A stretch of 64,000 bases of DNA from an uncultured Acetobacteraceae bacterium. Lineage in GTDB: Bacteria; Pseudomonadota; Alphaproteobacteria; Acetobacterales; Acetobacteraceae. Positions 1 through 64,000 of this stretch are shown here, piece by piece (the first letter of the stretch is position 1; every line of letters starts with the position of its first letter). The notes under the pieces were generated by a model. It was given only the letters and a program-made list of their open reading frames with translations. It ran no database searches and was not told where the DNA came from. The stretch spans positions 56,800 through 120,799 of the forward strand of contig CAXTVZ010000001.1 in the NCBI GenBank assembly GCA_964247685.1. Direction: 5' to 3'. The position numbers and the translations under genes were made by a program.

Positions 1-272
1 AGGGCATGAACATCCCCATGCCCGCTGGCACCAAGACGCCACCGATGCCCCGGCGCATGGACGCGATGTTTTGGCTCGGCCGAGACGGCGATGGTATTTG
101 CGCGACCGGCACCCGGCCGCTGCCACCAACGCCGGCGACCTTCATCGAGGGTATCCACAAGAAGGGCGGTCAGAACCTTCAGCCGACCGGCAGCCGGCCA
201 CCTCCACCAGCCTCGATGCCGTGCGGTGGCAGCCCGCCTGAGCCCCGCATGTTCACCGGTTTTGTCGGCTAG
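1..272 (+). CDS. hypothetical protein, 3' fragment (ORF open to window edge)
   Basis: Frame-3 ORF without stop from base 3 to TAG 270-272; G/C at most third positions; Pro-rich, no motif recognised. Confidence 0.3.
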   Translation, partial: GMNIPMPAGTKTPPMPRRMDAMFWLGRDGDGICATGTRPLPPTPATFIEGIHKKGGQNLQPTGSRPPPPASMPCGGSPPEPRMFTGFVG

Positions 273-337
273 TGCGCAGGCGCGCGCAGTCCTCGGCGAG
301 TAGAGCGCGCGCCTGGCGCAAGACTAGACGTGTGCCC

Positions 338-362
338 GTGTGGTATAGGTTTTTGACCACAT
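338..362. promoter_or_regulatory. AT-rich imperfect inverted repeat upstream of recombinase (candidate recombination site or promoter)
   Basis: GTGTGGT-ataggtttttg-ACCACAt in a locally AT-rich patch; contains TTGACC. Confidence 0.2.
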
Positions 363-420
363 TTGGTGCAACGGACGTTGAGGTTCGAAAGGGAGGGGAG
401 GGGCGCACCCCCCAAGTAGA

Positions 421-1203
421 GTGGCAAGAAAACGCCCACTAATAGTTGCCGACGCCTCGCCCGGCCTTCAGGGTTTCGTGGCGTACTACCGCGTCAGCAC
501 CGACCAGCAGGGCCGTAGCGGCCTTGGGTTGGAGGCGCAGCACGAAGCAATAAACCGTCGCATTACTATGCTCAACGGTGTAATAGTCGAGCGCTTCGAA
601 GAAATAGAGTCAGGCAGGAAGAGTGATCGGCCGAAACTTGCACAAGCGCTCGCAGTATGTCGAGCACGCCGCGCCGTTCTCATCATCGCGAAACTTGATC
701 GGCTCGCGCGCGACACCCGCTTTCTGCTCAACGTCGTGCACGGAACCGGCGAGGGCGGCGTTGTATTCTGCGATCTGCCCGACGTGCCGCCCGGCCCGGT
801 TGGCAAGTTCTTGCTGACTCAGATGGCGGCGGTGGCCGAGCTCGAGGCCGGGCTCATCTCCCAGCGCACCAAGGACGCGCTCGCGGCCGCCAAGGCGCGC
901 GGGGTCAAGCTGGGCGGTCCCCGCCGGCGCCGGTCCGACCTGGCACCCGCGCTGGCGACGGCCACCGCCGAGTGGACACGCCAGGCGGACCTCTACGCGC
1001 TGGACGTCATGCCCTTCATCGACGCCGCCCGCGGTGCCGGCGCCAGCTCGCTCGAAAAGCTGGCCGAGGCGCTGATGGCGCGCGGCGTGCGCGCGCCGCG
1101 CGGTGGCGAGCGCTGGTCCGCCGTGCAGGTCGGCCGCATCATTACCCGCGCGGCGGCCGTGCCGGCGGACCTGCGACGCGACCACGAGCGCGGCCGCGCC
1201 TGA
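421..1203 (+). CDS. small serine recombinase (resolvase/invertase family)
   Basis: FVAYYRVSTDQQ (catalytic Ser), IAKLDRLARD, GLISQRTKDALAAAKARGVKLGG, C-terminal HTH-like tail; GTG start from ORF track, alternative GTG 478. Confidence 0.85.
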   Translation: MARKRPLIVADASPGLQGFVAYYRVSTDQQGRSGLGLEAQHEAINRRITMLNGVIVERFEEIESGRKSDRPKLAQALAVCRARRAVLIIAKLDRLARDTRFLLNVVHGTGEGGVVFCDLPDVPPGPVGKFLLTQMAAVAELEAGLISQRTKDALAAAKARGVKLGGPRRRRSDLAPALATATAEWTRQADLYALDVMPFIDAARGAGASSLEKLAEALMARGVRAPRGGERWSAVQVGRIITRAAAVPADLRRDHERGRA

Positions 1204-1460
1204 TGGCCGAGCCGGAAACCCCACCGGCCGAAACGCTGGTGCGCATTCCGCTGACGCGTTTTGAGATCCGCGAGCTGTTGAAGGCACCGCCGCGGGCGGA
1301 GGACTACGTGCGCATGACCAAGGCCGACGCCGAGGCTCTGGTGTGCAAGTACTGCATCGAGGCCGGCCAGTCCGGCCGATGGCAGCATCTCTCGCGTCAC
1401 TTGATCTACCTCGGCGCGATCATCCGCGGCGTGCGCCGCACCGACAGAGGACGGGTATGA
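1203..1460 (+). CDS. hypothetical protein
   Basis: ATG shares a base with recombinase stop (TGATG); internal start of ORF 972..1460; high GC3. Confidence 0.5.
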   Translation: MAEPETPPAETLVRIPLTRFEIRELLKAPPRAEDYVRMTKADAEALVCKYCIEAGQSGRWQHLSRHLIYLGAIIRGVRRTDRGRV

Positions 1461-1828
1461 GCAGGATGGTCCGCCGCCGTCGGCGTGCCGGTGCAGCTGC
1501 GCCGGCGGAGAGCCCGGTAGCGACGCCGCTGCCAGGCCGGGTCGAGAGCGACGCCGGGTGGGAGGCTCTTGACCTGCTGCCGGAGCCGCTGCGCCGCGCG
1601 CTAAAGGAGACCGCTCGCCCGGTAAGCCCAGCGGCGGTGGCAAAGGGCCTGCAGGAGATGCGCGACGCCGGCCTGACCGACGCGGCCGCCTGCGCCCACC
1701 TGCTGCGCAGGTTGCAGATGCTCGAGCGCGGCGAGATTTCGGCATTCGCCGCGCATTACCGCGCCAGGCACGGCCACACCTACCCGCACGTCGAGGCCGG
1801 GGTGAGCGTCCTGCGCTACGACGACTAG
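1457..1828 (+). CDS. hypothetical protein
   Basis: ATGA overlap with previous CDS; internal start of ORF 1343..1828. Confidence 0.5.
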   Translation: MSRMVRRRRRAGAAAPAESPVATPLPGRVESDAGWEALDLLPEPLRRALKETARPVSPAAVAKGLQEMRDAGLTDAAACAHLLRRLQMLERGEISAFAAHYRARHGHTYPHVEAGVSVLRYDD

Positions 1829-2073
1829 CCCGGTCGGGCGCGATCTGCTCGGACGAACGTCACGAGTTGAACGTCGACCGCCTTGGCGCCGGCATCTGGC
1901 ATCCCGGTCCTAGCGGCCTCGCGAGCGAGACCCTCCATGCGCTCCGCCACTTGCCGCTTGCTTGTGACGAGCGGCGTTGATCCTAAGCCTGGTAGGATCG
2001 ACGCAATGATCCCCTCCGTTCCGTCCTCATGCGTTGCGAGCCACGCGTGCAGCTCGGAGATCTGCCCTGTCAT
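1825..2073 (-). CDS. hypothetical protein
   Basis: 82 aa ORF, AAGG upstream of ATG 2073; last gene of minus block 5241 to 1825. Confidence 0.5.
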   Translation of the reverse strand: MTGQISELHAWLATHEDGTEGIIASILPGLGSTPLVTSKRQVAERMEGLAREAARTGMPDAGAKAVDVQLVTFVRADRARPG

Positions 2074-2107
2074 TTCGACGCCTTGCTGTTTTGGCTGACT
2101 GCCGCCG

Positions 2108-2233
2108 TCATCGGCCCGGACTGTTGTTCGGCACCTGGTTGAGGCCGCGCCCCCAATCGTAAAGGTCGCGCACCTGCCACACCGCTACACCGGCAACGAC
2201 AAGAGCAAAGCCAACGATCAGCGCGCGCGTCAT
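2108..2233 (-). CDS. small single-pass membrane peptide
   Basis: 41 aa, LIVGFALVVAGVAVW hydrophobic helix; ATGA overlap with upstream CDS. Confidence 0.4.
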   Translation of the reverse strand: MTRALIVGFALVVAGVAVWQVRDLYDWGRGLNQVPNNSPGR

Positions 2234-2484
2234 CCCGCCGTCTCGGGCTGCGGGTGGCCAAGCTGCGCGTCGACAAAGGCGTCCAGCTCGGCCGGCGTTT
2301 CGGGCATGACCACGCTGCGGTGGTTGCGCAGCCATCGGTAGCGTTGCGCGTCGACCGTGTCGGCGGAGGCTTTCTCCCGCGCGGCCGCCTCCTCCTTTGC
2401 CGCCATGCCGACTAGGCTGCGCGCGAGGTAGTCGTTGAACTCCGCCTCGCTCAGCGGTCCGCCTGGCGCGTCACTGGGCGTCAC
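2230..2484 (-). CDS. hypothetical protein
   Basis: GTG 2484 overlaps upstream stop (GTGA); 84 aa. Confidence 0.5.
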   Translation of the reverse strand: MTPSDAPGGPLSEAEFNDYLARSLVGMAAKEEAAAREKASADTVDAQRYRWLRNHRSVVMPETPAELDAFVDAQLGHPQPETAG

Positions 2485-2912
2485 TTGATGAAGTCTTTTG
2501 CGACGAGAGCAATCACCAGTGTCGTCAGCAGCGCCATACCCCACTTCAAGACAGCAACGTCGACTTGGATGGTGTGCTGGATATCTTTGAGGTCGAGTAA
2601 AAACTTTCGCACCTCCTCCCGATGCTTGAGCATGCTACTGTCAAAGGAGACTAGCACCCGCTCAAATCCATCTTGCAGGTCGTTTTTGACTTCTTTCGGA
2701 AGCTTTTTTTCGAGGTAAAGCTGCGACACCTTCACTTCGTGAAGGCCTCGACTGAGGGAGTCGAACTGAAGCTTCAGGTTCCGAAGCTCGATCTGCAGCG
2801 CCGACGCGTCAACCTTCTGCTTGTTCAACGCTTCGGCTGCGGCAAGGGCTTCTGTCTCAGGCACCCCCGCCGCCTTGAAAGCTTTGTAGGTGGCCGTCTC
2901 CAATGTGCTCAC
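2481..2912 (-). CDS. DUF1640-like coiled-coil protein with C-terminal membrane anchor
   Basis: N-term FKAAGVPETEALAAAEAL, long heptad region, C-term LKWGMALLTTLVIALV; GC visibly lower than flanks. Confidence 0.6.
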   Translation of the reverse strand: MSTLETATYKAFKAAGVPETEALAAAEALNKQKVDASALQIELRNLKLQFDSLSRGLHEVKVSQLYLEKKLPKEVKNDLQDGFERVLVSFDSSMLKHREEVRKFLLDLKDIQHTIQVDVAVLKWGMALLTTLVIALVAKDFIK

Positions 2913-3163
2913 GCGGCCTGCCTCAGCGACCGCATCGCCTCCTGTTGCTTTTCGAGGAGGGTCAGAACCACCCCGAGCATTGCCGGCGCGCCCTTTTCGC
3001 CCTGCAGCCAGGACTGCGCCTTGCGCACCAGCGTCACTCGGTTGGTCTCGTCGCCGAGTTCGACCAGCTTGTCGGCCAACGCGATGGCGTGCTGCCGGTC
3101 GCTTGCGTCCGGCTTGGTGATCCCCAGCGCGGCGAGGCGCGCGAGCAGCTTATCCTTGTCCAC
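2909..3163 (-). CDS. hypothetical protein
   Basis: GTG 3163 preceded by GGAGG; sits behind promoter-like repeat and leader box. Confidence 0.5.
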   Translation of the reverse strand: MDKDKLLARLAALGITKPDASDRQHAIALADKLVELGDETNRVTLVRKAQSWLQGEKGAPAMLGVVLTLLEKQQEAMRSLRQAA

Positions 3164-3180
3164 CTGTGTGCCTCCGATGC

Positions 3181-3204
3181 GCCTGGGGACCAGCCCCCCT
3201 TGGC
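3181..3204 (-). promoter_or_regulatory. leader stem-loop box
   Basis: GCCAAGGGGGGCTGGTCCCCAGGC on coding strand, ends 17 nt before GTG 3163. Confidence 0.6.
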
Positions 3205-3212
3205 GAGTGTTG

Positions 3213-3241
3213 GTGCTACGCGCTTTCCGCGCGCATGGCAA
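3213..3241 (-). promoter_or_regulatory. promoter-like repeat with conserved spacer
   Basis: TTGCCA-tgcgcgcggaaagcgcg-TAGCAC (6+17+6), 8 nt upstream of leader box. Confidence 0.5.
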
Positions 3242-3416
3242 TCAAAGCCTCAGTGCGCGCCGCCCGGTCGATCGCCGCGGCGAGGTCATCCGGCGTGCTG
3301 AGCGTGCCGCTCTGCCACGCGGTCGCAATGCGTCGGCCTGGGCTCACCGGTGGGCTCGGCGCGTCAACGCTGGCGGGTACAAGCTGGGCGGTCTCGGGTG
3401 AAGCCAGGTCGAACAT
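3216..3416 (-). CDS. hypothetical protein
   Basis: 66 aa ORF; leader box 17 nt upstream. Confidence 0.5.
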   Translation of the reverse strand: MFDLASPETAQLVPASVDAPSPPVSPGRRIATAWQSGTLSTPDDLAAAIDRAARTEALIAMRAESA

Positions 3417-3433
3417 GGAAGCCTCGTCGTTGC

Positions 3434-3454
3434 GCCCGGGCTGATCCCCTCGGC
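3434..3454 (-). promoter_or_regulatory. leader stem-loop box
   Basis: GCCGAGGGGATCAGCCCGGGC, ends 17 nt before ATG 3416. Confidence 0.6.
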
Positions 3455-3502
3455 GTTTGCCAGTCGGACGCGCGGGCGAGCCCGCCCGCGCGTAAAGGAA
3501 GC

Positions 3503-3530
3503 GGCAGCCTGCCGGCCGCCGCAGGCCGCC
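3503..3530 (-). terminator. GC hairpin directly after CDS 3531..4277
   Basis: GGCGGCCTGC-N8-GCAGGCTGCC (one mismatch) followed by GCTTCCTTTA on minus strand. Confidence 0.4.
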
Positions 3531-4277
3531 TCACCCATGCGCAAGTCCGTATTTCTCGGCGCAGATCGGGCCGTAGCCCGCTTCGATGGAAGCCTTGTCG
3601 GTCAGCTCGCGCGCGCAAAAGCAGCAGGCCCCGAAGCGCTGGCCGTACGCCTTGGCCGCCGCCTCGGGGTCGGCCGCCAGGCAGGTGAGCGCCCGGCCGA
3701 CGCGCGCGGTAGTCGCCGGGTCGGCGTTGCGCGCCGGCTCGAACCGGCCGTCTGCCAGGATGCGGCCGAACCAGCTGCGATCCTCGAAAGCACGGTCGGC
3801 GCTGCAGACGTTGACGGTGCCTGGCGCGCGGGCGCCCTCGCCGGCGACGGTCAGGCGGAACTGCTGCTCGTCGGCTGCGCACAGCACCTTCGGGTTCTTC
3901 AACGTAGTGCTGGCGCGGCGCATCATGTCGACGATGCTGCCCAGGTTGGCGGTGGTGGTGGGCGCGGGCGTCGCCGGCCCGGCTGACGCGGTGGAAGCCA
4001 TCGCGCGCCGCACGGCGGCCTCCTGGTTGGGCGACAGCGTGCCGTAGCTGTCGAAGCCGACGCACACGTCGCGCAGGAAGTTGCTGCGGCCGGTGTTGGC
4101 GCGCAGCCAGTCGATCAGCGCGCCGCGGGTCTCGTCCTGCGCAAACCATATCGTCGACCGCGCGCTGCCGCCGGTCCGCGCCACTGGCCGAGGCGCCGGC
4201 GCGGGCTGGCCCGCCGGCTGCTGGCGAAACGCCGCAAAGTCGGAGGAGGAGAGGGCCATGTAGCGACCTTTTGCCAT
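3531..4277 (-). CDS. protein with DUF6011-like C-terminal zinc ribbon
   Basis: C-terminal CCFCARELTDKASIEAGYGPICAEKYG; ATG 4277 with AAGGAA upstream; internal start of ORF 3531..4544. Confidence 0.6.
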   Translation of the reverse strand: MAKGRYMALSSSDFAAFRQQPAGQPAPAPRPVARTGGSARSTIWFAQDETRGALIDWLRANTGRSNFLRDVCVGFDSYGTLSPNQEAAVRRAMASTASAGPATPAPTTTANLGSIVDMMRRASTTLKNPKVLCAADEQQFRLTVAGEGARAPGTVNVCSADRAFEDRSWFGRILADGRFEPARNADPATTARVGRALTCLAADPEAAAKAYGQRFGACCFCARELTDKASIEAGYGPICAEKYGLAHG

Positions 4278-4296
4278 GATGCTGTTCCTTCGCAGC

Positions 4297-4318
4297 GCCC
4301 CGGGACGACCCCTTGGGC
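4297..4318 (-). promoter_or_regulatory. leader stem-loop box
   Basis: GCCCAAGGGGTCGTCCCGGGGC, ends 19 nt before ATG 4277. Confidence 0.6.
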
Positions 4319-4327
4319 GTAACAGAA

Positions 4328-4356
4328 TGTTTGCGCGCTTTCCGCGCACAGAGCAA
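4328..4356 (-). promoter_or_regulatory. promoter-like repeat with conserved spacer
   Basis: TTGCTC-tgtgcgcggaaagcgcg-CAAACA, 9 nt upstream of leader box. Confidence 0.5.
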
Positions 4357-4378
4357 GCAGTATCTATGCGCCGAGCAG

Positions 4379-4576
4379 TCAGGCGTCGTCGTCTTTGGCG
4401 GCGAACTCGCCACACCAGTCCGACGCGCTGACGCGCGGCCAGCCGCGCTTGCTCTCGTTCTCCATCTGCACCGGCGGAAAGCGCCGGCAAATGAAGTCGA
4501 GGCTGCCCTTGGCGCCCGGCGTGCGATACTTGCAGTCCAGGCACGCGGGCTCGGCGTCGGCAAACCTCTTGCCCAC
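4379..4576 (-). CDS. small Cys-rich protein
   Basis: 65 aa, CLDC...C...WCGEF; GTG 4576 two nt after upstream stop. Confidence 0.5.
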   Translation of the reverse strand: MGKRFADAEPACLDCKYRTPGAKGSLDFICRRFPPVQMENESKRGWPRVSASDWCGEFAAKDDDA

Positions 4577-4578
4577 GA

Positions 4579-5241
4579 TCAGCCAGCTACGGCTTCCTCG
4601 GTCTCGAAGACCGCAAGCCCGGCAATCACGTCGGCCGCGGCGTCCGCGTCGAACAGCACGAACTCGCAGCCCCTCGTGCGCGCGACCGCAAACACGCCCG
4701 CCAGGTCCGCCGGCACGTCGCCGTAGAAGGACGGCCCGCTGTGCGTCGGCACGGACACGAACCAGCCGCGCGGCATGCCGCCGATGTTGACCACCCGATA
4801 GTCGGGTTCGAGCTCCAGTTGGTTGGCGAGCCAGGCTTGGGTTGCCAGCGACAGGTGATCGGTGGCGACGTCGAGCAGGGTGCGCACGGGGTAGGGCGCG
4901 GCCGCTTCGTCGCGCGTGTCCTGCGCTTGGACACAGATCTCGCCCATGTCGCGCGTGCCGGTGGCGACCTCCGGGTGCTTGGTCAGGATGCAGGCGTAGG
5001 CGCGCTGCTCTTCGGTGCGCTGCCACTCCCGCACGGCTTGCAGCCGCTCGTCTGACCCGGCCGGCAAATCGTCCAGATGCGCCGGGAGACGCCGCGTGCC
5101 GATGCGCCCCATGCGCACGCCGTCGATTGTCTGCTGCGTGCTGTGGTTGCCGCCGAGCATGTCGCCGGTGTGCGGCTCCCACGCCGTGTAGACGACGCAG
5201 CTGGTGCCGATGATCCTGGTGGCGGTGACGATGTTCCACAT
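4579..5241 (-). CDS. hypothetical protein
   Basis: 220 aa ORF, first gene of minus block; promoter-like repeat and leader box upstream. Confidence 0.6.
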   Translation of the reverse strand: MWNIVTATRIIGTSCVVYTAWEPHTGDMLGGNHSTQQTIDGVRMGRIGTRRLPAHLDDLPAGSDERLQAVREWQRTEEQRAYACILTKHPEVATGTRDMGEICVQAQDTRDEAAAPYPVRTLLDVATDHLSLATQAWLANQLELEPDYRVVNIGGMPRGWFVSVPTHSGPSFYGDVPADLAGVFAVARTRGCEFVLFDADAAADVIAGLAVFETEEAVAG

Positions 5242-5260
5242 GGGCGCGGGGCTCCGTTGC

Positions 5261-5281
5261 GCCCGGCATAATCGCCTCGGC
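5261..5281 (-). promoter_or_regulatory. leader stem-loop box (degenerate)
   Basis: GCCGAGGCGATTATGCCGGGC, ends 19 nt before ATG 5241. Confidence 0.45.
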
Positions 5282-5289
5282 GTCTCATT

Positions 5290-5318
5290 CGCTTACGCGC
5301 TTCCCGCGTAGAGAGCAA
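5290..5318 (-). promoter_or_regulatory. promoter-like repeat, fused to palindrome site
   Basis: TTGCTC-tctacgcgggaagcgcg-TAAGCG; -35 is the right arm of CAACAtaaTGTTG. Confidence 0.5.
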
Positions 5319-5328
5319 CATAATGTTG
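5316..5328. promoter_or_regulatory. CAACA-N3-TGTTG palindrome (operator-like)
   Basis: CAACAtaaTGTTG between divergent starts 5241(-) and 5472(+). Confidence 0.55.
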
Positions 5329-5471
5329 CGCCTCTCCCAACCGCTGGCGCAAAAAACGAACGCAGCTCGTTACTTGGTCCGAGCAATCTTGCAATTTCCG
5401 CCCAGTGTTCCACAAGGCAATAGCGCAGCACTTTCAGCACTGAGGCGTCGGCGCGCCGCCTGGAGCACCGT

Positions 5472-6383
5472 ATGTATGCGGCAAGAAGCCCCGTCACCAA
5501 GAGGTCGGGCGTGACGACTGACGCGCCCAAAGACAACAAAAAGTTGGGCCAGTCGCGCCCCGCAAAGCACGGCCTGCGCGCCGATGGTAGGCCGCGCAAG
5601 CGGCCGCGGCCTTACGCTGGCGAGAGCACGCTACCGCCCGATCCGTCCGCTGCGGATGAAGTGCAAGCCGCGTCGCGCGCCCGCTCGTCCGCCGGCGTGT
5701 TCATGGAGACCGAGGTCCGGGCGAGCAGGGTGGTCAAGGCGGAGACGGAGCACGGCCGCTCGGTTCGTCTGCTGGCGGACGACCGCGCCGACCACCGCGT
5801 GCCGTCGATCCGTCGCGAGGTCATCACCGGTGGGCTCGACGCCGACGGAGAGGCAATCACCCTGCGCGCGCCCAGCGTCGAGGACGGAAGCTGGCGAGAC
5901 CCTGACGACACTGTGCCGAACGCCAGCCGCGTGCCGCGCCGGGTGCGCGCCAACCGGCGCGCCAACAACCTGCGCTGGATGCAGAAGCGCGGAGTTGCCC
6001 TGAGCGACGACCACGTGACCGCCGGTGAGCTCTACGAGCAGGACTACGAGACGGCGCACATCGGCAGGTTTCCCGGCGCACCACCGCCGGAAATCCGGGG
6101 CACGCCGGGGCCTGGCGACTATTCGCGGTGCATCGACAAAAGCCGGATGTTCAACGAGGCGGAGGCTGCCGTTGGCCACTTCGGCGCCGACCTGCTGCGC
6201 CACGTCGTGCTCGGCCGCGAGGGATCCGCGCCAGGCGACATCAGCTCGTGGGCGGCCACCAAGCAGGTTGGCGGCAGACAGCTCGACCGCAAGGCGGCCG
6301 TCGGCGTGCTCATCGCCACGCTGGAAATCCTGGTTGGGCACTACGGACGCCGCATCCGCGACAAGCAGAAATCCGAGGCGTAG
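5472..6383 (+). CDS. hypothetical protein, possibly DNA-binding (DUF6456-like, unverified)
   Basis: 303 aa, GGAG 6 nt upstream of ATG, basic N-terminus; RWMQKRGVALSDDHVTAGELYEQDYE and C-terminal LIATLEILVGHYG recall DUF6456-type proteins. Confidence 0.5.
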   Translation: MYAARSPVTKRSGVTTDAPKDNKKLGQSRPAKHGLRADGRPRKRPRPYAGESTLPPDPSAADEVQAASRARSSAGVFMETEVRASRVVKAETEHGRSVRLLADDRADHRVPSIRREVITGGLDADGEAITLRAPSVEDGSWRDPDDTVPNASRVPRRVRANRRANNLRWMQKRGVALSDDHVTAGELYEQDYETAHIGRFPGAPPPEIRGTPGPGDYSRCIDKSRMFNEAEAAVGHFGADLLRHVVLGREGSAPGDISSWAATKQVGGRQLDRKAAVGVLIATLEILVGHYGRRIRDKQKSEA

Positions 6384-6499
6384 CCGGTCTCGCTAAGCGG
6401 CTTCGGTCGTTGCGTGAACTGATTTCTGGCAGGCAGCAACGCGCGCGCTCGCGTATACGCGCGCGAGAGGGGTGCGACTTGACCCGGCTCGCCGTCCAA

Positions 6500-6597
6500 C
6501 GCTTTGTTACGCTGTCGCCCGGCCCGGTGTGCCGGCGGCATGGTCGACGTTTCCTCCCTAAACTTGGCGCGGACCGGATCGGCCCGCGCTTTTTTTT
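6500..6597 (+). ncRNA. candidate sRNA or 3'UTR-derived RNA with anti-SD motif
   Basis: GC hairpin region, single-stranded UUUCCUCCCUAAA (6550-6562), then intrinsic terminator; no convincing ORF. Confidence 0.2.
6567..6597 (+). terminator. rho-independent terminator
   Basis: GCGCGG-accggatcggc-CCGCGC followed by T8 (6590-6597). Confidence 0.7.
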
Positions 6598-6850
6598 GCT
6601 CAGTGCATGCCGCCGCCAGACACGGGCGCGCCCACCGGCACGCCAGCGACACGCGCGGTGTTCCACTTGTGGGCGTAGTGGCCGTCGACCTTGATCGCGC
6701 CGTCCTGAACGCTCGGTCGACCGCCGCGACAACGCCTACGGATCGTATCGCTTCTTTCACCGCCCGGTGGCCGCCCAGCAGGCGTAGGTGCGCCTGACCG
6801 GCAGGCGGCGAGAGACAGCGAGGTATTTTGCGGTTTTCGCAAAGAACTGC

Positions 6851-6879
6851 TTGCAACGTGCGCGGAAAGCGCGTAAATC
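6851..6879 (+). promoter_or_regulatory. promoter-like repeat with conserved spacer
   Basis: TTGCAA-cgtgcgcggaaagcgcg-TAAATC, 8 nt upstream of leader box. Confidence 0.5.
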
Positions 6880-6887
6880 AATCTTAC

Positions 6888-6907
6888 GCCAGGGCGACGT
6901 GCCCGGC
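6888..6907 (+). promoter_or_regulatory. leader stem-loop box
   Basis: GCCAGGGCGACGTGCCCGGC, ends 21 nt before ATG 6929. Confidence 0.55.
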
Positions 6908-6928
6908 GGCAGCGCGGAGGCTCCGGCC

Positions 6929-7156
6929 ATGCAGATCACCTACGGCGACCGCTTCGTAGACGAGTGCAGCCCCGCTGCGGTGCGCGGCCGGTTCTGCTTC
7001 ACGGCGGACGGCACCAAGGCCGCCGGCGGCTTCGACGTCAACATGAAACTCAGCGCCGACCGCGCGGCTGACGCAACCAAAGCCGCAAAGATCGTCGCCA
7101 AGCGCGCCGGCACCGACCAAGTCGTGCTGCACCGCCTGACATCCCCCACCCGCTGA
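6929..7156 (+). CDS. hypothetical protein
   Basis: 75 aa, GGAGG upstream; internal start of ORF 6788..7156. Confidence 0.55.
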   Translation: MQITYGDRFVDECSPAAVRGRFCFTADGTKAAGGFDVNMKLSADRAADATKAAKIVAKRAGTDQVVLHRLTSPTR

Positions 7157-7163
7157 TCAACCC

Positions 7164-7183
7164 GGCAAGGGCACAGCCCGGCC
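7164..7183 (+). promoter_or_regulatory. leader stem-loop box (intercistronic)
   Basis: GGCAAGGGCACAGCCCGGCC, ends 18 nt before ATG 7202; no promoter motif upstream. Confidence 0.55.
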
Positions 7184-7201
7184 GCACCACTGGAGTCGTC
7201 G

Positions 7202-7546
7202 ATGACCTACCAAAGCCCAGTCCAGCTCACGCACGTGATCGCCGCGTTCCAGATGCACCCGACCTTGCACCGGATGGTTGACGCGACCTGCTACTGTTTC
7301 GACAGCGGCCAGCGCTTGTCGGTCTACCTGGCGGACGATGCGGTGTTCGCGGAAGCGGGAACCGGCCTGCTTCCAACCGATGCGGAGGCTGCGTTCATGC
7401 GCGAGGTCGCGGGGCGCACGACATTTCAGCAGCTGCCCGCTCAGCTGCGGCGAGGTAAGCCTGTCGGCCCGCGCGGCCTGGGGGCAATGACGTTTTCTGT
7501 TGCCGCCTCGCCGAAACTGCTTGCTCTGTGCGCGGAAAGCGCGTAG
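7202..7546 (+). CDS. hypothetical protein
   Basis: 114 aa ORF; 3' end reads through the next promoter-like repeat. Confidence 0.55.
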   Translation: MTYQSPVQLTHVIAAFQMHPTLHRMVDATCYCFDSGQRLSVYLADDAVFAEAGTGLLPTDAEAAFMREVAGRTTFQQLPAQLRRGKPVGPRGLGAMTFSVAASPKLLALCAESA

Positions 7547-7549
7547 AAC
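7521..7549 (+). promoter_or_regulatory. promoter-like repeat with conserved spacer
   Basis: TTGCTC-tgtgcgcggaaagcgcg-TAGAAC. Confidence 0.5.
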
Positions 7550-7557
7550 TGAATCAC

Positions 7558-7577
7558 GCCAAGGGAACCGCCCGGGC
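7558..7577 (+). promoter_or_regulatory. leader stem-loop box
   Basis: GCCAAGGGAACCGCCCGGGC, ends 18 nt before ATG 7596. Confidence 0.6.
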
Positions 7578-7595
7578 GTGCCGACGGAGAGACCC

Positions 7596-7937
7596 ATGAT
7601 CGTTCACACCGCCACTCTGACTGCCGAGCAGACCGCCAAGCTGACCCGCCTGGCCAACTACGGCACCCGCTACGAGGCAGCGATCGTGCGCGCCGACGGC
7701 ACCAAGGTGCTGCTCGGCTATCTTCGTCGTCACAGCTTTCTCGGCTTGGCCGCAGGAGTTGACGGCCGCGCCCTTCGTGTAGTCGACGCCCTCGGTGACG
7801 CCGGCGTTCTTGTCCGCCACCTTCGCAAAACCATGCGTGTGGCTTTCGTCACCGAGGCCGGGGCAGTGCTGGGCCACGCGGAATTCACCGGCCGCACCGA
7901 GCGCGACGCGATCCGCGAGGGCGAGTTGGTCAACTGA
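7596..7937 (+). CDS. hypothetical protein
   Basis: 113 aa; GGAGAG upstream; internal start of ORF 7500..7937. Confidence 0.6.
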   Translation: MIVHTATLTAEQTAKLTRLANYGTRYEAAIVRADGTKVLLGYLRRHSFLGLAAGVDGRALRVVDALGDAGVLVRHLRKTMRVAFVTEAGAVLGHAEFTGRTERDAIREGELVN

Positions 7938-7956
7938 TCAAAACCAGGAGGAAGAT

Positions 7957-8223
7957 GTGCAGCAACTCAGTAAAGACGCCCAGAGTGTCGCCGTTTGTTT
8001 CTTCGGCTTCATGCCGAAGGTAGAACTCGTTTTTCACCGACCGCGTATTATTCATCCGCGGATGCGGTCAGCGCTGGACGAACTGACCGAAGCTGGTTTG
8101 TTGACGACCGAAGACGATAAGCGCGGGCCAAAGGCGTGGAAGGCAACGCCTGAGCTAACCGCGCTGGCCAAGACGCTTCCGCGTCCTAGGGAGGAAGACA
8201 GCGTTCCCCTGACAACAAAGTAA
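7957..8223 (+). CDS. hypothetical protein
   Basis: GTG 7957 five nt after AGGAGG; lower-GC patch. Confidence 0.5.
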   Translation: MQQLSKDAQSVAVCFFGFMPKVELVFHRPRIIHPRMRSALDELTEAGLLTTEDDKRGPKAWKATPELTALAKTLPRPREEDSVPLTTK

Positions 8224-8275
8224 CCAGCGAGCACAAGCTTGCCTGCATTTGGCAAGCGGCATGGAGCTTCCAACG

Positions 8276-8494
8276 ATGAGCACCACGACAGCAAGTTACG
8301 ACAAAAGGTTTCTACCCTACGCGGAGGCTGCTCTTGGCGCTTACGCTCGGGCGGTCGGTTGGCACGCCGACGCCGGTCCGGACCAGGCCATCGTGGCGTG
8401 CGTCGCCTCGCTTCTTCATTACGCCGCAGCGAATGGCTGCGAGCCGTCGGACATGATCGAGCGAGCGAAGGAAATGTATGACACCGAGGCCTGA
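8276..8494 (+). CDS. hypothetical protein
   Basis: Start uncertain (ATG 8249, 8261 or 8276); GGAG 9 nt before 8276; begins ATGAGCACC like the 32.8-33.6 kb cassette genes. Confidence 0.45.
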   Translation: MSTTTASYDKRFLPYAEAALGAYARAVGWHADAGPDQAIVACVASLLHYAAANGCEPSDMIERAKEMYDTEA

Positions 8495-8507
8495 CCAGCG
8501 TCATCGC

Positions 8508-8536
8508 TTGCTCGGTGCGCGGAAAACGCGTAAGTC
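8508..8536 (+). promoter_or_regulatory. promoter-like repeat with conserved spacer
   Basis: TTGCTC-ggtgcgcggaaaacgcg-TAAGTC. Confidence 0.5.
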
Positions 8537-8544
8537 AATAACCG

Positions 8545-8564
8545 GCCGAGGGGACGTCCCAGGC
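8545..8564 (+). promoter_or_regulatory. leader stem-loop box
   Basis: GCCGAGGGGACGTCCCAGGC, ends 20 nt before ATG 8585. Confidence 0.6.
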
Positions 8565-8584
8565 CGCACCCAAGGACGAAGCTG

Positions 8585-8755
8585 ATGGCACGAGCCGCCC
8601 CAACCCTGCACGCCGAGTTGCGCAACAGACGACGCACGCCGCAGCCGTTCAACGTGTCGTATCGCCGCGTCGGCGGCCTGCGCCTGCTCAAGCTGGGACG
8701 ACTGACGATCAGCTTTTCCGTCTCGCGTTCGTTCAAGCCCATCAAGGGCACCTAG
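8585..8755 (+). CDS. small basic protein (below ORF-track cutoff)
   Basis: 56 aa MARAAPTLHAELRNRRRTPQPFNVSYRRVGGLRLLKLGRLTISFSV...; high GC3; positioned exactly behind promoter repeat and leader box. Confidence 0.45.
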   Translation: MARAAPTLHAELRNRRRTPQPFNVSYRRVGGLRLLKLGRLTISFSVSRSFKPIKGT

Positions 8756-8770
8756 AGCCAACCGCCACCG

Positions 8771-8791
8771 GCCAAGGGCGCTGTGCCCAGG
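8771..8791 (+). promoter_or_regulatory. leader stem-loop box (intercistronic)
   Basis: GCCAAGGGCGCTGTGCCCAGG, ends 20 nt before ATG 8812. Confidence 0.55.
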
Positions 8792-8811
8792 TCAAGCACC
8801 AGGATGCCGTC

Positions 8812-9195
8812 ATGAACCGCCACCGCTATATCCGCGCCACGCATGAAACCGAGGACAGCGAGACCGGCGCGGTCACCAGCTGCACCGAGACCCGGATCCA
8901 CTACACCTACCTCGCTGGCTGCGCCGCCCAGGTCTATGGGCCGGCCGAGCGCTGCCACCCGGCCGAGGCGGCCGAGGTCGAACTCGACTACGTCGAACGC
9001 GAGCAAGAGGGCAGGTGGGTGCGCCTGGACCTCAGCCGCGCCGAGGCGGCCTCGCCCGAAAGCATGCACGACCACGCCCTGCAGGTGTGGGCGGAGTACT
9101 ACCTCGCCGAGCACACCGACGAGGTGACCGAGCGTGAGGCTGACCTAGCCGCCGAAGCGCGGGAATACGCTGCGGAGTGCCGCGCCGACCGATAG
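8812..9195 (+). CDS. hypothetical acidic protein
   Basis: 127 aa ORF. Confidence 0.55.
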   Translation: MNRHRYIRATHETEDSETGAVTSCTETRIHYTYLAGCAAQVYGPAERCHPAEAAEVELDYVEREQEGRWVRLDLSRAEAASPESMHDHALQVWAEYYLAEHTDEVTEREADLAAEAREYAAECRADR

Positions 9196-9211
9196 CCGAC
9201 CAGCCAGCACG

Positions 9212-9231
9212 GCCAAGGGATCGTCCCGGGC
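9212..9231 (+). promoter_or_regulatory. leader stem-loop box (intercistronic)
   Basis: GCCAAGGGATCGTCCCGGGC, ends 19 nt before ATG 9251. Confidence 0.6.
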
Positions 9232-9250
9232 CGATCGACAGGAGCCTGCA

Positions 9251-9457
9251 ATGCAAAAACGACGCTACATCCCCGCTTGGCGCACGCCCCAAGCCCACAA
9301 GCCCACAGCCCGACACGTGCTACTCCGGGCCGCGGCGTTCGCCTGGCGTGCCTATCGCAGCAGCCGCGACGCTCAGGAGTGGGCGGCAATGCTAGGCCTA
9401 ATCGGCCTGCTGCCGCTGACCACCTTCGCCTGCCTCTACCTGTTCGGCTCGCCATGA
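9251..9457 (+). CDS. small protein with C-terminal hydrophobic helix
   Basis: 68 aa, AGGAG 6 nt upstream; MLGLIGLLPLTTFACLYLF. Confidence 0.5.
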   Translation: MQKRRYIPAWRTPQAHKPTARHVLLRAAAFAWRAYRSSRDAQEWAAMLGLIGLLPLTTFACLYLFGSP

Positions 9458-9675
9458 CCGCGCCGGTGAGCTCTGCCACCTACCGTGCGGCGGTGAACGC
9501 GTTCGCGGTGGCCCGCCTGCACCTCACGGTCGCCGAGGCCATGCACGCCGACGGATTGTTGCCAGCAGCCGACATGGAGCGAGCCCGCGGCGCCTGGGAC
9601 GACGCCGGCTTCACCTACCGCCACGCCGAGCTGCTCGAGGTGCTTCGGCTTGATGCCAGCTCGGGGGCCGCCTAG
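9454..9675 (+). CDS. hypothetical protein
   Basis: ATGA overlap with previous CDS. Confidence 0.5.
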   Translation: MTAPVSSATYRAAVNAFAVARLHLTVAEAMHADGLLPAADMERARGAWDDAGFTYRHAELLEVLRLDASSGAA

Positions 9676-9924
9676 GTGCGGTGGGGACCGTCGACGCCCA
9701 CACCCGCCGAGCGCCTGCGCGCCAGGTGCACGTATTGGGAGGCCCGCGGCCTGGCTTACTGGCAGGGCCGTCTTGCCGCGGCTGAGCGGTCGGTTGCCAA
9801 GGCAACGACGATGCAGGCGGTCCGCCGCACGATCGAGCGCCGTCAGGAGTGCGAGCACGCAGTTCACACCCTGCGCCAAGCGGCGGCCGATCCCGCGCCG
9901 AATTTGCCGGCCACTGCCCAATAA
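9676..9924 (+). CDS. hypothetical protein
   Basis: GTG immediately after previous stop; 82 aa. Confidence 0.5.
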   Translation: MRWGPSTPTPAERLRARCTYWEARGLAYWQGRLAAAERSVAKATTMQAVRRTIERRQECEHAVHTLRQAAADPAPNLPATAQ

Positions 9925-9927
9925 GCC

Positions 9928-9956
9928 TTGCTCCGTGCGTGGAAAGCGCGTAAACA
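9928..9956 (+). promoter_or_regulatory. promoter-like repeat with conserved spacer
   Basis: TTGCTC-cgtgcgtggaaagcgcg-TAAACA. Confidence 0.5.
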
Positions 9957-9965
9957 TGAGTCAGC

Positions 9966-9986
9966 GCCAAGGGGTGTGTCCCGGGC
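9966..9986 (+). promoter_or_regulatory. leader stem-loop box
   Basis: GCCAAGGGGTGTGTCCCGGGC, ends 18 nt before ATG 10005. Confidence 0.6.
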
Positions 9987-10004
9987 GTCTCGAAGGAGCC
10001 AGCC

Positions 10005-10328
10005 ATGTTCGCACTCGACGCCCGCATCGCCCGTGAGCCCGTTGGTTGCCCCGGCCACAACGCCGAGTTCTTTCCAGAGCGCATCGCGCTGGACGAGATC
10101 ACCCGCCTAGCGTGCCTGGTCGGCACCGCCCGCCGCGCTTTCGTGCTGGCGGTGGACAAGCTGCGCGGCGCAAACCGCCGGCGGACGTCCAAGGCTGCCA
10201 ATCACCCGACCGAGCGCCGCCTGCGGCAGTCCATCGCCATGCGCGCCCTCAACCGCGCCCGCACCACGCTGATCCGTGCGGAGAAAGCACTGGCCGACGC
10301 TCAGGCGCGGCTTGCCGCCGTTCACTAG
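10005..10328 (+). CDS. hypothetical protein
   Basis: 107 aa, AAGGAG upstream. Confidence 0.55.
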   Translation: MFALDARIAREPVGCPGHNAEFFPERIALDEITRLACLVGTARRAFVLAVDKLRGANRRRTSKAANHPTERRLRQSIAMRALNRARTTLIRAEKALADAQARLAAVH

Positions 10329-10381
10329 GCAGAACACACCGCTCGGTTGAGCCCAGCCGCCAGACAGCGTACGCTCACACC

Positions 10382-10394
10382 CAACAAAATGTTG
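10382..10394. promoter_or_regulatory. CAACA-N3-TGTTG palindrome (operator-like)
   Basis: CAACAaaaTGTTG; right arm starts TTGCCC-N18-TAGTCT. Confidence 0.55.
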
Positions 10395-10430
10395 CCCCAA
10401 GAAGGCACGCCGGCGTAGTCTCCCGGCCGG

Positions 10431-10450
10431 GCCGAGGGACGCACCCGGCC
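10431..10450 (+). promoter_or_regulatory. leader stem-loop box
   Basis: GCCGAGGGACGCACCCGGCC, ends 18 nt before TTG 10469. Confidence 0.55.
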
Positions 10451-10468
10451 GAACGAACGGAGGACTTG

Positions 10469-11011
10469 TTGGCTGATCCTGCTGCGAGCGTTCGCCCGTC
10501 GTCGCTAGAACGCATCGACCGGCTCTCCGCGCCGGCGGTGGTCGGCAAAATGTATTTGGTACCGACGGTGCACGGGAAATGGTTCAGCGAAATCAAAGAT
10601 TGGACGGTCATGGGCGACGCGCACCAGGACAGTCACTTCTTCAGCTTCGAGCCGTTGCACTACCACCTTGATCGCCGCTTTCTGCCGCACAAACACACGC
10701 TCGCTTTTGTAGCCGAGCGCTATCCTTTGTGCGGACCGCACGCGCGCGATGAGGCGCTGCTGCATCTTGGCCCGGTGATCTGGCGGCGGCGTATGTGCTT
10801 GCAAGAAATGTCGCCGTTTCCAGTTTGGCCGAATGCGGTCAAAGCAATGCAGGCCGCCATTTCCGGAACGCAGTGCCGCGTAGACAACGCCGGCTGGATC
10901 TGTCCGCACCGTCAGTTTTCCCTCGGCTCTATCGAGCCCGACGCAAGCGGCATCATTCGCTGCCCGTTGCACGGTCTGCAGGTCAACGCCGAAACGGGCG
11001 TGGTAATCTGA
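10469..11011 (+). CDS. Rieske [2Fe-2S] domain protein
   Basis: WICPHRQFSLGSIEPDASGIIRCPLHGL (CxH-N17-CxxH); TTG start inferred from GGAGG and leader-box spacing, ATG 10550 possible; lower GC. Confidence 0.6.
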   Translation: MADPAASVRPSSLERIDRLSAPAVVGKMYLVPTVHGKWFSEIKDWTVMGDAHQDSHFFSFEPLHYHLDRRFLPHKHTLAFVAERYPLCGPHARDEALLHLGPVIWRRRMCLQEMSPFPVWPNAVKAMQAAISGTQCRVDNAGWICPHRQFSLGSIEPDASGIIRCPLHGLQVNAETGVVI

Positions 11012-11241
11012 TGGCGCGCGCAGCCGCGAAGGCCGTGCGTGCGAGGCCGGCGCACCAGCACTCGACCTGCCAGGACGACCGCCGCAAGCGCGGCGCCGAC
11101 GGCACCTGGCGCACCGAACGTTGCAACGTGCCGCTGTTTGCCGAGGCGCACCGCGCCGCCGGGCGGTGCCAGTGGTGCATCGACGGGCACAACCACGCGG
11201 ACAACGAAGCGGTATCGGCGCTCAAAGGAGCGTTGCCTTGA
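11011..11241 (+). CDS. small Cys/His-rich protein
   Basis: TGATG overlap with Rieske CDS; 76 aa. Confidence 0.45.
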   Translation: MARAAAKAVRARPAHQHSTCQDDRRKRGADGTWRTERCNVPLFAEAHRAAGRCQWCIDGHNHADNEAVSALKGALP

Positions 11242-11606
11242 ACGTGCATTATCCGATCATGTGTGATTTTCAGTTGCTCACTGAGCCCGGTGATAAGCCG
11301 TTCGTGCTCGGCGTGCGGCGCTTCACACAGGGCGATTACGGTGCGGTCACACGGATGATCGTGTCGCAATCGTGTGAGGACAAACACGGCTTGCTGGACG
11401 TCGAAGCATCGCCGCGGATGCTGCGCAAGCTTGCCGCGTGGGCGGCGTCAGCCGCAGACGCGGTCGAGCGTCACGCTGTCGATACAGCGGAGCGTCGCAC
11501 GGCCGATGCGCGCGAAAGGCTGCTCCACGCTTCAGAAAAGCTTGCGCAAAGCGGGGGGCCGAACTGGGCGAGCGATTTTCTTCCAACTGACACAATCGAA
11601 AATTGA
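11238..11606 (+). CDS. hypothetical protein
   Basis: TTG 11238 overlaps previous stop, AGGAG 8 nt upstream; GTG 11244 or ATG 11262 possible. Confidence 0.5.
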   Translation: MNVHYPIMCDFQLLTEPGDKPFVLGVRRFTQGDYGAVTRMIVSQSCEDKHGLLDVEASPRMLRKLAAWAASAADAVERHAVDTAERRTADARERLLHASEKLAQSGGPNWASDFLPTDTIEN

Positions 11607-12025
11607 AAGACCAGCAAGTGCTCAAACCCATTGAAGGCATGTCGGCGTTCGGCGAGCGGCTACGCGGCGCTTGGCGCGTGCTGACCGGACAGTGCATGGC
11701 GCAAAGCGCCGCCGACGCGTGGCGCGACACCGAGGCCTACGGCCAAGTCATACGGCTGTCGTTCCAGCTGCGTGTGCACGAGGTAGCCTGGATGAAGGTG
11801 GCGCACATCACCAGCCAGACGCACCGCGGCAAGGAAAACGCCTGGGCGGCGCTGTCGCGAGTCAACGCCATCGCGCACGAATCACGCGGCGCGTTGGCTT
11901 TCAACGCGAAGCGGCCCGGCTTCCTACGCGACGCGTTGTCGCGCGCCGAAGCCGAAGTCAGAGAGATCGACGCGGCGGCGGCCAGCGTGCCGAACGCGCA
12001 GCTTAAGACGGCAGCGGCAACGTGA
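11603..12025 (+). CDS. hypothetical protein
   Basis: TTG overlaps previous stop; alternative ATG 11639. Confidence 0.5.
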   Translation: MKDQQVLKPIEGMSAFGERLRGAWRVLTGQCMAQSAADAWRDTEAYGQVIRLSFQLRVHEVAWMKVAHITSQTHRGKENAWAALSRVNAIAHESRGALAFNAKRPGFLRDALSRAEAEVREIDAAAASVPNAQLKTAAAT

Positions 12026-12462
12026 GCGGCCTCGGCATCCTCAGCGTCGGCGCCGGCGACACGAAGCTGACCTTCGACAAGTCGAACCCGGCTGAGCGCA
12101 TCCGCTCGGCGCGCATCGTCACCGACATGCTGCGCCGCGGCTACGCCCTGCTGATCGAGGAAGACGACGGCCAGGGCGGCAAGCGCACGCACCGCGTGCG
12201 CGAGTTCCGCGAGGACGTCTGCGAATACATCATCGCCGACCTCGACCCCGAGGCGGCCGCCAGGACGGATCGACAAGATGGGCAAGCCAGCGAAGGACCG
12301 ATCGAGGGTCCGGCACCTGAAGGAGTTGAAACGCGAGCAGCGGAAGCGCGAGAGGGAGCAGCACGAGAGGCAAGGAACGCTCCCCGCCGCAGCTACATCA
12401 CGCGGTCTATCCCGGCAGACGGCGTCCACGGGGTTGCGGTCGCCCGCAGCGCCGGCGGGTGA
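12022..12462 (+). CDS. hypothetical protein (3' third overlaps next ORF out of frame)
   Basis: GTGA overlap with previous CDS; N-terminal 85 aa look protein-like, tail is low complexity. Confidence 0.45.
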   Translation: MSGLGILSVGAGDTKLTFDKSNPAERIRSARIVTDMLRRGYALLIEEDDGQGGKRTHRVREFREDVCEYIIADLDPEAAARTDRQDGQASEGPIEGPAPEGVETRAAEAREGAAREARNAPRRSYITRSIPADGVHGVAVARSAGG

Positions 12463-13189
12463 TGTCGACTTCGAGCGCCTCCGGGCGGTCACGCTTTTTG
12501 AGCAGCTCGACGGCTACGCCGGCGTGCGCAACCAGCTGCATCGCCTGGCCACCGGCCGGCGCGACTGGTCCGGCTATCCAATGCCGCTCGACGACCTCAG
12601 CCTGGTCATTGAGCCGACTTTTCCGCGCGCCGACGCCATCATGGCGGTCGGTCGCAAGCCAGACCCGGACGCCGACGGCGTCGAGCGCAGGGTGCGCAAC
12701 GTTTTCTGGTCGTGGAAGTACCGCGCACCCGTCGCAGTGTGGGAGGAAGGCGGCAAAATCGAGTGGGGTCCTGTGGGCCGACCGCAGCAGACCGACCTGC
12801 TGCTCAACACGCTGGGCGCGGCCGATGCATGGGGCATCGAGCAGGAGGGCGCGGCCGTCGACACGCTTGGCAAGCTGCTGCGCCACCGGCAGTTCAAGCA
12901 ATACCTCATCACCGGCATGTTCATGGAGCGCAGCAAGCGCAGCGGCGTCAGCTACCTGTTCCGCAAGCTCCGCCCGACGGTGGCGATACGCGCGGATGAC
13001 GATGGCAGGATGCGCGTGCTGGCGGCGCTGTGCATGCACCCCATCGGCTACTACGAGCGCTCTTGGTCGGGTGCGATGACGCCAACGGACGACGTGATCG
13101 CGCACCTGATGCTGATGCGCGGCGACGAGCACATGTTCTGGCGCCGCTCGAACCAGCACCCGGCGTGGACGCCGGAAGCGGGTCTGTGA
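12278..13189 (+). CDS. hypothetical protein
   Basis: 303 aa; basic KRE-rich N-terminus then globular region; 185-nt out-of-frame overlap with 12022..12462. Confidence 0.55.
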   Translation: MGKPAKDRSRVRHLKELKREQRKREREQHERQGTLPAAATSRGLSRQTASTGLRSPAAPAGDVDFERLRAVTLFEQLDGYAGVRNQLHRLATGRRDWSGYPMPLDDLSLVIEPTFPRADAIMAVGRKPDPDADGVERRVRNVFWSWKYRAPVAVWEEGGKIEWGPVGRPQQTDLLLNTLGAADAWGIEQEGAAVDTLGKLLRHRQFKQYLITGMFMERSKRSGVSYLFRKLRPTVAIRADDDGRMRVLAALCMHPIGYYERSWSGAMTPTDDVIAHLMLMRGDEHMFWRRSNQHPAWTPEAGL

Positions 13190-13425
13190 TGGCGGACACC
13201 GACAACCGCCCGAGGCCCTACAACCTGGCCAACGCCGACGACCGCGCCCGCTTGCTGCGCGAGACGCTCGGCTATGCGCGCGTCAGCTTGCATCACGGCA
13301 CCGACACCAAGGGCCGGCGCTACGCCTACGACGCGCTGAAAGCGGCACTCGACGCGGGCGGGGTGCTCGAGCTTTCCGTCGACGCCGAGATGGCGGTCGA
13401 CACCGGCAAGCACGCCCGCAAATGA
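13189..13425 (+). CDS. hypothetical protein
   Basis: TGATG overlap; 78 aa. Confidence 0.5.
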   Translation: MADTDNRPRPYNLANADDRARLLRETLGYARVSLHHGTDTKGRRYAYDALKAALDAGGVLELSVDAEMAVDTGKHARK

Positions 13426-14225
13426 CCATCCAGCACATCGTCATGTTTTCAGGAGGAATCGGATCGTGGGCCTGCGCTGATCGCGTAAAGGCGAGATTTG
13501 GGGCGCGAGACATGACACTGCTTTTTACCGACACGTTGTCCGAACACCAGGACCTTTATCGGTTTCTGAGTGATGCGGCGGCAAACATCGGTGCTCCGCT
13601 TATCCAGATCAGTGAGGGTCGCACACCATTTCAGGTGTTTCGAGACGAACGCTTCCTTGGCAACAGCAGCGTTGATCCATGCAGCAAGATACTGAAAAGG
13701 CGGCTGGCTGACCGCTGGCTCAAGAGCAACTGCGACCCGACAAACACCGTCATCTATGTCGGCATAGACTGGTCCGAATCTCATCGGTTCGATGACGGCA
13801 AGGGTCACGGCCTGAGAGTGCGCCGCGCAGAAGACGGGTGGCGGTATGAAGCGCCGCTAACCGAGCCGCCTTATTTGACTAAGCGTGAAATGTTAGCTCA
13901 TGCCAGCGGGCTCGGGTTGCAGCCAAGCAGCTCCTATGCTGACGGTTTTGCCCACGATAACTGTCGCGGCCTCTGCTGTAAGGCCGGGCAAGGGCAGTTC
14001 GCTCATCTGCTGCGCGTGCGCCCCGACGTCTATGCGGAAGGCGAGCGCGAGGAGAACTCCTTACGAGATTTGTTGGGTGACGTCTCGATGATGACCGACC
14101 GCACAGGCGACGGAAAAAAGAAGCCGCTCACCATGACAGCCTTGCGACAGCGAATAGAGGCCGGAGGGCAGATCGACATGTTCGACATCGGCGGCTGCGG
14201 CTGCTTCGTTGATGATGATGCGTAG
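13422..14225 (+). CDS. PAPS-reductase-like PP-loop ATP pyrophosphatase family protein
   Basis: N-terminal VMFSGGIGSWA PP-loop; ATGA overlap; GC clearly lower than neighbours. Confidence 0.65.
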   Translation: MTIQHIVMFSGGIGSWACADRVKARFGARDMTLLFTDTLSEHQDLYRFLSDAAANIGAPLIQISEGRTPFQVFRDERFLGNSSVDPCSKILKRRLADRWLKSNCDPTNTVIYVGIDWSESHRFDDGKGHGLRVRRAEDGWRYEAPLTEPPYLTKREMLAHASGLGLQPSSSYADGFAHDNCRGLCCKAGQGQFAHLLRVRPDVYAEGEREENSLRDLLGDVSMMTDRTGDGKKKPLTMTALRQRIEAGGQIDMFDIGGCGCFVDDDA

Positions 14226-14237
14226 CGGCCGCGTCGT

Positions 14238-15557
14238 ATGACAGTGCGCGTGCTCGTCGGATCGGCGCTAGAGTTGCTGCGCGGCCTGCCGTCGGACAGC
14301 GTGCACGCCTGCGTCACCAGCCCGCCCTACTACGGCCTGCGCTCATACCTGCCGGACGGGCACCCGGACAAGGCGCTCGAGCTGGGGCTCGAGGACACGC
14401 CCGACGCCTACGTGGCGCGCATGGTAGAGGTGTTTCGCGAGGTGCGCCGCGTGCTGCGCCCGGACGGCGTGTGCTGGCTCAACCTGGGCGACAGCTACGC
14501 CGGCGGTGGAAACGGCGGCGGTGGGTCGTTTGCAATCGATGACGAGCGAGCCGCCGACCTTGGCATCGACAAGAACGTCGCCGGCCGGTCGGGCCGGCGC
14601 GGATGCGGTGCCGGCATCAAGCCGAAAGATCTCATGATGATGCCGGCGCAGGTCGCCATCGCGCTGCGCGCCGACGGCTGGTGGCTTCGGTCGGAGACGA
14701 TCTGGCACAAGCCGAGTCCGCTGACCGAGAGCTGCAACGACCGGCCGACGTCAGCGCACGAGAAGGTCTACCTGCTCACGAAGTCGGAGCGCTACGCCTA
14801 CGACGCCGAAGCGATAGCCGAGCCGATCGTCGAGTCCTCCGCGAAGCGGCTGAGCCAGAACGTCCAGGCGCAGCTTGGAAGTTCGCGCGCGAACGACGGC
14901 CTGCGAAGGACCGGCAACATGAAGGCGGTGGGCTACGCGACGCGCAATGCTCGCAACGTGTGGACCATCGCTCGCCAGCCGTTCGACGGCCCGCATTTCG
15001 CGACGATGCCGCCGAGGCTGGCCGAGCTCTGCGTCAAGTCGGGCACCAGCGAGCACGGTGCCTGCGCACATTGCGGCGCGCCCTTCGAACGCATGATCGA
15101 GAAAGGCGAGCCGGACCTCGAAGCCGCTCGCCGCTGCGGTGCCAACTCGTTCGGCGGCTACCACGGCACGGCCACGAAGCACTACGCCGGCGCCGGCGTG
15201 CAAGTGCCAGGCGACGTCAAGGCGCGCATCCTGGCGGGCATGCGACCGAAGATCACGGTCGGCTGGCAGAGGCCCTGCGGCTGTCCTGACGCGCCGCCGG
15301 TGCCGTGCACCGTGCTCGACCCGTTCGGCGGCGCCGGTACCACCGGCCTCGTCGCCGACCGGCTCGGCCGCAACGCCATCCTGATCGAGCTCAACCCGGA
15401 GTCCGCCGAACTGGCGCGCGCGCGTATTCGCGGCGACGCGCCGCTGTTCACCGACGTCACGGCCGCGCACCCGCCGCGACAGGATGACCTCGCCGCCGAT
15501 GTCGGCGGCGCGATGTGCCAAACCCTCGATACCGAAAAGGAACCGCAATGCGCGTAG
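14238..15557 (+). CDS. DNA methyltransferase, beta class (N4-C or N6-A), SPPY type
   Basis: VTSPPYYGLRSY catalytic motif near N-terminus, VLDPFGGAGTTGLVA SAM motif near C-terminus, Cys-rich insert CAHCG...CGC. Confidence 0.85.
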   Translation: MTVRVLVGSALELLRGLPSDSVHACVTSPPYYGLRSYLPDGHPDKALELGLEDTPDAYVARMVEVFREVRRVLRPDGVCWLNLGDSYAGGGNGGGGSFAIDDERAADLGIDKNVAGRSGRRGCGAGIKPKDLMMMPAQVAIALRADGWWLRSETIWHKPSPLTESCNDRPTSAHEKVYLLTKSERYAYDAEAIAEPIVESSAKRLSQNVQAQLGSSRANDGLRRTGNMKAVGYATRNARNVWTIARQPFDGPHFATMPPRLAELCVKSGTSEHGACAHCGAPFERMIEKGEPDLEAARRCGANSFGGYHGTATKHYAGAGVQVPGDVKARILAGMRPKITVGWQRPCGCPDAPPVPCTVLDPFGGAGTTGLVADRLGRNAILIELNPESAELARARIRGDAPLFTDVTAAHPPRQDDLAADVGGAMCQTLDTEKEPQCA

Positions 15558-15874
15558 TCATCGTCGCCGCCGGAGCGTTCTTCGCCCTGGCGCTGCTCAT
15601 CCTGGTCAGCAACGTGCTCGGGCTCATCCCCGACAGCGTCCAGCTCGCCTGGATGCCATACCGCGTCCACCAGGAATCGCGGATCGTCACCAACAGCCAG
15701 GGCTACATCGCCGCGCAGACTCAGCAACTGCGCATGCTGCAGGTGCAATACCTCTCTCCCGACACCGTGCCAGCGCAGAAGGCGGCCATCGTCAACCAGA
15801 TGCACGGCGTCGCTGACCGTCTGCACGGCGACGACCTGCCGGACGACATTCGCACCTTCCTCGCAACGCACTGA
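15548..15874 (+). CDS. membrane-anchored protein
   Basis: MRVVIVAAGAFFALALLILV N-terminal helix; AAGGA upstream; overlaps methylase 3' end. Confidence 0.5.
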   Translation: MRVVIVAAGAFFALALLILVSNVLGLIPDSVQLAWMPYRVHQESRIVTNSQGYIAAQTQQLRMLQVQYLSPDTVPAQKAAIVNQMHGVADRLHGDDLPDDIRTFLATH

Positions 15875-15887
15875 TCCGGAGGCTCCC

Positions 15888-16508
15888 ATGCGCCGCAACC
15901 TCAAAATTGCTTTCGGCTTGCTCGCACTCGTTGCCTGCACCGCCGACGACTGCACGAACACGCCGCCGCCCACCGCCAACCAGCACGAGTCCGCACAGCA
16001 GAACGCCGGGCTCGAGCAGGTGCACCGCAACCAGCCGGCTCCGACGGTAGACTGGTCGTTCGACAGGGAGGTTGTCGTGCAGATGTTTCTCGCGCGACAG
16101 CACGGCGTGGCCACCTACTCGGTGGTCTATGACCAGCTCGCAGCACCCGGCAGCCGGGTGGAGTTCGCCTGCCCGTCGCTGGGCTACCCGGTGCCCTACT
16201 CGACGCAAATCACCAACCCGCACGTCGCTGAGAAGCTCGTGCTCGGCCAGCGCCAGGACGAGCCAGGCGCGGCACGCACCGAGGCGGTGGTGGTCGACCA
16301 GGCCGAGCCGAACGGCCTGTTTCCGCCCGGCTCGTCGGAGGCCACCTGGGTGCCCTGCGTGGGCGACAACGGCCAGCTGCAGCCGCAATACATCGAAGAT
16401 CACGTCTCCACCTTCGCCTACCCGGTTCAGGAGGACGCGCATGGCCGGCTGGTCAAGGTGCCTGGTGCGAAGTCCTCGGTGAACATCGACCCGACGCCCG
16501 CCAGGTAG
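15888..16508 (+). CDS. lipoprotein
   Basis: Signal peptide with lipobox LLALVAC; GGAGG upstream. Confidence 0.6.
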   Translation: MRRNLKIAFGLLALVACTADDCTNTPPPTANQHESAQQNAGLEQVHRNQPAPTVDWSFDREVVVQMFLARQHGVATYSVVYDQLAAPGSRVEFACPSLGYPVPYSTQITNPHVAEKLVLGQRQDEPGAARTEAVVVDQAEPNGLFPPGSSEATWVPCVGDNGQLQPQYIEDHVSTFAYPVQEDAHGRLVKVPGAKSSVNIDPTPAR

Positions 16509-16514
16509 CAGCAG

Positions 16515-16928
16515 GTGGATCTGCCGCGCGTCATCCAGCACCGGTGGCTGCTCGTCGCAGACGACGGGCTGCCCGCGCGCCGGCAATGCCAGAACTGCTC
16601 GCTGTTCAACCTTGTCGGCTACGACGGGCCGACCGTCGTCTGCAACCCTCGGACCTGGCACGGCCGCAACCCGCCGCCGCTGACGGTCGAAGCCCTGACC
16701 GGGCTTCTCGCACACGGCGAGCCACCCGAAATCCTGCTCGCCACCGACCCGCGCCTGAGCGGGGACGGGCGAGCCGAGAAAACGGCGTTCGCGCGCTGCC
16801 CAGGATGCGACGCGCGCGCCGTCACAATTTTTCGCGGGCGTTTGTTCGCAGAAGCGATTTGCGAAGGATGCCGCACACTTAGGAGAGCAGCAAAACCAGT
16901 CGTGAGGGAGGTCGCCGAATCATGGTGA
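16515..16928 (+). CDS. Cys-rich protein
   Basis: CQNC...C...CPGC...CEGC; GTG start. Confidence 0.5.
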   Translation: MDLPRVIQHRWLLVADDGLPARRQCQNCSLFNLVGYDGPTVVCNPRTWHGRNPPPLTVEALTGLLAHGEPPEILLATDPRLSGDGRAEKTAFARCPGCDARAVTIFRGRLFAEAICEGCRTLRRAAKPVVREVAESW

Positions 16929-17401
16929 AGCCTTTTGCGTTCAGCGTGCTTTTGCTTGCCGCGCTCGCCGGCGGAGCTCGCGCAGCTGCACCGCCATCGC
17001 AGGCGGCTTATGTCCTGCAGAAAGACGGGCGCGGCAACGCCGTGTTCATCTATCCGCGCCTATTCGATTTTCTCGACGAGACTGACACCACGGGCGCACC
17101 GATCGGAACGCCGCATCCGATTTCTCAGCATGAGCCGCTGCCCACGCAAGACATCGGCAACAAGGGCTACAACTTTGCCGGCGTACCCGCGCCGATGACG
17201 CCGGGCACTCTCTACAGCCCGAGCGCCGGCCTGGGCCTAGTCTGCACGCAGGCCGGCAACATTTCGCTGGTGACCGGCGGCTACACCTGGGTGATTCCGA
17301 TAGGCATCACCACCAACGGGCCGATCCTGCTCGGACTGTCGGTGACCGAAATCAATGTCGCCGGCACGACCGCAGCCTGCACTTACCTGGCGCTCAACTG
17401 A
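16922..17401 (+). CDS. secreted protein
   Basis: MVKPFAFSVLLLAALAGGARAAAP signal peptide. Confidence 0.55.
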   Translation: MVKPFAFSVLLLAALAGGARAAAPPSQAAYVLQKDGRGNAVFIYPRLFDFLDETDTTGAPIGTPHPISQHEPLPTQDIGNKGYNFAGVPAPMTPGTLYSPSAGLGLVCTQAGNISLVTGGYTWVIPIGITTNGPILLGLSVTEINVAGTTAACTYLALN

Positions 17402-19899
17402 TGCGCGCCCGTCGGTTGGTCCTGGTCGTCGGCTCCGTAAGCCTGACGGCCGCGAGCACGAGCTTCATACCGCCTCCAAAAGCGGTCACCTCGGTCACTC
17501 AGGATCCGCGCGGCCACACGATGGTCACGTTCGACAACGGAGCGGCCTACGACGCGGGGGTCTTCAACACTCGGGGCAGCGTCAGCTTCACGACACTCGG
17601 CACCACCGGCGTGCAGGCCATGCCGGTGGGCGCAAGCTACGGCCTGCTCAGCGGTTCGGGAACGTTCGCGAGCCTGATCGTCAGGCTGCCGCCAAACCCG
17701 CAAGCGAACGACCTTGTCCGCATCGGCGGCAACGTGACCGTCACCACCCTGACCGTCCAGGACGCCTCCGGCAACGCGGTGGCGGTGGGCTTCATGCCGG
17801 CCTTCACGCAAATGTCTTTCGCCTACCTCTACGGGGCGTGGACGCCGTTGATCCTGCCTGCGGCCGCCTACACCCTCACCACCGCCGCCATCACCTCGGC
17901 TCTGGGTTACACGCCTTACGATGCCGCCAACCCGGCGGGCTACGTCACGCAAAACGCCTTGGCCGGCATGGGCTTCGGATCGGCTGCCTACCAGCCCGCC
18001 GCGGCGTTCGACGCGGCAGGCGCAGCGGCCGCGGAGGCCGCCCGCGCCGAGCAGGTGGAGGAAAACCTCTACCCCGCCAACAACCCGGCCGGCTTCATCA
18101 CGCTCGCGCAGGTGCCGACGTACACCCTACCTGCGGCGGATCCCAACACGCTCGGCGGTGTCAAGATTGGGGCCAACCTCTCGATCAGTAAGGACGGAAC
18201 GATTTCCGTCGCCGCGCCCTACGTGCTGACGAGCGCCGGCATCGCCGCGGCCCTCGGTTACGCCCCTTACAGCGCGGCCAACCCGTCCGGCTTCATCACG
18301 CAGGCCGCCATCGACGCGTTGAAGCTCGGCTCGGCCGCGTCGCAATCCACCACCGCGTTCGACGCTGCGGGCCTTGCGGCGGCCGAGGCCAGCCGAGCAG
18401 AATCCGCCGAGGCGGGTTTCTACCCGGCAAGCAACCCCGCTGGCTTCATCACCGCCTCTCAGGTTCCGGCTTACGTCCTCGCGCCGGCGACGAGCAGCGC
18501 GTTGGGCGGCGTCAGGATCGGCAGCAACATCACGCTGGCCAACGACGGCACCATCTCGGTGGCCGCCCCCTACAACCTGACCAGCGCCGCCATCGCGTCC
18601 GTTCTCGGGTTCACGCCCTACAGCTCGGCCAACCCGGCCGGCTACATCACACAGACTGCCATCACCGCGCTCAACCTGGGGTCGGCCGCCAGCCAGGCGT
18701 CCTCGGCCTTTGACGCTGCCGGCCTGGCGGCCGCAGAGACGGCTCGGGCCGAAACCGTGGAGGCCGCGCTCTACCCGGCCAACAACCCGGCCGGCTACAT
18801 TACCCAGGCGGCCATCACGGCGCTCGGCCTGGGGTCGGCTGCCTACCAGCCGGCGTCTGCGTTCGACGCCGCGGGCCTGGCCTCTGCGGAGGCCACACGC
18901 GCCAAGACGGCCGAAGCCGGACTGTACCCGGCCAGTAACCCCTCGGGGTTCATCACCCAGTCAGCGATCACGGCGCTGAACCTGCAGTCGGCGGCGTCTC
19001 AACCGAGCTCGGCTTTCGACGCGTCCGGGCTGGCGGCAACGGAGGCCGCCAGAGCAAAGGCTGCGGAGGCGAACCTCTACCCTGCCAGCAACCCGTCCGG
19101 GTTCATCACCGCGGCTCAGGTGCCCGCCTACAGTCTAGCGCCGGCCAGCAGCAGCGCGCTCGGCGGCGTGAAGATCGGCGCCAACATCTCGGTCTCGGGC
19201 GGTGTCATCTCGGTGGCGGCGCCGTACAGCCTCACAAGCGCCGCCATCGCTGCCGCGCTCGGCTTCGCGCCGATCGCTGCCAGCGGCGCGCCGGTCCTCT
19301 CGGTGGCGGGGCTGACGGGCGCCATCACCGTGACGCAGCTGCAAAGCGGGCTGGGGCTTGCCTCGGCGGCCTACCAGGCGGCCACCGCCTTCGACGCGGC
19401 AGGGCTTGCCGCCGCCGAAACGGCCCGCGCGAAGACAGCCGAGGCCTTGCTCTACCCGACGACCAACCCCTCGGGCTTCATCACCACCGCGCAGGCGCCC
19501 GTACAGAGCGTTGCCAGCCTAACCGGCACGATCACGCTCGCGGCGCTGCAAAGCGCTCTCGGGCTGCCCTACGTGCTGCCGGTGGCGACGTCGACGACGA
19601 TCGGCGGCGTGACCTCCGGCCTGACGTATTTCAACCGCACGACGACGCCGATTAGCGTGTCCCTAGCGGCAATTTCGCTGGTGCAGGCCGGCTTTCTGCC
19701 ATCCGTCACAGTCACCGTGCCGGGCGTGTCGAAAGGCGACTTCGTGCTGGCGTCCTATGCCGCAACACCGCCGGCCAATCTCACGATCAGCGGCGTACAG
19801 GCAACCGCGGCAAACACCGTCGTGGTGACGCCCGTCGCAACCGCAGCGCTGAACATTGCGACGCAGAACATCTCATTTAACTTCACCTGGATGCACTAG
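17401..19899 (+). CDS. fibre-like repeat protein (tail-fibre / adhesin type)
   Basis: 832 aa, Ala/Gly/Ser/Thr rich; six AFDA(A/S)GLAAAE...YPA(S/N)NP(A/S)GFIT units; TGATG overlap with previous CDS. Confidence 0.7.
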   Translation: MRARRLVLVVGSVSLTAASTSFIPPPKAVTSVTQDPRGHTMVTFDNGAAYDAGVFNTRGSVSFTTLGTTGVQAMPVGASYGLLSGSGTFASLIVRLPPNPQANDLVRIGGNVTVTTLTVQDASGNAVAVGFMPAFTQMSFAYLYGAWTPLILPAAAYTLTTAAITSALGYTPYDAANPAGYVTQNALAGMGFGSAAYQPAAAFDAAGAAAAEAARAEQVEENLYPANNPAGFITLAQVPTYTLPAADPNTLGGVKIGANLSISKDGTISVAAPYVLTSAGIAAALGYAPYSAANPSGFITQAAIDALKLGSAASQSTTAFDAAGLAAAEASRAESAEAGFYPASNPAGFITASQVPAYVLAPATSSALGGVRIGSNITLANDGTISVAAPYNLTSAAIASVLGFTPYSSANPAGYITQTAITALNLGSAASQASSAFDAAGLAAAETARAETVEAALYPANNPAGYITQAAITALGLGSAAYQPASAFDAAGLASAEATRAKTAEAGLYPASNPSGFITQSAITALNLQSAASQPSSAFDASGLAATEAARAKAAEANLYPASNPSGFITAAQVPAYSLAPASSSALGGVKIGANISVSGGVISVAAPYSLTSAAIAAALGFAPIAASGAPVLSVAGLTGAITVTQLQSGLGLASAAYQAATAFDAAGLAAAETARAKTAEALLYPTTNPSGFITTAQAPVQSVASLTGTITLAALQSALGLPYVLPVATSTTIGGVTSGLTYFNRTTTPISVSLAAISLVQAGFLPSVTVTVPGVSKGDFVLASYAATPPANLTISGVQATAANTVVVTPVATAALNIATQNISFNFTWMH
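17890..19560 (+). repeat. in-frame tandem repeats inside fibre gene
   Basis: TTCGACGC(N)GC(N)GG cores near 18007, 18358, 18709, 18862, 19015, 19390: spacings 351, 351, 153, 153, 375 nt, i.e. 51-aa short and 117-aa long units. Confidence 0.7.
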
Positions 19900-19954
19900 G
19901 TTCGCCGAAAGCCGCGAGTCAGGGCGCGCGTTGATCAACCACGAGGATGCCAAG

Positions 19955-20431
19955 ATGCCCGAGTCATACATCAACTTTTACGAGCGCGAGTTTTATCCGC
20001 TGTCGAACTTCTCGGCTTTCAAACTGCGTATGGCCGGCATTACGTTCGACACGGCCGAGGCGGCTTATCACTGGCGCAAGTTTCCCAGCTACCGGGCGAT
20101 TCAGGTCGCGATCATTGGCGCGGACTCCGCGCACGACGCGTTCAAGCTGGCCGAAATGTGGCGCGAGCATCGCCGCGCGGACTGGGATCAGGTCAAAGTC
20201 GAGTTCATGCTGGAGATACTGCGGCTGAAGGTTGAGCAGCACGAATACGTCCGCCGCAAATTGCTGGAAACCGGCGACCTCGAACTGATCGAGTGCTCCT
20301 GGCGCGACGACTTCTGGGGCTGGGGCGCCAAGAAGGACGGCAAGAACATGCTCGGCAAATTGTGGATGCAGGTGCGCGGCGAGCTGCGCGCCGAGCTCGC
20401 GCCGGCGCAGGCCGAGCCGGCCGGCGCGTAG
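19955..20431 (+). CDS. NADAR (YbiA/DUF1768) family protein
   Basis: FYPLSNFSAF, AEAAYHWRKF, DDFWGWG...GKNMLGKLWMQVR; GAGGA upstream. Confidence 0.75.
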   Translation: MPESYINFYEREFYPLSNFSAFKLRMAGITFDTAEAAYHWRKFPSYRAIQVAIIGADSAHDAFKLAEMWREHRRADWDQVKVEFMLEILRLKVEQHEYVRRKLLETGDLELIECSWRDDFWGWGAKKDGKNMLGKLWMQVRGELRAELAPAQAEPAGA

Positions 20432-20441
20432 GACGAGCGAC

Positions 20442-21029
20442 GTGGACGCGGCAACCTTGCCCGAACGCTTGGCGGAGCAAACGCCGAGTTGGACCGTGAC
20501 CGGGCCACCGGTGCGTGGCCGGTCTTGCGGCGCCTGCAAGGCCTGTTGCGTCCTGGTGCCGGTCCATCTCTCGGCGGACGACTACAAGGCGGCCAACGAG
20601 CGCTGCCGGCACGCCTGCTCGAAGGGGTGCGCGGTCTACGCCAAGCGGCCTGAGCCCTGCCAGGTCTGGTCGTGCGCCTGGCTGATCCAGCGGGAAACCG
20701 CTGGCTTGCGACGGCCGGACCTGGCCGGCTACGTCATCGACCCAATGCTTGATCAGGTGCAGGCGGGCGAGGAGATGCTCGACGCCGTGCAGGTTTGGGC
20801 GGACCCGGCCCGCCCGGACGCGCATCGCGACCCGGCGCTGCGCGCTTGGCTGCGGCAGGTCGGCATGCCAGCGATCGTGCGCTACTCCGAGACAGACGCT
20901 TTCGTGCTGGTGCCGCCGCACCGCGCGCGGCAGGAGTGGCTGGAAATCGGCGCGGTGTTGAACACGAGCATCGGGAATTTCGCCAGGCTGACCGAGACGG
21001 AGCGCGCGGCGGCAGCCGGCGTCCTCTGA
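20442..21029 (+). CDS. YkgJ-type CxxCxxCC cysteine-cluster protein
   Basis: CGACKACC followed by CRHAC, CAVY, CQVWSC. Confidence 0.6.
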   Translation: MDAATLPERLAEQTPSWTVTGPPVRGRSCGACKACCVLVPVHLSADDYKAANERCRHACSKGCAVYAKRPEPCQVWSCAWLIQRETAGLRRPDLAGYVIDPMLDQVQAGEEMLDAVQVWADPARPDAHRDPALRAWLRQVGMPAIVRYSETDAFVLVPPHRARQEWLEIGAVLNTSIGNFARLTETERAAAAGVL

Positions 21030-21039
21030 TCCGCAGCGG

Positions 21040-21285
21040 TCAGTCGTCCACTAGCGCGAGCGCTGGCACTGGCGGCCGCGGCTTCGGCGCGGGCTCGACA
21101 GGGCAGGCTCCGGCCGAGGGCCGGCGCGGACGGCCAAACGGTGGCGTGCGCAACGCGGTGGTCTGCGGCGCGGTCAGGGCGCGGCCGGTTCGCACCTCCA
21201 CCCTGACAGCCTTGCCGCGCACGCGCGTTGCATCGTTCTCGTCCGTCATGCCGCGCACCATACAGCGCGCAAAGGCGGTGCGCAT
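21040..21285 (-). CDS. hypothetical protein
   Basis: 81 aa ORF, start uncertain (ATG 21285, 21261 or 21249); faces AT-rich divergent control region. Confidence 0.35.
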   Translation of the reverse strand: MRTAFARCMVRGMTDENDATRVRGKAVRVEVRTGRALTAPQTTALRTPPFGRPRRPSAGACPVEPAPKPRPPVPALALVDD

Positions 21286-21319
21286 CTGCCAAAAAACGTC
21301 AAAACGACGTAGTTTTCGC

Positions 21320-21349
21320 TTGCTCGCCTATGTTATTCTGACGTATTCT
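21320..21349 (+). promoter_or_regulatory. sigma70-like promoter
   Basis: TTGCTC-N18-TATTCT in AT-rich gap; ACGTC-aaaac-GACGT inverted repeat just upstream. Confidence 0.45.
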
Positions 21350-21396
21350 TCTTATGCGCTCGGCGATGGTGTCGAGGGCAGAGGAGGCGAAAGCCC

Positions 21397-21600
21397 ATGA
21401 GCGATCAACCCGACAACCTAGTTCTGGTCCACCTGCGTCGGATCGACGCCAACGTCCAGCGGATCGCTGACGACATGAGCGACATCAAGGTGCGCGTCAC
21501 GAACATGGAGGCCGGCGTTGCCGGTGTGAACCGCCGCCTCGACCGGGTGGAGGCTGACGTCGATACGATCAAACGACGCCTGGATCTGGTCCAGGCATAG
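21397..21600 (+). CDS. coiled-coil protein
   Basis: 67 aa, AGAGGAGG upstream. Confidence 0.55.
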   Translation: MSDQPDNLVLVHLRRIDANVQRIADDMSDIKVRVTNMEAGVAGVNRRLDRVEADVDTIKRRLDLVQA

Positions 21601-21606
21601 GGGCAG

Positions 21607-21631
21607 GGCGGCGGCATCTGCCGCCGCCTTT
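21607..21631 (+). terminator. GC hairpin with short T run
   Basis: GGCGGCGGCA-tc-TGCCGCCGCC then TTT. Confidence 0.45.
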
Positions 21632-21653
21632 CCCGCAACGGGGTAGTGCCAGC

Positions 21654-21875
21654 ATGACGCAGGAAGGACAGCAGTTTCGCGCTCGCATCGTAGCACTCGG
21701 CCTGACACAAAGCGGCCTTGCGCGGCGTATGAAGCAGCTTGGCGACGACCGCGACGAGAAAAACATCCTGCGCTCGATCCAGCGCATGATCGCCGGCGAC
21801 GCTCGCGTGTCCGGCGAGATGCGCGCGCTGCTCGGCCTGATGGAAGAGGCCGACGGCACGCGGCAGGCCGCATGA
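21654..21875 (+). CDS. HTH (XRE-like) DNA-binding protein
   Basis: FRARIVALGLTQSGLARRM helix-turn-helix pattern. Confidence 0.55.
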   Translation: MTQEGQQFRARIVALGLTQSGLARRMKQLGDDRDEKNILRSIQRMIAGDARVSGEMRALLGLMEEADGTRQAA

Positions 21876-22441
21876 GCGGGACAGCACCGCTGCCGCTGTC
21901 GGACCGGGCGGAGATCCTTGCCGACGGCTTGGGCATCGACACCGGCAGCTACGCCGGGCGCGAGGCCGACGCGGTAGTCGCTATGACGCTGGTTGCGGGC
22001 TACCGGCAGATGAGCCCAGCCGACCGCAACCAGGTCCTCTACGTCATCCGGGACGAGATGCGTTTTGGCGCGACCAACCCGGCCTTCTTCTGGCAGTGCC
22101 AGCAGGCGGTCGGGCTTGAGGTCGTCAACCCGGCCTGGGTGCCTGGCAGCCTGGGCGTCGGCGAACTCGAGGACGAGGTGCGGTTCTGGCGAACGGCGGC
22201 GTACTACCTCCGCAAGGCCGGGTTCGCCCCGCTCGGCGACGTCGCACTCAGCCAGGGGCGAAAGATGCTTGAACAGGCCAAGGGCGCCCGCATCGCCGCC
22301 CGCACGCTGGGGCTCGGCGTCTTCGGCAACGGGGCGGCGTCGATCGCCTATCACTCGCTGCAGGACTTGCAGGCCGAGGTGAAACGCCGCGGCCTCGCCG
22401 GCACCATGACGCCGATGCAGGTCCAGGAGTACGGCCAATGA
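21872..22441 (+). CDS. hypothetical protein
   Basis: ATGA overlap; 189 aa. Confidence 0.55.
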   Translation: MSGTAPLPLSDRAEILADGLGIDTGSYAGREADAVVAMTLVAGYRQMSPADRNQVLYVIRDEMRFGATNPAFFWQCQQAVGLEVVNPAWVPGSLGVGELEDEVRFWRTAAYYLRKAGFAPLGDVALSQGRKMLEQAKGARIAARTLGLGVFGNGAASIAYHSLQDLQAEVKRRGLAGTMTPMQVQEYGQ

Positions 22442-22569
22442 TGCGCAAACTGATACCGCTGGTGCTGGGCGTGCTGGTGCTGATCGGTGGCGTGGTGGTC
22501 ATCGTCACGCAGGCCAACAACACGTTCACCGCCGAGCAGGCGCGGCGCGCTAGGCTGAACGCGCCCTGA
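22438..22569 (+). CDS. small membrane peptide (below ORF-track cutoff)
   Basis: 43 aa MMRKLIPLVLGVLVLIGGVVVIVTQ...; ATGA overlap. Confidence 0.5.
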   Translation: MMRKLIPLVLGVLVLIGGVVVIVTQANNTFTAEQARRARLNAP

Positions 22570-22592
22570 CCCCCTCCGCCACGGTCGGCAGA

Positions 22593-22727
22593 TGGGCCGG
22601 GCTCTGGGCGTGCTGGGCGCTGGTCGTCTTGCCGCTCATGCTGCGCGAGCTGGTGCGCGTCAGGCGCCGGCACGCGCGGTGGCGCGCCGACGAGCAAGCC
22701 CGGCGCGCGTGGTCGAACGCGCGCTAA
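22593..22727 (+). CDS. membrane/basic peptide ORF lacking an in-frame canonical start
   Basis: WAGLWACWALVVLPLMLRELVRVRRRHARWRADEQARRAWSNAR with G/C at almost every third position; nearest ATG (22592) is one nt out of frame. Confidence 0.3.
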   Translation, partial: WAGLWACWALVVLPLMLRELVRVRRRHARWRADEQARRAWSNAR

Positions 22728-23293
22728 CCTGGAACCACGTGCGAAGCGCGCTTAAAACCGAAATCGCGCAGCTTGATCTTCGCCATGCGGCCGTCCGGAT
22801 GATGGAACACGATGCCTTCGATGTTCCGCCCGGCTAACCACACACGAAGACCGGCAAACGTCCTGGGCGCGTCATCCAGAGTGTGAGCCAGCGAGTGCCG
22901 GATGAGCAGGTGCTGGCTGGCACCTTCCGGGTTGCCCTGGACCTTCGGCCCGATCAGCTCGTACGTTCCGTCGGGCAGCCGCAGTTCCCGCACCAAAGCT
23001 TGCCTGTGCGCGGCATCTTCCGGGCCGTCTCCTATGGGCAGCCACCCGACGGTCTTACCGGTTTCCGCGTCGGTGCCCTCGCTGATGAACTCGGGCGGCG
23101 TGTGCGCACCCGCCTTCAGCTCCCGACGCTTGAACAGCTTGCCGTCGCGCATCAGGCACGAGGTGCCGTCCAGCTTGCGTGTTGCGACACCCTCGCCGGC
23201 AAACACCCAGGCGCAATCCGCGTGCGGCTGATCGACCACGCGGCTGCGGTCGCCGTTCCAATCGCGTTCAAAGATCGTTGGTATTTTCTTCAA
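22724..23293 (-). CDS. minimal ATP-dependent nucleic-acid ligase-like nucleotidyltransferase
   Basis: ATRKLDGTSCLM (KxDG motif I), YELIGPKVQGNPEG, EGIVFHH, AKIKLRDFG; only 189 aa. Confidence 0.55.
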   Translation of the reverse strand: MKKIPTIFERDWNGDRSRVVDQPHADCAWVFAGEGVATRKLDGTSCLMRDGKLFKRRELKAGAHTPPEFISEGTDAETGKTVGWLPIGDGPEDAAHRQALVRELRLPDGTYELIGPKVQGNPEGASQHLLIRHSLAHTLDDAPRTFAGLRVWLAGRNIEGIVFHHPDGRMAKIKLRDFGFKRASHVVPG

Positions 23294-23311
23294 GGTTCGG
23301 GTGTCCAGGGC

Positions 23312-23500
23312 CTAGTGGGTGGTCTTCGGCGTAAGCCGCTCGAGCTCCTCGACGGCGCATTCCAAAGTGTTGCGGCCGAGCGGCCAGCCTCTTCGGCTGA
23401 CCAGTTTCTGTAGGCGATCCAGCAGCGGTGCCATTTCGCGATACACCGCCGCCTGCTGCCGAATGAGGTTCAAGTCTTCTTCGATGACACGGCACTCCAC
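23312..23500 (-). CDS. hypothetical protein
   Basis: 62 aa ORF in minus block. Confidence 0.5.
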   Translation of the reverse strand: MECRVIEEDLNLIRQQAAVYREMAPLLDRLQKLVSRRGWPLGRNTLECAVEELERLTPKTTH

Positions 23501-23521
23501 AAATAGGCTGAACGCGAAACG

Positions 23522-23713
23522 TCAGCTTTGTTTTGCCGGCGGCGGAGCGCGCAGAAAAGCCGCTTCGCCCTCGGTCAGTTCGTGCGCTTTTTTCGCCATC
23601 ATCAGCCGGCCCTTCTGCACCGCCTGGGCGAACGAGCCCGGGCCATGCGTGGCCTCATGGTTGCTCCGCAGCCTTGCAAGCAGGTCGCCCAAGCCTTGCT
23701 CGATCGGGTCCAT
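23522..23713 (-). CDS. hypothetical protein
   Basis: 63 aa ORF in minus block. Confidence 0.5.
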   Translation of the reverse strand: MDPIEQGLGDLLARLRSNHEATHGPGSFAQAVQKGRLMMAKKAHELTEGEAAFLRAPPPAKQS

Positions 23714-23716
23714 GTC

Positions 23717-24145
23717 TCATGCCTCCGGGTCTGCGCCGGCGTCGCCCCGGATTTCTTGATAGTTTAGCTCGACGCAGCGCCGAGCGTCCTCGGCGGTCGC
23801 CGTGCAGCAGTCGAAGATCCATGCCTCCCCGCTCCATAGGTCAACGTCGCGCCCGTCGCCGTAGGGGTCGACGCGCCAGGCCCTGCCGGCTGGCGGGGGC
23901 GCTGGTGGGGCGGGTAGGGGCGTCCAGTGCGTGTGGTAGCCGGGCCAGCCGCCGACGTAACAGCGTGCTGCAACGCGCGGGCGAACGCTGTCTTGGGTGT
24001 GAACCTCGACCGTGTGCCCCAAGCTGAGCGGCGTGCCGACCCAGGGAGCCTCGGTTATCGGAAACGCCCACCATAGGACGTCGCCCATGTCTTCGGTCCA
24101 CTCGTGCAGCGGGCGCGCGACGACCCGCTCCGGCGTCACTGTCAC
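23717..24145 (-). CDS. hypothetical protein (DUF551-like C-terminal pattern)
   Basis: GTG start overlapping upstream stop; GGWPGYHTHWTPLPAPP. Confidence 0.5.
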   Translation of the reverse strand: MTVTPERVVARPLHEWTEDMGDVLWWAFPITEAPWVGTPLSLGHTVEVHTQDSVRPRVAARCYVGGWPGYHTHWTPLPAPPAPPPAGRAWRVDPYGDGRDVDLWSGEAWIFDCCTATAEDARRCVELNYQEIRGDAGADPEA

Positions 24146-24354
24146 ACCCGCTCCCCGCGTTTCCAGGCCTGTTCCCGGCGCCGATTTTCCTCGCCGCGCA
24201 GTTCATTCTGCCGCTGCCACTCGTCAGGCGTCCATTTCTCACCTTTTGCGGCGCAGGCTGCCATGGTGCGAAACTGAATGATCGCACCGTCCAGGCGCGG
24301 CGGCGGCTCGGGCTTGAACAGCGCGCGCCATAACGCGCGAAGTCTCGGCGTCAT
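24142..24354 (-). CDS. hypothetical protein
   Basis: 70 aa; ATGA overlap. Confidence 0.5.
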   Translation of the reverse strand: MTPRLRALWRALFKPEPPPRLDGAIIQFRTMAACAAKGEKWTPDEWQRQNELRGEENRRREQAWKRGERV

Positions 24355-24572
24355 CGAGCGTTCTCGACAGTCAGCAACGCCAGGTCTCCCGAAACAAGAT
24401 CAAGCTCACGTTGCATCATGTAAATTTCGCTCTGCAATCGCGCTATCCTCTGACGACGCGCTTTGATTCTTCCGATTAGCGATCGACGGCGTTGCGTGAG
24501 CAGACGTTTTCCGACTGCGGCGTCGGCTACCGGCGCGTCAGGCGCGGGCGGTAGAGGGAACCTCTGGCTCAC
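24351..24572 (-). CDS. hypothetical coiled-coil protein
   Basis: GTG 24572 with AAGGA 8 nt upstream; internal start of ORF 24351..24662. Confidence 0.5.
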   Translation of the reverse strand: MSQRFPLPPAPDAPVADAAVGKRLLTQRRRSLIGRIKARRQRIARLQSEIYMMQRELDLVSGDLALLTVENAR

Positions 24573-24625
24573 CGGTTGGATTCCTTCAGAAAGCCGCCTT
24601 TCTTCGCCTACGCAGCGCCGAAAGA

Positions 24626-24638
24626 CAACAAAATGTTT
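24626..24638. promoter_or_regulatory. CAACA-N3-TGTTG palindrome (one mismatch)
   Basis: CAACAaaaTGTTT between divergent starts 24572(-) and 24705(+); TTGACG-N17-CAACTT on plus strand. Confidence 0.5.
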
Positions 24639-24704
24639 GACGCGCAACAGCAAGGAGGGCAACTTGCCGCCGCATACGCTGGTAAAGCGCGAGCAGGAGC
24701 ACGC

Positions 24705-25052
24705 ATGGCTGACGTGGTGATCTCAATGCAGGCGGCGCACGACATCTGGATGGCGCACCGCGAAATCATAGCCGGCGAGAAGCTACTGTTGGACATTCGC
24801 GCGGCGTTGGATCGGCGCGACGACGCGACCCCGCTGGATAGTTTTGGCCGGCGTCGCCCCTACCAGCTTGGCGCACCGTCGGGTGAGAACTCGCACAAAC
24901 TCATGAACGTCAGCCCGCAGCTCGCTGTCTACGTGATCGAAGCGCACATAGCTGCGACACGAAAGGAGCTCGTCGAGGCGAGCCTGCGAGCACGCATGGA
25001 ACTAGACGGCGTGATGCCGCCGGAAGGGGTTGCAGCGGAGAAATCGGCCTAG
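24705..25052 (+). CDS. hypothetical protein
   Basis: AGGAG upstream of ATG; internal start of ORF 24576..25052. Confidence 0.55.
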   Translation: MADVVISMQAAHDIWMAHREIIAGEKLLLDIRAALDRRDDATPLDSFGRRRPYQLGAPSGENSHKLMNVSPQLAVYVIEAHIAATRKELVEASLRARMELDGVMPPEGVAAEKSA

Positions 25053-25282
25053 TGTTAGCCGAGAAGAAGCTGACCGAAGCGGCGCGGTGGCGCGCTGTCG
25101 TTCACTACCGCACCGACAACGGGCCGGTGGACGTGGAGCTATGGCTTTTGGAGTTGCACGAGCTGCACAGCCACGTGGAGTTAGGTCCGCACTGGGACAC
25201 GATCGAACGCATCGAAGTGTTCCGGGTGAACCACACGAGCGATGGCGCGAACCTCACAGTGGAGCAGGCGGCTGGACGATGA
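25052..25282 (+). CDS. hypothetical protein
   Basis: GTG overlaps previous stop. Confidence 0.5.
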   Translation: MLAEKKLTEAARWRAVVHYRTDNGPVDVELWLLELHELHSHVELGPHWDTIERIEVFRVNHTSDGANLTVEQAAGR

Positions 25283-25605
25283 TGCGGGAGTATCGCGTCT
25301 TCATCTACTACCGAACGAAGCGCGGTAGGACGAGATGTGGCATGACGCTCAAAGCGGAGAACGCCGACGCCGCCGACAAGGCCGGGCGCAAGCTGCTGCT
25401 CAGCGGTCGTCCGGCGCGGGTGTGGCAGAGCACAGAGGTGCTTCTCGACGGCGTTCCGCAGGCGCTGACCTGCGCCATGACACAACCTCAACTGCGCGAG
25501 CGCCTGGACGCGTTGCTGGCCGAAGCAAGCGCCGGTGGCCTGACAAACGGCTACATCCTGCCGGTGCTCGAGGACGCAGTCGAGCGTGTCGGCGACATGC
25601 TTTAG
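25279..25605 (+). CDS. hypothetical protein
   Basis: ATGA overlap. Confidence 0.5.
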   Translation: MMREYRVFIYYRTKRGRTRCGMTLKAENADAADKAGRKLLLSGRPARVWQSTEVLLDGVPQALTCAMTQPQLRERLDALLAEASAGGLTNGYILPVLEDAVERVGDML

Positions 25606-25618
25606 GAGTCATAAGAAA

Positions 25619-26002
25619 ATGCCTACCGATGCAGCGCGTTCGCTTTCCGCGATTGACGACATCGCCGCCGAACGCCGCCGCCAAGTCGAAGGTGAAGGAT
25701 GGACGATTGAGCACGACGACGGGCACAGCGATGGAGAGCTGGCCCAAGCCGCCGGATGTTACGCTCTCTACTCCGGCGGGTATCGGTCCTTTACCATGCG
25801 CTTCGGCAGCGGTGGTGACGCGAAAACGCCCGGCGTCGTTCCGCGCGGTTGGCCGTTCGGATGGGCGGCAGAGTCGTGGAAACCTTCAGGCGCACGCCGA
25901 GACCTTGTCAAAGCCGGCGCATTGATCGTAGCCGAAATCGAACGCCTCGACCGCGCGGAAGCGGCTAAACAGGCGGCCGACGGCGCGGGGCTCGTAGCCT
26001 GA
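25619..26002 (+). CDS. hypothetical protein
   Basis: AGGAG upstream; AERRRQVEGEGWTIEHDDGHSDGELAQAAGCYA pattern seen in many phage proteins. Confidence 0.55.
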   Translation: MPTDAARSLSAIDDIAAERRRQVEGEGWTIEHDDGHSDGELAQAAGCYALYSGGYRSFTMRFGSGGDAKTPGVVPRGWPFGWAAESWKPSGARRDLVKAGALIVAEIERLDRAEAAKQAADGAGLVA

Positions 26003-26295
26003 TGCCCCCGCGCATCGACACCGGCATGGACCCGATCATGCAGCAGCATCGGGAGAACATGCAGGTCACGATGGAGGCGCTGACGCGCTGCTTCCCCGGC
26101 GTTGGGCTATGCCTGTTCCTGTTCGACCAGCAGGCCGGCCAGCCGCGGGCAAATTACATCAGCAACACGGACCGCAAGCGGACGGTCGAGGCCGTCCGGG
26201 AATGGGTAGCGCGCCAAGATGCCGCTACCATGGCCGACGCAGTCGCCCGAGCGGCGGCGAAGCCCGACAGCCAGCCGGGCGGGGCAGGGGCATGA
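26002..26295 (+). CDS. hypothetical protein
   Basis: TGATG overlap. Confidence 0.5.
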   Translation: MPPRIDTGMDPIMQQHRENMQVTMEALTRCFPGVGLCLFLFDQQAGQPRANYISNTDRKRTVEAVREWVARQDAATMADAVARAAAKPDSQPGGAGA

Positions 26296-26681
26296 CCATC
26301 TTCTACTTCGGCTGCATGGACCGTGCCGGCCATTACATGCACGCGCCGTTGCGTGCGTCCCAAGACGCGCGGCTGAAAGTGCGCGACCTGCTGCGAACCA
26401 ACCCATGGGGCACCAGCGTAGACGGCGGTCTATGCTTGGGCGGTCCTCAGGTGGAGGGGATTGCGTTGCTGCATAGGCGTGCCGGTTGGACGGCGGTGGC
26501 CTTTTGGGACCGCAGCGTCGACCATCGAGGCAACAGCTGCAGCGTCTTCCTTGCCGAGGGCGAGCACGACTTCGACGGCGTGCTCGGCCTGGCCCGCGAG
26601 TTCTTCCCCAAAGTCATGGGCCGGTTCAGCTTCCCGATCGTGTCTGGAGAGGCGTTGACGCAAGGCGAGGCGCCAAGGTGA
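26292..26681 (+). CDS. hypothetical protein
   Basis: ATGA overlap; 129 aa. Confidence 0.55.
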   Translation: MTIFYFGCMDRAGHYMHAPLRASQDARLKVRDLLRTNPWGTSVDGGLCLGGPQVEGIALLHRRAGWTAVAFWDRSVDHRGNSCSVFLAEGEHDFDGVLGLAREFFPKVMGRFSFPIVSGEALTQGEAPR

Positions 26682-26747
26682 CCGACTCGGCGGCGCCGAC
26701 CGCGCGCCCGAGTCGCGCGGCGTCTTGTTCTCGGCCTGTTCCCCTGC

Positions 26748-27056
26748 TTGGGTGCCGCAGTGGGCCACACCGTCTCTGCCAGCCGCCGCGCCAGCAACGC
26801 CATGCGCACCCGCGTGGCCGATCTGGCCGGCTGGCACCTTGCGGTGGACTGCGGCACGTCGCAGTGCGCCCGAGGCCGCGTCTACGACCTGCGGGCGCTG
26901 GAGCGCGCCCACCCGGGCCTCCTGCTGGGCGAGGCCGTCAGGCGCATGCGCTGCCAGGCCTGCGGCCGGTGGCCGGCCAGCGCCGCGCTGGTGCCGTGGG
27001 ATCAGGAGCTAAAGCGGCGCGGCCGCGTGCCGGTCGTCGGACCCGGCAGCTGTTGA
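26748..27056 (+). CDS. Cys-rich protein
   Basis: Start uncertain (TTG 26748 or ATG 26802); CGTSQC...CQACG. Confidence 0.45.
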   Translation: MGAAVGHTVSASRRASNAMRTRVADLAGWHLAVDCGTSQCARGRVYDLRALERAHPGLLLGEAVRRMRCQACGRWPASAALVPWDQELKRRGRVPVVGPGSC

Positions 27057-27078
27057 GGCCTGCAAAAGGTGCGGACCG

Positions 27079-28719
27079 GTGGTGACCACGGCGATAACCG
27101 TCCTGACCGATGGCATGCTCGACGACCGCTTCGCGACGGTCGGCACGTCCGGCAGCGGCAAGACCTATGCGATGAAAGGGTTGGCGGAGCGCAAGCTGGC
27201 CGAGGGCGCCCGCGTCTGCGTCGTCGACCCCCTCGGGGTTTGGTGGGGGTTGCGCTCAAACAGGGCCGGCAACGGGCCTGGCTACCCGGTGGTGGTCTTC
27301 GGCGGCCGCTACGCCGACGTGGCGCTGACCGACGCGATGGGCGCGCAGCTCGGCAGGATCGTCGGCACGACCCACATACAATGCGTCATCGACCTGTCCG
27401 GCCTGGGCAGCGGCGCGGCTGTCCGCCGCCTGATGACGGCGTTCTGCGAGGCGCTCTACGAGGTCAACACGCAGCCGCTGCACCTCGTCTTTGATGAAGC
27501 CGACCTGTTTGCGCCCCAGAAGCCCATGCCGGAGGCGCGCCGCCTGCTCGGCCTGGTGGACGAGATCGTGCGCCGCGGCCGCGTGCGCGGGTTCATTCCC
27601 TGGCTCATTTCGCAACGCCCTGCGGTGCTCAACAAGGACGTACTGTCGATGGCCGACGTCCTGATCGCCATGCGGTTGACGTCCAGCCAGGACCGCAAAG
27701 CCATCGGCGGCTGGATCGAAGGCCAAGCGGACCGCGAGGACGGCAAGCGCATCCTGGCGACCCTGCCGCGGCTTCAGCAGGGGGAGGGCTACGTGTGGGC
27801 GCCGGCGGTGCCGAAGCTGGAGCGGGTCTACTTCGACTGGATCCGGACGTTCGATAGCTCGAAGACGCCGAAGCGGGGCGAAAAGGGGACGGCGCCGACC
27901 GGTCTCGCCGAGGTGGACATCTCGGCGATCGTCGCCGCTTTGGCTATCCCGCCTGTCATCGCGCGTGCTCCCGAAAAGTCTGGCGCGCCGGACCAGTCGG
28001 CGCGAATTGCCGACCTCGAGCAGCACCTTGCGGCCGAGCGCGCGAAGGTCCGAGACCTCGAGGCGCGCCTTGGCCGGCTGACCGCCTGGCAGGCGGATCT
28101 CGGCGGCCTAGTTGCGAAGTTTGACTCTCTCGCGGGCGCCGCCGGCGATAGGCAAGCGGCCTTGCCTATCGCCCAGCCGCCTCAACCGCGGCAGTACACG
28201 CCCGCTGCTGCCGTAGCCGAGCGGCGCCAGCCAGCGCGCCAGCTGGCTGGCCTGCACCCGGCCGCGCGCAAGCTGCTGGCCGTGCTCGCCCAGCTCACGC
28301 CGGCGCGGTTCACCTGGGGGCAGGCGGCCACCCTGGCCAGCCTCAAGCCCAGCGGCGGCCACTTCAACGCCGGCCGCAAGGATCTGCGCGACCGCTCCTA
28401 CGTCGCCGAGGACGGCGACCTAGTCGCCGCCTCCGAGATCGGTCTGTCGGCCGCGGGCGAGGTGCCACCCGCACCGGCGAACGCGGCCGAGCGTCTCGAG
28501 ATGTGGTGCGCCCGGCTGCCTAGCCCGGCGCCTGACATCTTGCGCCGATTGGTGGCCAACGGTGGGGCGGCGGCGTCAGCCTTCGCCCTCGCCGAGCAGC
28601 TCGGCAAGAAACCAAGCGGCGGACACTGGAACTCAGGGGTGGCCATGCTGCGCAACAACGGCTTGATCGAGGTGCTTGGGCACGGCGAGATGCGGGCTGC
28701 CGAGGCGCTGCGCTCGTGA
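27079..28719 (+). CDS. HerA/FtsK-like P-loop ATPase with two C-terminal wHTH-like repeats
   Basis: GTSGSGKTYAM Walker A, LVFDEADLFAP Walker B, repeats KPSGGHFNAGRKDLRDRSYV and KPSGGHWNSGVAMLRNNGLI. Confidence 0.7.
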   Translation: MVTTAITVLTDGMLDDRFATVGTSGSGKTYAMKGLAERKLAEGARVCVVDPLGVWWGLRSNRAGNGPGYPVVVFGGRYADVALTDAMGAQLGRIVGTTHIQCVIDLSGLGSGAAVRRLMTAFCEALYEVNTQPLHLVFDEADLFAPQKPMPEARRLLGLVDEIVRRGRVRGFIPWLISQRPAVLNKDVLSMADVLIAMRLTSSQDRKAIGGWIEGQADREDGKRILATLPRLQQGEGYVWAPAVPKLERVYFDWIRTFDSSKTPKRGEKGTAPTGLAEVDISAIVAALAIPPVIARAPEKSGAPDQSARIADLEQHLAAERAKVRDLEARLGRLTAWQADLGGLVAKFDSLAGAAGDRQAALPIAQPPQPRQYTPAAAVAERRQPARQLAGLHPAARKLLAVLAQLTPARFTWGQAATLASLKPSGGHFNAGRKDLRDRSYVAEDGDLVAASEIGLSAAGEVPPAPANAAERLEMWCARLPSPAPDILRRLVANGGAAASAFALAEQLGKKPSGGHWNSGVAMLRNNGLIEVLGHGEMRAAEALRS

Positions 28720-28997
28720 GCGCGCCCCCGGTCGTCGTCTCCACGGACTACATGGCCAAGGCGCAACATCGCCTGCGCGGGCGATTGCCAATGTGGGTCG
28801 TATATCGGCCGACCACCCGCGAGTATCCCGGCTTCTGGGTGGCTCGCATGCACGTCACCCTGCCTGCGCCGCGGCCGACGCGCTTCGTCATCACGCATGA
28901 CACTTTGGCGGACCTTCGGGGTCTCCTGCCGGTCGGCTTGGCGAACTTCGGCCGGCAGGCCGGCGACGGTGCGGAAATTGAGGAAGTTTGGTTCTAG
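28716..28997 (+). CDS. hypothetical protein
   Basis: GTGA overlap. Confidence 0.5.
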   Translation: MSAPPVVVSTDYMAKAQHRLRGRLPMWVVYRPTTREYPGFWVARMHVTLPAPRPTRFVITHDTLADLRGLLPVGLANFGRQAGDGAEIEEVWF

Positions 28998-29006
28998 GAG
29001 CGGGAC

Positions 29007-29231
29007 TTGGACCGAATGTTTGAGAGCAACACAACGGCCGGCTTAACTGTGCGCGAGGGTGCAAGCCGAGGGCTTGCGCTCGGCCTTCTTGGCGCCGGGC
29101 TACTTGGGCGTCGTGACGAGGGCGGGGCGCGCTACCGGCCACCACCGAAGGTGAAAGGCGACAACGCGAAACGAAGGAAGCAGCGCGCGCAGCGCGCCGC
29201 ACGGAAGATCACCCGACGGCACGCAAAGTAG
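29007..29231 (+). CDS. small basic protein
   Basis: TTG 6 nt after AGGAG; ATG 29016 possible. Confidence 0.4.
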   Translation: MDRMFESNTTAGLTVREGASRGLALGLLGAGLLGRRDEGGARYRPPPKVKGDNAKRRKQRAQRAARKITRRHAK

Positions 29232-29250
29232 ACAGCAGGGGAGCACCGCT

Positions 29251-29499
29251 TTGTCGAGACTCGTTATCAAAAACATCAACACCCCGGACGGTCGCTCGAG
29301 CATGCGGCTGGAGGAGACCTTTTGGGACGCCGCACGCGACATCTGCCTTCGCGAGAACATCGACTTGACCGAGCTGATAGTGCGGGCCGACCCGAAAGGG
29401 GCAAAGGGCGAGCGCACCAGCAGGGTTCGCGACTACGTGCTGCGGTATTACCGCAAAGCCGCCAAGCTGCCGGCCGTCAACGTCGCTGAGGCGGCCTAG
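29251..29499 (+). CDS. ribbon-helix-helix protein (RHH_4-like)
   Basis: RSSMRLEETFWDAARDICLRENIDLTELI...VRDYVLRYY. Confidence 0.6.
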   Translation: MSRLVIKNINTPDGRSSMRLEETFWDAARDICLRENIDLTELIVRADPKGAKGERTSRVRDYVLRYYRKAAKLPAVNVAEAA

Positions 29500-29501
29500 G
29501 G

Positions 29502-30014
29502 GTGCCGGAGAACAGGAAGCACAAAGAGGCGTTCGCGCTCATGTGGTATGGGTGCGCCTGCGGCCACCGCGAGCGCATCTGGAACAGCCGCGACGGCGTA
29601 ACGCCGTTCTGCTGCGAGTGCCCCTCGTGCGGTGAACTCAACTTGCACCACGTCAACTTTGGCCTGGACCTGCCGGCAGAGGATCATGTCCCGCACAGGG
29701 GTCAACGCGTGTGGCGGAACGGTTCACCGGACGATGCTGGCGACATCATGGCGAGGCGCATTGCGTCTTCCCGAAACGCCGGGTTCGAAATTGACCAGGC
29801 GCATGCCGAGCGTCTGATCAGCGACGCGCGTGGGGGCAGGCTCGGTTTCGATCCGGGGTTTAGGTCAGTTCAAACGCCGTGTTCCAGGCATGCACCGCAA
29901 CTTCCGCACGGCGTTGATCCTCGCGCGTCGGGCCGACATGCACACAGATCGTCGGCGCCGGCAGGCTGTCATTGTGGTAGTCCATGGGAGCCGGACGCGG
30001 CGGAACGTCGATGA
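29502..30014 (+). CDS. zinc-ribbon protein (3' end doubtful)
   Basis: CACGH...CCECPSCG; last about 155 nt run antisense through CDS 29860..30126. Confidence 0.45.
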   Translation: MPENRKHKEAFALMWYGCACGHRERIWNSRDGVTPFCCECPSCGELNLHHVNFGLDLPAEDHVPHRGQRVWRNGSPDDAGDIMARRIASSRNAGFEIDQAHAERLISDARGGRLGFDPGFRSVQTPCSRHAPQLPHGVDPRASGRHAHRSSAPAGCHCGSPWEPDAAERR

Positions 30015-30126
30015 TGAAGCAGGTGTCGTTCATCGCGCCGACGTAGAGCTTAGGGATGCGTGGCGGCTTGTAGGCAAAATTGCCCGGCGTCTTTTCGTCG
30101 GCGTAGGGAAAGCCATCGTGCGGCAT
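29860..30126 (-). CDS. hypothetical protein
   Basis: AGGAG 6 nt upstream of ATG 30126; start of low-GC island. Confidence 0.5.
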   Translation of the reverse strand: MPHDGFPYADEKTPGNFAYKPPRIPKLYVGAMNDTCFIIDVPPRPAPMDYHNDSLPAPTICVHVGPTREDQRRAEVAVHAWNTAFELT

Positions 30127-30230
30127 GTTAGGTCTCCTGTCTGGGGGTTTGTCGTTGCCCCGATCCGACGCGCGCACGCTCGGGGCCACACATGTTCGTA
30201 GACGTTAGGTCATCGCCCGCGCGACGGAAG

Positions 30231-30491
30231 TCACGCAGCCTCTTGAAGGCTGATCCAAGTGCCTTGATTGCCCATCACATAAGGAAACGGGCCGAACTCG
30301 CTGGTGTAGCATTGCACCGGAAGCATTTCGCCCAGAACCATGAAACGCATCATCGTTTCAGCGGCATGGTTCCAGTCCTCTTCGTTCCAGCGCGTGCGTC
30401 CAGCTTTGCGCATCTGCGCATTACCAGCGTCTTGTCCGGAAGCGCGAGCCAGGGATTCAGTCAGAACCACACCAGTGCTGTGTTTCGCCAT
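30231..30491 (-). CDS. hypothetical protein
   Basis: 86 aa, GGAGG upstream. Confidence 0.5.
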   Translation of the reverse strand: MAKHSTGVVLTESLARASGQDAGNAQMRKAGRTRWNEEDWNHAAETMMRFMVLGEMLPVQCYTSEFGPFPYVMGNQGTWISLQEAA

Positions 30492-30512
30492 GTTGTCCTC
30501 CGTTCGTGCTTG

Positions 30513-30746
30513 CTAACGTTTCGGCGTCCACCCAGTCGGCGCTTCTGGCCGAGGAATCGGCGCCCACAAAACAGGATCAGATATCGCTTCATCGGCCGCA
30601 TCTCGCCATTCTTTTTCGCCAAACCCATTCTCGGAAAACCAAGCAATCGTCGTAAAGCCCATAGCCCAAGGATGCTTTTCGTCGCACCGATAGACCAGAA
30701 CTTCCTCGCCTTCCGGCGCACATTCGATTGGCTTCCACTCAACCAT
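30513..30746 (-). CDS. DUF551-like protein
   Basis: MVEWKPIECAPEGEEVLVY...VLWAPIPRP. Confidence 0.5.
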   Translation of the reverse strand: MVEWKPIECAPEGEEVLVYRCDEKHPWAMGFTTIAWFSENGFGEKEWRDAADEAISDPVLWAPIPRPEAPTGWTPKR

Positions 30747-30772
30747 TGCGGCTCTCTTTATGGGATCGGGGT

Positions 30773-30937
30773 TTAGAGGTTGCGCAAAAATGGACGCGCC
30801 TGCTGAGCCTGAAATACCCAATCATCATCCCAAAGCTCATGCTCAAAGGATCCAGGCTTGTGCGGATTTTCATCGCGCGTGGCGCCTCCGATGTAGGCCC
30901 ATATGCCATTCAAAAGTCTTTGCGCGTCGCTTGCCAT
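30773..30937 (-). CDS. hypothetical protein
   Basis: 54 aa, GGAGG upstream of ATG 30937. Confidence 0.4.
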   Translation of the reverse strand: MASDAQRLLNGIWAYIGGATRDENPHKPGSFEHELWDDDWVFQAQQARPFLRNL

Positions 30938-30972
30938 GAGTGCCTCCAGTCTCGGAGTTAGCGAGGCGGCGC

Positions 30973-31305
30973 CTAAGCCGCCATTGACACACATTCGAAC
31001 CGGCCTCTGCCGTGGTTCTTGCCGCCGCATGAGCACTCGCAATTCATCACGCGGCCCTGAGCGTTGATGCAGCGAGCATCGCACTCGTGCTTACTGGGGT
31101 TCGACTTGTAGGTTACGGAACGCGTCACTGGCAGAGGCTCACGGCTTCCGGCCGCGTAGCCCACCATCATGCTCCAGCCATCGTAGCGGCGCCCCTGGGT
31201 GCCAGGGAAGAGGGCCGCGAACTCGGCATTTCGCATCCCAGTCAAGTTGCCCACCAGAAGGACCGTCTCGCCGCCAAAATCGCTGTAGCTCTTCACGTTG
31301 GCCAT
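30973..31305 (-). CDS. hypothetical protein with C-terminal Cys cluster
   Basis: KHECDARCINAQGRVMNCECSCGGKNHG. Confidence 0.55.
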   Translation of the reverse strand: MANVKSYSDFGGETVLLVGNLTGMRNAEFAALFPGTQGRRYDGWSMMVGYAAGSREPLPVTRSVTYKSNPSKHECDARCINAQGRVMNCECSCGGKNHGRGRFECVSMAA

Positions 31306-31338
31306 TTGGTGTCTCCGTCTCGATGACTCCTTTATGAC

Positions 31339-31393
31339 ACCACAATGTTAAACGGTCAACAACAATCTTGCACACCGTGAACGCTTGTGTCAT
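31339..31393. promoter_or_regulatory. divergent control region with long-range inverted repeat
   Basis: TTATGACAC ... GTGTCATAA arms about 35 nt apart, enclosing CAACAacaaTCTTGCA. Confidence 0.35.
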
Positions 31394-31402
31394 AAGGTGG
31401 CC

Positions 31403-31573
31403 ATGCCCTACGACGCAGCAGTGACCAAAGATGTCTTCCTCGGGATGCGGTTGGAGTCGGACGAGAGCGCAGCCCTCAAGGCGGCTGCGAAAGACGACGA
31501 CCGGGCCATGAGCGCGATGGCGCGGAAGATCATCGTGGATTGGCTCAAGGCGAACGGGCGGCTGCCGAAGTGA
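31403..31573 (+). CDS. ribbon-helix-helix (CopG/Arc-like) protein
   Basis: FLGMRLESDESAALKAAAKDDDRAMSAMARKIIVDWL; AAGGTGG upstream. Confidence 0.55.
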   Translation: MPYDAAVTKDVFLGMRLESDESAALKAAAKDDDRAMSAMARKIIVDWLKANGRLPK

Positions 31574-31641
31574 GCAGAGTCACCGAAACCTGTCCCGTAA
31601 CCTCTGACTCGGCTGTAAACGGGCGAGAGGGAAAACACAAC

Positions 31642-32256
31642 GTGCAAGCGCCGCAGGAACCTCGCCAGCACCTAGTCGGCTACGCGCGGGTCTCAATGAG
31701 CGATCAGAACACCCAGCGCCAGATAGACGAGCTGAAGGCTTTCGGGGTGGCCGAGAGCGACATTTTCCAGGACACGAAATCCGGCAAGACGATGAACCGG
31801 CCGGGCTGGAAGAACCTCTGGCGGGACGTGCGCGAGGGCGACCTGCTCGTGGTCCATGCGCTCGACCGCCTCGGCCGCGACATGCTGGAGGTGATGGCGA
31901 TCCTGGACGAGCTGGATCGCCGCAAGGTCCAGGTGAAGATACTCACCTTCGGGCTCGACACCCGCACGCCGATGGGCCGGTTCGTCCTGAGCATCTTGCT
32001 TTCTGTGGCCGAACTGGAGCGCAACATGATCGTGGAACGCACCCGGCACGGCCTGGCGAAGGCGCGGGAGCGCGGGCGGATCGGCGGGCGGCCCGAACGG
32101 CTAAGCGAGGCGAAGGTGCTGGAGGCCATCCGGCGCGAGAAGGCCGGCGAGTTTCTAAGCGACATCGCCAAGGAGTTCGGGGTGGGCCGGAACACTCTCT
32201 ACAAGCGGCGGAAAGACACGATGGACGCGCAGCGAGCCAAGGAGAAAGCAAAGTGA
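31642..32256 (+). CDS. serine recombinase, invertase/resolvase type with C-terminal HTH
   Basis: LVGYARVSMSDQNTQRQ, VVHALDRLGRD, ERNMIVERTRHGLAKARERGRIGGRP, SDIAKEFGVGRNTLYKRR; GTG start after GAGAGGGA. Confidence 0.9.
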   Translation: MQAPQEPRQHLVGYARVSMSDQNTQRQIDELKAFGVAESDIFQDTKSGKTMNRPGWKNLWRDVREGDLLVVHALDRLGRDMLEVMAILDELDRRKVQVKILTFGLDTRTPMGRFVLSILLSVAELERNMIVERTRHGLAKARERGRIGGRPERLSEAKVLEAIRREKAGEFLSDIAKEFGVGRNTLYKRRKDTMDAQRAKEKAK

Positions 32257-32531
32257 GCACCGAACCCACTGCCCAGCAAACCCAAGTTGACCCGCCTAGA
32301 GTCGTTGCCGACTGGCGTCCGTTTCCTGAAACGGCTCCAAGAGATCGCCGCATTTTAGTTCGAGGTCGTTGGCGTCCGCATGATTTCCGGGCGGGTGGAG
32401 AGACCTGCATCGAAATCGCAAGCTGGTCTACCGTCATGTCGGACGGTAGTGGCTACCATTGGATGCTTGGCCTAGGCAGCTTGGACCGCTGGAACGTTGA
32501 TTTTACTGAGTGGACGGACTTGCCATCATGA
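32253..32531 (+). CDS. DUF551-like protein, leader-family member a
   Basis: GTGA overlap with recombinase stop; VSTEPTAQQTQ leader; WRPFPETAP...FTEWTDLP. Confidence 0.55.
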   Translation: MSTEPTAQQTQVDPPRVVADWRPFPETAPRDRRILVRGRWRPHDFRAGGETCIEIASWSTVMSDGSGYHWMLGLGSLDRWNVDFTEWTDLPS

Positions 32532-32804
32532 CCGGACCTACTGCCCAACAAACCCCCATTAGCTGCCGATCGCCTGCGGCTAGACTACATTAACAGTCTT
32601 CCGCAACCATTTACTCTCCGCCAATACGGCGACAAGCAAACATGGCCGCTCGAATCAATCGACGTTCAAACCGGAATACTTCGGTTCGACGTGTGCGGCA
32701 AACTTCAGGCCGGGCACATAGGCGACGTTGCCGAGTTCATCGACGCAGAGGGTGTAAGCCACGAACCCGATACCTTCTATTCTGACTACGAGGCTGCACC
32801 ATGA
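32528..32804 (+). pseudogene. leader-family member b, interrupted by a +1 frame change
   Basis: MTGPTAQQTP then stop after 21 codons; the +1 frame continues LAADRLRLDYINSLPQPF...SDYEAAP to TGA 32802-32804; junction at AACCCCCA. Confidence 0.4.
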
Positions 32805-33025
32805 GCACCGAACCGCAAACCCAGATCTTACACCGCCTGCGCGATTGGCCGGATGGCCTTACAGTTGAGGCGGATCAGAAGCGTGCCAAGCTTGCTCAGC
32901 AAGCGGCAGACGAGATTAAGCGACTGCGCGAAGCTTTGACCGAGATAGCGACAGGCAAAGACCGCGAGGGACTTATTGCTGACTTCCCCCGTAAGCGTGC
33001 TCAGGATGCACTAGATGGCCGATGA
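32801..33025 (+). CDS. leader-family member c
   Basis: MSTEPQTQILHRLRDW; ATGA overlap. Confidence 0.5.
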   Translation: MSTEPQTQILHRLRDWPDGLTVEADQKRAKLAQQAADEIKRLREALTEIATGKDREGLIADFPRKRAQDALDGR

Positions 33026-33257
33026 TCTGCCGTCACCGCAAACCCAGATCAGCGACCGTTTGGTGACTTGGACAATAGGAATTGGCCGGGACGGTTCTGT
33101 CTTTGACGACACACAGACGCACGGCAACAGTTTTGCTGATGTATATCGAGGCTTTTTTGCGATTAAAGATGAGCTTGAACGACAGATAAGCGACCGTCGC
33201 AATTGCCCTTATAACCCTATCAATCCGCAACCACCATCGTTCGAGAGGATGACATGA
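33015..33257 (+). CDS. leader-family member d
   Basis: MADDLPSPQTQISDRLVTW. Confidence 0.5.
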   Translation: MADDLPSPQTQISDRLVTWTIGIGRDGSVFDDTQTHGNSFADVYRGFFAIKDELERQISDRRNCPYNPINPQPPSFERMT

Positions 33258-33472
33258 GCACCGAGGGGGAAAACCACGACTGGCGTGCGGCTATAGCTAC
33301 GCCAGAAGCCGCAGAGGCGCGCCGAATAAACGACGGCGCGCTCCGCGGTAGAAGCCCAACCGCAGAAGAGGCTTCGCACGCGGTTCGATGGATGGGCGAA
33401 GTCGGAATACCCGCAGTGCAAACAGCGATGGCCGAAGCCGAAAGCAGAGGGTGCAGCATCTATGAGCTTTGA
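33254..33472 (+). CDS. leader-family member e
   Basis: MSTEGENHDW; ATGA overlap. Confidence 0.5.
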   Translation: MSTEGENHDWRAAIATPEAAEARRINDGALRGRSPTAEEASHAVRWMGEVGIPAVQTAMAEAESRGCSIYEL

Positions 33473-33617
33473 GAAAAACCAGACCGAGCGCGCCAGCACG
33501 TATCTGGAGATCACCTTTTTCTCTCGCACATGGCGCTGGACCGGCTGGGCAGCAACGTGGCTAGTTTGCGCGGTGCCGCTCGGGGTTGCGTTGGTTGTGG
33601 TGAAGTTCGCATCATGA
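33462..33617 (+). CDS. small membrane peptide (below ORF-track cutoff)
   Basis: 51 aa, WTGWAATWLVCAVPLGVALVVV; ATGA overlap with next gene. Confidence 0.45.
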   Translation: MSFEKNQTERASTYLEITFFSRTWRWTGWAATWLVCAVPLGVALVVVKFAS

Positions 33618-33838
33618 GCACCGAACCGCAAACCCAGACCGACGCTATCAACGCCGCCGTCTTGGCTGAGAGAGAACGTATTGCTCAGGCTCTCGAGGAA
33701 GAAGCTAGGACTACACCGTGCCACGAAGACGCTGTTGTCGTCTTAGATTGCGCGCGGTTGGTAAGAGCCAATTTCTCGTATGACGAAGCCGAACGGCTGC
33801 AAAATGCGGCAGAAAAGGAAGCGGCCGATGCCATCTGA
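33614..33838 (+). CDS. leader-family member g
   Basis: MSTEPQTQTDAIN; first 25 nt identical to 32801-32825. Confidence 0.5.
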   Translation: MSTEPQTQTDAINAAVLAERERIAQALEEEARTTPCHEDAVVVLDCARLVRANFSYDEAERLQNAAEKEAADAI

Positions 33839-34076
33839 TCCAATACCGCAACCCCACCTCGAAACGGAGCGGATCACAAACGGCACGCTTAACGCGATTC
33901 TCCTAACCGAGTCTCACGGTCCACCTGAGCCGCCAATGCCGTGGAAGATTTTCGTGCAGGCTTTTGATGAACCTGAGGGCGTGCGGTTCCAATTAAGTGG
34001 ATCGCGCTGGATGACTGCACGTGAGCTGCGAAAGTTTTGTGTTGCCGGAATGGTTTTGTCAGAGCACTACAAATGA
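33828..34076 (+). CDS. leader-family member h
   Basis: MPSDPIPQPHLE. Confidence 0.5.
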   Translation: MPSDPIPQPHLETERITNGTLNAILLTESHGPPEPPMPWKIFVQAFDEPEGVRFQLSGSRWMTARELRKFCVAGMVLSEHYK

Positions 34077-34495
34077 CGATACCGCAAACCCAGAAAACGT
34101 ACTCGCTAGGCGACCTTCGACTGGCCGCCGAGCATGCCGTTGCGGCCGGCGACGATTGCGTGAGCGTAGACGCGAAGGCTTTGCTGGCCCTGTGTCGAAG
34201 CGAAGCATGGGCTCACTCCGCTGTGCTCACGGAGCGCGCACCCATCGCGGCGGTTGAGCCCGCCGGGATGCGCTTGGAGAGCAGCGGCAAGCCCTCTGCG
34301 ACCTTGACCACCAAGGAGAACGCCACCTTTGAAGAGTGGTGCGCCGAGCTGGACCGGGAGAACGCCAAGAACCCTGACAGCCCATACGGTACGGGCAGCT
34401 GCGTCGAAATATGCGGCGCGGAATCGTGGCGCGACTATTACGACATTGGCTACTGTCCCGCCGACGCGCTGTCGGATGACGCCGCACATGCCTGA
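34073..34495 (+). CDS. leader-family member i
   Basis: MTIPQTQKTYSL; ATGA overlap. Confidence 0.5.
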   Translation: MTIPQTQKTYSLGDLRLAAEHAVAAGDDCVSVDAKALLALCRSEAWAHSAVLTERAPIAAVEPAGMRLESSGKPSATLTTKENATFEEWCAELDRENAKNPDSPYGTGSCVEICGAESWRDYYDIGYCPADALSDDAAHA

Positions 34496-34952
34496 CGCGG
34501 CGAAACATTGGATCATCATCCTAGAACCTCATTGTGTTCCGGAGCGCAAAGGGCCGTTTCCGGTAGATATGCTGGCAGCTTTTGTTCGGGAGGTGGGTGT
34601 CTATCGACCGTTCGACACGCGAACCATCGTACTTAGGGCGGACGCCGACTGCGACATTCTACCGCAAGACGGCCAGGAGTTTTTAGATATGCTCGGGCGT
34701 CGCCGGCGTACTGTCGTTCGCCGCCGCCTCGAAAGCGTCACGCGCAAAGGCGGCGAGAAGGTGGCTGCTAGGTTGTCCGGCCGGCTAGTTCGAATTTGGT
34801 CTGGAGAACATGGTGCCTACTGGCGCAAAAACGGCTGCGGTTACACAGACGGAAAGCGCGTGTGGGCCTGGGCGCTGCCGTTTGAGCAGGCGTTCGACAA
34901 GACGAGACATTGCGGGCCGGAGAAGAAGATCGTCTTTGAGGTGGCGCTGTGA
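34488..34952 (+). CDS. hypothetical protein
   Basis: Start ATG 34488 or 34476; 154 aa. Confidence 0.5.
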   Translation: MPDAAKHWIIILEPHCVPERKGPFPVDMLAAFVREVGVYRPFDTRTIVLRADADCDILPQDGQEFLDMLGRRRRTVVRRRLESVTRKGGEKVAARLSGRLVRIWSGEHGAYWRKNGCGYTDGKRVWAWALPFEQAFDKTRHCGPEKKIVFEVAL

Positions 34953-34989
34953 CGAACCGTCGACCGATCAAGCATGTTCTGTCAGGCCT

Positions 34990-35190
34990 ATGACCAAATT
35001 CCTCACTCCCGCGCCTCGCAAGCGCCGCAAGCTGGCAAGCGCCACCCCGCTGGAGCTGTCAGCCTGTACGTTCGTCGCCGCTCTGGCGCGCAACGTGGAC
35101 GAGCAGCGCGGCATTGAAACGGAAAGCGGGACGCCAGAGACGCGGGCGAAGATCGCGGCCGACGTGAAAAAGAGGTTCTTCGATGAGTGA
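34990..35190 (+). CDS. hypothetical protein
   Basis: 66 aa; internal start of ORF 34810..35190. Confidence 0.45.
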   Translation: MTKFLTPAPRKRRKLASATPLELSACTFVAALARNVDEQRGIETESGTPETRAKIAADVKKRFFDE

Positions 35191-35395
35191 TCAACCGAAC
35201 CCGCCCGCTGAGAGCGGACGCCCGGCTTACCAGTTCCGCTGGAGCAACATCGACCTTGAGGACTTTGTCGCGCAGCGGCGATTTGCAGCTGAAGTGTTGC
35301 GCCGGGACGCCGCCATTCTCACGCGGCGCGCTGAACAGATTGAGGAGGAAGCTCGGACTTGGGAAGCGGCGTTCGAGCTAGCCGATGCCCGCTGA
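35183..35395 (+). CDS. hypothetical protein
   Basis: 70 aa; begins MSDQPN like CDS 21397. Confidence 0.5.
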   Translation: MSDQPNPPAESGRPAYQFRWSNIDLEDFVAQRRFAAEVLRRDAAILTRRAEQIEEEARTWEAAFELADAR

Positions 35396-35849
35396 TCACG
35401 ACCGGGGGTGCGAGTCGAACACCCGCGCGGCCGCCGCCGTGCGCACCCTGGAGCACTACGGTTTCACGCATACCGGCGGCGCGTTCTGGCGCCCGCCACT
35501 CGGCGCCATGCCCGCCAGGTTTGACCCCGAGCGGCAGCCGTATGCCTCCGGCCTCGCGACCGCAGTGATGCCGCCCGTGTTCCATGCCCAGGCGCCTGGC
35601 GAGCTGTTTGCGCCAAGCCGCGGCACCGGGAGGTGGTTTGATGCGGCGTGCCTCGTGTTGCTTTCGCACATGCTTGGACCGGTCACCCACGCCGAGGACG
35701 ACAAGGTGGCCGCGTTTGTCAGGCTCAGCGAGCTTGGCCTGGTCGAGAAGATACGGTCCAGTCTGTCAGGTCCGGCGGGTTGGCAGGTCACGCAGCAGGG
35801 CGCAGTTGCGGCTCGTGCCTTAGAGGCTGTGATGGGGATCTGCGCATGA
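35385..35849 (+). CDS. hypothetical protein
   Basis: 154 aa ORF. Confidence 0.5.
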   Translation: MPADHDRGCESNTRAAAAVRTLEHYGFTHTGGAFWRPPLGAMPARFDPERQPYASGLATAVMPPVFHAQAPGELFAPSRGTGRWFDAACLVLLSHMLGPVTHAEDDKVAAFVRLSELGLVEKIRSSLSGPAGWQVTQQGAVAARALEAVMGICA

Positions 35850-36058
35850 CAGCGCTTGCGCAAGCCAAGGACGAGGAAGTCGACACCGACAGGTTTCGGG
35901 TCTCGATGGACAACACGGTGGACCGGTCGGTTTTCCGCTACAGCTTCCTTGATCATGGTGTCGCCATTGAGAGCGGGTCTGCACCGCATCCGCGCATCGT
36001 TGGGCAGCGGTTCGACGCCTTCAAGGCTCAACGCCGCTGGGCCGACGGAGGCGGTTGA
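35846..36058 (+). CDS. hypothetical protein
   Basis: ATGA overlap. Confidence 0.5.
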   Translation: MTALAQAKDEEVDTDRFRVSMDNTVDRSVFRYSFLDHGVAIESGSAPHPRIVGQRFDAFKAQRRWADGGG

Positions 36059-36064
36059 TCCTAG

Positions 36065-36382
36065 TCAGCCGCGGGGCCGGCGCCGACTCGCCACCCCGAC
36101 CAGGCCAGTGCCCCAGTCCCAGCCCTGCATGCCAAGCCCGAGCGCGCTGGTCAGCAGGATTACCACACCCAACCAGTTGGGCATCAGCAAGCGGCCGCCC
36201 GTCAGCGCCGCCGCTAGGGCGGCTAGAATGTGAGCAGCAAGGTAGCCGCAGAGCAGCCCTATCAGCACGCCAACCAGCCCGAAAATCAGCCCAACGAAGG
36301 TGCGCATGCCGGCAGTCCGAGTCAATTTTGCAACAATCTCCGGTGATGCCGGACCGCTAGCAAGATGAACAAAGCAAGACAT
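36065..36382 (-). CDS. multi-pass small membrane protein
   Basis: Gly/Leu-rich helices FVGLIFGLVGVLIGLLCGYLAAHILAALAAAL and NWLGVVILLTSALGLG. Confidence 0.55.
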   Translation of the reverse strand: MSCFVHLASGPASPEIVAKLTRTAGMRTFVGLIFGLVGVLIGLLCGYLAAHILAALAAALTGGRLLMPNWLGVVILLTSALGLGMQGWDWGTGLVGVASRRRPRG

Positions 36383-36389
36383 CGTCTCA

Positions 36390-36414
36390 CACGCTGACTT
36401 GGCTTGACAGCGTG
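36390..36414. promoter_or_regulatory. inverted repeat overlapping TTGACA in divergent gap
   Basis: CACGCTG-N11-CAGCGTG; TTGACA at 36404-36409. Confidence 0.3.
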
Positions 36415-36460
36415 TTAAGAAGGATACTCGAAACATCGCGAGTCGGAGCCGCCTAGGCTG

Positions 36461-36907
36461 ATGAACGTCACCCCGCCGTCGGTCCAGCCCGACACTGAGC
36501 CCGAAGTCATTGCTGTCGAGAACAGCCCTAAACTCCTGCGGCCGAGTTGCGACTGCGTCGAGCGGGTCAACGACTACCTTCGCCCGCTCAACGGCAGGGT
36601 CGGCACCAGGGGCACCGGAATCGGCGCAACGCCCATCGTCTTCGTGCGCCGCCTAGCGTTCGGCGGCATAGATCCGCCTGTCCTCCTGCCGCGGTTCTGC
36701 CCGTTTTGTGGCGACCCCTTCGAAGGCCAGGCGCCCCGCGCGGCCAGGCCCGCCGCCAAGTTCGACTTCGCCGACGCGCCGCCCGACTTCAACCCGGTCG
36801 AGGCTGCCGTCTTCACCCTGCTGCGCACCCAGCAGCGCACGGCCCTTGAAGCGCGCGCCATGGTCCGCCAGGCAAAGGACACCGACCAGTTTTCTGACGC
36901 CTCCTGA
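36461..36907 (+). CDS. zinc-ribbon-like protein
   Basis: CDC...CPFCG. Confidence 0.5.
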   Translation: MNVTPPSVQPDTEPEVIAVENSPKLLRPSCDCVERVNDYLRPLNGRVGTRGTGIGATPIVFVRRLAFGGIDPPVLLPRFCPFCGDPFEGQAPRAARPAAKFDFADAPPDFNPVEAAVFTLLRTQQRTALEARAMVRQAKDTDQFSDAS

Positions 36908-36909
36908 CA

Positions 36910-36922
36910 CAACAAAATGTTG
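36910..36922. promoter_or_regulatory. CAACA-N3-TGTTG palindrome
   Basis: gacaCAACAaaaTGTTGcg; TTGCGC-N17-CAGAGT. Confidence 0.5.
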
Positions 36923-37039
36923 CGCGTAATTTCGGATCACGGCAGAGTGTGCTCCGGCCCGGCGCGAGATGATTCCGGCGAGCGTCTCGCGTTCGTGGGG
37001 CGCGCTAGGTGAAAGCCAGCGCGCCCGTGCCCGCCACCG

Positions 37040-37429
37040 GTGAGAAGGGTTCGCTTGGCACGCTTCGAGAGCAGGTTCCAACCCCGCGACCGCGTCGCCA
37101 TCGACGGCGCGGAGGGGACCGCCGGCGTCATCACCGGGTTCATGTGGGACGAATGCGGTGGCGCTCAGGTGCGCGTCGCCTGGATCGACGACGGCGCGTC
37201 GAGGGCGGAGTGGCTTCAGGACTGGCGCCTGACCCTCGTTGCCGGCGCCACATCGGGAGTGGGCTTCATGCCAGCGCAGGACCGCAAACCCTCGGACGCC
37301 GAGGAAATCGCAAGCCTGAAGTCGCGCGTGTCGACGCTCGAACGCCAGCAGAGCGCCAACGACGCCGGCGAGGTACCCGCGCAGCCCGACAAGGCTGCAC
37401 GCACCGGGCCACACGCCCTCCACGGCTGA
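37040..37429 (+). CDS. hypothetical protein
   Basis: GTG start (TTG 37055 possible); 129 aa. Confidence 0.5.
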   Translation: MRRVRLARFESRFQPRDRVAIDGAEGTAGVITGFMWDECGGAQVRVAWIDDGASRAEWLQDWRLTLVAGATSGVGFMPAQDRKPSDAEEIASLKSRVSTLERQQSANDAGEVPAQPDKAARTGPHALHG

Positions 37430-37445
37430 TAAGGGGAACCATGTA

Positions 37446-38363
37446 ATGACGTATGCGACGCCGTTCTTTGCCGACCATTTTCCTGAGAGCGGCGCGGAGG
37501 GCGTGGACGATGCGACGCGCTTCTTCGACCTGCTGCCGGGCGCGAGCTGCTGGCCACCGAACCCGCCCACGTCGGCGGGGCGCTTTGCGCGCTGCCTGCA
37601 GCAGGGCTGGCCGGCATCTACGGGCAGCGGCGTCGACACCTCGGCGCGCTCGCAACCCGGCAATGATGAGCTCGGATGCTACGAAAACAGTGGCGTAACC
37701 CTGGTTCCGGGCACCGGCCTCGTTCTGTCCGCCAGCACGACGCCCGGCAGTCACTTCCCGCAGCTTCCCTACACGACCGGCTGTATCAGCCAGAACCGCT
37801 ACTATGCGATAGCAGGCGGGTACTTCGAGCTCGTCTGCCGGCTGCCGCAGGAACCCGGCCTGCTGCCCGCTTGGTGGATGATGCCAGCGGACGGCACCTG
37901 GGATTTTGAGATCGACAACTTCGAGCAGTCTGGCATCAACGGCGAGAACATCGCCTCGCCGAGTTCCTACCGCCTAGGCGCGAACAACGCGAACAACTCG
38001 ACCTCGATGGGTCAGTACGTGGACAACATTGACACCGCGGCATGGCACAAGATCGGCCTGCTGTGGCAGCCGGGCGGGGCGCTGACGCAATTTCGCGATG
38101 ACGTGCAGGTGGCGCAGATCCCGTGCCCGCCCAACGCTACGAAGCCAGCCTACATGATCGTCAACCTGGCTGTTGGCGGAAAGTGGCCTGGCGCTCCCAA
38201 GCCTGGGTTCGTCGGGGCGGCCATGTCGATCCGCTCCATATCAAGCTACAAGCTGGGGAGCTGGGGGAGCTCGCTGATCCCGTTGACGGCGCCGGCGCCT
38301 GGGCAGCAGGCGGTGACGCCCCCTGTGGCCAAGCCGCTGCCCGAAAACTTCGCCTGGAGCTAG
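37446..38363 (+). CDS. glycoside hydrolase family 16-like (beta-glucanase fold)
   Basis: GTWDFEIDNFEQ matches GH16 catalytic E-x-D-x-x-E; NLAVGGKWPG downstream. Confidence 0.7.
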   Translation: MTYATPFFADHFPESGAEGVDDATRFFDLLPGASCWPPNPPTSAGRFARCLQQGWPASTGSGVDTSARSQPGNDELGCYENSGVTLVPGTGLVLSASTTPGSHFPQLPYTTGCISQNRYYAIAGGYFELVCRLPQEPGLLPAWWMMPADGTWDFEIDNFEQSGINGENIASPSSYRLGANNANNSTSMGQYVDNIDTAAWHKIGLLWQPGGALTQFRDDVQVAQIPCPPNATKPAYMIVNLAVGGKWPGAPKPGFVGAAMSIRSISSYKLGSWGSSLIPLTAPAPGQQAVTPPVAKPLPENFAWS

Positions 38364-38456
38364 CGGCGGGCAACAGGCGCGGCGTGCTCACCCCCTCGAC
38401 ATACGGCTGTTCCGCCGTCATTGCCTAGCCGGCGTCGCGCTTGCGCAGCGCCGGCT

Positions 38457-38476
38457 GACACAACAAGAAAGTGGTT
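38457..38476. promoter_or_regulatory. half-site of the palindrome family
   Basis: gacaCAACAagaaagTGGTT; left arm and flank conserved, right arm degenerate. Confidence 0.2.
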
Positions 38477-38662
38477 CCGATGGCAGATATGGAAAAGGAC
38501 CCGAGCGCCCTCACGGTTGAGGACCGGCTTCAGAGGATGGAGGACCGGATGCAATCGGCTGAGAACAGGCTTGCGGCTGTCGAAGGCAAGCCCTCAAGCG
38601 GGCCGAGCGCGCCGGGCGGCATTCCGCCGAGCGGGCTGGTCGGCAGCCACCGCTTTCGCTAG
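38471..38662 (+). CDS. small coiled-coil protein
   Basis: Start GTG 38471 or ATG 38480. Confidence 0.45.
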   Translation: MVPMADMEKDPSALTVEDRLQRMEDRMQSAENRLAAVEGKPSSGPSAPGGIPPSGLVGSHRFR

Positions 38663-38761
38663 GCGCGTGCCATCGGCCGGGCCGCTGCGTCCACCGCCGG
38701 AGCCCGCGCGCCGGCCGCCAGGCTGAAGGCGCCGGCCGGCAAGCAGCGCCCACCGCCCAGC

Positions 38762-39040
38762 GTGGCGTATCGCCTCGTGCTGGTCGAGTGGCGCGACAGC
38801 GCGCAGCCGATCCCGGTCTGGCAGTGGGCCGACGACTTCACCTCTGCCGACACGCCCCTGTGCGTGTCCGTTGGCTACCTCATCGCCGAGACGGCCGACG
38901 CGCTGGCCTTGGCACCCAACCTAGGCGACGTGCACGGCGGCAGCGATCGCCTGCAGGTCAGCGGCGTCATTCGCATTCCGGTGAGCAGCGTCTGCCTGGT
39001 CCGCGAGCTCACACCGGTGGTGGCTACCGCCAAGGCCTAA
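38762..39040 (+). CDS. hypothetical protein
   Basis: GTG start; 92 aa. Confidence 0.5.
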   Translation: MAYRLVLVEWRDSAQPIPVWQWADDFTSADTPLCVSVGYLIAETADALALAPNLGDVHGGSDRLQVSGVIRIPVSSVCLVRELTPVVATAKA

Positions 39041-39067
39041 CTGCCTGAAATTATCTGCGTGTTAGCC

Positions 39068-39080
39068 CAACAAAATGTTG
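39068..39080. promoter_or_regulatory. CAACA-N3-TGTTG palindrome
   Basis: CAACAaaaTGTTG; TTGCGT-N16-TAATTC. Confidence 0.55.
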
Positions 39081-39112
39081 CGTATAAAAAGCCGTCGGGT
39101 AATTCTCCTCTT

Positions 39113-39133
39113 GCCGAGGGCGAGGTGTCCCGG
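39113..39133 (+). promoter_or_regulatory. leader stem-loop box
   Basis: GCCGAGGGCGAGGTGTCCCGG, ends 24 nt before ATG 39158. Confidence 0.5.
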
Positions 39134-39157
39134 TGCAGCAACAGGGACGACACCCGC

Positions 39158-39466
39158 ATGAACGCCATCTCCGGGAGCGTAGCCGGAAAATCCAAAATCG
39201 CTGGGCTGTCGAACTCGGCAGACATCCGCCTGCTCGGGCGCATGAACCGCCGGCTTGCCGACACGCTGCGCCGCCACGCGGCCGACGATCCGGCTTGGCG
39301 CGCCGAGTTGGAGGCCTCAATCGCCGCAAAAGAAAACCTTGCTGCAGCCTGCGAGAGAGTTGCCGACGACATGGACGGGCCGCGTGACCCGTGCCGATCG
39401 TTGGGACAGGTCCTCAGCGCGATGTGGCCGCCCGGTCACCCGCTGCACGGCTTGATCGTGGCTTGA
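39158..39466 (+). CDS. hypothetical protein
   Basis: Internal start of ORF 39059..39466 fixed by promoter/box layout. Confidence 0.5.
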   Translation: MNAISGSVAGKSKIAGLSNSADIRLLGRMNRRLADTLRRHAADDPAWRAELEASIAAKENLAAACERVADDMDGPRDPCRSLGQVLSAMWPPGHPLHGLIVA

Positions 39467-39472
39467 GCGGCT

Positions 39473-39826
39473 ATGGACATGAACACGCCGAGCGAATTTG
39501 CCGGGGCATCGCCAAGGAATAGCGCCACGCGCGACGCCGAAAGCCTGACGATGCGCCGCCTGAAGATCGCGCTGCAGATTACAACCGGTTTTACCGTGAA
39601 CTGCAAAGTCAGCAGCGACCGCCAGCGCACACGGTTTCTGCCATCGGAAGCCGACCAGGCTTTCCGGTTTGCGCAGCGGTGGGCGAGCATGCCGAGCTGT
39701 GCCAGTGTCGAAATCTTCGTCTGCACGCCGCACAGCCTAGTGCTCGTGCCGGCGGAGTTGTGGGCCGAGTTCGTCAACCTGTGCCTGAGCGGCGGCGGGA
39801 GCATGGATTTCGGAGACGGGTTTTGA
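39473..39826 (+). CDS. hypothetical protein
   Basis: 117 aa ORF. Confidence 0.5.
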   Translation: MDMNTPSEFAGASPRNSATRDAESLTMRRLKIALQITTGFTVNCKVSSDRQRTRFLPSEADQAFRFAQRWASMPSCASVEIFVCTPHSLVLVPAELWAEFVNLCLSGGGSMDFGDGF

Positions 39827-40338
39827 CCAAGCGGCGCCTGGTTTCGCCGCACGTGTGCGGCTGCGGCCGCGACTTCGCCACCGCCCCTGCGCTGATCGAT
39901 CACATCAAGGGCAAGCACGGTGGCCACGAGCCGGGCGGCGCGGCTTGCCCCTACTGCGGCCAGGCGTCGCGCTTCCTGTTCAGCTCGGCGCAGCTCTATC
40001 ACGGCGCTGACTACGGGCCGGCCTGGGCCTGCGTATCGTGCCAGGCGTGGGTCGGGTGCCACCCTGGCACGGCGATGCCTCTGGGCCGGCTTGCCGACAA
40101 GGCGCTACGCCTGAAAAAAAGCGAGGTGCACCGAGAGTTCGACCCCATTTGGCAGCGTGGCTATGCGACGCGGCGAGACGCCTACGCGGAATTGGCGGTG
40201 ATGCTCGGCATCCATGTGACCCAGTGTCACGTCGGCATGTTCGACATTGAGACGTGCGAGCGCGCCGTTGCGGCGTGCCAGATACTCGGCCCCCGACTTC
40301 GCGACGCGCATCTTGCCGCTTCAGGCAAAGAAGGATGA
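39823..40338 (+). CDS. zinc-finger protein (DUF3268-like)
   Basis: CPYCGQ...WACVSCQAWVGCHPGTAMPLGRLADKALRLKKSEVHREFDPIW; TTG overlaps previous stop. Confidence 0.55.
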   Translation: MTKRRLVSPHVCGCGRDFATAPALIDHIKGKHGGHEPGGAACPYCGQASRFLFSSAQLYHGADYGPAWACVSCQAWVGCHPGTAMPLGRLADKALRLKKSEVHREFDPIWQRGYATRRDAYAELAVMLGIHVTQCHVGMFDIETCERAVAACQILGPRLRDAHLAASGKEG

Positions 40339-40378
40339 GCGGCGTGCTCCCGTCGCTCAGCTCGGCGCCCGCGGCGGC

Positions 40379-40888
40379 TTAGATCGGACGCCTGAGCGCC
40401 CCGAGCAAGTTGCGCGCTTGCGTCAAGCTCATCTGGCTTGCGGCGATCTGCGTGAGGCCAGTCGACAGGTTCCACACGACCCCGATGAACTGCAGCAGGA
40501 CCTGCACCGCAATCACGTAGGGACTGTCGGGGAAATACTGCGCGAGCACCGAAACCGCGTCCTTGAGGTCGGCGAACAAGGCGGCCGCGCTCGTTGCCGG
40601 GATGGCCGCGCCGATGAAGGTCTTGAGCCCGGATAAAGCCTGCGTGGCCTTGTCAATGTCGGCCGAGACCGCCGCCGCCGCCGCCTCGATCGTGCTCCAC
40701 GCGGGCAACTCGCTGACGTGAATCGCGCCCGCGAGGACGTTGCTCAGATCCGAGAAGTTCAGCTTGGTCAAAGCGACCTTCTGCACCGGCGTGGTCTGGC
40801 AGGCGGCCAGGCCAGTCAGCAACGACGCTGCGACGCTGCTGAGCAGCACGGCCCGGCGGCTGACGCCGCGCTCGCGAAATCCACGCAT
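40379..40888 (-). CDS. lipoprotein
   Basis: RRAVLLSSVAASLLTGLAAC lipobox; AAGGGGA upstream of ATG 40888. Confidence 0.55.
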   Translation of the reverse strand: MRGFRERGVSRRAVLLSSVAASLLTGLAACQTTPVQKVALTKLNFSDLSNVLAGAIHVSELPAWSTIEAAAAAVSADIDKATQALSGLKTFIGAAIPATSAAALFADLKDAVSVLAQYFPDSPYVIAVQVLLQFIGVVWNLSTGLTQIAASQMSLTQARNLLGALRRPI

Positions 40889-40964
40889 CGGCTTCCCCTT
40901 CTTCGACGTGCCGACCTGAGGTGCGGCGCGTGGGCAATGTTGCACGAGAGAAGGGGCTCCGACA

Positions 40965-40978
40965 CAACAAAACGTTTG
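40965..40978. promoter_or_regulatory. palindrome family, degenerate
   Basis: gacaCAACAaaacGTTTG midway between divergent starts 40888(-) and 41052(+); TTGCCA-N17-TAATCG. Confidence 0.4.
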
Positions 40979-41051
40979 CCATACTCCTGTGCTCGGAGTA
41001 ATCGTTGCGCACGGCGAGGATGAGTTCCGGCCGCAGCAACAGGGGGATGCA

Positions 41052-41951
41052 GTGACATCGACCAAATCGGCTCCCGTGGCCTGGCACATCGCCGTCTATT
41101 GCCAAAACGAGGATGACCGGCTCGCCGCCTGCCTGGCGGGGATTTACCACGCCACCGAGGGCATCCGAGTCGCCGTCACCGTCCTGGTGAACGGCTCGAC
41201 CGACGGCAGCGCCGCCATTGCCCACGCCTGGACCGAGCGAGACCGCACGGGCGCGTTCGACGTCTCCGTCGTCGAGACGGCGCACGCCGACAAGTCCGAG
41301 GCGATCAACCGCTTTTTCTACGAGTTGCGCCGCCCTGCCGAGTTCTATTTCGGCATCGATGGCTTCACCATCGTTGAGCCCGACGCGCTCAAGACGATGG
41401 TCGTCGCGCTGCGCGAAGACGGGCACGCGCACGCGGCCTCCGGCTATTGCACGAACGGGCGCACCGAGTTGGGTGTCGGTGGCCCAGGCGCCCTACGCGG
41501 GTGCTTCTACGCCCTGCGCGGCAGCTTCGTGCAGATGATCGTCAGCCGCAACATCCGGCTTCCCCTCGGCCTTTACCGCGGTGACGGGCTGCTCGGCTCC
41601 ATGGTGGCCCACAGCCTGGACCCCGTTCGCAAGCGTTGGGACAACGCCCGCGCCCTGCAGGTGGCCGGCGCCCGCTACTCGATCCGGCAACTCTCAGTCG
41701 TCAAGCCGAGCGACCTCCGCCGTCAGTTCCGTCGGCGGGTGCGCCAGGCGCGGGGCGTACTTGAGAACGCCGCCATCAAGGAAATCATCTATCGGCGCGG
41801 CTTTGAAGGGCTGCCGTCGAACGCCGACGTGATGATCGACCAGTATCTGTTGATCCTCCCGGTGCCGAAGGTCGGCCTGGCGCAGCTACCCTTCATGGCG
41901 CTGGCGGTCAGCCACGTCAGGCGCGCCATCGCCCGCATGCGGGCGGCATGA
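41052..41951 (+). CDS. glycosyltransferase family 2-like protein
   Basis: AVTVLVNGSTDGS and FGIDGFT resemble GT-A nucleotide-binding/DxD regions; GTG after AGGGGGA. Confidence 0.5.
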   Translation: MTSTKSAPVAWHIAVYCQNEDDRLAACLAGIYHATEGIRVAVTVLVNGSTDGSAAIAHAWTERDRTGAFDVSVVETAHADKSEAINRFFYELRRPAEFYFGIDGFTIVEPDALKTMVVALREDGHAHAASGYCTNGRTELGVGGPGALRGCFYALRGSFVQMIVSRNIRLPLGLYRGDGLLGSMVAHSLDPVRKRWDNARALQVAGARYSIRQLSVVKPSDLRRQFRRRVRQARGVLENAAIKEIIYRRGFEGLPSNADVMIDQYLLILPVPKVGLAQLPFMALAVSHVRRAIARMRAA

Positions 41952-42418
41952 TGACTCCGCGGCTTGCGCTGCCGGGCTGCCTGTTGACCGCCTGCGTCGT
42001 CGGCTGCGCCGTCCTGCTCGGCCCGCCGGAAGCGCCGGCCGCCGCCGCGGTGACGCCCAATGCGCAGCTGACGCCGGGGGCGGTGTCCAGCGACCCTGTG
42101 GAGGCTGTGTGCCGGCCAGGCTACGCGGCCGCGAGGCGGGCTGAACTGCCCCGGGTCGCGCGGGCCGAAGTCTACGCGCGCTACGGCATGGCAGAGCACA
42201 GCCGAGGCTTTGTCATCGACCACCGCGTGCCGCTCAGCCTGGGCGGCCTCAACCTAGTGGAGAACCTATGGCCGGAGCCAAAGGCCGGCCGGGAGAGTGC
42301 GCACGCCAAGGACGAGCTCGAGCGCGCGCTGCACAGCAGAGTATGCCGTTACCATACGATGACGCTGCGGGCGGCGCAGGACGTCTTCCTCGGCGACTGG
42401 CGCGCCGGCGCGCCGTAG
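41948..42418 (+). CDS. HNH-motif nuclease-like lipoprotein
   Basis: Lipobox CLLTAC; VIDHRVPLSLGGLNLVENLWPE. Confidence 0.6.
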   Translation: MMTPRLALPGCLLTACVVGCAVLLGPPEAPAAAAVTPNAQLTPGAVSSDPVEAVCRPGYAAARRAELPRVARAEVYARYGMAEHSRGFVIDHRVPLSLGGLNLVENLWPEPKAGRESAHAKDELERALHSRVCRYHTMTLRAAQDVFLGDWRAGAP

Positions 42419-42464
42419 GCCGCCATCGCCGGCCTCGGCGGCGATCTTCGCTTGCGATAGCGCC

Positions 42465-42477
42465 CAACATATTGTTG
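42465..42477. promoter_or_regulatory. CAACA-N3-TGTTG palindrome, inverted flank orientation
   Basis: CAACAtatTGTTGtgtc, only 30 nt before ATG 42508. Confidence 0.45.
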
Positions 42478-42507
42478 TGTCGGACGAGCAACCCAGCCTG
42501 GCGAACC

Positions 42508-43515
42508 ATGACGTCCACTAAGGTCTACTTTGCAACGAACCGCGTGGCCTCGCTTGGCGATTACGGGTTCAGCGACGAAATCATAGCCGCCGACGCGCCG
42601 CTGACCTGGGCGGTGGCGGACGTGTCCGGCATCGACATCGCCAATCCCGATTCAGGCGGGGTGGACCGCTACGCGGTTGAATCGGCCGATAAGCTGGCGG
42701 GCATGATCCGCGACGACGTCGTGCTCGGAAAGCGCAACTTGCTGATTTTCGTCCACGGCTTCGACAACAGCTTCGACGATGCAATCGAGCGCGCAGCCTA
42801 CGTGCGCGAGTTCTACGCCCAGTCCGGGGTGCAAGGTGCAGACTGCGTGGTCGTGACCTTCACCTGGCCGTCGTCGGGTCTCGTGCTGGAGAAGCTACCC
42901 GCCCCACCGCAAGCGGCTTACCTGCGCGACCAGGCGATTGCGGCACAGAGCGGTGAGCATCTGGCCACATTCCTCAAGGCGATGGCTGCGCTGCTGCCCA
43001 GCATGCCAGCCGACAGACGGGCAACCCTGCTGGTGCACAGCATGGGCAACGTGGCCTTTGCCCAGGCCGTCTACACGGTCGGCGGCACCTGGAACGCGCC
43101 CCCGTTCGACGACGTCGTCCTGGCGGCGCCCGACGTGGCGAACACGGTGCTGGACCTGCCGGTCGACCCGATGTTTCGGCTGCCTGTGCTGGCCAAGTGC
43201 GTGTCGGTCTACTTCAGCAGGCGCGACCTGATCCTCGACGTCAGCTCCGGCATCAACGGCAACGCACGGCTCGGTCAACATGGGCCGAGCCATGCCGACC
43301 GGGCAAGTTTTCCGGCCGACAAGTTTCGCATGGTCGACTGCACGGAAGCGCGAGACTTTCCCAGCCTCACCCCGATCGATGCGACGCACCAGTATTACCG
43401 GCGCTCGCGCCTAGTGCGCGACGACCTTGCGCGCGTGATTGCGGGCTTGCCGGTGCTAGGTGGCGAGACCGCGATTGGGCATCAGCCGTTGCCGGCGGCG
43501 CGGACCGTTGCGTGA
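42508..43515 (+). CDS. alpha/beta hydrolase, DUF900-like
   Basis: LLIFVHGFDNSFDDA and nucleophile elbow LLVHSMGNVA. Confidence 0.65.
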   Translation: MTSTKVYFATNRVASLGDYGFSDEIIAADAPLTWAVADVSGIDIANPDSGGVDRYAVESADKLAGMIRDDVVLGKRNLLIFVHGFDNSFDDAIERAAYVREFYAQSGVQGADCVVVTFTWPSSGLVLEKLPAPPQAAYLRDQAIAAQSGEHLATFLKAMAALLPSMPADRRATLLVHSMGNVAFAQAVYTVGGTWNAPPFDDVVLAAPDVANTVLDLPVDPMFRLPVLAKCVSVYFSRRDLILDVSSGINGNARLGQHGPSHADRASFPADKFRMVDCTEARDFPSLTPIDATHQYYRRSRLVRDDLARVIAGLPVLGGETAIGHQPLPAARTVA

Positions 43516-43525
43516 TCAAGGTGCG

Positions 43526-43885
43526 GTGCCGCTCGGCGTTCGCCGCGCTGCCGAGCGGTTCGCGCGGCGCTGGCCGCAGTTTGGCACGCCGGAGGGCGCC
43601 TACTACGCCTGCGAGGACGCGAGCCGCTTGTTCGCGATGCACACGCGCGGCGCGGTCGTCGTGCACGCGCTCGGCAGCCGCCGGCCGTTTCCGCGCGCCT
43701 ACGCTGAGTGGCGGGAATACGGCACGCTGGACCGCAACCTCTATCACGTCGTCTGCCGGATCGGCCGCTGGTATGTCGACGTGACGCGCAGGCAGATGGA
43801 GCCGAATGCTGCATACCCATTCATCCAGCACGAGCGGCAATTTCGGCGCGAGTGGCGTCAGATCAGCACAGAGGCACTTGTATGA
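43526..43885 (+). CDS. hypothetical protein
   Basis: GTG 43526 after AAGG; internal start of ORF 43460..43885. Confidence 0.5.
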   Translation: MPLGVRRAAERFARRWPQFGTPEGAYYACEDASRLFAMHTRGAVVVHALGSRRPFPRAYAEWREYGTLDRNLYHVVCRIGRWYVDVTRRQMEPNAAYPFIQHERQFRREWRQISTEALV

Positions 43886-44232
43886 GCGAGAACGACAACT
43901 CGGCAGACGCCGACAATAAGGTCTTCGACCTGATGGCCGAGATCTATCCGGAGCCGGCAAAGTACCGCCTAGGCAAGTTTACGGTGTCGCTTCACCTGAT
44001 CGAAAAACGCTTGGACCTCGTCAAAGCCATGGTCGAGGGCTGCGTGGTCGTCAGCGCTAAAGTCTGCTGGCACCGCAACGCCATCGAATACGTGGCCCTG
44101 CACGACGATTTCGACTTGTGCACAAAAGTCGAGACAACACCTTATTACTCCGCCGCTATGGCGTGCCTAGAAGGCCGAACGTTCAAGCGCGAGTGGAGGC
44201 GCGAGGCCGGCTCCGTCTGGCTTCCGCTGTAA
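43882..44232 (+). CDS. hypothetical protein
   Basis: ATGA overlap. Confidence 0.5.
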   Translation: MSENDNSADADNKVFDLMAEIYPEPAKYRLGKFTVSLHLIEKRLDLVKAMVEGCVVVSAKVCWHRNAIEYVALHDDFDLCTKVETTPYYSAAMACLEGRTFKREWRREAGSVWLPL

Positions 44233-44238
44233 CGAAGC

Positions 44239-44267
44239 TTGCAAGCGCGGTGACTTTGCGCGAACGT
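44239..44267 (+). promoter_or_regulatory. promoter-like repeat, variant spacer
   Basis: TTGCAA-gcgcggtgactttgcgc-GAACGT, 6 nt upstream of leader box. Confidence 0.4.
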
Positions 44268-44273
44268 AACGCC

Positions 44274-44295
44274 GCCAGGGGCGCCGTGCCCGGGC
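44274..44295 (+). promoter_or_regulatory. leader stem-loop box
   Basis: GCCAGGGGCGCCGTGCCCGGGC, ends 18 nt before GTG 44314. Confidence 0.55.
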
Positions 44296-44313
44296 GAAGC
44301 CGAGGACCTGCCC

Positions 44314-47300
44314 GTGCAGCAACTTAACTTTTTTGAGGTGCAGGCGCCGCGCGTCAGCGCCGCAACGCCGCCGGCGGAAAACTTTTCCCTACTCGACTCA
44401 GCCGAGCAAGGCCGCGGCCTGGCAAAGACGTGGAAGGAGCGCGCGGCCGACAACATCGCCGCCATCCGGCTTGCGCAACGCATAGAGGCCGAGTTCCGGC
44501 CCGCAACGCTGGCCGAGTGTGCCCAGCTCATCCGCTTCGTCGGCTTCGGCGCGTCGGACTTGGCAAACAGCCTGTTTCCCACAAAGGCCGGCGCTTTCGG
44601 TCAGGGATGGGAACAGCTGGGCCAGGCGTTGCACGCAGTGGCCGGCCGCGAGGTGACGGCGCTCGCGCGCGCAACGCAGTACGCGCACTTCACCCCGGAA
44701 TACATCGTCACGGCCATGTGGGATGCGGTGCGCCGCTTCGGCTTCGATGGCGGCCGCGTGCTCGAACCAGGCTGCGGCACCGGCCTGTTCCTGGCGCTGG
44801 CGCCAAAAGCCATCGCGCAGGCGTCGGTCTTCGTGGGCATCGAGCGTGATCCGATAACCGCTCGCATCGCGCGGTTGCTGCATCCTTTGGCGCACATCGA
44901 GACGGCTGATTTCGGGCAACGTCACCTGCCGCGCTGCGCCGAGCCGTTCGACCTGGTGATTGGCAACCCGCCGTTCTCCGACCGGACGGTAACGGCCGAC
45001 GACGCCGAGGGTGCCGGCAAGCTCGGGCTGTCGCTGCACGAGTTCTTCATCCTGCGCGCCGTGCGCATGCTGCGGCCTGGCGGGCTCGGTGCCTTTGTCA
45101 CCAGCCGCTACCTCATGGACAAGGGGTCGGATCTTGCCCGCGCGGTGCTGGCCGCCGATGCCGAGCTGCTCGGCGCGATCCGGCTGCCGCGCGGCAGCAT
45201 GCGCGCCGCAGCGGGCACCGACGTGGTGGTCGACCTGCTGTTCCTTCGCCGGCGCGATAAGCGGGGCGCGCACCCGCTGAGCAAGCCCTGGGTCGCGCTT
45301 GGCAGCGTTGCCTGCACCGGCCTGGCGACGAGTTGCACCGTCAACAGCTTCTTCGCCGAGACGCCCGAGGCGGTGCTCGGCAACCATGCCTTTGTCAGCA
45401 GCCAGCACGGGCCGGCCTACACGTGCGCGCCGGAGCCTGGCCTGGACCTGCCGGGCGAGCTCGCGGCCGCTGCCGAGCGTCTAGCGTCCGAGCAGGCGTT
45501 CTGGCCAGCGGACGCCGTGCTGGACGCCGACGAGGCCGACCCCGTGCCCGACGTGAACGTGCGCAGCGTGGCCGACGGAGGCACCCTGCGCGAAGGCTCC
45601 TACTTCGTGGACACGGATCGGCTCTGGCAGATCGTGGACGGCCGCGCGGTGGCGGTGGCGGTCAAGGCGGGCCGCGGCACCGAGGGCATCTTCCAGAGCC
45701 ACGCGGCCATCATCCGCGGCCTCATCCCGATCCGCGACGCGGTGCGCGACGTGCTGCGGGCGCAGGTGCGCAACTCGGCGTCATGGGCGGCCGAAGCGGC
45801 GCGCCTTCGGGGCGCCTACGACGCCTTTGTCAAGAAGCACGGGCCGATCAACCACACAGTGCTGTCCACCACCACGGTCGACGACGTGGTGCGGGTGACA
45901 GACCCGGAGACCGGGGAGGTGCTCAGCGAGACGCTGGAGCAACGCGAGCGCACCACCGCGCGGCGGCCGAACCTCGCGCCGTTTCTCGACGACCCTGACG
46001 TCTGGCTGGTGTCCTCGATTGAGAGCTACGACGTCGACACCGGCATCGCCAAGCCGGGCGCGGTGTTTACCGAGCGGGTCATTCGCCAGCCCACCGAGCC
46101 GGTCATCGCCAGCGCCGCCGACGCCCTGGCGGTGGTGCTCAACGAGGTGGGCCGGGTCGACATCCCGCGCATCGGCGGGCTCATCTTCAAGCCGCCGGCG
46201 GAGGTCATACGCGAGCTCGGCGCCGCCATCTTCGAGGACCCGGAGACGGAGCAGTGGGTCACTGCGGACGCCTATCTGTCCGGCGCGGTGCGCGGCAAGC
46301 TGAAGACCGCGCAACGCGCGGCGGCGGAGGCCGGCGCCCGCTACCAGCGCAACGTCGAGGCGTTGGAGGCCGTGCAGCCGACCGACCTCAAGCCGTCGGA
46401 AATTACCGCTAGGCTGGGCGCGCCGTGGGTGCCCGTGCCGGTCGTCGAGCGCTTCATTCTCGAGGTCATGCGGGTGCGCACGACCGTCCACCACACGCCC
46501 GCCGTGGCGTCGTGGACCGTCGAGCAGCCGCCGTTCAAAGGCAACGCAGCCAGCACGTCGGAGTGGGGCACGCAGCGCCGGCACGCCGGCGACCTGCTGG
46601 AGGACGCGCTGAACGCGTCCATCCCACGAATTTACGACGTCGAGCGCGACAGTTCCGGCAAGGAGATCCGCACTTTCAACGCGGCTGCCACCGAGGCGGC
46701 AAAGGAGAAGCTCGAAAAGATCAAGCGGGCCTTTGAGGCTTGGGTCTGGAAAGAGCCGTCGCGCGCCGACAGGCTGGTTCGGATCTACAACGACGACTAC
46801 AACAACTTGGTGCCGCGCCACTTCGACGGCGCGCACCTGCAGTTGCCCGACGCCAGCGGCATCATCGAGATGCGGCCGCACCAGAAGCGCGGCGTCTGGC
46901 GCGTCATCACTGCGGGGTCCACCTACCTTGCGCACGCCGTGGGTGCCGGCAAAACCTTCCTGATGGCCGCGGCGCTGATGGAGCAGAAGCGGCTCGGCCT
47001 TGTCAGCAAGCCCATGATGGTCGTGCCCGGGCACTGCCTGGCGCAAGCCGCGCGCGAGTTCCTGATGCTCTACCCGACGGCGCGCATCCTGGTCGCCGAC
47101 GAGACCAACTTCGTCAAGGAAAAGCGCCAGCGCTTCATCGCGCGCGCGGCCACCGGCAACTGGGACTGCATCATCCTGACGCACTCCGCCTTCAAGTTCA
47201 TCCCCGCGCCCGGCGCGTTCGAACGCAGCATGATCAACGAGCAGCTGGCCAACTACGAGGAGCTCCTGCTGTCGGTCGACGAAAACGACCGCGTGGGCCG

Positions 47301-49374
47301 CAAGCGGTTGGAGCGGCTGAAAGAGGGCTTCGAGGAACGCCTTGACCGGCTGTCCTCGCGCAAGGACGACGTGGTCACCATTGCCGAAATCGGCGTGGAT
47401 CAGATCGTCGTCGACGAGGCGCAGGAGTTCCGCAAGCTCTCGTTCGCAACCAACATGGGCACGCTGCGCGGCATCGATCCGGACGGCTCGCAGCGCGCTT
47501 GGGACCTCTACGTCAAGGTCAAGTTCATCGCCCAGTCGAACCCGACGCGGCCGCTGATCATGGCGTCCGGCACGCCTATCACGAACACCATGGGCGAGCT
47601 GTTCACCCTCATGCGCTTCATGCACGAGGTAGGGCTGATCGACCGGCTGGTGCACCAGTTCGACGCCTGGGCGTCGACCTTCGGCGAGACGCGCACCGAT
47701 CTCGAGCTGCAGCCATCGGGCCTCTACAAGCCGGCCACCAGGTTCAGCCAGTTCGTCAATGTGGCAGAGCTGATCGCGATGTTCCGCGCGGTGGCCGACG
47801 TCGTGCTGAAAGACGACCTGCGCGGCTACATGAAGCTGCCGCGCATCAAAGGCGGCAAGCGGCAAATCCTGACGTTCAAGCCGACGCCCGCCTTCCGCGC
47901 CTACCAGAAGGAACTCGCGCACCGCATCGCCCTGATCGAGCAGCGCAAGGGGATGCCGAAAAAAGGCCAGGACATCATCCTGTCGGTCATCGGCGACGGC
48001 CGGCACGCGGCGCTGGACATGCGCTTCACCGGCCCGGACGCCGAGAACGAGCCCGAAAACAAGCTGAACGGGCTCATCGCGAACGCCTTTAAAATTTGGC
48101 AGGAGACCAGCGGCTACCGCTACACAAACCCGGCAACCGGGGAAGCCTATCCGCTGCCCGGTGCCACGCAGATGATCTTTTCCGACCTCGGCACTCTGAA
48201 CGCCGTGGCAACGCGTGGCTTCTCCGCCTACGCGTGGATCCGCACCGAGCTGATCCGGCTCGGCGTGCCGGCGGAGCAGATCGCCATCATCCACCACTAC
48301 AAGCGCGCGGCCGAGAAGCTGGCGCTTTTTGCCGACCTTAACAGCGGTCGAAAGCGCTTCGTCATCGGTTCGAGCGAAAAGATGGGCACCGGCGTCAACG
48401 CGCAGCAACGTCTGATCGCGATGCACCACCTTGACGTTCCCTGGCTGCCGTCCTGGATCGAACAGCGGGAAGGGCGCATCGACCGGCAGGGCAACCAGAA
48501 CGACGAAATCGGCCTGTTTGCCTATGCGACGACTGGCAGCATGGACGCGCCAATGTGGCAGTTCAACGAGAGAAAGGCGCGTTTCATTGCCGCGGCGCTG
48601 TCGGGCGACCGCTCCATCCGCCGGCTCGACGACGTCGGCGACACCGTCGACCAGTTTGCTTTTGCCAAGGCGCTATCGAGCGGCGACGCGCGCCTGATGC
48701 AGAAGGCCGGGCTCGAAGCTGAGCTTGCCCGCCTGCATCGGCTGAAGGACTCGCACTTCGACGACCAATACAACGTGCGTCAGCGCGTCGACGGCGCGCG
48801 CGGCACGATCGTGCGCTGTCAAAAGCGCATTCCGCTGCTGGAGATGGACCTCGACAATCGCGTGGACACCCGCGCGGACCTGTTCCAGATGACGGTTGAC
48901 GGCAAGGCCTACACCGAGCGCAAGGCGGCCGGCGCCGCCTTGCTGGCGTTCGCGCGCGCCCGCAAAGCCGGCATGCAGGACGGCGAGTGGACTATCGCGC
49001 AGCTGGGCGGGTTCGCCGTGAAGCTGGACAGCGAAGTCCTTGTCGAGCGGTCGCGCGGCAAGGAGGTCGCCCGGTCGTGGTTCGCCCACCTTTGGATCAT
49101 GTTTAGCGCCGAGCCGACGAGGGTATCGGCGGACGTGGCGGCCCTAGAGCCGCTCGGCTTGGTCGCGCGGCTGGAGAACGCCGTGCGTGCTCTCGACTAC
49201 GACCTGACAACGACGCAGACGCGCCTGGCGGACGCCGAGAAGGACCTCCGGGAGTTCGAGGCGATGCTGCAGGACACCTTCGAGTTTCAGGACGAACTCG
49301 ATGCCAAAACCGACGAGCTGTTGACCCTCAACGAGTCCCTGGCGCGCAACACGGAAGCCCCTGTTTTGCTCTAG
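44314..49374 (+). CDS. N6-adenine DNA methyltransferase fused to SNF2-family helicase (DarB-like giant protein)
   Basis: LEPGCGTGLFLA, VIGNPPFSD; AVGAGKTFLM, VVDEAQEFRK, MASGTPITNTMGELF, QREGRIDRQGN; 1686 aa. Confidence 0.9.
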   Translation: MQQLNFFEVQAPRVSAATPPAENFSLLDSAEQGRGLAKTWKERAADNIAAIRLAQRIEAEFRPATLAECAQLIRFVGFGASDLANSLFPTKAGAFGQGWEQLGQALHAVAGREVTALARATQYAHFTPEYIVTAMWDAVRRFGFDGGRVLEPGCGTGLFLALAPKAIAQASVFVGIERDPITARIARLLHPLAHIETADFGQRHLPRCAEPFDLVIGNPPFSDRTVTADDAEGAGKLGLSLHEFFILRAVRMLRPGGLGAFVTSRYLMDKGSDLARAVLAADAELLGAIRLPRGSMRAAAGTDVVVDLLFLRRRDKRGAHPLSKPWVALGSVACTGLATSCTVNSFFAETPEAVLGNHAFVSSQHGPAYTCAPEPGLDLPGELAAAAERLASEQAFWPADAVLDADEADPVPDVNVRSVADGGTLREGSYFVDTDRLWQIVDGRAVAVAVKAGRGTEGIFQSHAAIIRGLIPIRDAVRDVLRAQVRNSASWAAEAARLRGAYDAFVKKHGPINHTVLSTTTVDDVVRVTDPETGEVLSETLEQRERTTARRPNLAPFLDDPDVWLVSSIESYDVDTGIAKPGAVFTERVIRQPTEPVIASAADALAVVLNEVGRVDIPRIGGLIFKPPAEVIRELGAAIFEDPETEQWVTADAYLSGAVRGKLKTAQRAAAEAGARYQRNVEALEAVQPTDLKPSEITARLGAPWVPVPVVERFILEVMRVRTTVHHTPAVASWTVEQPPFKGNAASTSEWGTQRRHAGDLLEDALNASIPRIYDVERDSSGKEIRTFNAAATEAAKEKLEKIKRAFEAWVWKEPSRADRLVRIYNDDYNNLVPRHFDGAHLQLPDASGIIEMRPHQKRGVWRVITAGSTYLAHAVGAGKTFLMAAALMEQKRLGLVSKPMMVVPGHCLAQAAREFLMLYPTARILVADETNFVKEKRQRFIARAATGNWDCIILTHSAFKFIPAPGAFERSMINEQLANYEELLLSVDENDRVGRKRLERLKEGFEERLDRLSSRKDDVVTIAEIGVDQIVVDEAQEFRKLSFATNMGTLRGIDPDGSQRAWDLYVKVKFIAQSNPTRPLIMASGTPITNTMGELFTLMRFMHEVGLIDRLVHQFDAWASTFGETRTDLELQPSGLYKPATRFSQFVNVAELIAMFRAVADVVLKDDLRGYMKLPRIKGGKRQILTFKPTPAFRAYQKELAHRIALIEQRKGMPKKGQDIILSVIGDGRHAALDMRFTGPDAENEPENKLNGLIANAFKIWQETSGYRYTNPATGEAYPLPGATQMIFSDLGTLNAVATRGFSAYAWIRTELIRLGVPAEQIAIIHHYKRAAEKLALFADLNSGRKRFVIGSSEKMGTGVNAQQRLIAMHHLDVPWLPSWIEQREGRIDRQGNQNDEIGLFAYATTGSMDAPMWQFNERKARFIAAALSGDRSIRRLDDVGDTVDQFAFAKALSSGDARLMQKAGLEAELARLHRLKDSHFDDQYNVRQRVDGARGTIVRCQKRIPLLEMDLDNRVDTRADLFQMTVDGKAYTERKAAGAALLAFARARKAGMQDGEWTIAQLGGFAVKLDSEVLVERSRGKEVARSWFAHLWIMFSAEPTRVSADVAALEPLGLVARLENAVRALDYDLTTTQTRLADAEKDLREFEAMLQDTFEFQDELDAKTDELLTLNESLARNTEAPVLL

Positions 49375-49379
49375 TGACA

Positions 49380-49392
49380 CAACAAAATGTTG
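49380..49392. promoter_or_regulatory. CAACA-N3-TGTTG palindrome
   Basis: gacaCAACAaaaTGTTGcg; TTGCGT-N17-CATATT with spacer CTCGCCC-ggt-GGGCGAG. Confidence 0.55.
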
Positions 49393-49461
49393 CGTCTCGC
49401 CCGGTGGGCGAGCATATTATCGACACACCGAGGCAACATCGCCAGGTGCAGCGCGGAGCGA

Positions 49462-49584
49462 ATGATGACGGCAGGATCCCCCGGCGAAAACCCCAATCCC
49501 CCGTATCAGGACGACCCGGTGAGGGTGCTGCTGCGCGTCGCCTTCATCTTCACCGTCTGCAACTACATCTGGCTGCACCTCTGA
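49462..49584 (+). CDS. small hydrophobic-tail peptide
   Basis: 40 aa; GGAG upstream; stop overlaps next start (TGATG). Confidence 0.35.
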   Translation: MMTAGSPGENPNPPYQDDPVRVLLRVAFIFTVCNYIWLHL

Positions 49585-50480
49585 TGGCGGCAGGCCTGTT
49601 GGCACACCGAAGCGGTGCGCAGGCGTCGTTGCTCGGGCCGGTCGCGTCGTCGCGCCGCCCGTCAGCCGAGGGCACCGCCGGCGCGGGCCTGAACCCGGAT
49701 CTTGACCAGTACTTCACCCCGACATGGGTGGCCGAGGCGCTGGTTGAGCAGTTTTTCCCAACGCTGGCGACCGATTTCGTTGTGGACGCCGGGTGCGGGC
49801 ACGGCGCGTTTTTGGGCGCCCTTCCGGCCAGCGTGGACGCGCTCGGGGTTGAGATCGACCCCGAGGCCGCCGCCATCGCTAGGCGCAACACCGGGCGACT
49901 GGTCCTGACGGGCGACTTTTTGGACGTCGAGCTCACGCGCCAGCCCACCATGATCATCGGCAACCCGCCGTTCCGCGAGGCGATCCTCGACGCGATGCTG
50001 GCGCGCGCGCACCTGCTGCTGCCGCGGGGCGGCCAGGTCGGGTGGGTGCTGCCGGCCTACGTCTTTCAGACGCCGTCGCGCGTGCTGGCGATGGCCGAAC
50101 GGTGGAGCATCGAGAGCAAGGCCATGCTGCCGCGCACGCTCTACCGCGGGCTGAAGGAGCCGCTCGCCTTCATGGTGTTCACCAAGGACGGCCGCAGGCT
50201 GCTGCAGGGCTTCGCCCTCTATCGGGAGGCGGCCGAGGTGGCCGCGCTGAGCGAGGCCTACCGGGTGGTGCTGTCTCGCGCGCCGCGCTCGGCGTGGGTG
50301 CGGTGCGTGGCCGATGCGGTGCGCACGATGGGCGGCACGGCGACGCTGCCCCAGATCTACGCCGAGATCGGCGGCCGCCGGCCGTCGCAGACGACCTGGT
50401 GGCGCGAGAAGGTCCGGCAGGTCGCGCAGGCACACCTCGTCCGGCTCGACAGCGGCACTTACGGGTTGGCGGCGAGGTGA
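49584..50480 (+). CDS. N6-adenine DNA methyltransferase (NPPF type) with C-terminal wHTH-like tail
   Basis: DQYFTPTWVA, VVDAGCGHGAF, IIGNPPFRE. Confidence 0.75.
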   Translation: MAAGLLAHRSGAQASLLGPVASSRRPSAEGTAGAGLNPDLDQYFTPTWVAEALVEQFFPTLATDFVVDAGCGHGAFLGALPASVDALGVEIDPEAAAIARRNTGRLVLTGDFLDVELTRQPTMIIGNPPFREAILDAMLARAHLLLPRGGQVGWVLPAYVFQTPSRVLAMAERWSIESKAMLPRTLYRGLKEPLAFMVFTKDGRRLLQGFALYREAAEVAALSEAYRVVLSRAPRSAWVRCVADAVRTMGGTATLPQIYAEIGGRRPSQTTWWREKVRQVAQAHLVRLDSGTYGLAAR

Positions 50481-51802
50481 CTCGGGTGGCGGCGGATTTG
50501 CCTTTTGCGGAGTTGCTGCGGGCCGAGGCGGCCAAGGTCGCCTTGCGGCTGCAGGAGTTGGACCGGCAGGCGCAGGCGATCCGCGCAGAGGCGACAGGCC
50601 TGATCGCCAAACAGGAGGCTATGCGACCGCTGCTCGACGCCTACCAGGGCGAGTTCGAGACGACGCCGCCCGTGCGGCTGCTGACCGTCGACCCGGGTGT
50701 TTCGGCGCCGCAGGCGGCGCGCAGAAGCGGCCCGCCGGCGCGCATGTGGACGGAAGAGCGAAAGACGCTGCTGGCCGAGCTCTGGCCAAAGGGGGCTTCG
50801 TCACGCGCGGTGGCGGACGCGCTGAACAGGCTGCCGGGTACCGCCATCGAGCCCAAGCGGGTGGGTCCCAAGGCAGCCATTCTGCGGATCTACCGGAGCC
50901 CGGATGGGGGGCACCCCGGCCGGCGACCCGCGCTGACCGCGCCGGGCGGCGTCACGCCGGTGCCGGCGACGCGCCGGCCTGCTGGTCGAGTAGCGCGCTT
51001 TGCCAACAAGACGAGTCACCCAGCCAACCGCGAAGCCGCCTGCCTGCCGGCCGACCACTGGGCGATACAGGCGAGCGCATCGCAGTTCCGGACGCGGGTG
51101 TTCGCGCCCGCAGACGTGCCGCGCGTGCTGATTTCCGGGGAGAACTCGGCCAAGGTCGGCAAGCGCGTCACCAAGGGCCCGTGGGCGGGCATGCAACTCC
51201 ACACGCTCACGCTTGAGGAGCGGGCGACGTGCCCGAGCAGCTGCGGCCTGCTGCGCGAGTGCTACGGCAACGCCATGCCGTTCGCCCGTCGGCTGAAGCA
51301 CGGCCAGGCGCTGGTCGATCGGCTGGACCAGGAGCTGCGACTCAAGGCCGCCGAATATCCGGCGGGCTTTGTCGTGCGCCTGCACGTGCTGGGCGATTTC
51401 TACTCCGAAGACTACGTCTCGACCTGGGGCGGCTGGCTGGCGGACATCCCGCAGCTGCGCGTCTTCGGCTACACCGCCCACCAGGCGCGAACGCCGATCG
51501 GCGCGATGCTGCTGCGTCTCAACGAGGTATTCGCTGGCAGGTGCGCAATTCGCACCAGCGTCGAGCCCGACGCCGACCCCGAACCGATGCAGGCCACAAC
51601 GATCTGGCGTCAGCCGGAGGGCCGCGTCGTGCCGGAGGGCACCATCTGCCCGGCGATGACCGGCGGCACGGAGGCCTGCGCCACCTGTGGGCTTTGCTGG
51701 CACCCTGTGGCGGCCGCGCGGCGCATCGTCTTCATCGGCCACGGCATGACTCGCCGGTCGAGCGACGCGCAGCCTTTGGACGGCCAGGAGCAAGCGGCGT
51801 GA
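50477..51802 (+). CDS. GcrA-like DNA-binding domain fused to Cys-rich C-terminal domain
   Basis: GTGA overlap; MWTEERKTLLAELWPKGASSRAVADALN matches GcrA N-terminus (SWTDERVSTLKKLWLDGLSASQIAKQLG); CPSSCGLLRECYGN and CPAMTGGTEACATCGLCWH. Confidence 0.6.
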   Translation: MTRVAADLPFAELLRAEAAKVALRLQELDRQAQAIRAEATGLIAKQEAMRPLLDAYQGEFETTPPVRLLTVDPGVSAPQAARRSGPPARMWTEERKTLLAELWPKGASSRAVADALNRLPGTAIEPKRVGPKAAILRIYRSPDGGHPGRRPALTAPGGVTPVPATRRPAGRVARFANKTSHPANREAACLPADHWAIQASASQFRTRVFAPADVPRVLISGENSAKVGKRVTKGPWAGMQLHTLTLEERATCPSSCGLLRECYGNAMPFARRLKHGQALVDRLDQELRLKAAEYPAGFVVRLHVLGDFYSEDYVSTWGGWLADIPQLRVFGYTAHQARTPIGAMLLRLNEVFAGRCAIRTSVEPDADPEPMQATTIWRQPEGRVVPEGTICPAMTGGTEACATCGLCWHPVAAARRIVFIGHGMTRRSSDAQPLDGQEQAA

Positions 51803-52071
51803 GAGCGGTCCAGGCGCTTAGTGCGCAAGCGGCGCGGTGCCAGCCTGGCAGGCCGGCCGTGCTCACGGCCGATCAGGTCGCCGTCGGCGACATGCTGATG
51901 CGCGACGGCTACCCGGTCGAGGTGCGGCAGAAAATGTTGAGCCCGGACGGCCAGGTTTGCACGCTCGCCTGGGGCGAGGCGCGGGGCGAAATGATCATCG
52001 TGCTAACGGCCACGCCGCTCAGCGTGGTGGTTGGCGTCTGTTACGCGGGGGCTGTCTGGCATGAGCGTTGA
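51799..52071 (+). CDS. hypothetical protein
   Basis: GTGA overlap. Confidence 0.45.
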   Translation: MRAVQALSAQAARCQPGRPAVLTADQVAVGDMLMRDGYPVEVRQKMLSPDGQVCTLAWGEARGEMIIVLTATPLSVVVGVCYAGAVWHER

Positions 52072-52606
52072 AGACCTGCTGCCGACGGTGCCGGTGAGGT
52101 TCGACCTAGCGGCGGCCGAGCACGCGGCCGACGCCTGGGGCTGCAACTGCGGACCTGGTGCGCTTGCGGCGATGACTGGGCTGACGCTTGACGAGGTGCG
52201 CCCTTGTCTCGGCGACTTCGAGGTGAAGCGCTACACGAACCCCACCCTGATGTTCGAGACGCTGCGGCGGCTCGGGGTGTCCTACACCGTAGAGCGTCGC
52301 CTGCCGCTTGACTGGCCGCGGCACGGCTTGGTCCGGATTCAATGGGGCGGCCCATGGATGGCCGACGGCGTGCCTATCGGCGCGCGCTATCGGCAGACGC
52401 ACTGGGTGGGCGCCCGTCACACTCGCGGTCGGGCGGAGGTGTTCGACATCAACTGCATCAACGTCGGCGGCTGGGTGCCGATGGACACCTGGACGGCCGT
52501 GGTAGTGCCCTGGCTGCTACGCGAAGCCGTGCCGAGAGCCGACGGCTCGTTCTCGCTAACGCACGTCGTCGAGGTGAGCACCGCGCTGGCCGGTCGCGAG
52601 CATTGA
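52061..52606 (+). CDS. papain-fold (C39-like) cysteine peptidase-like protein
   Basis: AWGCNCGPGALAAMTG candidate Cys, QTHWVGA candidate His. Confidence 0.45.
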   Translation: MSVEDLLPTVPVRFDLAAAEHAADAWGCNCGPGALAAMTGLTLDEVRPCLGDFEVKRYTNPTLMFETLRRLGVSYTVERRLPLDWPRHGLVRIQWGGPWMADGVPIGARYRQTHWVGARHTRGRAEVFDINCINVGGWVPMDTWTAVVVPWLLREAVPRADGSFSLTHVVEVSTALAGREH

Positions 52607-52668
52607 GCGTGTCCGCTGGCTTAGGTATGCCTTGCGCCGGCACGGGTGCATCTGCACAACTGGATACC

Positions 52669-53448
52669 ATGGCAGATCAACCGCAAGGCGACAGGGCCAG
52701 CGGGCGCGACATATCGATGAGTTCGACGCGCCTTCGGGAAATCCTGCACAATCTGAGCTGGTCGCAGAACGAGCTGTCCGTCGTGCTCGACTTTCGCGAC
52801 ACCGCGTCGATCCGGGCGATGGCGCGCGGCAAGAAGCGAGTCTGGCCCGTCATCGCCGCGTGGCTTGAACGACTGGACGCGTTCCAGGCGGCAAGCGGCT
52901 TCCCGGTCGGTATCCTCTGGTGGAGCGAAGAGTACCCGGAGGCTTTCGCACGCGCGGCCGACACGGCGCCAGACGAGGGCGTGAGGGCTTGGCTGGCCAG
53001 CGTCGTCGCGTTCCACGCCGCGCACCGGTGGCCGTCGGAGGACTGGAAGGTGGACGAGGAGGCGATGGCCGACGGCAGCCAGGCCGTGGCGGATCTTCGC
53101 ACGCTGGGCTTGCGCCTCTACGGCGACATCGGGCGGGCGCTGCGGCTCGACATGCGCTACGCGAAAGCCTGGCAGCGGCGTCCGCGCAACATGGTCAGCG
53201 AGGTGCTAGACTGGCTCAACGAGCTCGCCGAATACAAGCGGCACACGGGCTTCCCGATGGAGCTGCTAGTCCTGAACTGGAATCTGTCTGCCACGTTCGC
53301 CGGCGCGTTGTCGGCTGGAACTGCAGTGCCGGCTCAAGCGGGCGCCTGGATTGGCGATGCCCTCGAGTTCTACCAACGCAACAACGTGCCGGTCGGCTTC
53401 GAGCCCGAGCAGGACGCTGAAGAAGGGTTTCAAGCAACCGACGCGTAG
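52669..53448 (+). CDS. hypothetical protein with internal duplication
   Basis: Two similar modules (...VIAAWLERLDAFQAASGFPVGILWW / ...VLDWLNELAEYKRHTGFPMELLVLNW). Confidence 0.5.
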   Translation: MADQPQGDRASGRDISMSSTRLREILHNLSWSQNELSVVLDFRDTASIRAMARGKKRVWPVIAAWLERLDAFQAASGFPVGILWWSEEYPEAFARAADTAPDEGVRAWLASVVAFHAAHRWPSEDWKVDEEAMADGSQAVADLRTLGLRLYGDIGRALRLDMRYAKAWQRRPRNMVSEVLDWLNELAEYKRHTGFPMELLVLNWNLSATFAGALSAGTAVPAQAGAWIGDALEFYQRNNVPVGFEPEQDAEEGFQATDA

Positions 53449-53474
53449 CCAAGCGGGTGCTGACCGGCCGCTGC

Positions 53475-53487
53475 CAACAAAATGTTG
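53475..53487. promoter_or_regulatory. CAACA-N3-TGTTG palindrome
   Basis: CAACAaaaTGTTG; TTGCGA-N17-TAACGC. Confidence 0.55.
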
Positions 53488-53520
53488 CGACCGCTTGCGG
53501 ATGCGAGTAACGCTCACTTA

Positions 53521-53542
53521 GCCGAGGGGGCCGTCCCCGGGC
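53521..53542 (+). promoter_or_regulatory. leader stem-loop box
   Basis: GCCGAGGGGGCCGTCCCCGGGC, ends 17 nt before ATG 53560. Confidence 0.6.
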
Positions 53543-53559
53543 GAACCGGAGAGCGTGCC

Positions 53560-53730
53560 ATGCACAGCAGCGCAAAGCTTCAGCCTTTTCCGCGTCGAGA
53601 CTCGCAGGTGCGTGCCACCCGCGGCCGTCACCGCAAGCACCTCGCACTTTGGTCGCGCATCGAGGCGCGCTGCAGGCGCAGACGCGCTCGGCGCGCTTGG
53701 CGAGCGGCTGCTCGACGCATCGTTCGCTGA
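53560..53730 (+). CDS. small Arg-rich protein
   Basis: 56 aa, 17 Arg and 3 Lys (20 of 56 basic); position fixed by promoter/box layout. Confidence 0.4.
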   Translation: MHSSAKLQPFPRRDSQVRATRGRHRKHLALWSRIEARCRRRRARRAWRAAARRIVR

Positions 53731-54098
53731 TGGTGTTTCGGGCAAGATACAGGTGGCGGCAGGCCGGAACCGTTCTCACGATCATCGATGAGAACGGCCC
53801 GGTGTCCGTCACCAACGACATCGAGCGCGTGCTTGCCGACTTGAGCGAGCGCGGCGTAAGCGCACTGGACGAGCTCGTCATCCTCTACCGGGACAGCATG
53901 GGGTCGTGGTGCGGGGTCGGCACGATGGGCGGTCGGTTTACCGACTTCGTCTCCGTCGGTCCCTTTTGGGGCTGTGAGCGTGCGTCAGTTGTCGAACTGC
54001 TAAAGCAACGCGGGCGTCAATCGACGTCGGCCGTGCTCAGTCTTTGCTCGGCTTGCCAACTTCGCTCCTCTTCCTGCGGTTGCGCTCACGACGGCTGA
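53730..54098 (+). CDS. hypothetical protein
   Basis: TGATG overlap; VLTIIDENGPVSVTNDIERVLADL; 3' end overlaps convergent CDS by 62 nt. Confidence 0.5.
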   Translation: MVFRARYRWRQAGTVLTIIDENGPVSVTNDIERVLADLSERGVSALDELVILYRDSMGSWCGVGTMGGRFTDFVSVGPFWGCERASVVELLKQRGRQSTSAVLSLCSACQLRSSSCGCAHDG

Positions 54099-54369
54099 TT
54101 TCTTTCTGCACGGCGTTCCTGACGAAATCAGTCCTGTCTTCGTGCGGCATCAATACCTCCGCAATCTTCGCGAACGTTCCCTCGGCGAACCGCGCAGTCA
54201 TGTCCTCGGCCCACTTCTTCTTGCGTCCCACAGAACGGGGGCTAGCTGATACGAGAAACTCCGTCAAAATCGCCCCATATGTCATACGACTTATTGCAGC
54301 CTTATCACATATGAGGTATCGCGACAAATACCAGCGCGTTTCTGCGCTTAATGTAGGCTGCTTGTTCAT
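54037..54369 (-). CDS. ribbon-helix-helix-like DNA-binding protein
   Basis: MTARFAEGTFAKIAEVLMPHEDRTDFVRNAVQKEISRRE; low GC. Confidence 0.5.
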   Translation of the reverse strand: MNKQPTLSAETRWYLSRYLICDKAAISRMTYGAILTEFLVSASPRSVGRKKKWAEDMTARFAEGTFAKIAEVLMPHEDRTDFVRNAVQKEISRRERNRRKRSEVGKPSKD

Positions 54370-54389
54370 TTCAGTTGAAGGTAGGGCCG

Positions 54390-54752
54390 ATGGCTTCCAC
54401 CGAGGGTTTCGCTGACGAGACAGAGGCCGTTCTCCACGCGCTCTGGGCCGAGCACGAGCGCACGTCCCGCGCGATCGACGACTACGAGGTCGACAGCCCC
54501 GACGACCTGGACGCGATCCGGGTGCTGTCGCGTGAGCGCATGCTGCTGCGCTTGCGGGCAATGCAGATCCCAGCCTCGACAAACGGGCAGATGCGTTTCA
54601 AGGTCGGCATTATCCGGCGCTACCTGCCGCCACCGACCGAGGACAACCCGGACTTGCTAGCGGCGCACAGCATCCTTGACGATGTCGACCGCATTTGCGG
54701 GGGTCTTCGCAAGCTGCCCGAGCTCGACAGCATCCCGGAGCACATGCCGTGA
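54390..54752 (+). CDS. hypothetical protein
   Basis: ATG 54390 (TTG 54375 possible). Confidence 0.5.
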   Translation: MASTEGFADETEAVLHALWAEHERTSRAIDDYEVDSPDDLDAIRVLSRERMLLRLRAMQIPASTNGQMRFKVGIIRRYLPPPTEDNPDLLAAHSILDDVDRICGGLRKLPELDSIPEHMP

Positions 54753-55006
54753 GCCGTCACGAAGCCGAGGCGCTAAACCCTGACCATTTTGTCCGCGTTG
54801 GTTGGGACCCGCCGCTGCAAACCTTCTTCATCCAGGTGCACGACAGCAGGGTGCCTCACGACGAGGAGTCGGTCGTGCACTGGCAGGGCTGCGGCTACGC
54901 CGAGCTGCCGACGATCGAGAGCCTGGCCGAAGCGGGCAGGGGCTATACGACGGTGCCCGAACAGCTGCACCTCACACTGCAAGAGGACAAGCTGCTGAAT
55001 CGATGA
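54749..55006 (+). CDS. hypothetical protein
   Basis: GTGA overlap. Confidence 0.5.
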   Translation: MSRHEAEALNPDHFVRVGWDPPLQTFFIQVHDSRVPHDEESVVHWQGCGYAELPTIESLAEAGRGYTTVPEQLHLTLQEDKLLNR

Positions 55007-55605
55007 GCCACAGCTTGGCCGACCTGCTGACCGGCATAGAGCCGCCCCGGCACGACACCGGGTGCAAGCGCCTGCTGCGCTGGCCGGCCGACACGCGCAC
55101 GACAGCCGTGTTCGACGGTCCGGGCGACTGCTACCGCTATGCTCTGACTCAGACTTGGGATCCGGCGCGGCCGTTGGCGATGTTCGCGCTGATGAACCCG
55201 AGCGGCGCCAGCATAGATTTCGGTGATTCGACGCTGCTGCGCACCGGCTGGTTCGCCCGCCGCTGGGGTTACGGCGGCCAGCTCATCGCCAACGCGTGCG
55301 CCTGGCGGCGCACTGACAACGAGGATCTGCTGGCGGTGCCCGACCCTGCCGGCCCGCAAAACCTGCACTGGGTCTGCCGGCTGGCGGCCCAGGCGCAGCT
55401 TGTCGTCATCGGCCACGGTCAGCTGCCCGCCAAGTTGCAGCACCATGCGGACGGCATGGTCGCGGCGTTGCGCGCCGCCGGGCACGACCTGCACGTGTTC
55501 GGCCTGTCGAAAGCCGGTGTCCCGGTGCATCCCCTGGCGCGCGGTAAGCACAGGCTTTCCGACGAGACGAAGCCGATCCGGTGGGCGCTCGACGCGCCCC
55601 TATGA
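55003..55605 (+). CDS. DUF1643-like protein
   Basis: YRYALTQTWD, MFALMNPSGAS, DSTLLRTGWFARRWGYGG, GVPVHPLA. Confidence 0.65.
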   Translation: MSHSLADLLTGIEPPRHDTGCKRLLRWPADTRTTAVFDGPGDCYRYALTQTWDPARPLAMFALMNPSGASIDFGDSTLLRTGWFARRWGYGGQLIANACAWRRTDNEDLLAVPDPAGPQNLHWVCRLAAQAQLVVIGHGQLPAKLQHHADGMVAALRAAGHDLHVFGLSKAGVPVHPLARGKHRLSDETKPIRWALDAPL

Positions 55606-55627
55606 GAGCAGCAGAAGGGCGAGAGGC

Positions 55628-55942
55628 ATGACGCGAACCTACACGGAAGCGCTGGCTGCGGCTGACCTGAGCACCGAGGGCGAGGTGACCACCGTCTTCG
55701 TGCAAGATTTCAGTTCTCGGCCTGCGGAACCCGACCCGGCAGTCATTGAGCGTTTGGGCGACACCTACCGCCAATTCGACACGCTCAGGGAAGCGGCCGA
55801 GTGGCTGCACTCCGTCGGCGCGATAATGGCCCGCATGATGATCCTACCCCGGCCCATCATAAGCATGCCGGCGGACCGCCGGCCGCCGTCGGCCGAGCAG
55901 GAGACGCGTTCAGACGGGCGTGGCATGAGCACCGCCCTATAA
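55628..55942 (+). CDS. hypothetical protein
   Basis: GAGAGG upstream. Confidence 0.5.
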   Translation: MTRTYTEALAAADLSTEGEVTTVFVQDFSSRPAEPDPAVIERLGDTYRQFDTLREAAEWLHSVGAIMARMMILPRPIISMPADRRPPSAEQETRSDGRGMSTAL

Positions 55943-55950
55943 TGCCGCTC

Positions 55951-56376
55951 TCAGCAGGCTAGCGGAAGGTCGTGCGACACGTAGGTCTGTGCGGCCTCGG
56001 CCACGCGGAGCCAGGGAACCTGCAGGCGCTCCGGCAGGCGGGAGAAGGGCACCACGACGGCGTAGTTCTGTGAGGCCGCGTAGAGTGACGCGGCGATGTC
56101 CGTGCGGGACATCGTCAGCTTCGGTTCGCTTGCCATGTCCGTAGCCAACGGCCGCAAGCTGGTCCTGCCGGGATTGGACCTGAGCTCGGTCAGGCGCTCA
56201 ATTGGGACACCGAGCGAGCGCAGCACGGTCTCCGCAATGAGTTCGCCCAGCCCGCCAGGCTCCGGGGTTTCGGCCAGCAGCTCGGTCAGTTCGTCCTTGC
56301 TCATGCAGGTCGCCTTGACGACCCGGCATATTGCCCGGGCGGCTTCACGGTACATCCGGTGCTCGGTAGGAGCCAT
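55951..56376 (-). CDS. hypothetical protein
   Basis: Start uncertain (ATG 56376 or 56460). Confidence 0.45.
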   Translation of the reverse strand: MAPTEHRMYREAARAICRVVKATCMSKDELTELLAETPEPGGLGELIAETVLRSLGVPIERLTELRSNPGRTSLRPLATDMASEPKLTMSRTDIAASLYAASQNYAVVVPFSRLPERLQVPWLRVAEAAQTYVSHDLPLAC

Positions 56377-56679
56377 CACCCAGTTCCCCTGCGCGGCCGA
56401 CTCGGCCGTGTGGATTAACGGCCACGTGCAACAGGATTTGCAGAAATCGCGAGTGCACACGCATTAACTTCGGCGCGATCACAGCCTGTTGTATAGCCGA
56501 ACCTGTCGTCGCGCTCGGCAACCGCAGCCGCTAGCGCTGAGCTTTCCTGCATAACCCGGCGCTAAAACCGCCCGCGTCAGTGAAAAACGATCAAAAATAG
56601 AACAGCTTTCACTGGATTGTAGCAAAAGTTAGAGCTTTCGTCGGCCCGTTACTGGTATCGTTGCACGGTTAGAGGGCGT

Positions 56680-56952
56680 GTGATGTCGAGAGATACTTCG
56701 CAGATCGGCGAGGCGGAGGCGGTTGTAGACCTAATGCTGGCGGGTGATTTGCTGGCGCGCTGCAACTGCGGGTGGCGACTGGTGCTCGACGGCCGCGCGG
56801 TTGAGGAGACGGTCGTGGAGCGGCTGAAAACAGGCTCTGGCCTTGGCGGCCGGCTGCTGCCGATGAACGACCAGCTACCCGGCATGTCCGCGCAGCTGGC
56901 GCAGACCTGGCGTTGGGCTCGCGCGCGCGTTCGCCGGAGGGTGGCCGCATGA
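56680..56952 (+). CDS. hypothetical protein
   Basis: AGAGGG upstream of GTGATG. Confidence 0.4.
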   Translation: MMSRDTSQIGEAEAVVDLMLAGDLLARCNCGWRLVLDGRAVEETVVERLKTGSGLGGRLLPMNDQLPGMSAQLAQTWRWARARVRRRVAA

Positions 56953-57164
56953 TGCTCGGTGCGCGGCGGCGCTGGTGGCGCATCAGTCTCGTTCCGCTGG
57001 TCGCAGCCGCACCGCGGCCGAACCGCACCGCCGGCGGGCCGGTGCCCGCGCAGGCGGCCTTCGGGTTCGTGTCCACGCAGGAGGCTGGCCGTGTCGTCGA
57101 CTTCAGCCAGGACGCCGGATTGATCGACCGGATGTGCCCCTTCGAGCGCGACAACACGGCCTGA
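56949..57164 (+). CDS. hypothetical protein
   Basis: ATGA overlap; weak. Confidence 0.3.
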   Translation: MMLGARRRWWRISLVPLVAAAPRPNRTAGGPVPAQAAFGFVSTQEAGRVVDFSQDAGLIDRMCPFERDNTA

Positions 57165-57243
57165 GTTGGCATAAGATTCATTCTGCGACCGAGGAGCGCG
57201 TCGGTCTACCTCGGCACTCGCCTCCCCCGAGAGCACCGCCGCA

Positions 57244-57257
57244 CAACAAAATTGCGG
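57244..57257. promoter_or_regulatory. palindrome family, degenerate
   Basis: caCAACAaaaTTGCGG, right arm lacks TG. Confidence 0.3.
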
Positions 57258-57416
57258 CCGGATACCGAAACAAAGCGTCGGCGATCACTTTTTGCGGTAC
57301 TTACGCTCAACTTTCTGTTGACGCCACGGCCCGTCAAAATGTAGGAAATTTCCACGCTGGCAGAGCGCGCCCCGGACGCCCGGACGCCCACAGTTGCCAC
57401 CCTTGCCGGAACGATC

Positions 57417-58085
57417 ATGGCGACGAAATCCACGGCCAAGTCCCCGGCGCCGCGCGCTCAGAAGCTTTTCGACACCGAGGCCAAGCCGCTCGTTGTCACC
57501 TACCTGCCGCTGAAGTCGCTGATCCCTTACGCGCGCAACTCGCGGACGCACAGCCGCTCAAACATCCAGAAGATCAAGGCCAGCCTTGTCGAGTATGGGT
57601 GGGCGACGTCGATGGGCATCGCCGACGGCGGCATGCTCTACGGCCACGGCCGCTTGTCTGCCGCACTCGAGCTTGCCGACGAAGGCGTGCCGATTCCGTT
57701 CAATCCGGACCCGCTGCTCGGCCCGACGGTCGACCTGTCGCACCTCAACGAGATGCAGCGCCGCGCCTACGTCATCCAGGACAACCGCTCGGCGCTCGAC
57801 GCCGGCTGGGACGAGGACCTGCTGCGCTTCGAAATGGGCGAGCTGAAGAACGCCGGCTTCGACCTCAGCTTAACCGGCTTCGACTTGCCCGAGCTCACGA
57901 ACATCCTCACCGGTCAGTCGGCCGAGCCAGCGAAGGACGAGGAGGAAGAAGCCTCCCCCGCCGACGCCGGCAACTACAAGGAGCAGTATGGCGTGATCGT
58001 CATGTGCACCGGCGAGGATCACCAGAAGGTGGTCTTCGAGAAGCTGAAGGACATGGGCATGGACGTTCGGATCGTCGCCACCTGA
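57417..58085 (+). CDS. ParB-like nuclease (ParB/Srx) domain protein
   Basis: LIPYARNSRTHS and MLYGHGRLSAA. Confidence 0.8.
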   Translation: MATKSTAKSPAPRAQKLFDTEAKPLVVTYLPLKSLIPYARNSRTHSRSNIQKIKASLVEYGWATSMGIADGGMLYGHGRLSAALELADEGVPIPFNPDPLLGPTVDLSHLNEMQRRAYVIQDNRSALDAGWDEDLLRFEMGELKNAGFDLSLTGFDLPELTNILTGQSAEPAKDEEEEASPADAGNYKEQYGVIVMCTGEDHQKVVFEKLKDMGMDVRIVAT

Positions 58086-59239
58086 TGCGTATCGAGGTCC
58101 GCAACCGCTGCTCCGACTTCGACAGCTACCGCGCAGCGCGCGTCAAGTCGCTGTTCAACGCTGAGACCGGCTGCAACTTTACGCTCGACGCAGACATGCC
58201 GGTCGAGGACCGACCGTGGACGATCGGCGTGGTGGTCGGGCCGTCCGGGTCGGGCAAGACCAGCATCGGCCGGCGGATCTTTGGCGGCGAGGCGTTCTAC
58301 GAACCCGGCTGGCGCGACGACGCGCCGGTTGTCGACTGCATCGCCCCCGACGGCGACTTCAACGAGGTGACGGCCGCGCTGGCGGCGGTGGGCCTGGGCG
58401 ACGTGCCGTCCTGGTTGCGCCCCTACGCGGTGCTGTCGAACGGCGAGAAGTTCCGCGCCGACCTGGCGCGCATCGTCGCGGAGAAGCCCGAGCACGTGGT
58501 CATCGACGAGTTCACCTCAGTCGTGGACCGGCAGATTGCCAAGATCGGCGCGCTCGCGTTTCAGAAGTCCTGGCGCCGCACCAAGGGTCAGGCCGTGCTG
58601 CTGTCCTGTCACTATGACGTCTTGGAATGGGTGCAGCCGGATTGGGTGTTCGACACCCAGCGGCGAGAGTTCGATTGGGTGCGTCTTCAACGGCCCAGAA
58701 TCGAGCTGGAAATTAGGCAGACAGACGGAAGTTACTGGCCGCTCTTTGCTCCACATCACTATCTGAAGCTGCCGCGCATGGTCGCCGCAACGTATTACGT
58801 TGGAGTGATCAACGGCGAGCCAGTGGCGCACCTTGGCGTGGCGCCCAAGCTGGAAAGCAACGGCATGCGGGCGAGCCGGCTGGTCATCATGCCGGAGTGG
58901 CAGGGCGCCGGCGTCGGGCTTCGCTTCCTCAACGCCATTTCCGAGATCCACTTGCGCGGCGAAGGGAAGTACGGCGACCGCGTTAAGACGATGTTCTTTG
59001 GCACGTCGCATCCAGGCCTGTGCTCGGCTCTCCGCCGCGACCCTCGCTGGGAGCAGACGGCCTGCGAGCTCTACGGTCAGAACAAGCTGAGATCCGTGGC
59101 GTCGGTCCAAAAGAGTGCACGCCAGGCGGGGCGCGGCCTCATACAGGCCGGTTTTGGCGGACATTTCCGCGCGGTTCAGGGGTTCGCCTACCGTCGGTCG
59201 ACGATGCGCTACCTAGAACAGCAAAAGGCCGCCGCGTGA
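58085..59239 (+). CDS. ABC-type ATPase fused to GNAT acetyltransferase-like domain
   Basis: VVGPSGSGKTS, LSNGEKFRADLAR, VVIDEFTSVVD; C-terminal RLVIMPEWQGAGVGLRFL (GNAT motif A); TGATG overlap. Confidence 0.7.
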   Translation: MRIEVRNRCSDFDSYRAARVKSLFNAETGCNFTLDADMPVEDRPWTIGVVVGPSGSGKTSIGRRIFGGEAFYEPGWRDDAPVVDCIAPDGDFNEVTAALAAVGLGDVPSWLRPYAVLSNGEKFRADLARIVAEKPEHVVIDEFTSVVDRQIAKIGALAFQKSWRRTKGQAVLLSCHYDVLEWVQPDWVFDTQRREFDWVRLQRPRIELEIRQTDGSYWPLFAPHHYLKLPRMVAATYYVGVINGEPVAHLGVAPKLESNGMRASRLVIMPEWQGAGVGLRFLNAISEIHLRGEGKYGDRVKTMFFGTSHPGLCSALRRDPRWEQTACELYGQNKLRSVASVQKSARQAGRGLIQAGFGGHFRAVQGFAYRRSTMRYLEQQKAAA

Positions 59240-59934
59240 CGCCGCTGCGCATCATCTTCTGCGGTCAGCGCTCGTTCGGCGCAGCCGCGCTCGAGGCGCT
59301 GCTCAAGGCCGGCCACCAGGTGCTCGCCGCCTACGTGCCGGAACCGGGTGCCGACCAGCGCGGGCTCGACCGGGCGCTGATGGCCGCCGACCGGCTGCGG
59401 GTGCCCATCAGGCACGGCCTGCGGGCCGCCACGATGCCCGCCGACGCCGACCTCGTCGTCTGCGCGCACAGCCACGACTTCGTCTCCGCGCCGACGCTGC
59501 GGAAGACCCGCTTGGGCGGCATCGGCTACCACCCTTCCCTGTTGCCGCGGCATCGCGGCCGCGACGCCGTGGAGTGGACGGTGCGCATGGGTGACCGGGT
59601 GACCGGCGGTTCCGTCTACTGGCTGTCCGACACCGTCGACGCTGGCCCGCTGGCGGCGCAGCGCCACGTCATGGTGCGCCCGGCCGACACCGCCTCGGAG
59701 CTCTGGCGGCGCGAGCTATTCCCCCTCGGCGTCCGGCTGCTCGCCAGCGCGTGCCGCGACATCGCCGCCGGCAGGCTGGTCACCGTGCCACAAGACGAAG
59801 CGTGCGCGACGTGGGAGCCGTCGATCGGACGCGCGCCACTGTTCCGGCCGGACCTGCCGATGCTGGCCGCACCTGGCAGCGCCGGCATGGCCCACATCGT
59901 GTCGTGGGACGCGGCCTCAGACCAGGCCGCGTAG
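59236..59934 (+). CDS. formyltransferase (Fmt/PurN-like)
   Basis: IIFCGQRSFG and GYHPSLLPRHRGRDAVEW; GTGA overlap. Confidence 0.8.
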   Translation: MTPLRIIFCGQRSFGAAALEALLKAGHQVLAAYVPEPGADQRGLDRALMAADRLRVPIRHGLRAATMPADADLVVCAHSHDFVSAPTLRKTRLGGIGYHPSLLPRHRGRDAVEWTVRMGDRVTGGSVYWLSDTVDAGPLAAQRHVMVRPADTASELWRRELFPLGVRLLASACRDIAAGRLVTVPQDEACATWEPSIGRAPLFRPDLPMLAAPGSAGMAHIVSWDAASDQAA

Positions 59935-60330
59935 CGACTCAAGAACGAGATCTGGCGCGGCAAAGAAGCCCAGCTGTCCAAGGGCCGGGACGAACGGCAG
60001 CGCGCGCGCGTGGGCGAGCACGAAGCCGTAAGGCCCGAAAAACCAGGGGCTGTCCGAGGCGGTCACGCAGTCGGTGATTTCCGCGTAGCCGACGATACCC
60101 GCAAACGCGGGCTCGTTGGTCGGCATGCGCGCTGCGTATCGAGCGAGGTCGGGCCGGCGCATGTCGGAACGCGACGCGCCCGAATGAATCAGGATGGGCC
60201 CGCGGTAGGACGTCGGCCACTTCCGGTTCTCGACGTCCTTGCCGATGTCGGGCGTCACGATCATGAACGCCCACGGCTGCTTAATGCTCAGGCACGGCAG
60301 GGTGACACCAGGCGGACAGGATCGAAACAT
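59917..60330 (-). CDS. ASCH domain protein
   Basis: LSIKQPWAFMIV...KDVENRKW...GPILIHSG; start ATG 60330 or GTG 60345; 3' end overlaps formyltransferase by 18 nt. Confidence 0.7.
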   Translation of the reverse strand: MFRSCPPGVTLPCLSIKQPWAFMIVTPDIGKDVENRKWPTSYRGPILIHSGASRSDMRRPDLARYAARMPTNEPAFAGIVGYAEITDCVTASDSPWFFGPYGFVLAHARALPFVPALGQLGFFAAPDLVLESLRGLV

Positions 60331-60336
60331 GCTCAC

Positions 60337-60359
60337 GGGGGGCACTACACATGCCCCCC
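60337..60359 (-). terminator. perfect 8-bp GC hairpin after CDS 60376..61266
   Basis: GGGGGGCA-N7-TGCCCCCC; followed on minus strand by GUGAGCAUGUUUCG. Confidence 0.4.
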
Positions 60360-60375
60360 GCCGGCGGTCAATCCG

Positions 60376-61266
60376 TTACGCTGTGGCCTGTTCGCCCAGC
60401 GCGTAGCACGGCTCCTTTCCGATTTTCGTTGTCACCAGCGGCCGACCTTGCGAGGCGGCCACTTTCTTGAGGTAGAAGCTGCTCGGCTTGGTGTTCCAGC
60501 CCGCCGCGCGCTGTAGCTGCGAGATGGTCGCGCCGCCGGGTGCGTCGAGCAGGGCCACGATCTTGTCGCGCACGCCGCCCTTGCGCGGTGCCTGACCCTG
60601 GCCCTCGGCCTTGCCGCGTTGCGCCTTCACATTCCGGCTCTCGACGACCTGCACAATGTCGAGCGTCTCGCCCTTGCGGATGGTGACCGGCAGCTTGAGC
60701 TGCTTGGACAGCTTGCTCGCCCACATCACCGACCCCTGCGCCGGGAAGGCTATGCAGAGGAACACCTCGCCCTGCGGCACCGCGGCGGTCTCGACGTCGG
60801 CAGTATGCACGACCTCGCCGTTGCTGGCGGTGGCCACGATCGTCAGGCCGTTGGCATTGGCGACGTCGTTGGCCGCAGCAGCGGCCAAGGTGTGCTCGGT
60901 CACAGCCCACGTGTTGCTGTCGAGGTCGCTCAGCGTGACGGTGCCGCCTGCGTCCACGGTGGCGTCGAGCACCGGCGCGGTGCCCTCGCTGGCCGCGCTG
61001 CCGACAACGGTGGTGGCGGCATCGTCGGCGAACAGCTCGTCGGCCGTCAGCGCGCGCGCTGGGGCGCCGGCCTCGACGGACGCAACCGCTGCGTCGTCGG
61101 TGGCCTCCGCGTCGTCGTCCCCGCCGTTGGCGATGATGTAGACGTAGCCTGCGGCCTCAAGCTTGATGTCGATGTCGGCCTGGGTGAGCTTGCCGCCGCT
61201 CTTTTCGATTTCCTTGCGAGCCGCGCGGGCGCAGTTGGAACGGTTCGTAAAGGGCTTGCTGATCAT
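60376..61266 (-). CDS. acidic protein with DUF3489-like C-terminal wHTH
   Basis: AAGGA upstream of ATG 61266; C-terminal GATISQLQRAAGWNTKPSSFYLKK. Confidence 0.5.
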   Translation of the reverse strand: MISKPFTNRSNCARAARKEIEKSGGKLTQADIDIKLEAAGYVYIIANGGDDDAEATDDAAVASVEAGAPARALTADELFADDAATTVVGSAASEGTAPVLDATVDAGGTVTLSDLDSNTWAVTEHTLAAAAANDVANANGLTIVATASNGEVVHTADVETAAVPQGEVFLCIAFPAQGSVMWASKLSKQLKLPVTIRKGETLDIVQVVESRNVKAQRGKAEGQGQAPRKGGVRDKIVALLDAPGGATISQLQRAAGWNTKPSSFYLKKVAASQGRPLVTTKIGKEPCYALGEQATA

Positions 61267-61326
61267 CGTCGGTGTCCTTGCTTGCGCTGGGTCAGTCCCT
61301 CGCGCTGAAACAACGATTGCTCGCTC

Positions 61327-61355
61327 TTTTTTACCCGAGCAAGCAGATTTCATGC
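61327..61355 (+). promoter_or_regulatory. candidate promoter of packaging operon
   Basis: CAACgaTTGCTC-N17-CAAGCA in AT-rich gap; TTGCTCG/CGAGCAA inverted repeat. Confidence 0.3.
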
Positions 61356-61448
61356 GATCACAAAAAATATTCTGCGGCTGACCCGTCATCCACTTGTGCG
61401 ACGGGTGCCGCTTTTTCGGGAGCGATGGCATTAGCCGCGCTGTGACAC

Positions 61449-61889
61449 ATGGACGAAACACCGGAAACGCTGCCCGCCAGAAAGCCGCGACGCGGACGAC
61501 CGAAGTTCGAGCCCACCCCGGCGCAACGAGTGACAGCGCTCGCGTTGAAAGCCGCTGGCTCGCCGCACGCCGTGATCGCGTCGATCATGGAAATTCCGCT
61601 GCGGACCTTCGACCGCCATTTCAAGCGGGAGATCGCGCAAGGCCACGAGGAGGTCACCGCGCGCATTGCGCACGGCCTGATTGGACGGGCGCTAGGCGGA
61701 GACAACGACGCGGCCAAGTTCTTCCTGCGAACCCGTGCCGGCTGGACGACGCGCACGGAGGTGACAGGCGCCGAGGGCGGTCCGATTGACATCCGCAACA
61801 TCTCCACTGATCAGCTCACTGCAGCGCTTATCGCCTTCGCAGAGAGCGACGGTGCTGGCGAGGATGGCGCAGGAGCTGAGGAGGCGTAA
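61449..61889 (+). CDS. terminase small subunit-like protein
   Basis: RGRPKFEPTPAQR, HTH segment, AAKFFLRTRAGW; directly upstream of large terminase. Confidence 0.6.
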   Translation: MDETPETLPARKPRRGRPKFEPTPAQRVTALALKAAGSPHAVIASIMEIPLRTFDRHFKREIAQGHEEVTARIAHGLIGRALGGDNDAAKFFLRTRAGWTTRTEVTGAEGGPIDIRNISTDQLTAALIAFAESDGAGEDGAGAEEA

Positions 61890-63294
61890 GACCTGGACGC
61901 CCTTCGCCGGCCCGCAGACGGCGGCGCTCAACAGCGCCGCGGACATCCTGTTCTACGGCGGGGCCGCCGGCGGCGGTAAGACCGACCTCATCTGCGGCGC
62001 GGCCATTACGCGGCATCACAAGTCGATCATCTTCCGGCGCGAGTACGGCGAGCTTGCCGGCATCATGGACCGCGCCGCCGAGCTGCTCGAGGGCCGTGGC
62101 TCCTACAACGGGCAGCGCCGGCTCTGGAAGATCGACGACCAGCAGCGCCGCATGGAATTTGGCGCGGTCCAGTTCGAACAGGACGTGCGCAAGTTTCAGG
62201 GCCGCCCGCACGACCTCAAAGCCTTCGACGAAATCACCAATTTTACCGAGTCGCAGTTCCGCTTCCTGATGGGCTGGAATCGAAGTGCCCGCCCCGGGCA
62301 GCGCTCGCGCGTGATCTGCACCGGCAACCCACCGACCACGGCCGAGGGCGACTGGGTCATCGAGTTCTGGGGGCCCTGGCTTAACAAGACACACCCCAAT
62401 CCGGCGGTTCAGGGCGAGCTGCGCTGGTTCGCGACGGTCGCTGGCAAAGACGTCGAGGTTGCGGATTCGACGCCCTTCAAGGTCAAGGGTGAGGAAGACC
62501 TGATCACGCCGAAGTCGCGGACGTTCATCCGCGCTCGCGTGCAGGACAACCCGGTCTACATGGCGTCGGGTTACCTGGCGACCTTGCAGGCGCTGCCCGA
62601 GCCGCTGCGCTCGCAGATGCTGTTTGGCGACTTCTCCGCCGGCCAGGACGACGCGCCGCGCCAGGTCATTCCGACGGCGTGGGTGCTCGCGGCACAGGCG
62701 CGGTGGACGGAGAAGCCGCCTGCCCCGATTTCTGCGCTGGGCGTCGACGTGGCCCGCGGCGGTGCCGACAAGACCGTCATCACGCCCCGCCACGGCGTCT
62801 GGTTCGGCAAGCAGCTGTCGCATCCCGGCAGCACCACCCCGGACGGTCGCGTGGTCGCGCAGATGTGCCTGGAGGCCATCCCAACCGGCACCGCACCGTC
62901 GGTGCAAATCGACATCACCGGCGTCGGGTCGAGCCCCTACGACATGGCGCTGATGCTTGGCATGCGCGCGGCGGCCATGAACGGCTCCGCCCGCAGCGAT
63001 GCCACCGACAAGAGCGGGCGGTTGGGCTTTTTAAACGCCCGCGCCGAATGGTGGTGGCTGCTGCGCGAGGCGCTCGACCCTGACGTGGGCGAGGACCTCG
63101 CCATTCCGCCGGACCGCGAACTGCTGGCCGACCTGACCGCGCCGCGCTGGCAGCCCTGCACTAAGGGCATCCAGATCGAGAGCAAGGACGACATCAAGTC
63201 GCGCATCGGCAGGTCGCCCGATAAGGGCGAGAGCCTTGTCTACGCTTTCGGGCGCGCGACCCAGGCCTACGACGATACGATGAGCTGGGTCTGA
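61864..63294 (+). CDS. terL: terminase large subunit
   Basis: Walker A LFYGGAAGGGKTD, KAFDEITNF Walker B-like, C-terminal nuclease-sized domain; start ATG 61864 inside ORF 61786..63294. Confidence 0.9.
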   Translation: MAQELRRRKTWTPFAGPQTAALNSAADILFYGGAAGGGKTDLICGAAITRHHKSIIFRREYGELAGIMDRAAELLEGRGSYNGQRRLWKIDDQQRRMEFGAVQFEQDVRKFQGRPHDLKAFDEITNFTESQFRFLMGWNRSARPGQRSRVICTGNPPTTAEGDWVIEFWGPWLNKTHPNPAVQGELRWFATVAGKDVEVADSTPFKVKGEEDLITPKSRTFIRARVQDNPVYMASGYLATLQALPEPLRSQMLFGDFSAGQDDAPRQVIPTAWVLAAQARWTEKPPAPISALGVDVARGGADKTVITPRHGVWFGKQLSHPGSTTPDGRVVAQMCLEAIPTGTAPSVQIDITGVGSSPYDMALMLGMRAAAMNGSARSDATDKSGRLGFLNARAEWWWLLREALDPDVGEDLAIPPDRELLADLTAPRWQPCTKGIQIESKDDIKSRIGRSPDKGESLVYAFGRATQAYDDTMSWV

Positions 63295-63324
63295 CGCCGC
63301 AGAACCACGAGTAAGAGGCTGCCT

Positions 63325-64000
63325 ATGTCGGGATCGGGATCGAATATCGGCCCCGCGCTCAACGCGCGCTCGGTCACGATCCCGATTCACGCAGGCACGC
63401 CCTTCGACTACAACTGGGCCGTCTACCCGCCGAAGGATCCGGAAGACGTCCTGCAGTTCAGGATCAACGCGAACAATTTTCTGACCGACGCCGGCACAAC
63501 CTTTGCCGGAACGCCCTCCATTATTCCGAACTCGCCCGACCTCACCGTCAGCGGCATCACCGTCGTCGGTAACGCGGTGATGTTCACCGTCGCCGGCGGT
63601 GTCGTCGCAGCACGCTACGCCTTGGTGATGACCGCGGCGCTCGCCAACGGCGACGTCCTGTCGCGCACGGTGTTCCTGCCGGTTATTCCGCAGTACACGG
63701 TTGGCTATCCGCCACAGACCGTCATCGCCACCGGCGCGCCAGGCCGCGGCATCGCCGTCATCACGCAGCCGGACGACGAGCCCGGCAGCCTGCTGGTCAC
63801 CTACACCGACGGCACCTCGCAGCTGATCGCCCTACCCGGCGGTGATGCCGCGCTGTCGGTCGCCTCGGTCGAGGCGCTGAGCACCGCCGACCAAGCCGAG
63901 ATCATCAACCTGCTGCTGTCCAGCCTGCCGACGACTTCGGCCGGTCTCGCTGACGGCGCCTGGTGGAACGACGGCGGCAGCATCGTCCAGTTCGAAGGCG
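63325..64000 (+). CDS. hypothetical protein, 5' fragment (runs off window)
   Basis: ATG after AAGAGG; frame stays open for 225 codons to the window end; high GC3. Confidence 0.5.
   Translation, partial: MSGSGSNIGPALNARSVTIPIHAGTPFDYNWAVYPPKDPEDVLQFRINANNFLTDAGTTFAGTPSIIPNSPDLTVSGITVVGNAVMFTVAGGVVAARYALVMTAALANGDVLSRTVFLPVIPQYTVGYPPQTVIATGAPGRGIAVITQPDDEPGSLLVTYTDGTSQLIALPGGDAALSVASVEALSTADQAEIINLLLSSLPTTSAGLADGAWWNDGGSIVQFEG

Follow-up and report, generated by a model that had tools for sequence, protein, structure and literature searches.

A bulged GC leader hairpin stands before the ribosome-binding sites of at least 18 genes of an alphaproteobacterial phage-like element

The Aca1 5'-UTR motif is an inverted repeat of ~20 nt that directly follows the predicted transcription start site, ends ~20 nt before the start codon and features covariation and a conserved build, namely a 3-bp lower stem, no more than 2 unpaired bases and an upper stem of 3 bp (Feussner et al., NAR 2026, PMC13551039). 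Aca1 binds this RNA motif in vitro, and Aca RNA motifs are also located between operon genes (PMC13551039). Reporter assays with Aca1 revealed no translational silencing. In T4-type phages, numerous orphan early genes of small size are preceded by PeSL cassettes (Arbiol et al. 2010, PMC2839356; Comeau et al. 2014, PMC4122927); the position of the stem-loops in these cassettes varies, and the stem-loops function as terminators or attenuators and have been discussed as recombination linkers. Cluster K mycobacteriophages feature the SAS and ESAS repeats, the function of which is still unproven (Pope et al. 2011, PMC3203893).

The window analyzed here, a 64-kb stretch that represents about half of a 126-kb contig and to which all hairpin counts refer, features a hairpin with an Aca1-like build, a different sequence and a far higher copy number. 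This bulged GC leader hairpin is a real RNA-level signal at no fewer than 18 genes of an alphaproteobacterial phage-like element. It is ~22 bases in size, is located immediately 5' of the ribosome-binding site and follows the consensus N-GCC-RA-GGN-loop-NCC-R-GGC-N', with a 4-bp outer stem, a 2x1 purine internal loop and an inner stem of 3–4 bp. An initial annotation had listed 15 sites, all of which are present as described, except that some of the coordinates clipped the 3' arm or the outermost pair and are refined here (8770-8793, 39112-39135 and 3180-3205). The strict pattern GCC-RA-GGG-N3-9-CCC-R-GGC occurs 7 times in the window, whereas 200 dinucleotide shuffles gave 0.015 matches on average and never more than 1. 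A covariance model, R1, was trained on 11 of the 15 originally listed sites and scores its own training copies at 26.6–30 bits. R1 also recovers two copies outside the training set, 4297(-) at 22.5 bits and 6887(+) at 20.4 bits. Its best 15 hits are all intergenic, in sense orientation and followed by an SD and a start codon 13–20 nt downstream, in agreement with the coding-strand, pre-start placement proposed in the annotation; hits below 16 bits are for the most part intragenic. In ~350 kb of control DNA no R1 hit exceeds 20.7 bits, the limit being 20.7 bits in 75 kb of alphaproteobacterial plasmid DNA and 20.0 bits in 273 kb of TerL-related viral contigs and Bcep22. Three extra hairpins were found beyond the 15 (41012-41033, 49426-49448 and 52681-52703). 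The only relative found is L123, a 118-kb metagenomic contig with a DarB homologue that is 70% identical, and it features hairpins at 5 orthologous starts and 1 further copy.

Two promoter classes are located ahead of the hairpins. The class A promoter features an inverted repeat within the -35/-10 spacer, as in the promoter-operator at 6846..6881 (+), CTTGCA-N-GTGCGCGGAAAGCGCG-TAAATC. Class A core sites are located at 3217-3233(-), 4332-4348(-), 5294-5310(-), 6859-6875, 7529-7545, 8516-8532 and 9936-9952 (7 matches, 0.8 expected), and the -10-like hexamer is followed by the hairpin start after 8–9 nt. The class B promoter is a palindromic motif, exemplified by ACAACAAAATGTTGC at 49379..49393 (+), with 9 matches compared to 0.07 expected; it is followed by a hairpin at 10381, 39067, about 40964, 49379 and 53474 and occurs without one at 24625 and 36909. 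The promoter-like -10 elements of the initial annotation are roughly right by virtue of these repeated motifs, however, a scan of the window with the E. coli consensus found no promoter. From the end of the extended hairpin, the SD core is 4–8 nt and the start codon 13–23 nt downstream. The copies at 7164, 8771 and 9212 are indeed intercistronic, start 7–16 nt past a stop codon and lack a promoter motif upstream. These promoter-less copies and the fixed SD and start spacing support the earlier view that the element tracks translation starts and not promoters.

On the minus strand, the copy at 3180..3205 (CGCC-AA-GGGG-GGCTGGT-CCCC-A-GGCG; R1 26.6 bits) follows a class A promoter, and GTG 3163 is 16 nt downstream. 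The copy at 3433..3455 (R1 29.4 bits) is located after a terminator-like hairpin, has no recognizable promoter 5' and precedes ATG 3416 of a 66-aa ORF. Class A promoters are also found before 4296..4319 (R1 22.5 bits), which features a 5-bp outer stem and precedes ATG 4277 of a DUF6011 protein of 248 aa, and before 5260..5282 (28.1 bits), which features a compensatory GGC/GCC inner stem and precedes ATG 5241 of a DUF5983 protein of 220 aa. The other copies are on the plus strand. Those after a class A promoter are 6887..6908, a 1x0 bulge variant (R1 20.4 bits; ATG 6929), 7557..7578 (R1 29.3 bits; ATG 7596), 8544..8565, in which the outermost pair is flipped to G-C (28.4 bits; ATG 8585 of an Arg-rich 56-aa ORF), and 9965..9987 (R1 30.0 bits; ATG 10005). 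The intercistronic copies are 7163..7184 (29.9 bits), with a compensatory CGGC/GCCG outer stem, 7 nt past stop 7156 and before ATG 7202, 8770..8793 (26.9 bits), with an outer-stem G-U pair, ~15 nt past stop 8755 and before ATG 8812, and 9211..9232 (R1 29.3 bits), ~16 nt past stop 9195 and before ATG 9251. Two weak variants with a 2x0 internal loop, listed earlier as 10431 and 39113, share the class B motif upstream with other copies. The former, 10430..10450 (12.8 bits), precedes TTG 10466 or 10469 of a Rieske-like protein; the latter, 39112..39135, also features G-U pairs, is absent among the R1 matches listed and precedes ATG 39158 (ortholog L123 5591-5614). A class B promoter is also found before 53520..53543 (R1 28.9 bits; ATG 53560; ortholog L123 17969-17992) and before the new copy at 49426..49448 (CACC-GA-GGC-AACATC-GCC-A-GGTG; 16.2 bits; ortholog L123 15147-15169), which is followed by ATG 49465 of a small ORF and then by a methyltransferase gene. 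The new copy at 41012..41033 (CGGC-GA-GGA-TGAGT-TCC-G-GCCG; R1 17.0 bits; ortholog L123 8473-8493) has a class B-like promoter and precedes GTG 41052 of a glycosyltransferase-like product. The copy at 44273..44296 (29.5 bits; ortholog L123 9990-10013) is the leader of a DarB-like methylase/helicase gene that starts at GTG 44314. The weakest of the new copies, 52681..52703 (CCGC-AA-GGC-GACAGG-GCC-A-GCGG; 13.7 bits), precedes ATG 52717 with no clear SD. The downstream products include a DarB-like anti-restriction protein, a methyltransferase and DUF5983 and DUF6011 proteins, which are typical of counter-defence or leading regions.

Alignment of 19 copies supports the earlier proposal that the element acts at the RNA level. 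Compensatory changes on both sides are found at 5 of the 8 pairs, and 94.7% of the alignment cells are paired compared to at most 54.6% for slid structures. The covariation score was reached in none of 500 shuffles, and RNAalifold independently predicted the identical fold. G-U pairs are present, with no G-T wobble positions outside the sense strand, and in 17 of 18 copies the sense hairpin surpasses its antisense counterpart in stability, with 1 tie. Between the window and L123 the hairpins are 78% identical and the flanks 54–62%. One orthologous pair differs by a compensatory change (CACC/GGTG in the window, CGCC/GGCG in L123, at 49426), and the sixth L123 hairpin, which has a class A promoter upstream, features a wholly changed outer stem, GTCC/GGAC. 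The terminal loop varies freely in sequence, and the arm spacing varies by up to ~6 bp with loop length. The pairs G17-C31 and G18-C30 are found in 19 of 19 copies and C14-G33 in 18 of 19, and A occupies the second position of the 5' internal loop in at least 90% of copies. Compensation maintains the stems, but the purine loop and the two adjoining G-C pairs are kept as sequence, which is suggestive of recognition by a specific trans-acting factor; stability alone would not demand this invariant core.

Contrary to the initial annotation, phage leaders of this shape are on record: the Aca1 RNA motif has been described in nearly identical terms, and PeSL and ESAS are further analogues. Aca1 systems likewise feature a DNA-operator inverted repeat inside the promoter and control counter-defence genes. 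The JBD30 instance of the Aca1 motif, UGCC-A-GCC-ACAAC-GGC-GA-GGCG, is located 8 nt past the -10 and 18 nt before the ATG, and it equals the window hairpin in its 22-nt size, NGCC/GGCN' lower stem, 5-nt loop and three unpaired purines. However, the internal loop is mirrored (2x1 in the window, 1x2 in Aca1), the upper stem is GGG/CCC instead of GCC/GGC and, unlike in Aca1, the loop-adjoining pairs are invariant, the outer stem covaries and two promoter classes are used. The window features at least 18 copies in 64 kb and has an alphaproteobacterial host, whereas the Aca1 motif occurs 1–3 times per genome in Pseudomonadaceae, Moraxellaceae and Burkholderiaceae. A covariance model of the Aca1 motif scored none of the 18 window hairpins and R1 did not score the JBD30 hairpin; by this measure the window hairpin falls outside the Aca1 motif in sequence. 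SAS/ESAS are, like the window hairpin, oriented repeats at translation starts of some non-structural genes, and ESAS, an inverted repeat with imperfect arms and a spacer that varies, is located immediately 5' of the SD-containing SAS. ESAS arms are 17 bp compared to 8–9 nt in the window, the sequence and the host phylum are unrelated, and ESAS is not described in terms of RNA covariation. The 13-bp SAS consensus GGGATAGGAGCCC is absent from the window (1 match with 2 mismatches, 1.2 expected).

The candidate roles named in the initial annotation, an operator for an RNA-binding regulator, a 5' stabilizer and a standby site, are reasonable. Tentatively, and with a little less than even confidence, the hairpin is read as an RNA leader operator that would serve a putative phage-encoded regulator and would itself also cap the mRNA 5' end. 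In early and counter-defence genes the hairpin would be a cis-acting part of the translation-initiation region. Where a promoter precedes, transcription is predicted to start 0–2 nt before the hairpin, so that the hairpin would be the extreme 5' end of the mRNA; within operons it is placed between the stop codon and the next SD. The RNA element would be ~20–45 nt 5' of the start codon, at about the supposed 30S contact zone of structured leaders. By analogy to the Aca1/Aca2 systems, a phage-encoded regulator may bind the hairpin and may jointly adjust the translation and/or the mRNA lifetime of every cistron that bears one; we infer both this binding and the direction in which regulation would act. 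The 5'-terminal hairpin may also shield the transcript against 5'-end-dependent decay. This reading is disfavored by the Aca1 reporters, which showed no silencing of translation, and by the number of sites, at least 18 per half genome with two promoter classes compared to 1–3 reported for Aca systems. A tblastn search of the window and L123 found no Aca1 homologue. Among ~75 predicted proteins scanned with Pfam, the sole candidates for nucleic acid binding are an RHH_4 protein, a resolvase and a DUF3268 zinc-finger protein, none of which adjoins a hairpin. The gene product of 10005-10328 appeared HTH-like by eye and was rejected, the prediction being a two-helix hairpin.

It is possible, if rather unlikely, that the hairpin is a passive 5' stabilizer and ribosome-binding-site insulator with no specific partner. 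A 5'-terminal stem-loop would block 5'-end-dependent RNase E/RppH, in operons after upstream processing, and a local fold of the upstream sequence would keep the SD accessible in a 66% GC transcript. The hairpin is predicted to begin no more than 2 nt from the transcript start, its folding energy is -9 to -14 kcal/mol, the minimum-energy fold retains it with the SD largely unpaired in roughly two-thirds of leaders, and the loop sequence is unconstrained, all of which is consistent with such a role; the folding energies and the largely free SD fit the operator reading as well. Protection by 5'-terminal stem-loops is established in Gram-negative bacteria, and the one in the ompA leader is reportedly protective, a result credited to Emory et al. 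in 1992. The leaders of E. coli ompA and T7 phi10 feature a stable hairpin a few nt from the 5' end, before the SD. To our knowledge, each of these is confined to a single gene and they have no sequence motif in common, whereas the window reuses one sequence-defined motif at 18 or more genes, internal cistrons included. Additionally, a stabilizer needs neither a destabilizing purine internal loop of fixed size nor invariant GG/CC adjoining it, and both are kept in the 19 aligned copies and in orthologues with far more divergent flanks. The intercistronic copies would also require upstream cleavage, for which no signal is visible.

A PeSL-like mobile cassette, in which the unit of promoter, hairpin and SD would mainly be a homology patch that helps to shuffle small orphan early genes and the hairpin would attenuate read-through as in T4-type phages, is decidedly unlikely. 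In the early region (3–10.5 kb) a run of small orphan ORFs features a promoter-hairpin-SD unit before each, and none of the early genes is shared with L123 or any database entry. The PeSL build is similar: a sigma-70-type early promoter and a G-run/C-run GC stem-loop (GGGG...CCCC) are combined with the next gene's SD and start. Some PeSL stem-loops are located between the -35 and -10, comparable to the class A inverted repeat, and some subclasses feature theirs downstream of the -10 (PMC2839356). However, PeSL has no defined internal loop, reported covariation or fixed SD distance, and a recombination role predicts neither compensatory stem changes nor fixed SD spacing. The window hairpin is also seen where there is no promoter and after a second promoter class unrelated to the first, is kept at orthologous, non-shuffled L123 positions and has no U-tract, and a terminator scan picked none of the copies. 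A double-stranded DNA operator at +1 to +24, at which a dimeric repressor would block promoter escape, is very improbable: many operators are common for phage repressors and the repeat is directly downstream of promoters at 12–13 sites, but the half-sites are asymmetric (2 and 1 unpaired bases) and variably spaced, CACC/GGTG, CGGC/GCCG and GTCC/GGAC keep pairing and not a fixed recognition sequence, the wobbles are confined to the sense strand, and all copies have one orientation relative to the gene, 3 or 4 of them without a promoter. Chance GC-rich palindromes or a generic host REP-like repeat are scarcely credible, since the GC content, the 27 loose regex matches in the window, many of them intragenic, and the 6.7 matches per shuffle of the relaxed descriptor are outweighed by the strict-pattern excess, the low scores in control DNA, the merely single, scattered matches per contig in an IMG/VR scan and the sense, pre-start position of all top hits.

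The leader box is a bulged GC stem-loop located 5' of the Shine-Dalgarno (SD) sequence, and all 15 sites listed in the initial annotation are present in the window. With one extra base read on each side, the shared form is N-GCC-RA-GGN-loop-NCC-R-GGC-N', in which 4 bp make up the outer stem and 3-4 bp the inner stem, closed by a 3-9-nt loop whose sequence is not conserved. The hairpins are 21-26 nt in size with arms of 8-9 nt, and their internal loop is asymmetric (two 5' purines opposite one 3' purine). The 3' unpaired base is absent from sites 10431 and 39113 (sites are named by their first base), site 6888 has a single bulged A, and site 4297 has a 5-bp outer stem. The outer stems include CGCC/GGCG, GGCC/GGCC, CGGC/GCCG, CACC/GGTG, CCGC/GCGG, and AGCC/GGCT, and the inner stems include GGG/CCC, GGC/GCC, GGA/TCC, and GGG/TCC. 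A covariance model of the hairpin built from 11 window copies revealed further candidate copies at 41012 (17.0 bits), 49426 (16.2 bits), and 52681 (13.7 bits). The match of this model at 11139-11165 (15.7 bits) was not counted as a copy because its 3' side is irregular and it is accompanied by neither an SD sequence nor a start codon.

The proposal that the copies keep their pairing potential is borne out by an alignment of the 11 copies, in which 96.6% of the cells pair and 4 of the 8 pairs change on both sides. A larger alignment of 19 copies, 14 from the window and 5 from a relative, L123 (the readable 25-kb stretch of a metagenomic contig), used artificial AT anchors solely to force the alignment ends. 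In this alignment 94.7% of the cells are paired versus at most 54.6% when the 3' partners are slid, and double changes are found in 5 of 8 pairs (22 cells), with the caveat that the weaker copies were picked partly via a model that rewards pairing. The weaker copies are independently supported by their placement behind promoters, before start codons, and at orthologous sites. None of 500 shuffles reached the covariation score of the 19-copy alignment, and RNAalifold independently predicted the same fold, ((((..((((...)))).)))). Covariation is concentrated in the outer stem and in inner pairs three and four. The two G-C pairs beside the internal loop are invariant (19/19), as are the closing C-G pair of the outer stem (18/19) and the A of the loop (at least 90%). 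Window positions 27-60 kb are syntenic with L123, whose DarB homologue, P0003, is 70% identical to that of the window and is encoded on a 118-kb contig, NODE_106 of ENA ERZ22921139 (118,131 bp). The window model places hairpins in L123 before the orthologues of five hairpin-led genes. Over these five orthologous pairs the identity is 78% in the hairpin, 62% in the 50 nt upstream, and 54% in the 18 nt downstream, and where the hairpins differ, the changes are mainly loop changes or compensatory ones. L123 has one more copy, its sixth, behind a promoter of class A (one of two repeated promoter-like units described below), with a wholly changed outer stem (GTCC/GGAC) and AC in place of RA in the internal loop.

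The hairpin is separated from the SD core by 4-8 nt and from the start codon by 13-23 nt, mostly 16-20, and directly 3' of the hairpins is GCA/CAG..., followed by the SD sequence, not the run of U that comes after the GC hairpin of an intrinsic terminator. Fold energies are -9 to -14 kcal/mol, and in roughly two-thirds of the leaders the minimum-energy fold keeps the hairpin with the SD largely unpaired. The class A unit, CTTGC-N-GTGCGCGGAAAGCGCG-TAAnnc, is located 5' of seven copies (7 matches versus 0.8 expected), all within 3.2-10 kb and before small ORFs without Pfam hits. The -35/-10 spacer of the seven class A promoters features an inverted repeat, TGCGCGGAAAGCGCGTA, at 3217-3233, 4332-4348, and 5294-5310 on the minus strand and at 6859-6875, 7529-7545, 8516-8532, and 9936-9952 on the plus strand; it occurs once in L123 (21103-21119, minus strand). 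The repeat, which the relative also retains, probably serves an early-gene repressor as its DNA operator. Two unrelated ORFs, 3216-3416 (-) and 7202-7546 (+), each extend across a class A promoter, whose -10 TAG is their stop codon, and they have near-identical C-termini (...ALIAMRAESA and ...LLALCAESA, respectively) because the promoter is embedded in the 3' end of the upstream gene.

The class B unit is located 5' of five copies and features a palindrome, ACAACAAAATGTTGC, with 9 matches versus 0.07 expected. Its palindromic motif, (A)CAACAAAATGTTGC, occupies the -35 position and is found on the plus strand of the window at 5315, 10381, 24625, 36909, 39067, ~40964, 49379, and 53474; L123 has 11 matches versus 0.95 expected, among them 4761, 5547, 9476, 15100, and 17923. 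The palindrome is likely the binding site of a dimeric activator or repressor. The class B sites at 24625 and 36909 have no leader hairpin; at 36909-37010 (+) a longer hairpin of another kind, CGCGAGA...TCTCGCG, stands behind the promoter instead. A third, related promoter precedes the DarB-like gene. The -10-like hexamer is located 8-9 nt from the hairpin in class A (n=7) and ~5-9 nt in class B, the transcription start sites being predicted. A scan with the E. coli promoter consensus found none in this region; the -10 hexamers (TAAATC, TAGAAC, and similar) fit the alphaproteobacterial consensus. The promoter assignment is therefore inferred. Copies 7164, 8771, and 9212 begin 7-16 nt past a stop codon and have no promoter motif, in agreement with their earlier description as intercistronic. 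Copy 3434 is preceded by a terminator-like hairpin. Two strong GC hairpins stand back to back at 3460-3530 (-), past the stop codon of the DUF6011 gene, and one of them has a T-rich tail; this pair is probably a terminator between the DUF6011 gene and the next hairpin-led ORF.

The reading we favour, at slightly under an even chance, is that the hairpin would be an RNA leader operator read by a specific factor and that the same hairpin would form the protected 5' end of the predicted transcript. It is favoured because pairing is kept by compensation and the internal loop and its adjoining pairs are kept as sequence, in paralogues and in orthologues. The main rival is a factor-independent stabiliser and insulator, which accounts for the position and stability of the hairpin but leaves the conserved internal loop unaccounted for; we regard it as possible, though on the unlikely side. 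Further analogues are the PeSL cassettes of T4-type phages and the ESAS of Cluster K mycobacteriophages. PeSL cassettes function in attenuation and recombination (PMC2839356). As in these cassettes, a sigma-70-like early promoter, a stem-loop, and an SD sequence with start codon are repeated in the window before orphan early genes. The PeSL stem-loop is a terminator or attenuator of transcription. No window copy is followed by a U-tract, and a terminator scan, whose sites are elsewhere, picks none of them. A PeSL-like shuffling cassette fits less well and is improbable. The ESAS are paired imperfect 17-bp inverted repeats with a 4-13-bp spacer, located 5' of the SAS, in contrast to the 8-9-nt arms and 3-9-nt loops of the window hairpin. 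The 13-bp SAS consensus of Cluster K, GGGATAGGAGCCC, which stands at the start codon, has one match with 2 mismatches in the window versus 1.22 expected, and this match is not at a hairpin.

An operator in duplex DNA also fits less well; we consider it very improbable. The copies contain G-U pairs, and folding favours the sense over the antisense strand in 17 of 18 of them and neither strand in the remaining one, which fits a sense-strand RNA. A chance pattern or a host repeat is less probable still: looser versions of the pattern are common in this GC-rich DNA (the window GC content is 66%), but the strict pattern occurs 7 times in the window versus a mean of 0.015 (maximum 1) in 200 dinucleotide-preserving shuffles, a count that upholds the initial annotation.

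Because the looser patterns are common, the covariance model was relied on, run unfiltered over the whole window. The 11 training copies score 26.6-30 bits and two untrained copies score 22.5 and 20.4 bits. Each of the best 15 matches is intergenic, lies on the coding strand, and has an SD-like sequence behind it, with the start codon 13-20 nt away; matches below 16 bits are mostly intragenic. The control DNA, in total ~350 kb that is related or of similar GC content, contains nothing above 20.7 bits: the maximum was 20.7 bits in 75 kb of compositionally similar alphaproteobacterial plasmid DNA, with no match at a start codon, and 20.0 bits in 273 kb of viral contigs related by their large terminase (TerL) together with Bcep22. 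In IMG/VR, the hairpin pattern alone gave single scattered matches only, the class B promoter and hairpin patterns together gave none, and the class A promoter motif matched one unrelated contig that is without hairpins. The combined class B and hairpin patterns gave chance-like single matches only in GTDB genomes and JGI metagenomes. A scan of the whole window with 4227 Rfam covariance models at the gathering threshold returned suhB/mmgR only, and an E-value scan of 2900-10700 returned no match at any hairpin. The hairpin finding is real and well delimited.

It had been stated that no phage leader element of this shape is described. The Aca1 RNA motif overturns this statement and is the closest in the literature (PMC13551039). 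The motif is a ~20-nt inverted repeat directly 3' of the transcription start site that ends ~20 nt before the acr start codon, and it features a conserved 3-bp lower stem, up to 2 unpaired bases, and a covarying 3-bp upper stem (PMC13551039). Aca1 binds the motif RNA in vitro, the promoter features an inverted-repeat DNA operator, and RNA motifs lie between the genes of operons as well (PMC13551039). In six Pseudomonas phages the motif reads UGCC-A-GCC-ACAAC-GGC-GA-GGCG, with a -10 element TAATCT 8 nt upstream (in phage JBD30) and an ATG 18 nt downstream. The window hairpin is of the same size as the Aca1 motif, shares its lower stem, loop length, and count of unpaired purines, and keeps the same two distances; its internal loop is mirrored and its upper stem is different. 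Like the motif, it is a ~20-nt repeat past a predicted start site that ends ~20 nt before the start codon, with a comparable layout of stems and unpaired bases, covariation, and an inverted-repeat operator in the promoter; the class A operator repeat and the Aca1 site, GGCAC-N3-GTGCC, have unrelated sequences. None of the 18 hairpins was matched at E up to 10 by a covariance model of the Aca1 motif (six instances, from the Pseudomonadaceae cluster only), and the window model gave no match on the JBD30 hairpin. The top match of the Aca1 model in the window, 35012-35037 (-), has no start codon behind it and was taken as chance. A tblastn search with JBD30 Aca1 gave best E values of 0.87 in the window, which covers half of the 126-kb contig, and 0.05 in L123, and no HTH protein was found by Pfam among the early ORFs. 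The window hairpin is built like an Aca-type RNA motif and perhaps works like one; its membership of the family cannot be demonstrated because the two models do not cross-match and no Aca1 homologue was found in the window or in L123.

A more far-reaching proposal, which we put forward tentatively and judge unlikely as a whole, is that one dedicated phage-encoded RNA-binding regulator co-ordinately controls at least 18 cistrons, including internal operon cistrons and the DarB-like anti-restriction gene, through the hairpin as RNA operator. Such a regulon would be post-transcriptional and genome-wide, comparable in scale to that of T4 RegA; recognition would be structure-specific, as in the Aca type, with a motif unrelated in sequence to known ones. 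Its setting would be a lineage of alphaproteobacterial phage-like elements, roughly 120 kb in size, that has not been described before. The gene product of 10005-10328 was rejected as the regulator; AlphaFold gives a two-helix hairpin rather than an HTH, and there is no sequence match in the PDB. Two small early ORFs encode proteins that could be nucleic-acid binders, both without a Pfam hit: 4379-4576 (-), a 65-aa Cys-rich protein (CxxC...C...C) similar in size to phage Mu Com, and 8585-8755 (+), a 56-aa protein with an RNRRR stretch. Further candidate binders of the hairpin are an RHH_4 protein at 29251-29499 and a DUF3268 protein at 39823-40338.

RNA control by leader hairpins in phage counter-defence operons was recognised only recently, with Aca2 in 2024 and Aca1 in 2026, and so far at one to three sites per genome. 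New here is a single sequence-defined hairpin at at least 18 genes, behind two promoter classes and inside operons, that is conserved in a diverged relative. It is a variant within a kind of phage regulatory RNA that was recognised only recently, and it stands out by its copy number, intra-operon use, and lineage; its function is putative. If a single factor reads the hairpin, phage post-transcriptional regulons can far exceed their known size. The finding would also offer a way into the start-associated repeats (ESAS, PeSL) that are as yet unexplained in other phages. With its compact 22 nt and fixed SD spacing, the hairpin is additionally a ready-made expression-control part for high-GC alphaproteobacteria.

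The source contig is 125,943 bp, and near-identity DNA searches of phages and plasmids found no near relative. The window encodes a large terminase (61786-63294), a tail-fibre-like protein, methyltransferases, NADAR and DUF1643 proteins, two serine recombinases, many orphan ORFs, and a DarB-like methylase/helicase of 1686 aa (44314-49374, plus strand) that is ~39% identical to those of Bcep22-like phages. Bcep22-like phages were rejected as relatives, the DarB-like protein being the only common gene; none of the predicted proteins had a tblastn match in the first 50 kb of Bcep22. Hairpins are absent from the TerL relatives in IMG/VR, whose identity is at most 54%, and a GTDB genome scan for DarB homologues found no relative. 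Besides P0003, the closest DarB homologues (55-59% identity) are encoded on alphaproteobacterial plasmids (Roseomonas, Methylocapsa, Methylosinus, Bradyrhizobium). Four of these proteins (P0006, P0033, P0008, and P0050; 57-59% identity) were rejected as marking relatives since they sit in plasmid leading regions with ArdC, ParB, and SSB, and their loci served as negative controls; four DarB-homologue loci (L124, L211-L213) are such ArdC-ParB-SSB leading regions. This suggests that counter-defence genes are exchanged between plasmids and this phage-like lineage. The nearest DarB homologues (Roseomonas, Methylocapsa, and similar genera) and an sRNA of the mmgR/suhB family point to an alphaproteobacterial host.

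A lower-GC island at ~29200-35500 (56-61% versus ~67%) has a poor coding signal and is probably an inserted mobile element, because it carries an RHH_4 protein (29251-29499) and a complete serine resolvase with HTH_7 (31642-32256). Accessory genes typical of phage-host conflict are located at 19955-20431 (+), 22724-23239 (-), 55003-55605 (+), and 58085-59239 (+), and encode a NADAR domain, an RNA-ligase-like fragment, DUF1643, and an ABC-ATPase-like protein. The last of these has 55-63% identity with proteins that occur sporadically in phages of Pseudomonas, Porphyromonas, Burkholderia, and Gordonia. The mmgR-like sRNA was rejected as a partner of the leaders, because its seed pairs with hairpin leaders no more strongly than with the remaining translation-initiation regions (p = 0.12). 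It is located at 6510-6604 (+) and matches Rfam suhB/mmgR (RF00519) with 48.3 bits versus a gathering score of 41. This copy features the conserved UUUCCUCCCUAAA loop and a U-tract terminator, with TTGACC-N17-CTTTGT upstream, and a phage-borne copy of this alphaproteobacterial anti-SD-type sRNA is unusual.

Follow-up and report, generated by a model that had tools for sequence, protein, structure and literature searches.

A 64,000-nucleotide stretch of phage DNA (the window) carries seven copies of a promoter-like module whose spacer is a conserved palindrome, and this palindrome is most likely a DNA docking site for a phage regulator rather than a nut-like RNA hairpin. By analogy with Caulobacter, we tentatively propose, at a little short of an even chance, that the seven modules are promoters with a binding site for the GafA/GafZ-family protein encoded at 5472-6383.

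The window was scanned with the pattern TTGCNNNNNNCGCGGAAAGCGCGTA, allowing up to three mismatches, and exactly seven sites were found, each deviating by at most 1, against 0.06 sites expected by chance; dinucleotide shuffles never reached 7. The seven-copy repeat of the original prediction is therefore confirmed. The other 54 kb of the window contain no further copy under the same pattern and threshold, and matches of the 13-nt core alone (2 mismatches) stay at chance level outside the seven sites. All seven modules are intergenic and oriented with the next gene, and the predicted 6+17+6 geometry holds: a 6-nt box, a 17-nt spacer and a second 6-nt box are followed after 8-11 nt by a leader hairpin, then by a Shine-Dalgarno sequence and the start codon. 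The features are given below with their counterparts in L009, the only related genome found, which is syntenic and encodes proteins about 45-75% identical.

3213..3241, minus strand: module 1, TTGCCA-tg-CGCGCGGAAAGCGCGTA-gcac; pattern site 3217-3241, dyad 3217-3233; predicted to drive gene 2909-3163 (minus); counterpart at L009 12016 (plus), upstream of the orthologous gene
4328..4356, minus strand: module 2, TTGCTC-tg-TGCGCGGAAAGCGCGCA-aaca; pattern site 4332-4356, dyad 4332-4348; predicted to drive the DUF6011 gene 3531-4277 (minus); counterpart at L009 9904 (plus), with the unusual downstream sequence CAAACATTCTGT retained
5290..5318, minus strand: module 3, TTGCTC-tc-TACGCGGGAAGCGCGTA-agcg; pattern site 5294-5318, dyad 5294-5310; predicted to drive the DUF5983-domain gene 4579-5241 (minus); counterpart at L009 7398 (plus)
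6851..6879, plus strand: module 4, TTGCAA-cg-TGCGCGGAAAGCGCGTA-aatc; pattern site 6851-6875, dyad 6859-6875; predicted to drive gene 6929-7156; counterpart upstream of the orthologous L009 gene 5099-5326, with inverted centre (TTT) and an 18-nt spacer
7521..7549, plus strand: module 5, TTGCTC-tg-TGCGCGGAAAGCGCGTA-gaac; pattern site 7521-7545, dyad 7529-7545; predicted to drive gene 7596-7937; the TAG of its second box doubles as stop codon of ORF 7202-7546; counterpart at L009 4731 (minus)
8508..8536, plus strand: module 6, TTGCTC-gg-TGCGCGGAAAACGCGTA-agtc; pattern site 8508-8532, dyad 8516-8532; predicted to drive the small ORF 8585-8755 and later genes
9928..9956, plus strand: module 7, TTGCTC-cg-TGCGTGGAAAGCGCGTA-aaca; pattern site 9928-9952, dyad 9936-9952; predicted to drive gene 10005-10328; counterpart at L009 2396 (minus)
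6889..6907, plus strand: leader hairpin after module 4, CCAGGGC-N-GCCCGG, at the predicted transcript 5' end
3182-3203 (minus), 4299-4316 (minus), about 5260-5281 (minus), 7559-7576, 8546-8563 and 9967-9985: equivalent leader hairpins of the other modules

In L009 nine copies occupy orthologous positions: seven are recovered by the pattern (0.02 expected) and two have an inverted centre (TTT). An alignment of the 16 copies from the two phages confirmed that the spacer is the best-conserved part, since invariance is limited to CG.GG...CGC..A in the spacer and one T in TTGC, and the CGCGG and CGCG columns are invariant or nearly so across all 16. The consensus is TTGCnn-N2-[T-R-CGCGG-AAA-S-CGCG-Y-A]-nnnn. 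Where a 29-bp unit ending in a TAAnnn hexamer had been described, only the TA is kept, and these are the last two bases of the dyad; the remaining four bases are unconserved, and T never occurs at position 6. The 17-bp dyad T-R-CGCGG-AAA-S-CGCG-Y-A describes the conserved unit better. The L009 core is a perfect 7+3+7 palindrome, TACGCGG-AAA-CCGCGTA, symmetric at 7/7 positions. For six of the seven window modules, the orthologue of the following gene is also preceded by a module in L009, the intergenic flanks have diverged between the two phages while the modules were kept, and the genes behind modules in L009 include those for SSB and a DNA methylase.

The conserved stretch exceeds 29 nt, reaching about 65 nt with the leader hairpin. 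The original prediction had named membership of a longer mobile repeat as a result that would count against it, and the unit is indeed longer; its copies, however, stand at orthologous positions, and outside the unit the flanks are unrelated and terminal repeats are absent. Moreover, every copy is intergenic and runs in the direction of the next gene, six of seven have a counterpart before the orthologous gene in a phage with about 60% protein identity, and ortholog-specific peculiarities are common to both phages, such as CAAACATTCTGT at 4332 and at L009 9904. We therefore give hardly any credence to the 29-mer being a piece of a mobile or selfish (MITE-like), replication or partition repeat with no regulatory role.

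A second idea in the original prediction was that the element is a lambda nut-like RNA hairpin (boxA plus boxB), carried on transcripts from upstream and recognized by an N-like Arg-rich partner. A GC stem of 4-7 bp with a GAAAG/GGAAA loop can form (RNA minimum free energy -7 to -14 kcal/mol), the ORFs upstream precede the modules without terminators, so that read-through RNA would include them, and a 56-aa Arg-rich ORF is present at 53560-53730. However, the folds are only weakly better than those of shuffled sequences (z -0.25 to -2.5), none of the 16 copies shows a compensatory change, covariation is not above that of shuffles (470 of 500 scored at least as high) and the outer and inner pairs tolerate A:C, C:A and G:G mismatches. 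Two L009 copies have TTT for AAA, inverting the loop to UUU, which would alter a boxB-type loop, and the boxA-like GCTCT, said to precede the core, is seen in 3 of the 7 copies of the window and in none of the 9 of L009. The element also keeps a fixed promoter spacing to TTGC and TA, which an RNA site would not need, and it precedes the point at which transcription of its own unit is predicted to start. Lacking covariation, a conserved boxA and a constant loop, the nut-like reading is unsupported and, in our judgement, very unlikely. The Arg-rich ORF does exist, with a leader box, a Shine-Dalgarno sequence and an ATG, but nothing links it to the modules.

The TTGC and TA boxes are not peculiar to the palindrome class. 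At other leader hairpins of the window TTGC lies upstream at the same distance with unrelated spacers: it is found 36-40 nt upstream of the leader box in 4 of 7 boxes without palindrome (background 0.026 per site, P = 1.5e-5). Promoter-like sites of this kind are:

10392..10421, plus strand: CAACAAAATG-TTGCCC-N18-TAGTCT, 10 nt, leader hairpin; no palindrome
53485..53513, plus strand: CAACAAAATG-TTGCGA-N17-TAACGC, 8 nt, leader hairpin; no palindrome; ahead of the Arg-rich ORF 53560-53730
61314..61342, minus strand: TTGCTC-N17-CAATCG, 11 nt, leader hairpin; no palindrome; ahead of gene 60376-61266 (minus)
44239..44267, plus strand: TTGCAA 36 nt upstream of a leader hairpin; ahead of the gene for a 1686-aa DarB-like methylase-helicase

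The last site had been listed as a variant of the module, but its arms GCGCGG/GCGCG are 7 nt apart instead of 3 and it has no motif match within 3 mismatches; it falls outside the palindrome class and is better taken as a promoter-like site of another class. Because other leader hairpins share TTGC at the same distance without sharing the spacer, as the palindrome-free site at 10392..10421 also shows, TTGC...TA is, to judge from these sequences, a general promoter frame and the palindrome an element of one promoter class. The frame has the spacing of the alphaproteobacterial sigma70 consensus, CTTGAC-N17-CTATAT (PMC2873474), and an alphaproteobacterial host is supported by an mmgR/suhB sRNA match, the DUF6456 family and the best hits of the methylase-helicase. 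The proposal of promoters with an embedded operator is consequently supported in its general form, by the TTGC/TA frame, the dyad spacer and the preservation of the dyad across two phages. A point against a GafA/GafZ-family activator is that a good alphaproteobacterial -35 together with typical immediate-early genes fits promoters that are constitutive and then repressed at least as well as activator-dependent ones.

It is improbable that the palindrome is the site of a host transcription factor, or that the whole 25-nt unit is a promoter used by a sigma factor or RNA polymerase specific to the phage. The site is kept between two diverged phages, as expected with a slowly evolving host binding protein, and the -10 differs from that of E. 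coli in having no T at position 6, a simple sigma70 scan finding nothing. Yet the alphaproteobacterial consensus predicts the missing final T (PMC2873474), and a search of 185,579 species genomes for the exact module pattern gave no multi-copy occurrence, only 7 single matches at chance level. No RNA polymerase gene is found among the large ORFs of the window, and promoters of single-subunit polymerases are neither dyad-symmetric nor TTG/TA-framed.

Between the leftward and the rightward module sets lies the candidate regulator:

5472..6383, plus strand: 303-aa protein, divergent DUF6456 (GafA/GafZ-family) member

This gene stands at the divergence point of the module sets, is the only one of the cluster with neither module nor leader box and is followed by its own terminator. 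Its product remains below every Pfam threshold, so that the DUF6456 link is transitive: a profile of the protein and its L009 ortholog (59% identity, 69% in the C-terminal part) retrieved 141 homologues, and 37 of the 60 tested match PF20057 DUF6456. P0115 (E 7e-22) and P0118 (E 5e-16), matched by the profile, both pass the Pfam cutoff as DUF6456. The high-confidence AF2 model (pLDDT 81) gave Foldseek matches that include phage DUF6456 proteins of BFVD, and a fold search of the PDB returned nothing significant. GafA homologues carry the DUF6456 annotation (PMC9638019, PMC9765227), and on this sequence evidence the product is a divergent member of the family. Among about 50 window proteins scanned with Pfam and/or PHROGs (about 40 with Pfam), no other protein is linked to transcription by homology.

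In the mechanism that we propose, the modules would be host-sigma70-type promoters of the early region (cTTGCnn, 17-nt spacer, TAnnnn), with transcription predicted to start just upstream of the conserved 5' leader hairpin. Their spacer would work on duplex DNA as a 17-bp dyad bound by a dimeric regulator, most likely the phage's own DUF6456 protein encoded between the divergent promoter sets. If it acts as Caulobacter GafZ does at its site ZBE, this protein would bind the palindrome with RNA polymerase at or just leaving the promoter and would activate these units and/or make transcription resistant to termination. We infer from the evidence above the promoter activity and start position of the modules, the 5472-6383 protein as the palindrome's binder and the sign of the regulation. 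The antitermination idea may survive in DNA-based form. The middle gene of the cluster encodes a GafA/GafZ-family member, and GafZ, a Q-like antiterminator, is loaded at a palindrome between -35 and -10 (PMC11150451). Read-through could act on a conserved terminator inside the leftward array, which has a promoterless gene downstream of it:

3503..3530, minus strand: intrinsic terminator after the DUF6011 gene, within the path of leftward transcription; syntenic to a terminator at L009 10724-10754
3435-3453, minus strand: leader box downstream of this terminator, with ORF 3216-3416 (minus); neither has a promoter of its own

The main rival keeps the same promoters and makes the palindrome a classical operator, whose dimeric repressor would occupy the spacer and the first -10 bases, blocking RNA polymerase, and would shut off early genes in the lytic cycle or give immunity. 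We regard it as possible, if doubtful. Dyad symmetry, overlap with the -10, many copies restricted to one gene class, a -35 that fits the host consensus and downstream genes of immediate-early type all agree with it. L013 and L015, more distant phages that also encode GafZ-like proteins, offer a direct analogue: their scattered palindrome, GACAG-N5-CTGTC, which differs from that of the modules, is found in a cI/cro-like intergenic region and at several distant promoters, and is more simply explained as a repressor operator. Many phage repressors have scattered operators, among them P1 C1, mycobacteriophage L5 gp71 with its 'stoperators' and the phiC31 repressor with its conserved inverted repeats (CIR). 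On the other hand, no HTH or repressor-type protein was found in the 20-kb locus of L009 or among the roughly 50 proteins of the window, although the window is about half of a genome of about 126 kb and the repressor gene may lie in the other half. Furthermore, the cluster has one transcription-related gene, and the single target mapped for its family has exactly this promoter position.

Compared with known systems, the modules share with lambda and P22 N-nut a short GC stem, a purine-rich pentaloop and, near some copies, a CGCTCTT-like string, but boxA is unconserved, covariation is absent, two copies have an inverted loop and the modules lie upstream of their own predicted transcription start. 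As in P1 C1, L5 gp71, phiC31 and the L015/L013 sites, one conserved and consistently oriented site recurs at many promoters of a gene class and overlaps core elements; in contrast to these phages, the cognate repressor gene was not found here. Unlike the dyad-symmetric modules, the sites of P1 and L5 are asymmetric, and the L015 palindrome varies in position relative to -35 and -10 whereas that of the modules is fixed apart from ±1 bp in its distance to the -35. The position between -35 and -10 is also that of the DNA sites of lambda Q (QBE) and P. aeruginosa AlpA (ABE), where a processive antiterminator is loaded onto promoter-bound RNA polymerase (PMC11150451). Unlike in those systems, the phage protein has no sequence or significant structural similarity to Q or AlpA and no promoter-proximal sigma-dependent pause element was identified at the modules; moreover, lambda Q acts at one late promoter and GafZ has a single Caulobacter target, against 7-9 sites per phage genome here. 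ZBE has abutting GCGCCMG half-sites, while the phage half-sites TRCGCGG are separated by a 3-bp A-tract (7+3+7); no GafY-like partner or IHF site was identified here, the element is a true phage instead of a GTA, and its protein is very divergent, falling alone under the Pfam cutoff, with binding and antitermination predicted. In PgtaT, GafZ, a Q-like antiterminator, binds to the GC-rich, nearly perfect palindrome GCGCCCG-CTGGCGC, which separates the -35 from the -10 and is required for GTA expression (PMC11150451). The modules resemble this system of C. crescentus, and that of GafA in Rhodobacter capsulatus (PMC11150451, PMC9638019), in three respects: the -35 and -10 of a sigma70-type alphaproteobacterial promoter flank a GC-rich inverted repeat, the element that carries the repeat also encodes a DUF6456-family protein whose HTH is sigma-region-4-like, and terminators are found inside the downstream gene array.

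The module, a 29-bp promoter-like unit with a first box TTGCnn, a 17-nt spacer and a second box TAnnnn, was searched for in the window with the pattern TTGCNNNNNNCGCGGAAAGCGCGTA, allowing up to 3 mismatches. Exactly seven matches were found, each with at most one mismatch, while shuffled sequences give a chance expectation of 0.06:

3217-3241, minus strand, module pattern match
4332-4356, minus strand, module pattern match
5294-5318, minus strand, module pattern match
6851-6875, plus strand, module pattern match
7521-7545, plus strand, module pattern match
8508-8532, plus strand, module pattern match
9928-9952, plus strand, module pattern match

The seven near-identical copies of the original prediction are therefore real, and so is their concentration in 3-10 kb as one class, as no further good copy is present in the other 54 kb of the window; the 13-nt core alone (2 mismatches) occurs elsewhere in the window at chance level. 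All seven copies are intergenic and oriented like the next gene, three leftward and four rightward, diverging from a centre at 5320-6850, and each is followed by 8-11 nt, a GC-rich leader hairpin (CC(A/G)AGGG-N-CCC(A/G)GG), an SD and a start codon. Genes and promoters are very tightly packed around 3216-3218 and 7544-7546, where the TAG stop codons of ORFs 3216-3416(-) and 7202-7546(+) also serve as TAG in the second box of the following module. Exact motif scans returned no match in IMG/VR and, in 185,579 species genomes, 7 single chance matches and no multi-copy locus.

Only one related genome was found, the ENA metagenome contig L009 (ERZ22921139 NODE_106, 118 kb), and no more than these two genomes of the clade came up among billions of database proteins. 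In reverse orientation, L009 is syntenic with positions 1-12 kb of the window, and most genes are 45-77% identical at the protein level. The same pattern finds seven module copies in it (0.02 expected), and two extra copies form part of a divergent promoter pair. Conservation of the spacer in a related phage, which the original prediction had named as a test of itself, is thus observed in L009. For six window modules the orthologous gene in L009 also has a module ahead of it, and some pairs share peculiarities of their own: TTGCCA and a dyad starting with C are common to the copies 3217 and L12016, and CAAACATTCTGT to 4332 and L9904. This orthologous placement, together with the pair-specific features, indicates that the modules were inherited vertically and kept by selection rather than spread as a mobile repeat; a MITE-like element was rejected, terminal repeats being absent and the positions orthologous in two diverged phages. 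In L010, a more distant DUF6011 phage, the module motif is absent and a repeat of its own, TTGACAGCGTTTGTCAAGGGG, is found instead.

Other differences between the two genomes were also recorded. At about 6601-6720(-) the window keeps a 3'-terminal remnant of a gene whose complete L009 version (5516-6115) codes for 199 aa and has a module of its own; a deletion appears to have removed most of this gene, and its promoter, from the window. A small serine recombinase of resolvase/invertase type (421-1203; L009 15143-15868) is 93% identical, compared with 45-60% for neighbouring proteins. L009 carries a tRNA array of at least nine genes at 17850-19400, and the 64-kb window has none.

Concerning the phage and its host, an identical DUF6011 protein is encoded on a contig of 125,943 bp, and the window therefore represents about half of a phage genome of about 126 kb. 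Its other genes include the following:

61864-63294, large terminase
44314-49374, DarB-like methylase-helicase, 1686 aa
elsewhere in the window, ParB-like and methyltransferase genes, an invertase and many small ORFs

No nucleotide match was obtained in phage and plasmid collections when 12-20 kb of the window were compared by Megablast, and a related-locus search with a 220-aa early protein found none. The best matches of the methylase-helicase (about 50% identity) are in Rhodospirillales, Acetobacteraceae and Rhizobiales; these matches, the DUF6456 family discussed below and an mmgR-like sRNA all favour an alphaproteobacterial host. A 39% DarB-like match brought Lessievirus (Bcep22/JC1) into consideration as a relative, which was rejected, given the genome size of about 126 kb and the absence of synteny. 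The sRNA, at 6510-6604(+), matches Rfam RF00519 (suhB/mmgR, an alphaproteobacterial sRNA family) above the gathering score (48.3 bits, E 7e-7). It carries the GUUUCCUCCCUAAACUU motif and a terminator, has a CTTGAC -35 box at 6478-6483, lies between the divergent promoter sets and is conserved in L009. A low-GC island at 30000-34000 (58-59% against about 67%), with a Hin/Gin-type DNA invertase gene inside it (31642-32256), may have been acquired horizontally or be invertible.

The conserved core of the module is a 17-bp inverted repeat whose half-sites, TRCGCG(G/C), flank a 3-bp A/T centre. Dyad symmetry extends to 3-7 of 7 positions per copy and is perfect in three L009 copies (core TACGCGG-AAA-CCGCGTA, a 7+3+7 inverted repeat). 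Position 11 is C in L009 and G in the window (A in one copy), which is why the original prediction described the element as GCGC-GGAAA-GCGC. In an alignment of the 16 copies of both genomes, CGCGG and CGCG show little or no change, 15 copies have TTGC and all have the final A. Free variation is seen in the 2-3 nt between first box and dyad, in the four closing nt of the second box and in the 8-11 nt ahead of the leader.

Such an inverted repeat could be read by a protein on duplex DNA, or it could act in RNA as a boxA/boxB hairpin similar to lambda nut, as was also proposed. The module 29-mers do fold as RNA, at -7 to -14 kcal/mol, with z reaching only -0.25 to -2.5 relative to shuffles. Within the 7-pair helix of the 16-copy alignment, however, no pair is changed on both sides; the covariation score does not exceed that of column shuffles (470 of 500 reach or surpass it), neither does the proportion of paired helix cells (83.9%), and C:A, A:C and G:G combinations are tolerated. 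The boxA-like GCTCT next to the hairpin occurs in three of the seven window copies and in none of the nine of L009. Moreover, two L009 copies have an inverted centre (TTT) with the half-sites kept and the -35 box one base further off, an arrangement that a protein site on duplex DNA would readily explain and that suits a boxB-type loop poorly. The palindrome is hence conserved, as far as the alignment tells, as a sequence at fixed half-site spacing and not as pairing. Because covariation is lacking, the centre can be inverted and boxA is not shared, the nut-like function is not supported, and we regard it as very improbable. The small Arg-rich ORF proposed as an N-like partner does exist (53560-53730(+), 56 aa, ...RCRRRRARRAWRAAARRIVR, with leader box, SD and ATG), but neither homology nor linkage to the module sites was found.

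The promoter interpretation was evaluated against the alphaproteobacterial consensus. In S. meliloti the sigma70 consensus is CTTGAC-N17-CTATAT, with a conserved TA at positions 2-3 of the -10 box and no conserved T at the position corresponding to E. coli -7 (PMC2873474). The frame cTTGCnn-N17-TAnnnn is present in all window copies and in seven of the nine L009 copies, the other two having N18, and its spacing is identical to that consensus, in agreement with the sigma70-type geometry originally suggested. A simple E. coli-type promoter scan does not call the modules, because position 6 of their -10 box is never T; the alphaproteobacterial consensus, which lacks a conserved T there, accounts for this. 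Readings of the motif as sigma54 (GG-N10-GC) or ECF-type were checked by eye and rejected. A MerR-type promoter was rejected too, as it has its dyad in an over-long spacer of 19-20 bp, whereas the spacer here is 17 bp (18 in two L009 copies).

A simple pattern finds 14 leader-type hairpins in the window, six of them after modules; the hairpin of the remaining module (5294-5318(-)) escaped the pattern and was read by eye. The positions recorded for leader hairpins, this one included, are as follows.

3182-3203, minus strand, leader hairpin
3435-3453, minus strand, leader hairpin
4299-4316, minus strand, leader hairpin
about 5260-5281, minus strand, leader hairpin of the module at 5294-5318, read by eye
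61286-61302, minus strand, leader hairpin
6889-6907, plus strand, leader hairpin
7559-7576, plus strand, leader hairpin
8546-8563, plus strand, leader hairpin
8772-8791, plus strand, leader hairpin
9213-9230, plus strand, leader hairpin
9967-9985, plus strand, leader hairpin
10432-10449, plus strand, leader hairpin
44275-44294, plus strand, leader hairpin
53522-53541, plus strand, leader hairpin

These hairpins, present also in L009, precede the SD of many genes by 10-20 nt, both directly after promoters and inside operons without a promoter; they could serve as 5' stabiliser, processing site, pause site or protein-binding site. Four of the seven leader boxes outside modules have TTGC 36-40 nt upstream (P = 1.5e-5, with a background of 0.026 for TTGC in that 5-nt window of offsets):

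10392-10421, plus strand, TTGC frame with unrelated spacer
53485-53513, plus strand, TTGC frame with unrelated spacer
61314-61342, minus strand, TTGC frame with unrelated spacer
44239-44267, plus strand, TTGC frame with unrelated spacer

In these sites a second box starting with T/CA follows at 17-18 nt. As their spacers are unrelated to the module, TTGC...TA is a frame common to several promoter classes, of which the palindrome marks one. This applies also to 44239-44267, ahead of the 1686-aa gene, which had been described as a module variant. Its TTGCAA does stand 36 nt before a leader hairpin, but its GCGCGG and GCGCG arms are 7 nt apart and the motif is not matched within 3 mismatches, so that it fits best into a different class of promoter-like sites; no ortholog from L009 came up when the N-terminal portion of the methylase-helicase was used as query. 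A second near-palindrome, CAACA(A/T)AATGTTGC, was noted in two promoters without the GC palindrome (10383-10396 and 53476-53489), where its right arm provides the TTGC -35 box, and also at 5313-5331, in the interval from module 3 (5294-5318(-)) to the GafZ-like gene. Its sequence is similar to an IHF-type core (CAANNNNTTG), and a related repeat, CAACGTTTTGTTG, occurs four times in L009.

By frame, spacing and orientation, the modules qualify as putative alphaproteobacterial sigma70-type promoters, with transcription predicted to start at the foot of the leader hairpin. We consider it highly probable that they are promoters containing a regulator site on duplex DNA.

A candidate for the regulator is encoded at the divergence point, between the leftward and rightward module sets (5472-6383(+), 303 aa). 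The gene has neither module nor leader box and ends at its own terminator. Its only close homologue is in L009, the C-terminal part being best kept (69%, against 40% at the N-terminus). Alone, the protein has no direct match in Pfam above threshold. A HMMER profile built from it and its L009 ortholog was searched against 1.8 billion representatives and found 141 homologues; among 60 of these tested, 37 match PF20057 (DUF6456). Two of the 37, P0115 and P0118, pass the Pfam cutoff, and the profile matches them at E 7e-22 and 5e-16. The profile found nothing in PDB sequences, NCBIfam yielded nothing either, and no isolate phage was matched in tblastn with the protein or with P0118. A structure model from a 60-sequence alignment is confident (pLDDT 81); its matches in BFVD (E 7e-5 to 1e-2) are phage proteins, uncharacterised or annotated as DUF6456, and it matches nothing significant in the PDB. 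Weak sigma-factor matches of a first, low-confidence model from two sequences were not significant with the good model. On the basis of the profile, the gene at the centre of the regulon thus codes for a GafA/GafZ-family (DUF6456) protein.

Directly behind the stop codon of this gene lies a long GC-rich palindrome, CGCGCGCGCTCGCGTATACGCGCGCGAG (6436-6470), conserved in L009; a similar one, ACGCGCGGGCG-GGCT-CGCCCGCGCGT, is found at about 3462-3488(-), after the terminator of the leftward array. Terminator counts overall are at chance level, and one intrinsic terminator of the leftward array is conserved (3503-3530(-); L009 10724-10754), behind which the window has a gene with a leader box and no promoter.

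DUF6456 is the annotation of GafA homologues (PMC9638019, PMC9765227). Caulobacter GafZ, a Q-like antiterminator and C-terminal GafA homologue with a sigma-like HTH, targets a near-perfect GC-rich palindrome between the -35 and -10 boxes of the GTA promoter (ZBE, GCGCCCG-CTGGCGC; PMC11150451). By analogy, the protein at 5472-6383 may well be the regulator of the modules, although we would not put this quite at an even chance. Loaded at the spacer palindrome, it would activate the units or make them termination-resistant, and the conserved terminator would offer a substrate for read-through. Our confidence is tentative because the link consists of analogy and co-location, and because GafZ has one target against 7-9 here and the half-site spacing differs. 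The broader proposal, that a true alphaproteobacterial phage uses a GafZ/GafA-family protein as master regulator of 7-9 promoters via a spacer palindrome, is possible but somewhat improbable.

The palindrome might instead be the operator of a repressor other than the protein at 5472-6383. The modules look like competent host promoters ahead of immediate-early functions, SSB and a DNA methylase being among those of L009, for which later repression fits as well as activation. L015 and L013, temperate-type alphaproteobacterial phages with a GafZ-like gene at a Q-like position, carry another palindrome:

L015, GACAG-N5-CTGTC sites at 2112, 3000, 13464-13700, 14681, 15145 and 18416-18456
L013, GACAG-N5-CTGTC sites at 1973, 2861, 6057, 19589 and 19700

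Its presence in a cI/cro-like intergenic region and at several distant promoters is the pattern of a dispersed-operator repressor. No copy of the module palindrome was found in L011, L012 and L014, short contigs with GafZ-like homologues. Against a repressor, no HTH repressor was found among about 50 proteins of the window, which is about half of the genome, scanned with Pfam and/or PHROGs (about 40 with Pfam). We judge a repressor to be a real possibility, if on the whole a rather doubtful one; the palindrome would then define a clearly delimited phage regulon of an ordinary kind.

Sets of phage promoters with a common embedded dyad site are a known arrangement, and this set is novel in sequence; the modules make up a promoter class of an uncultured large phage clade that is very clean and complete, from -35 and regulator site to -10 and leader. 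If the DUF6456 protein does bind the palindrome, they would be a multi-site natural substrate for DNA recognition and RNA polymerase engagement of the GafZ/GafA type, knowledge of which now rests on a single Caulobacter site. The link, if true, would also tie gene transfer agent regulators to a phage origin, offering the GTA activator system a counterpart in a free-living phage and a plausible ancestor. Like the ZBE, the module palindrome is GC-rich and lies between the -35 and -10 boxes; unlike it, there are 7-9 sites per genome and the half-sites are spaced differently. A GafZ-family protein at many promoters of a true phage would be a new variant of the GafZ-ZBE system, with a Q-like mechanism placed at early instead of late promoters.
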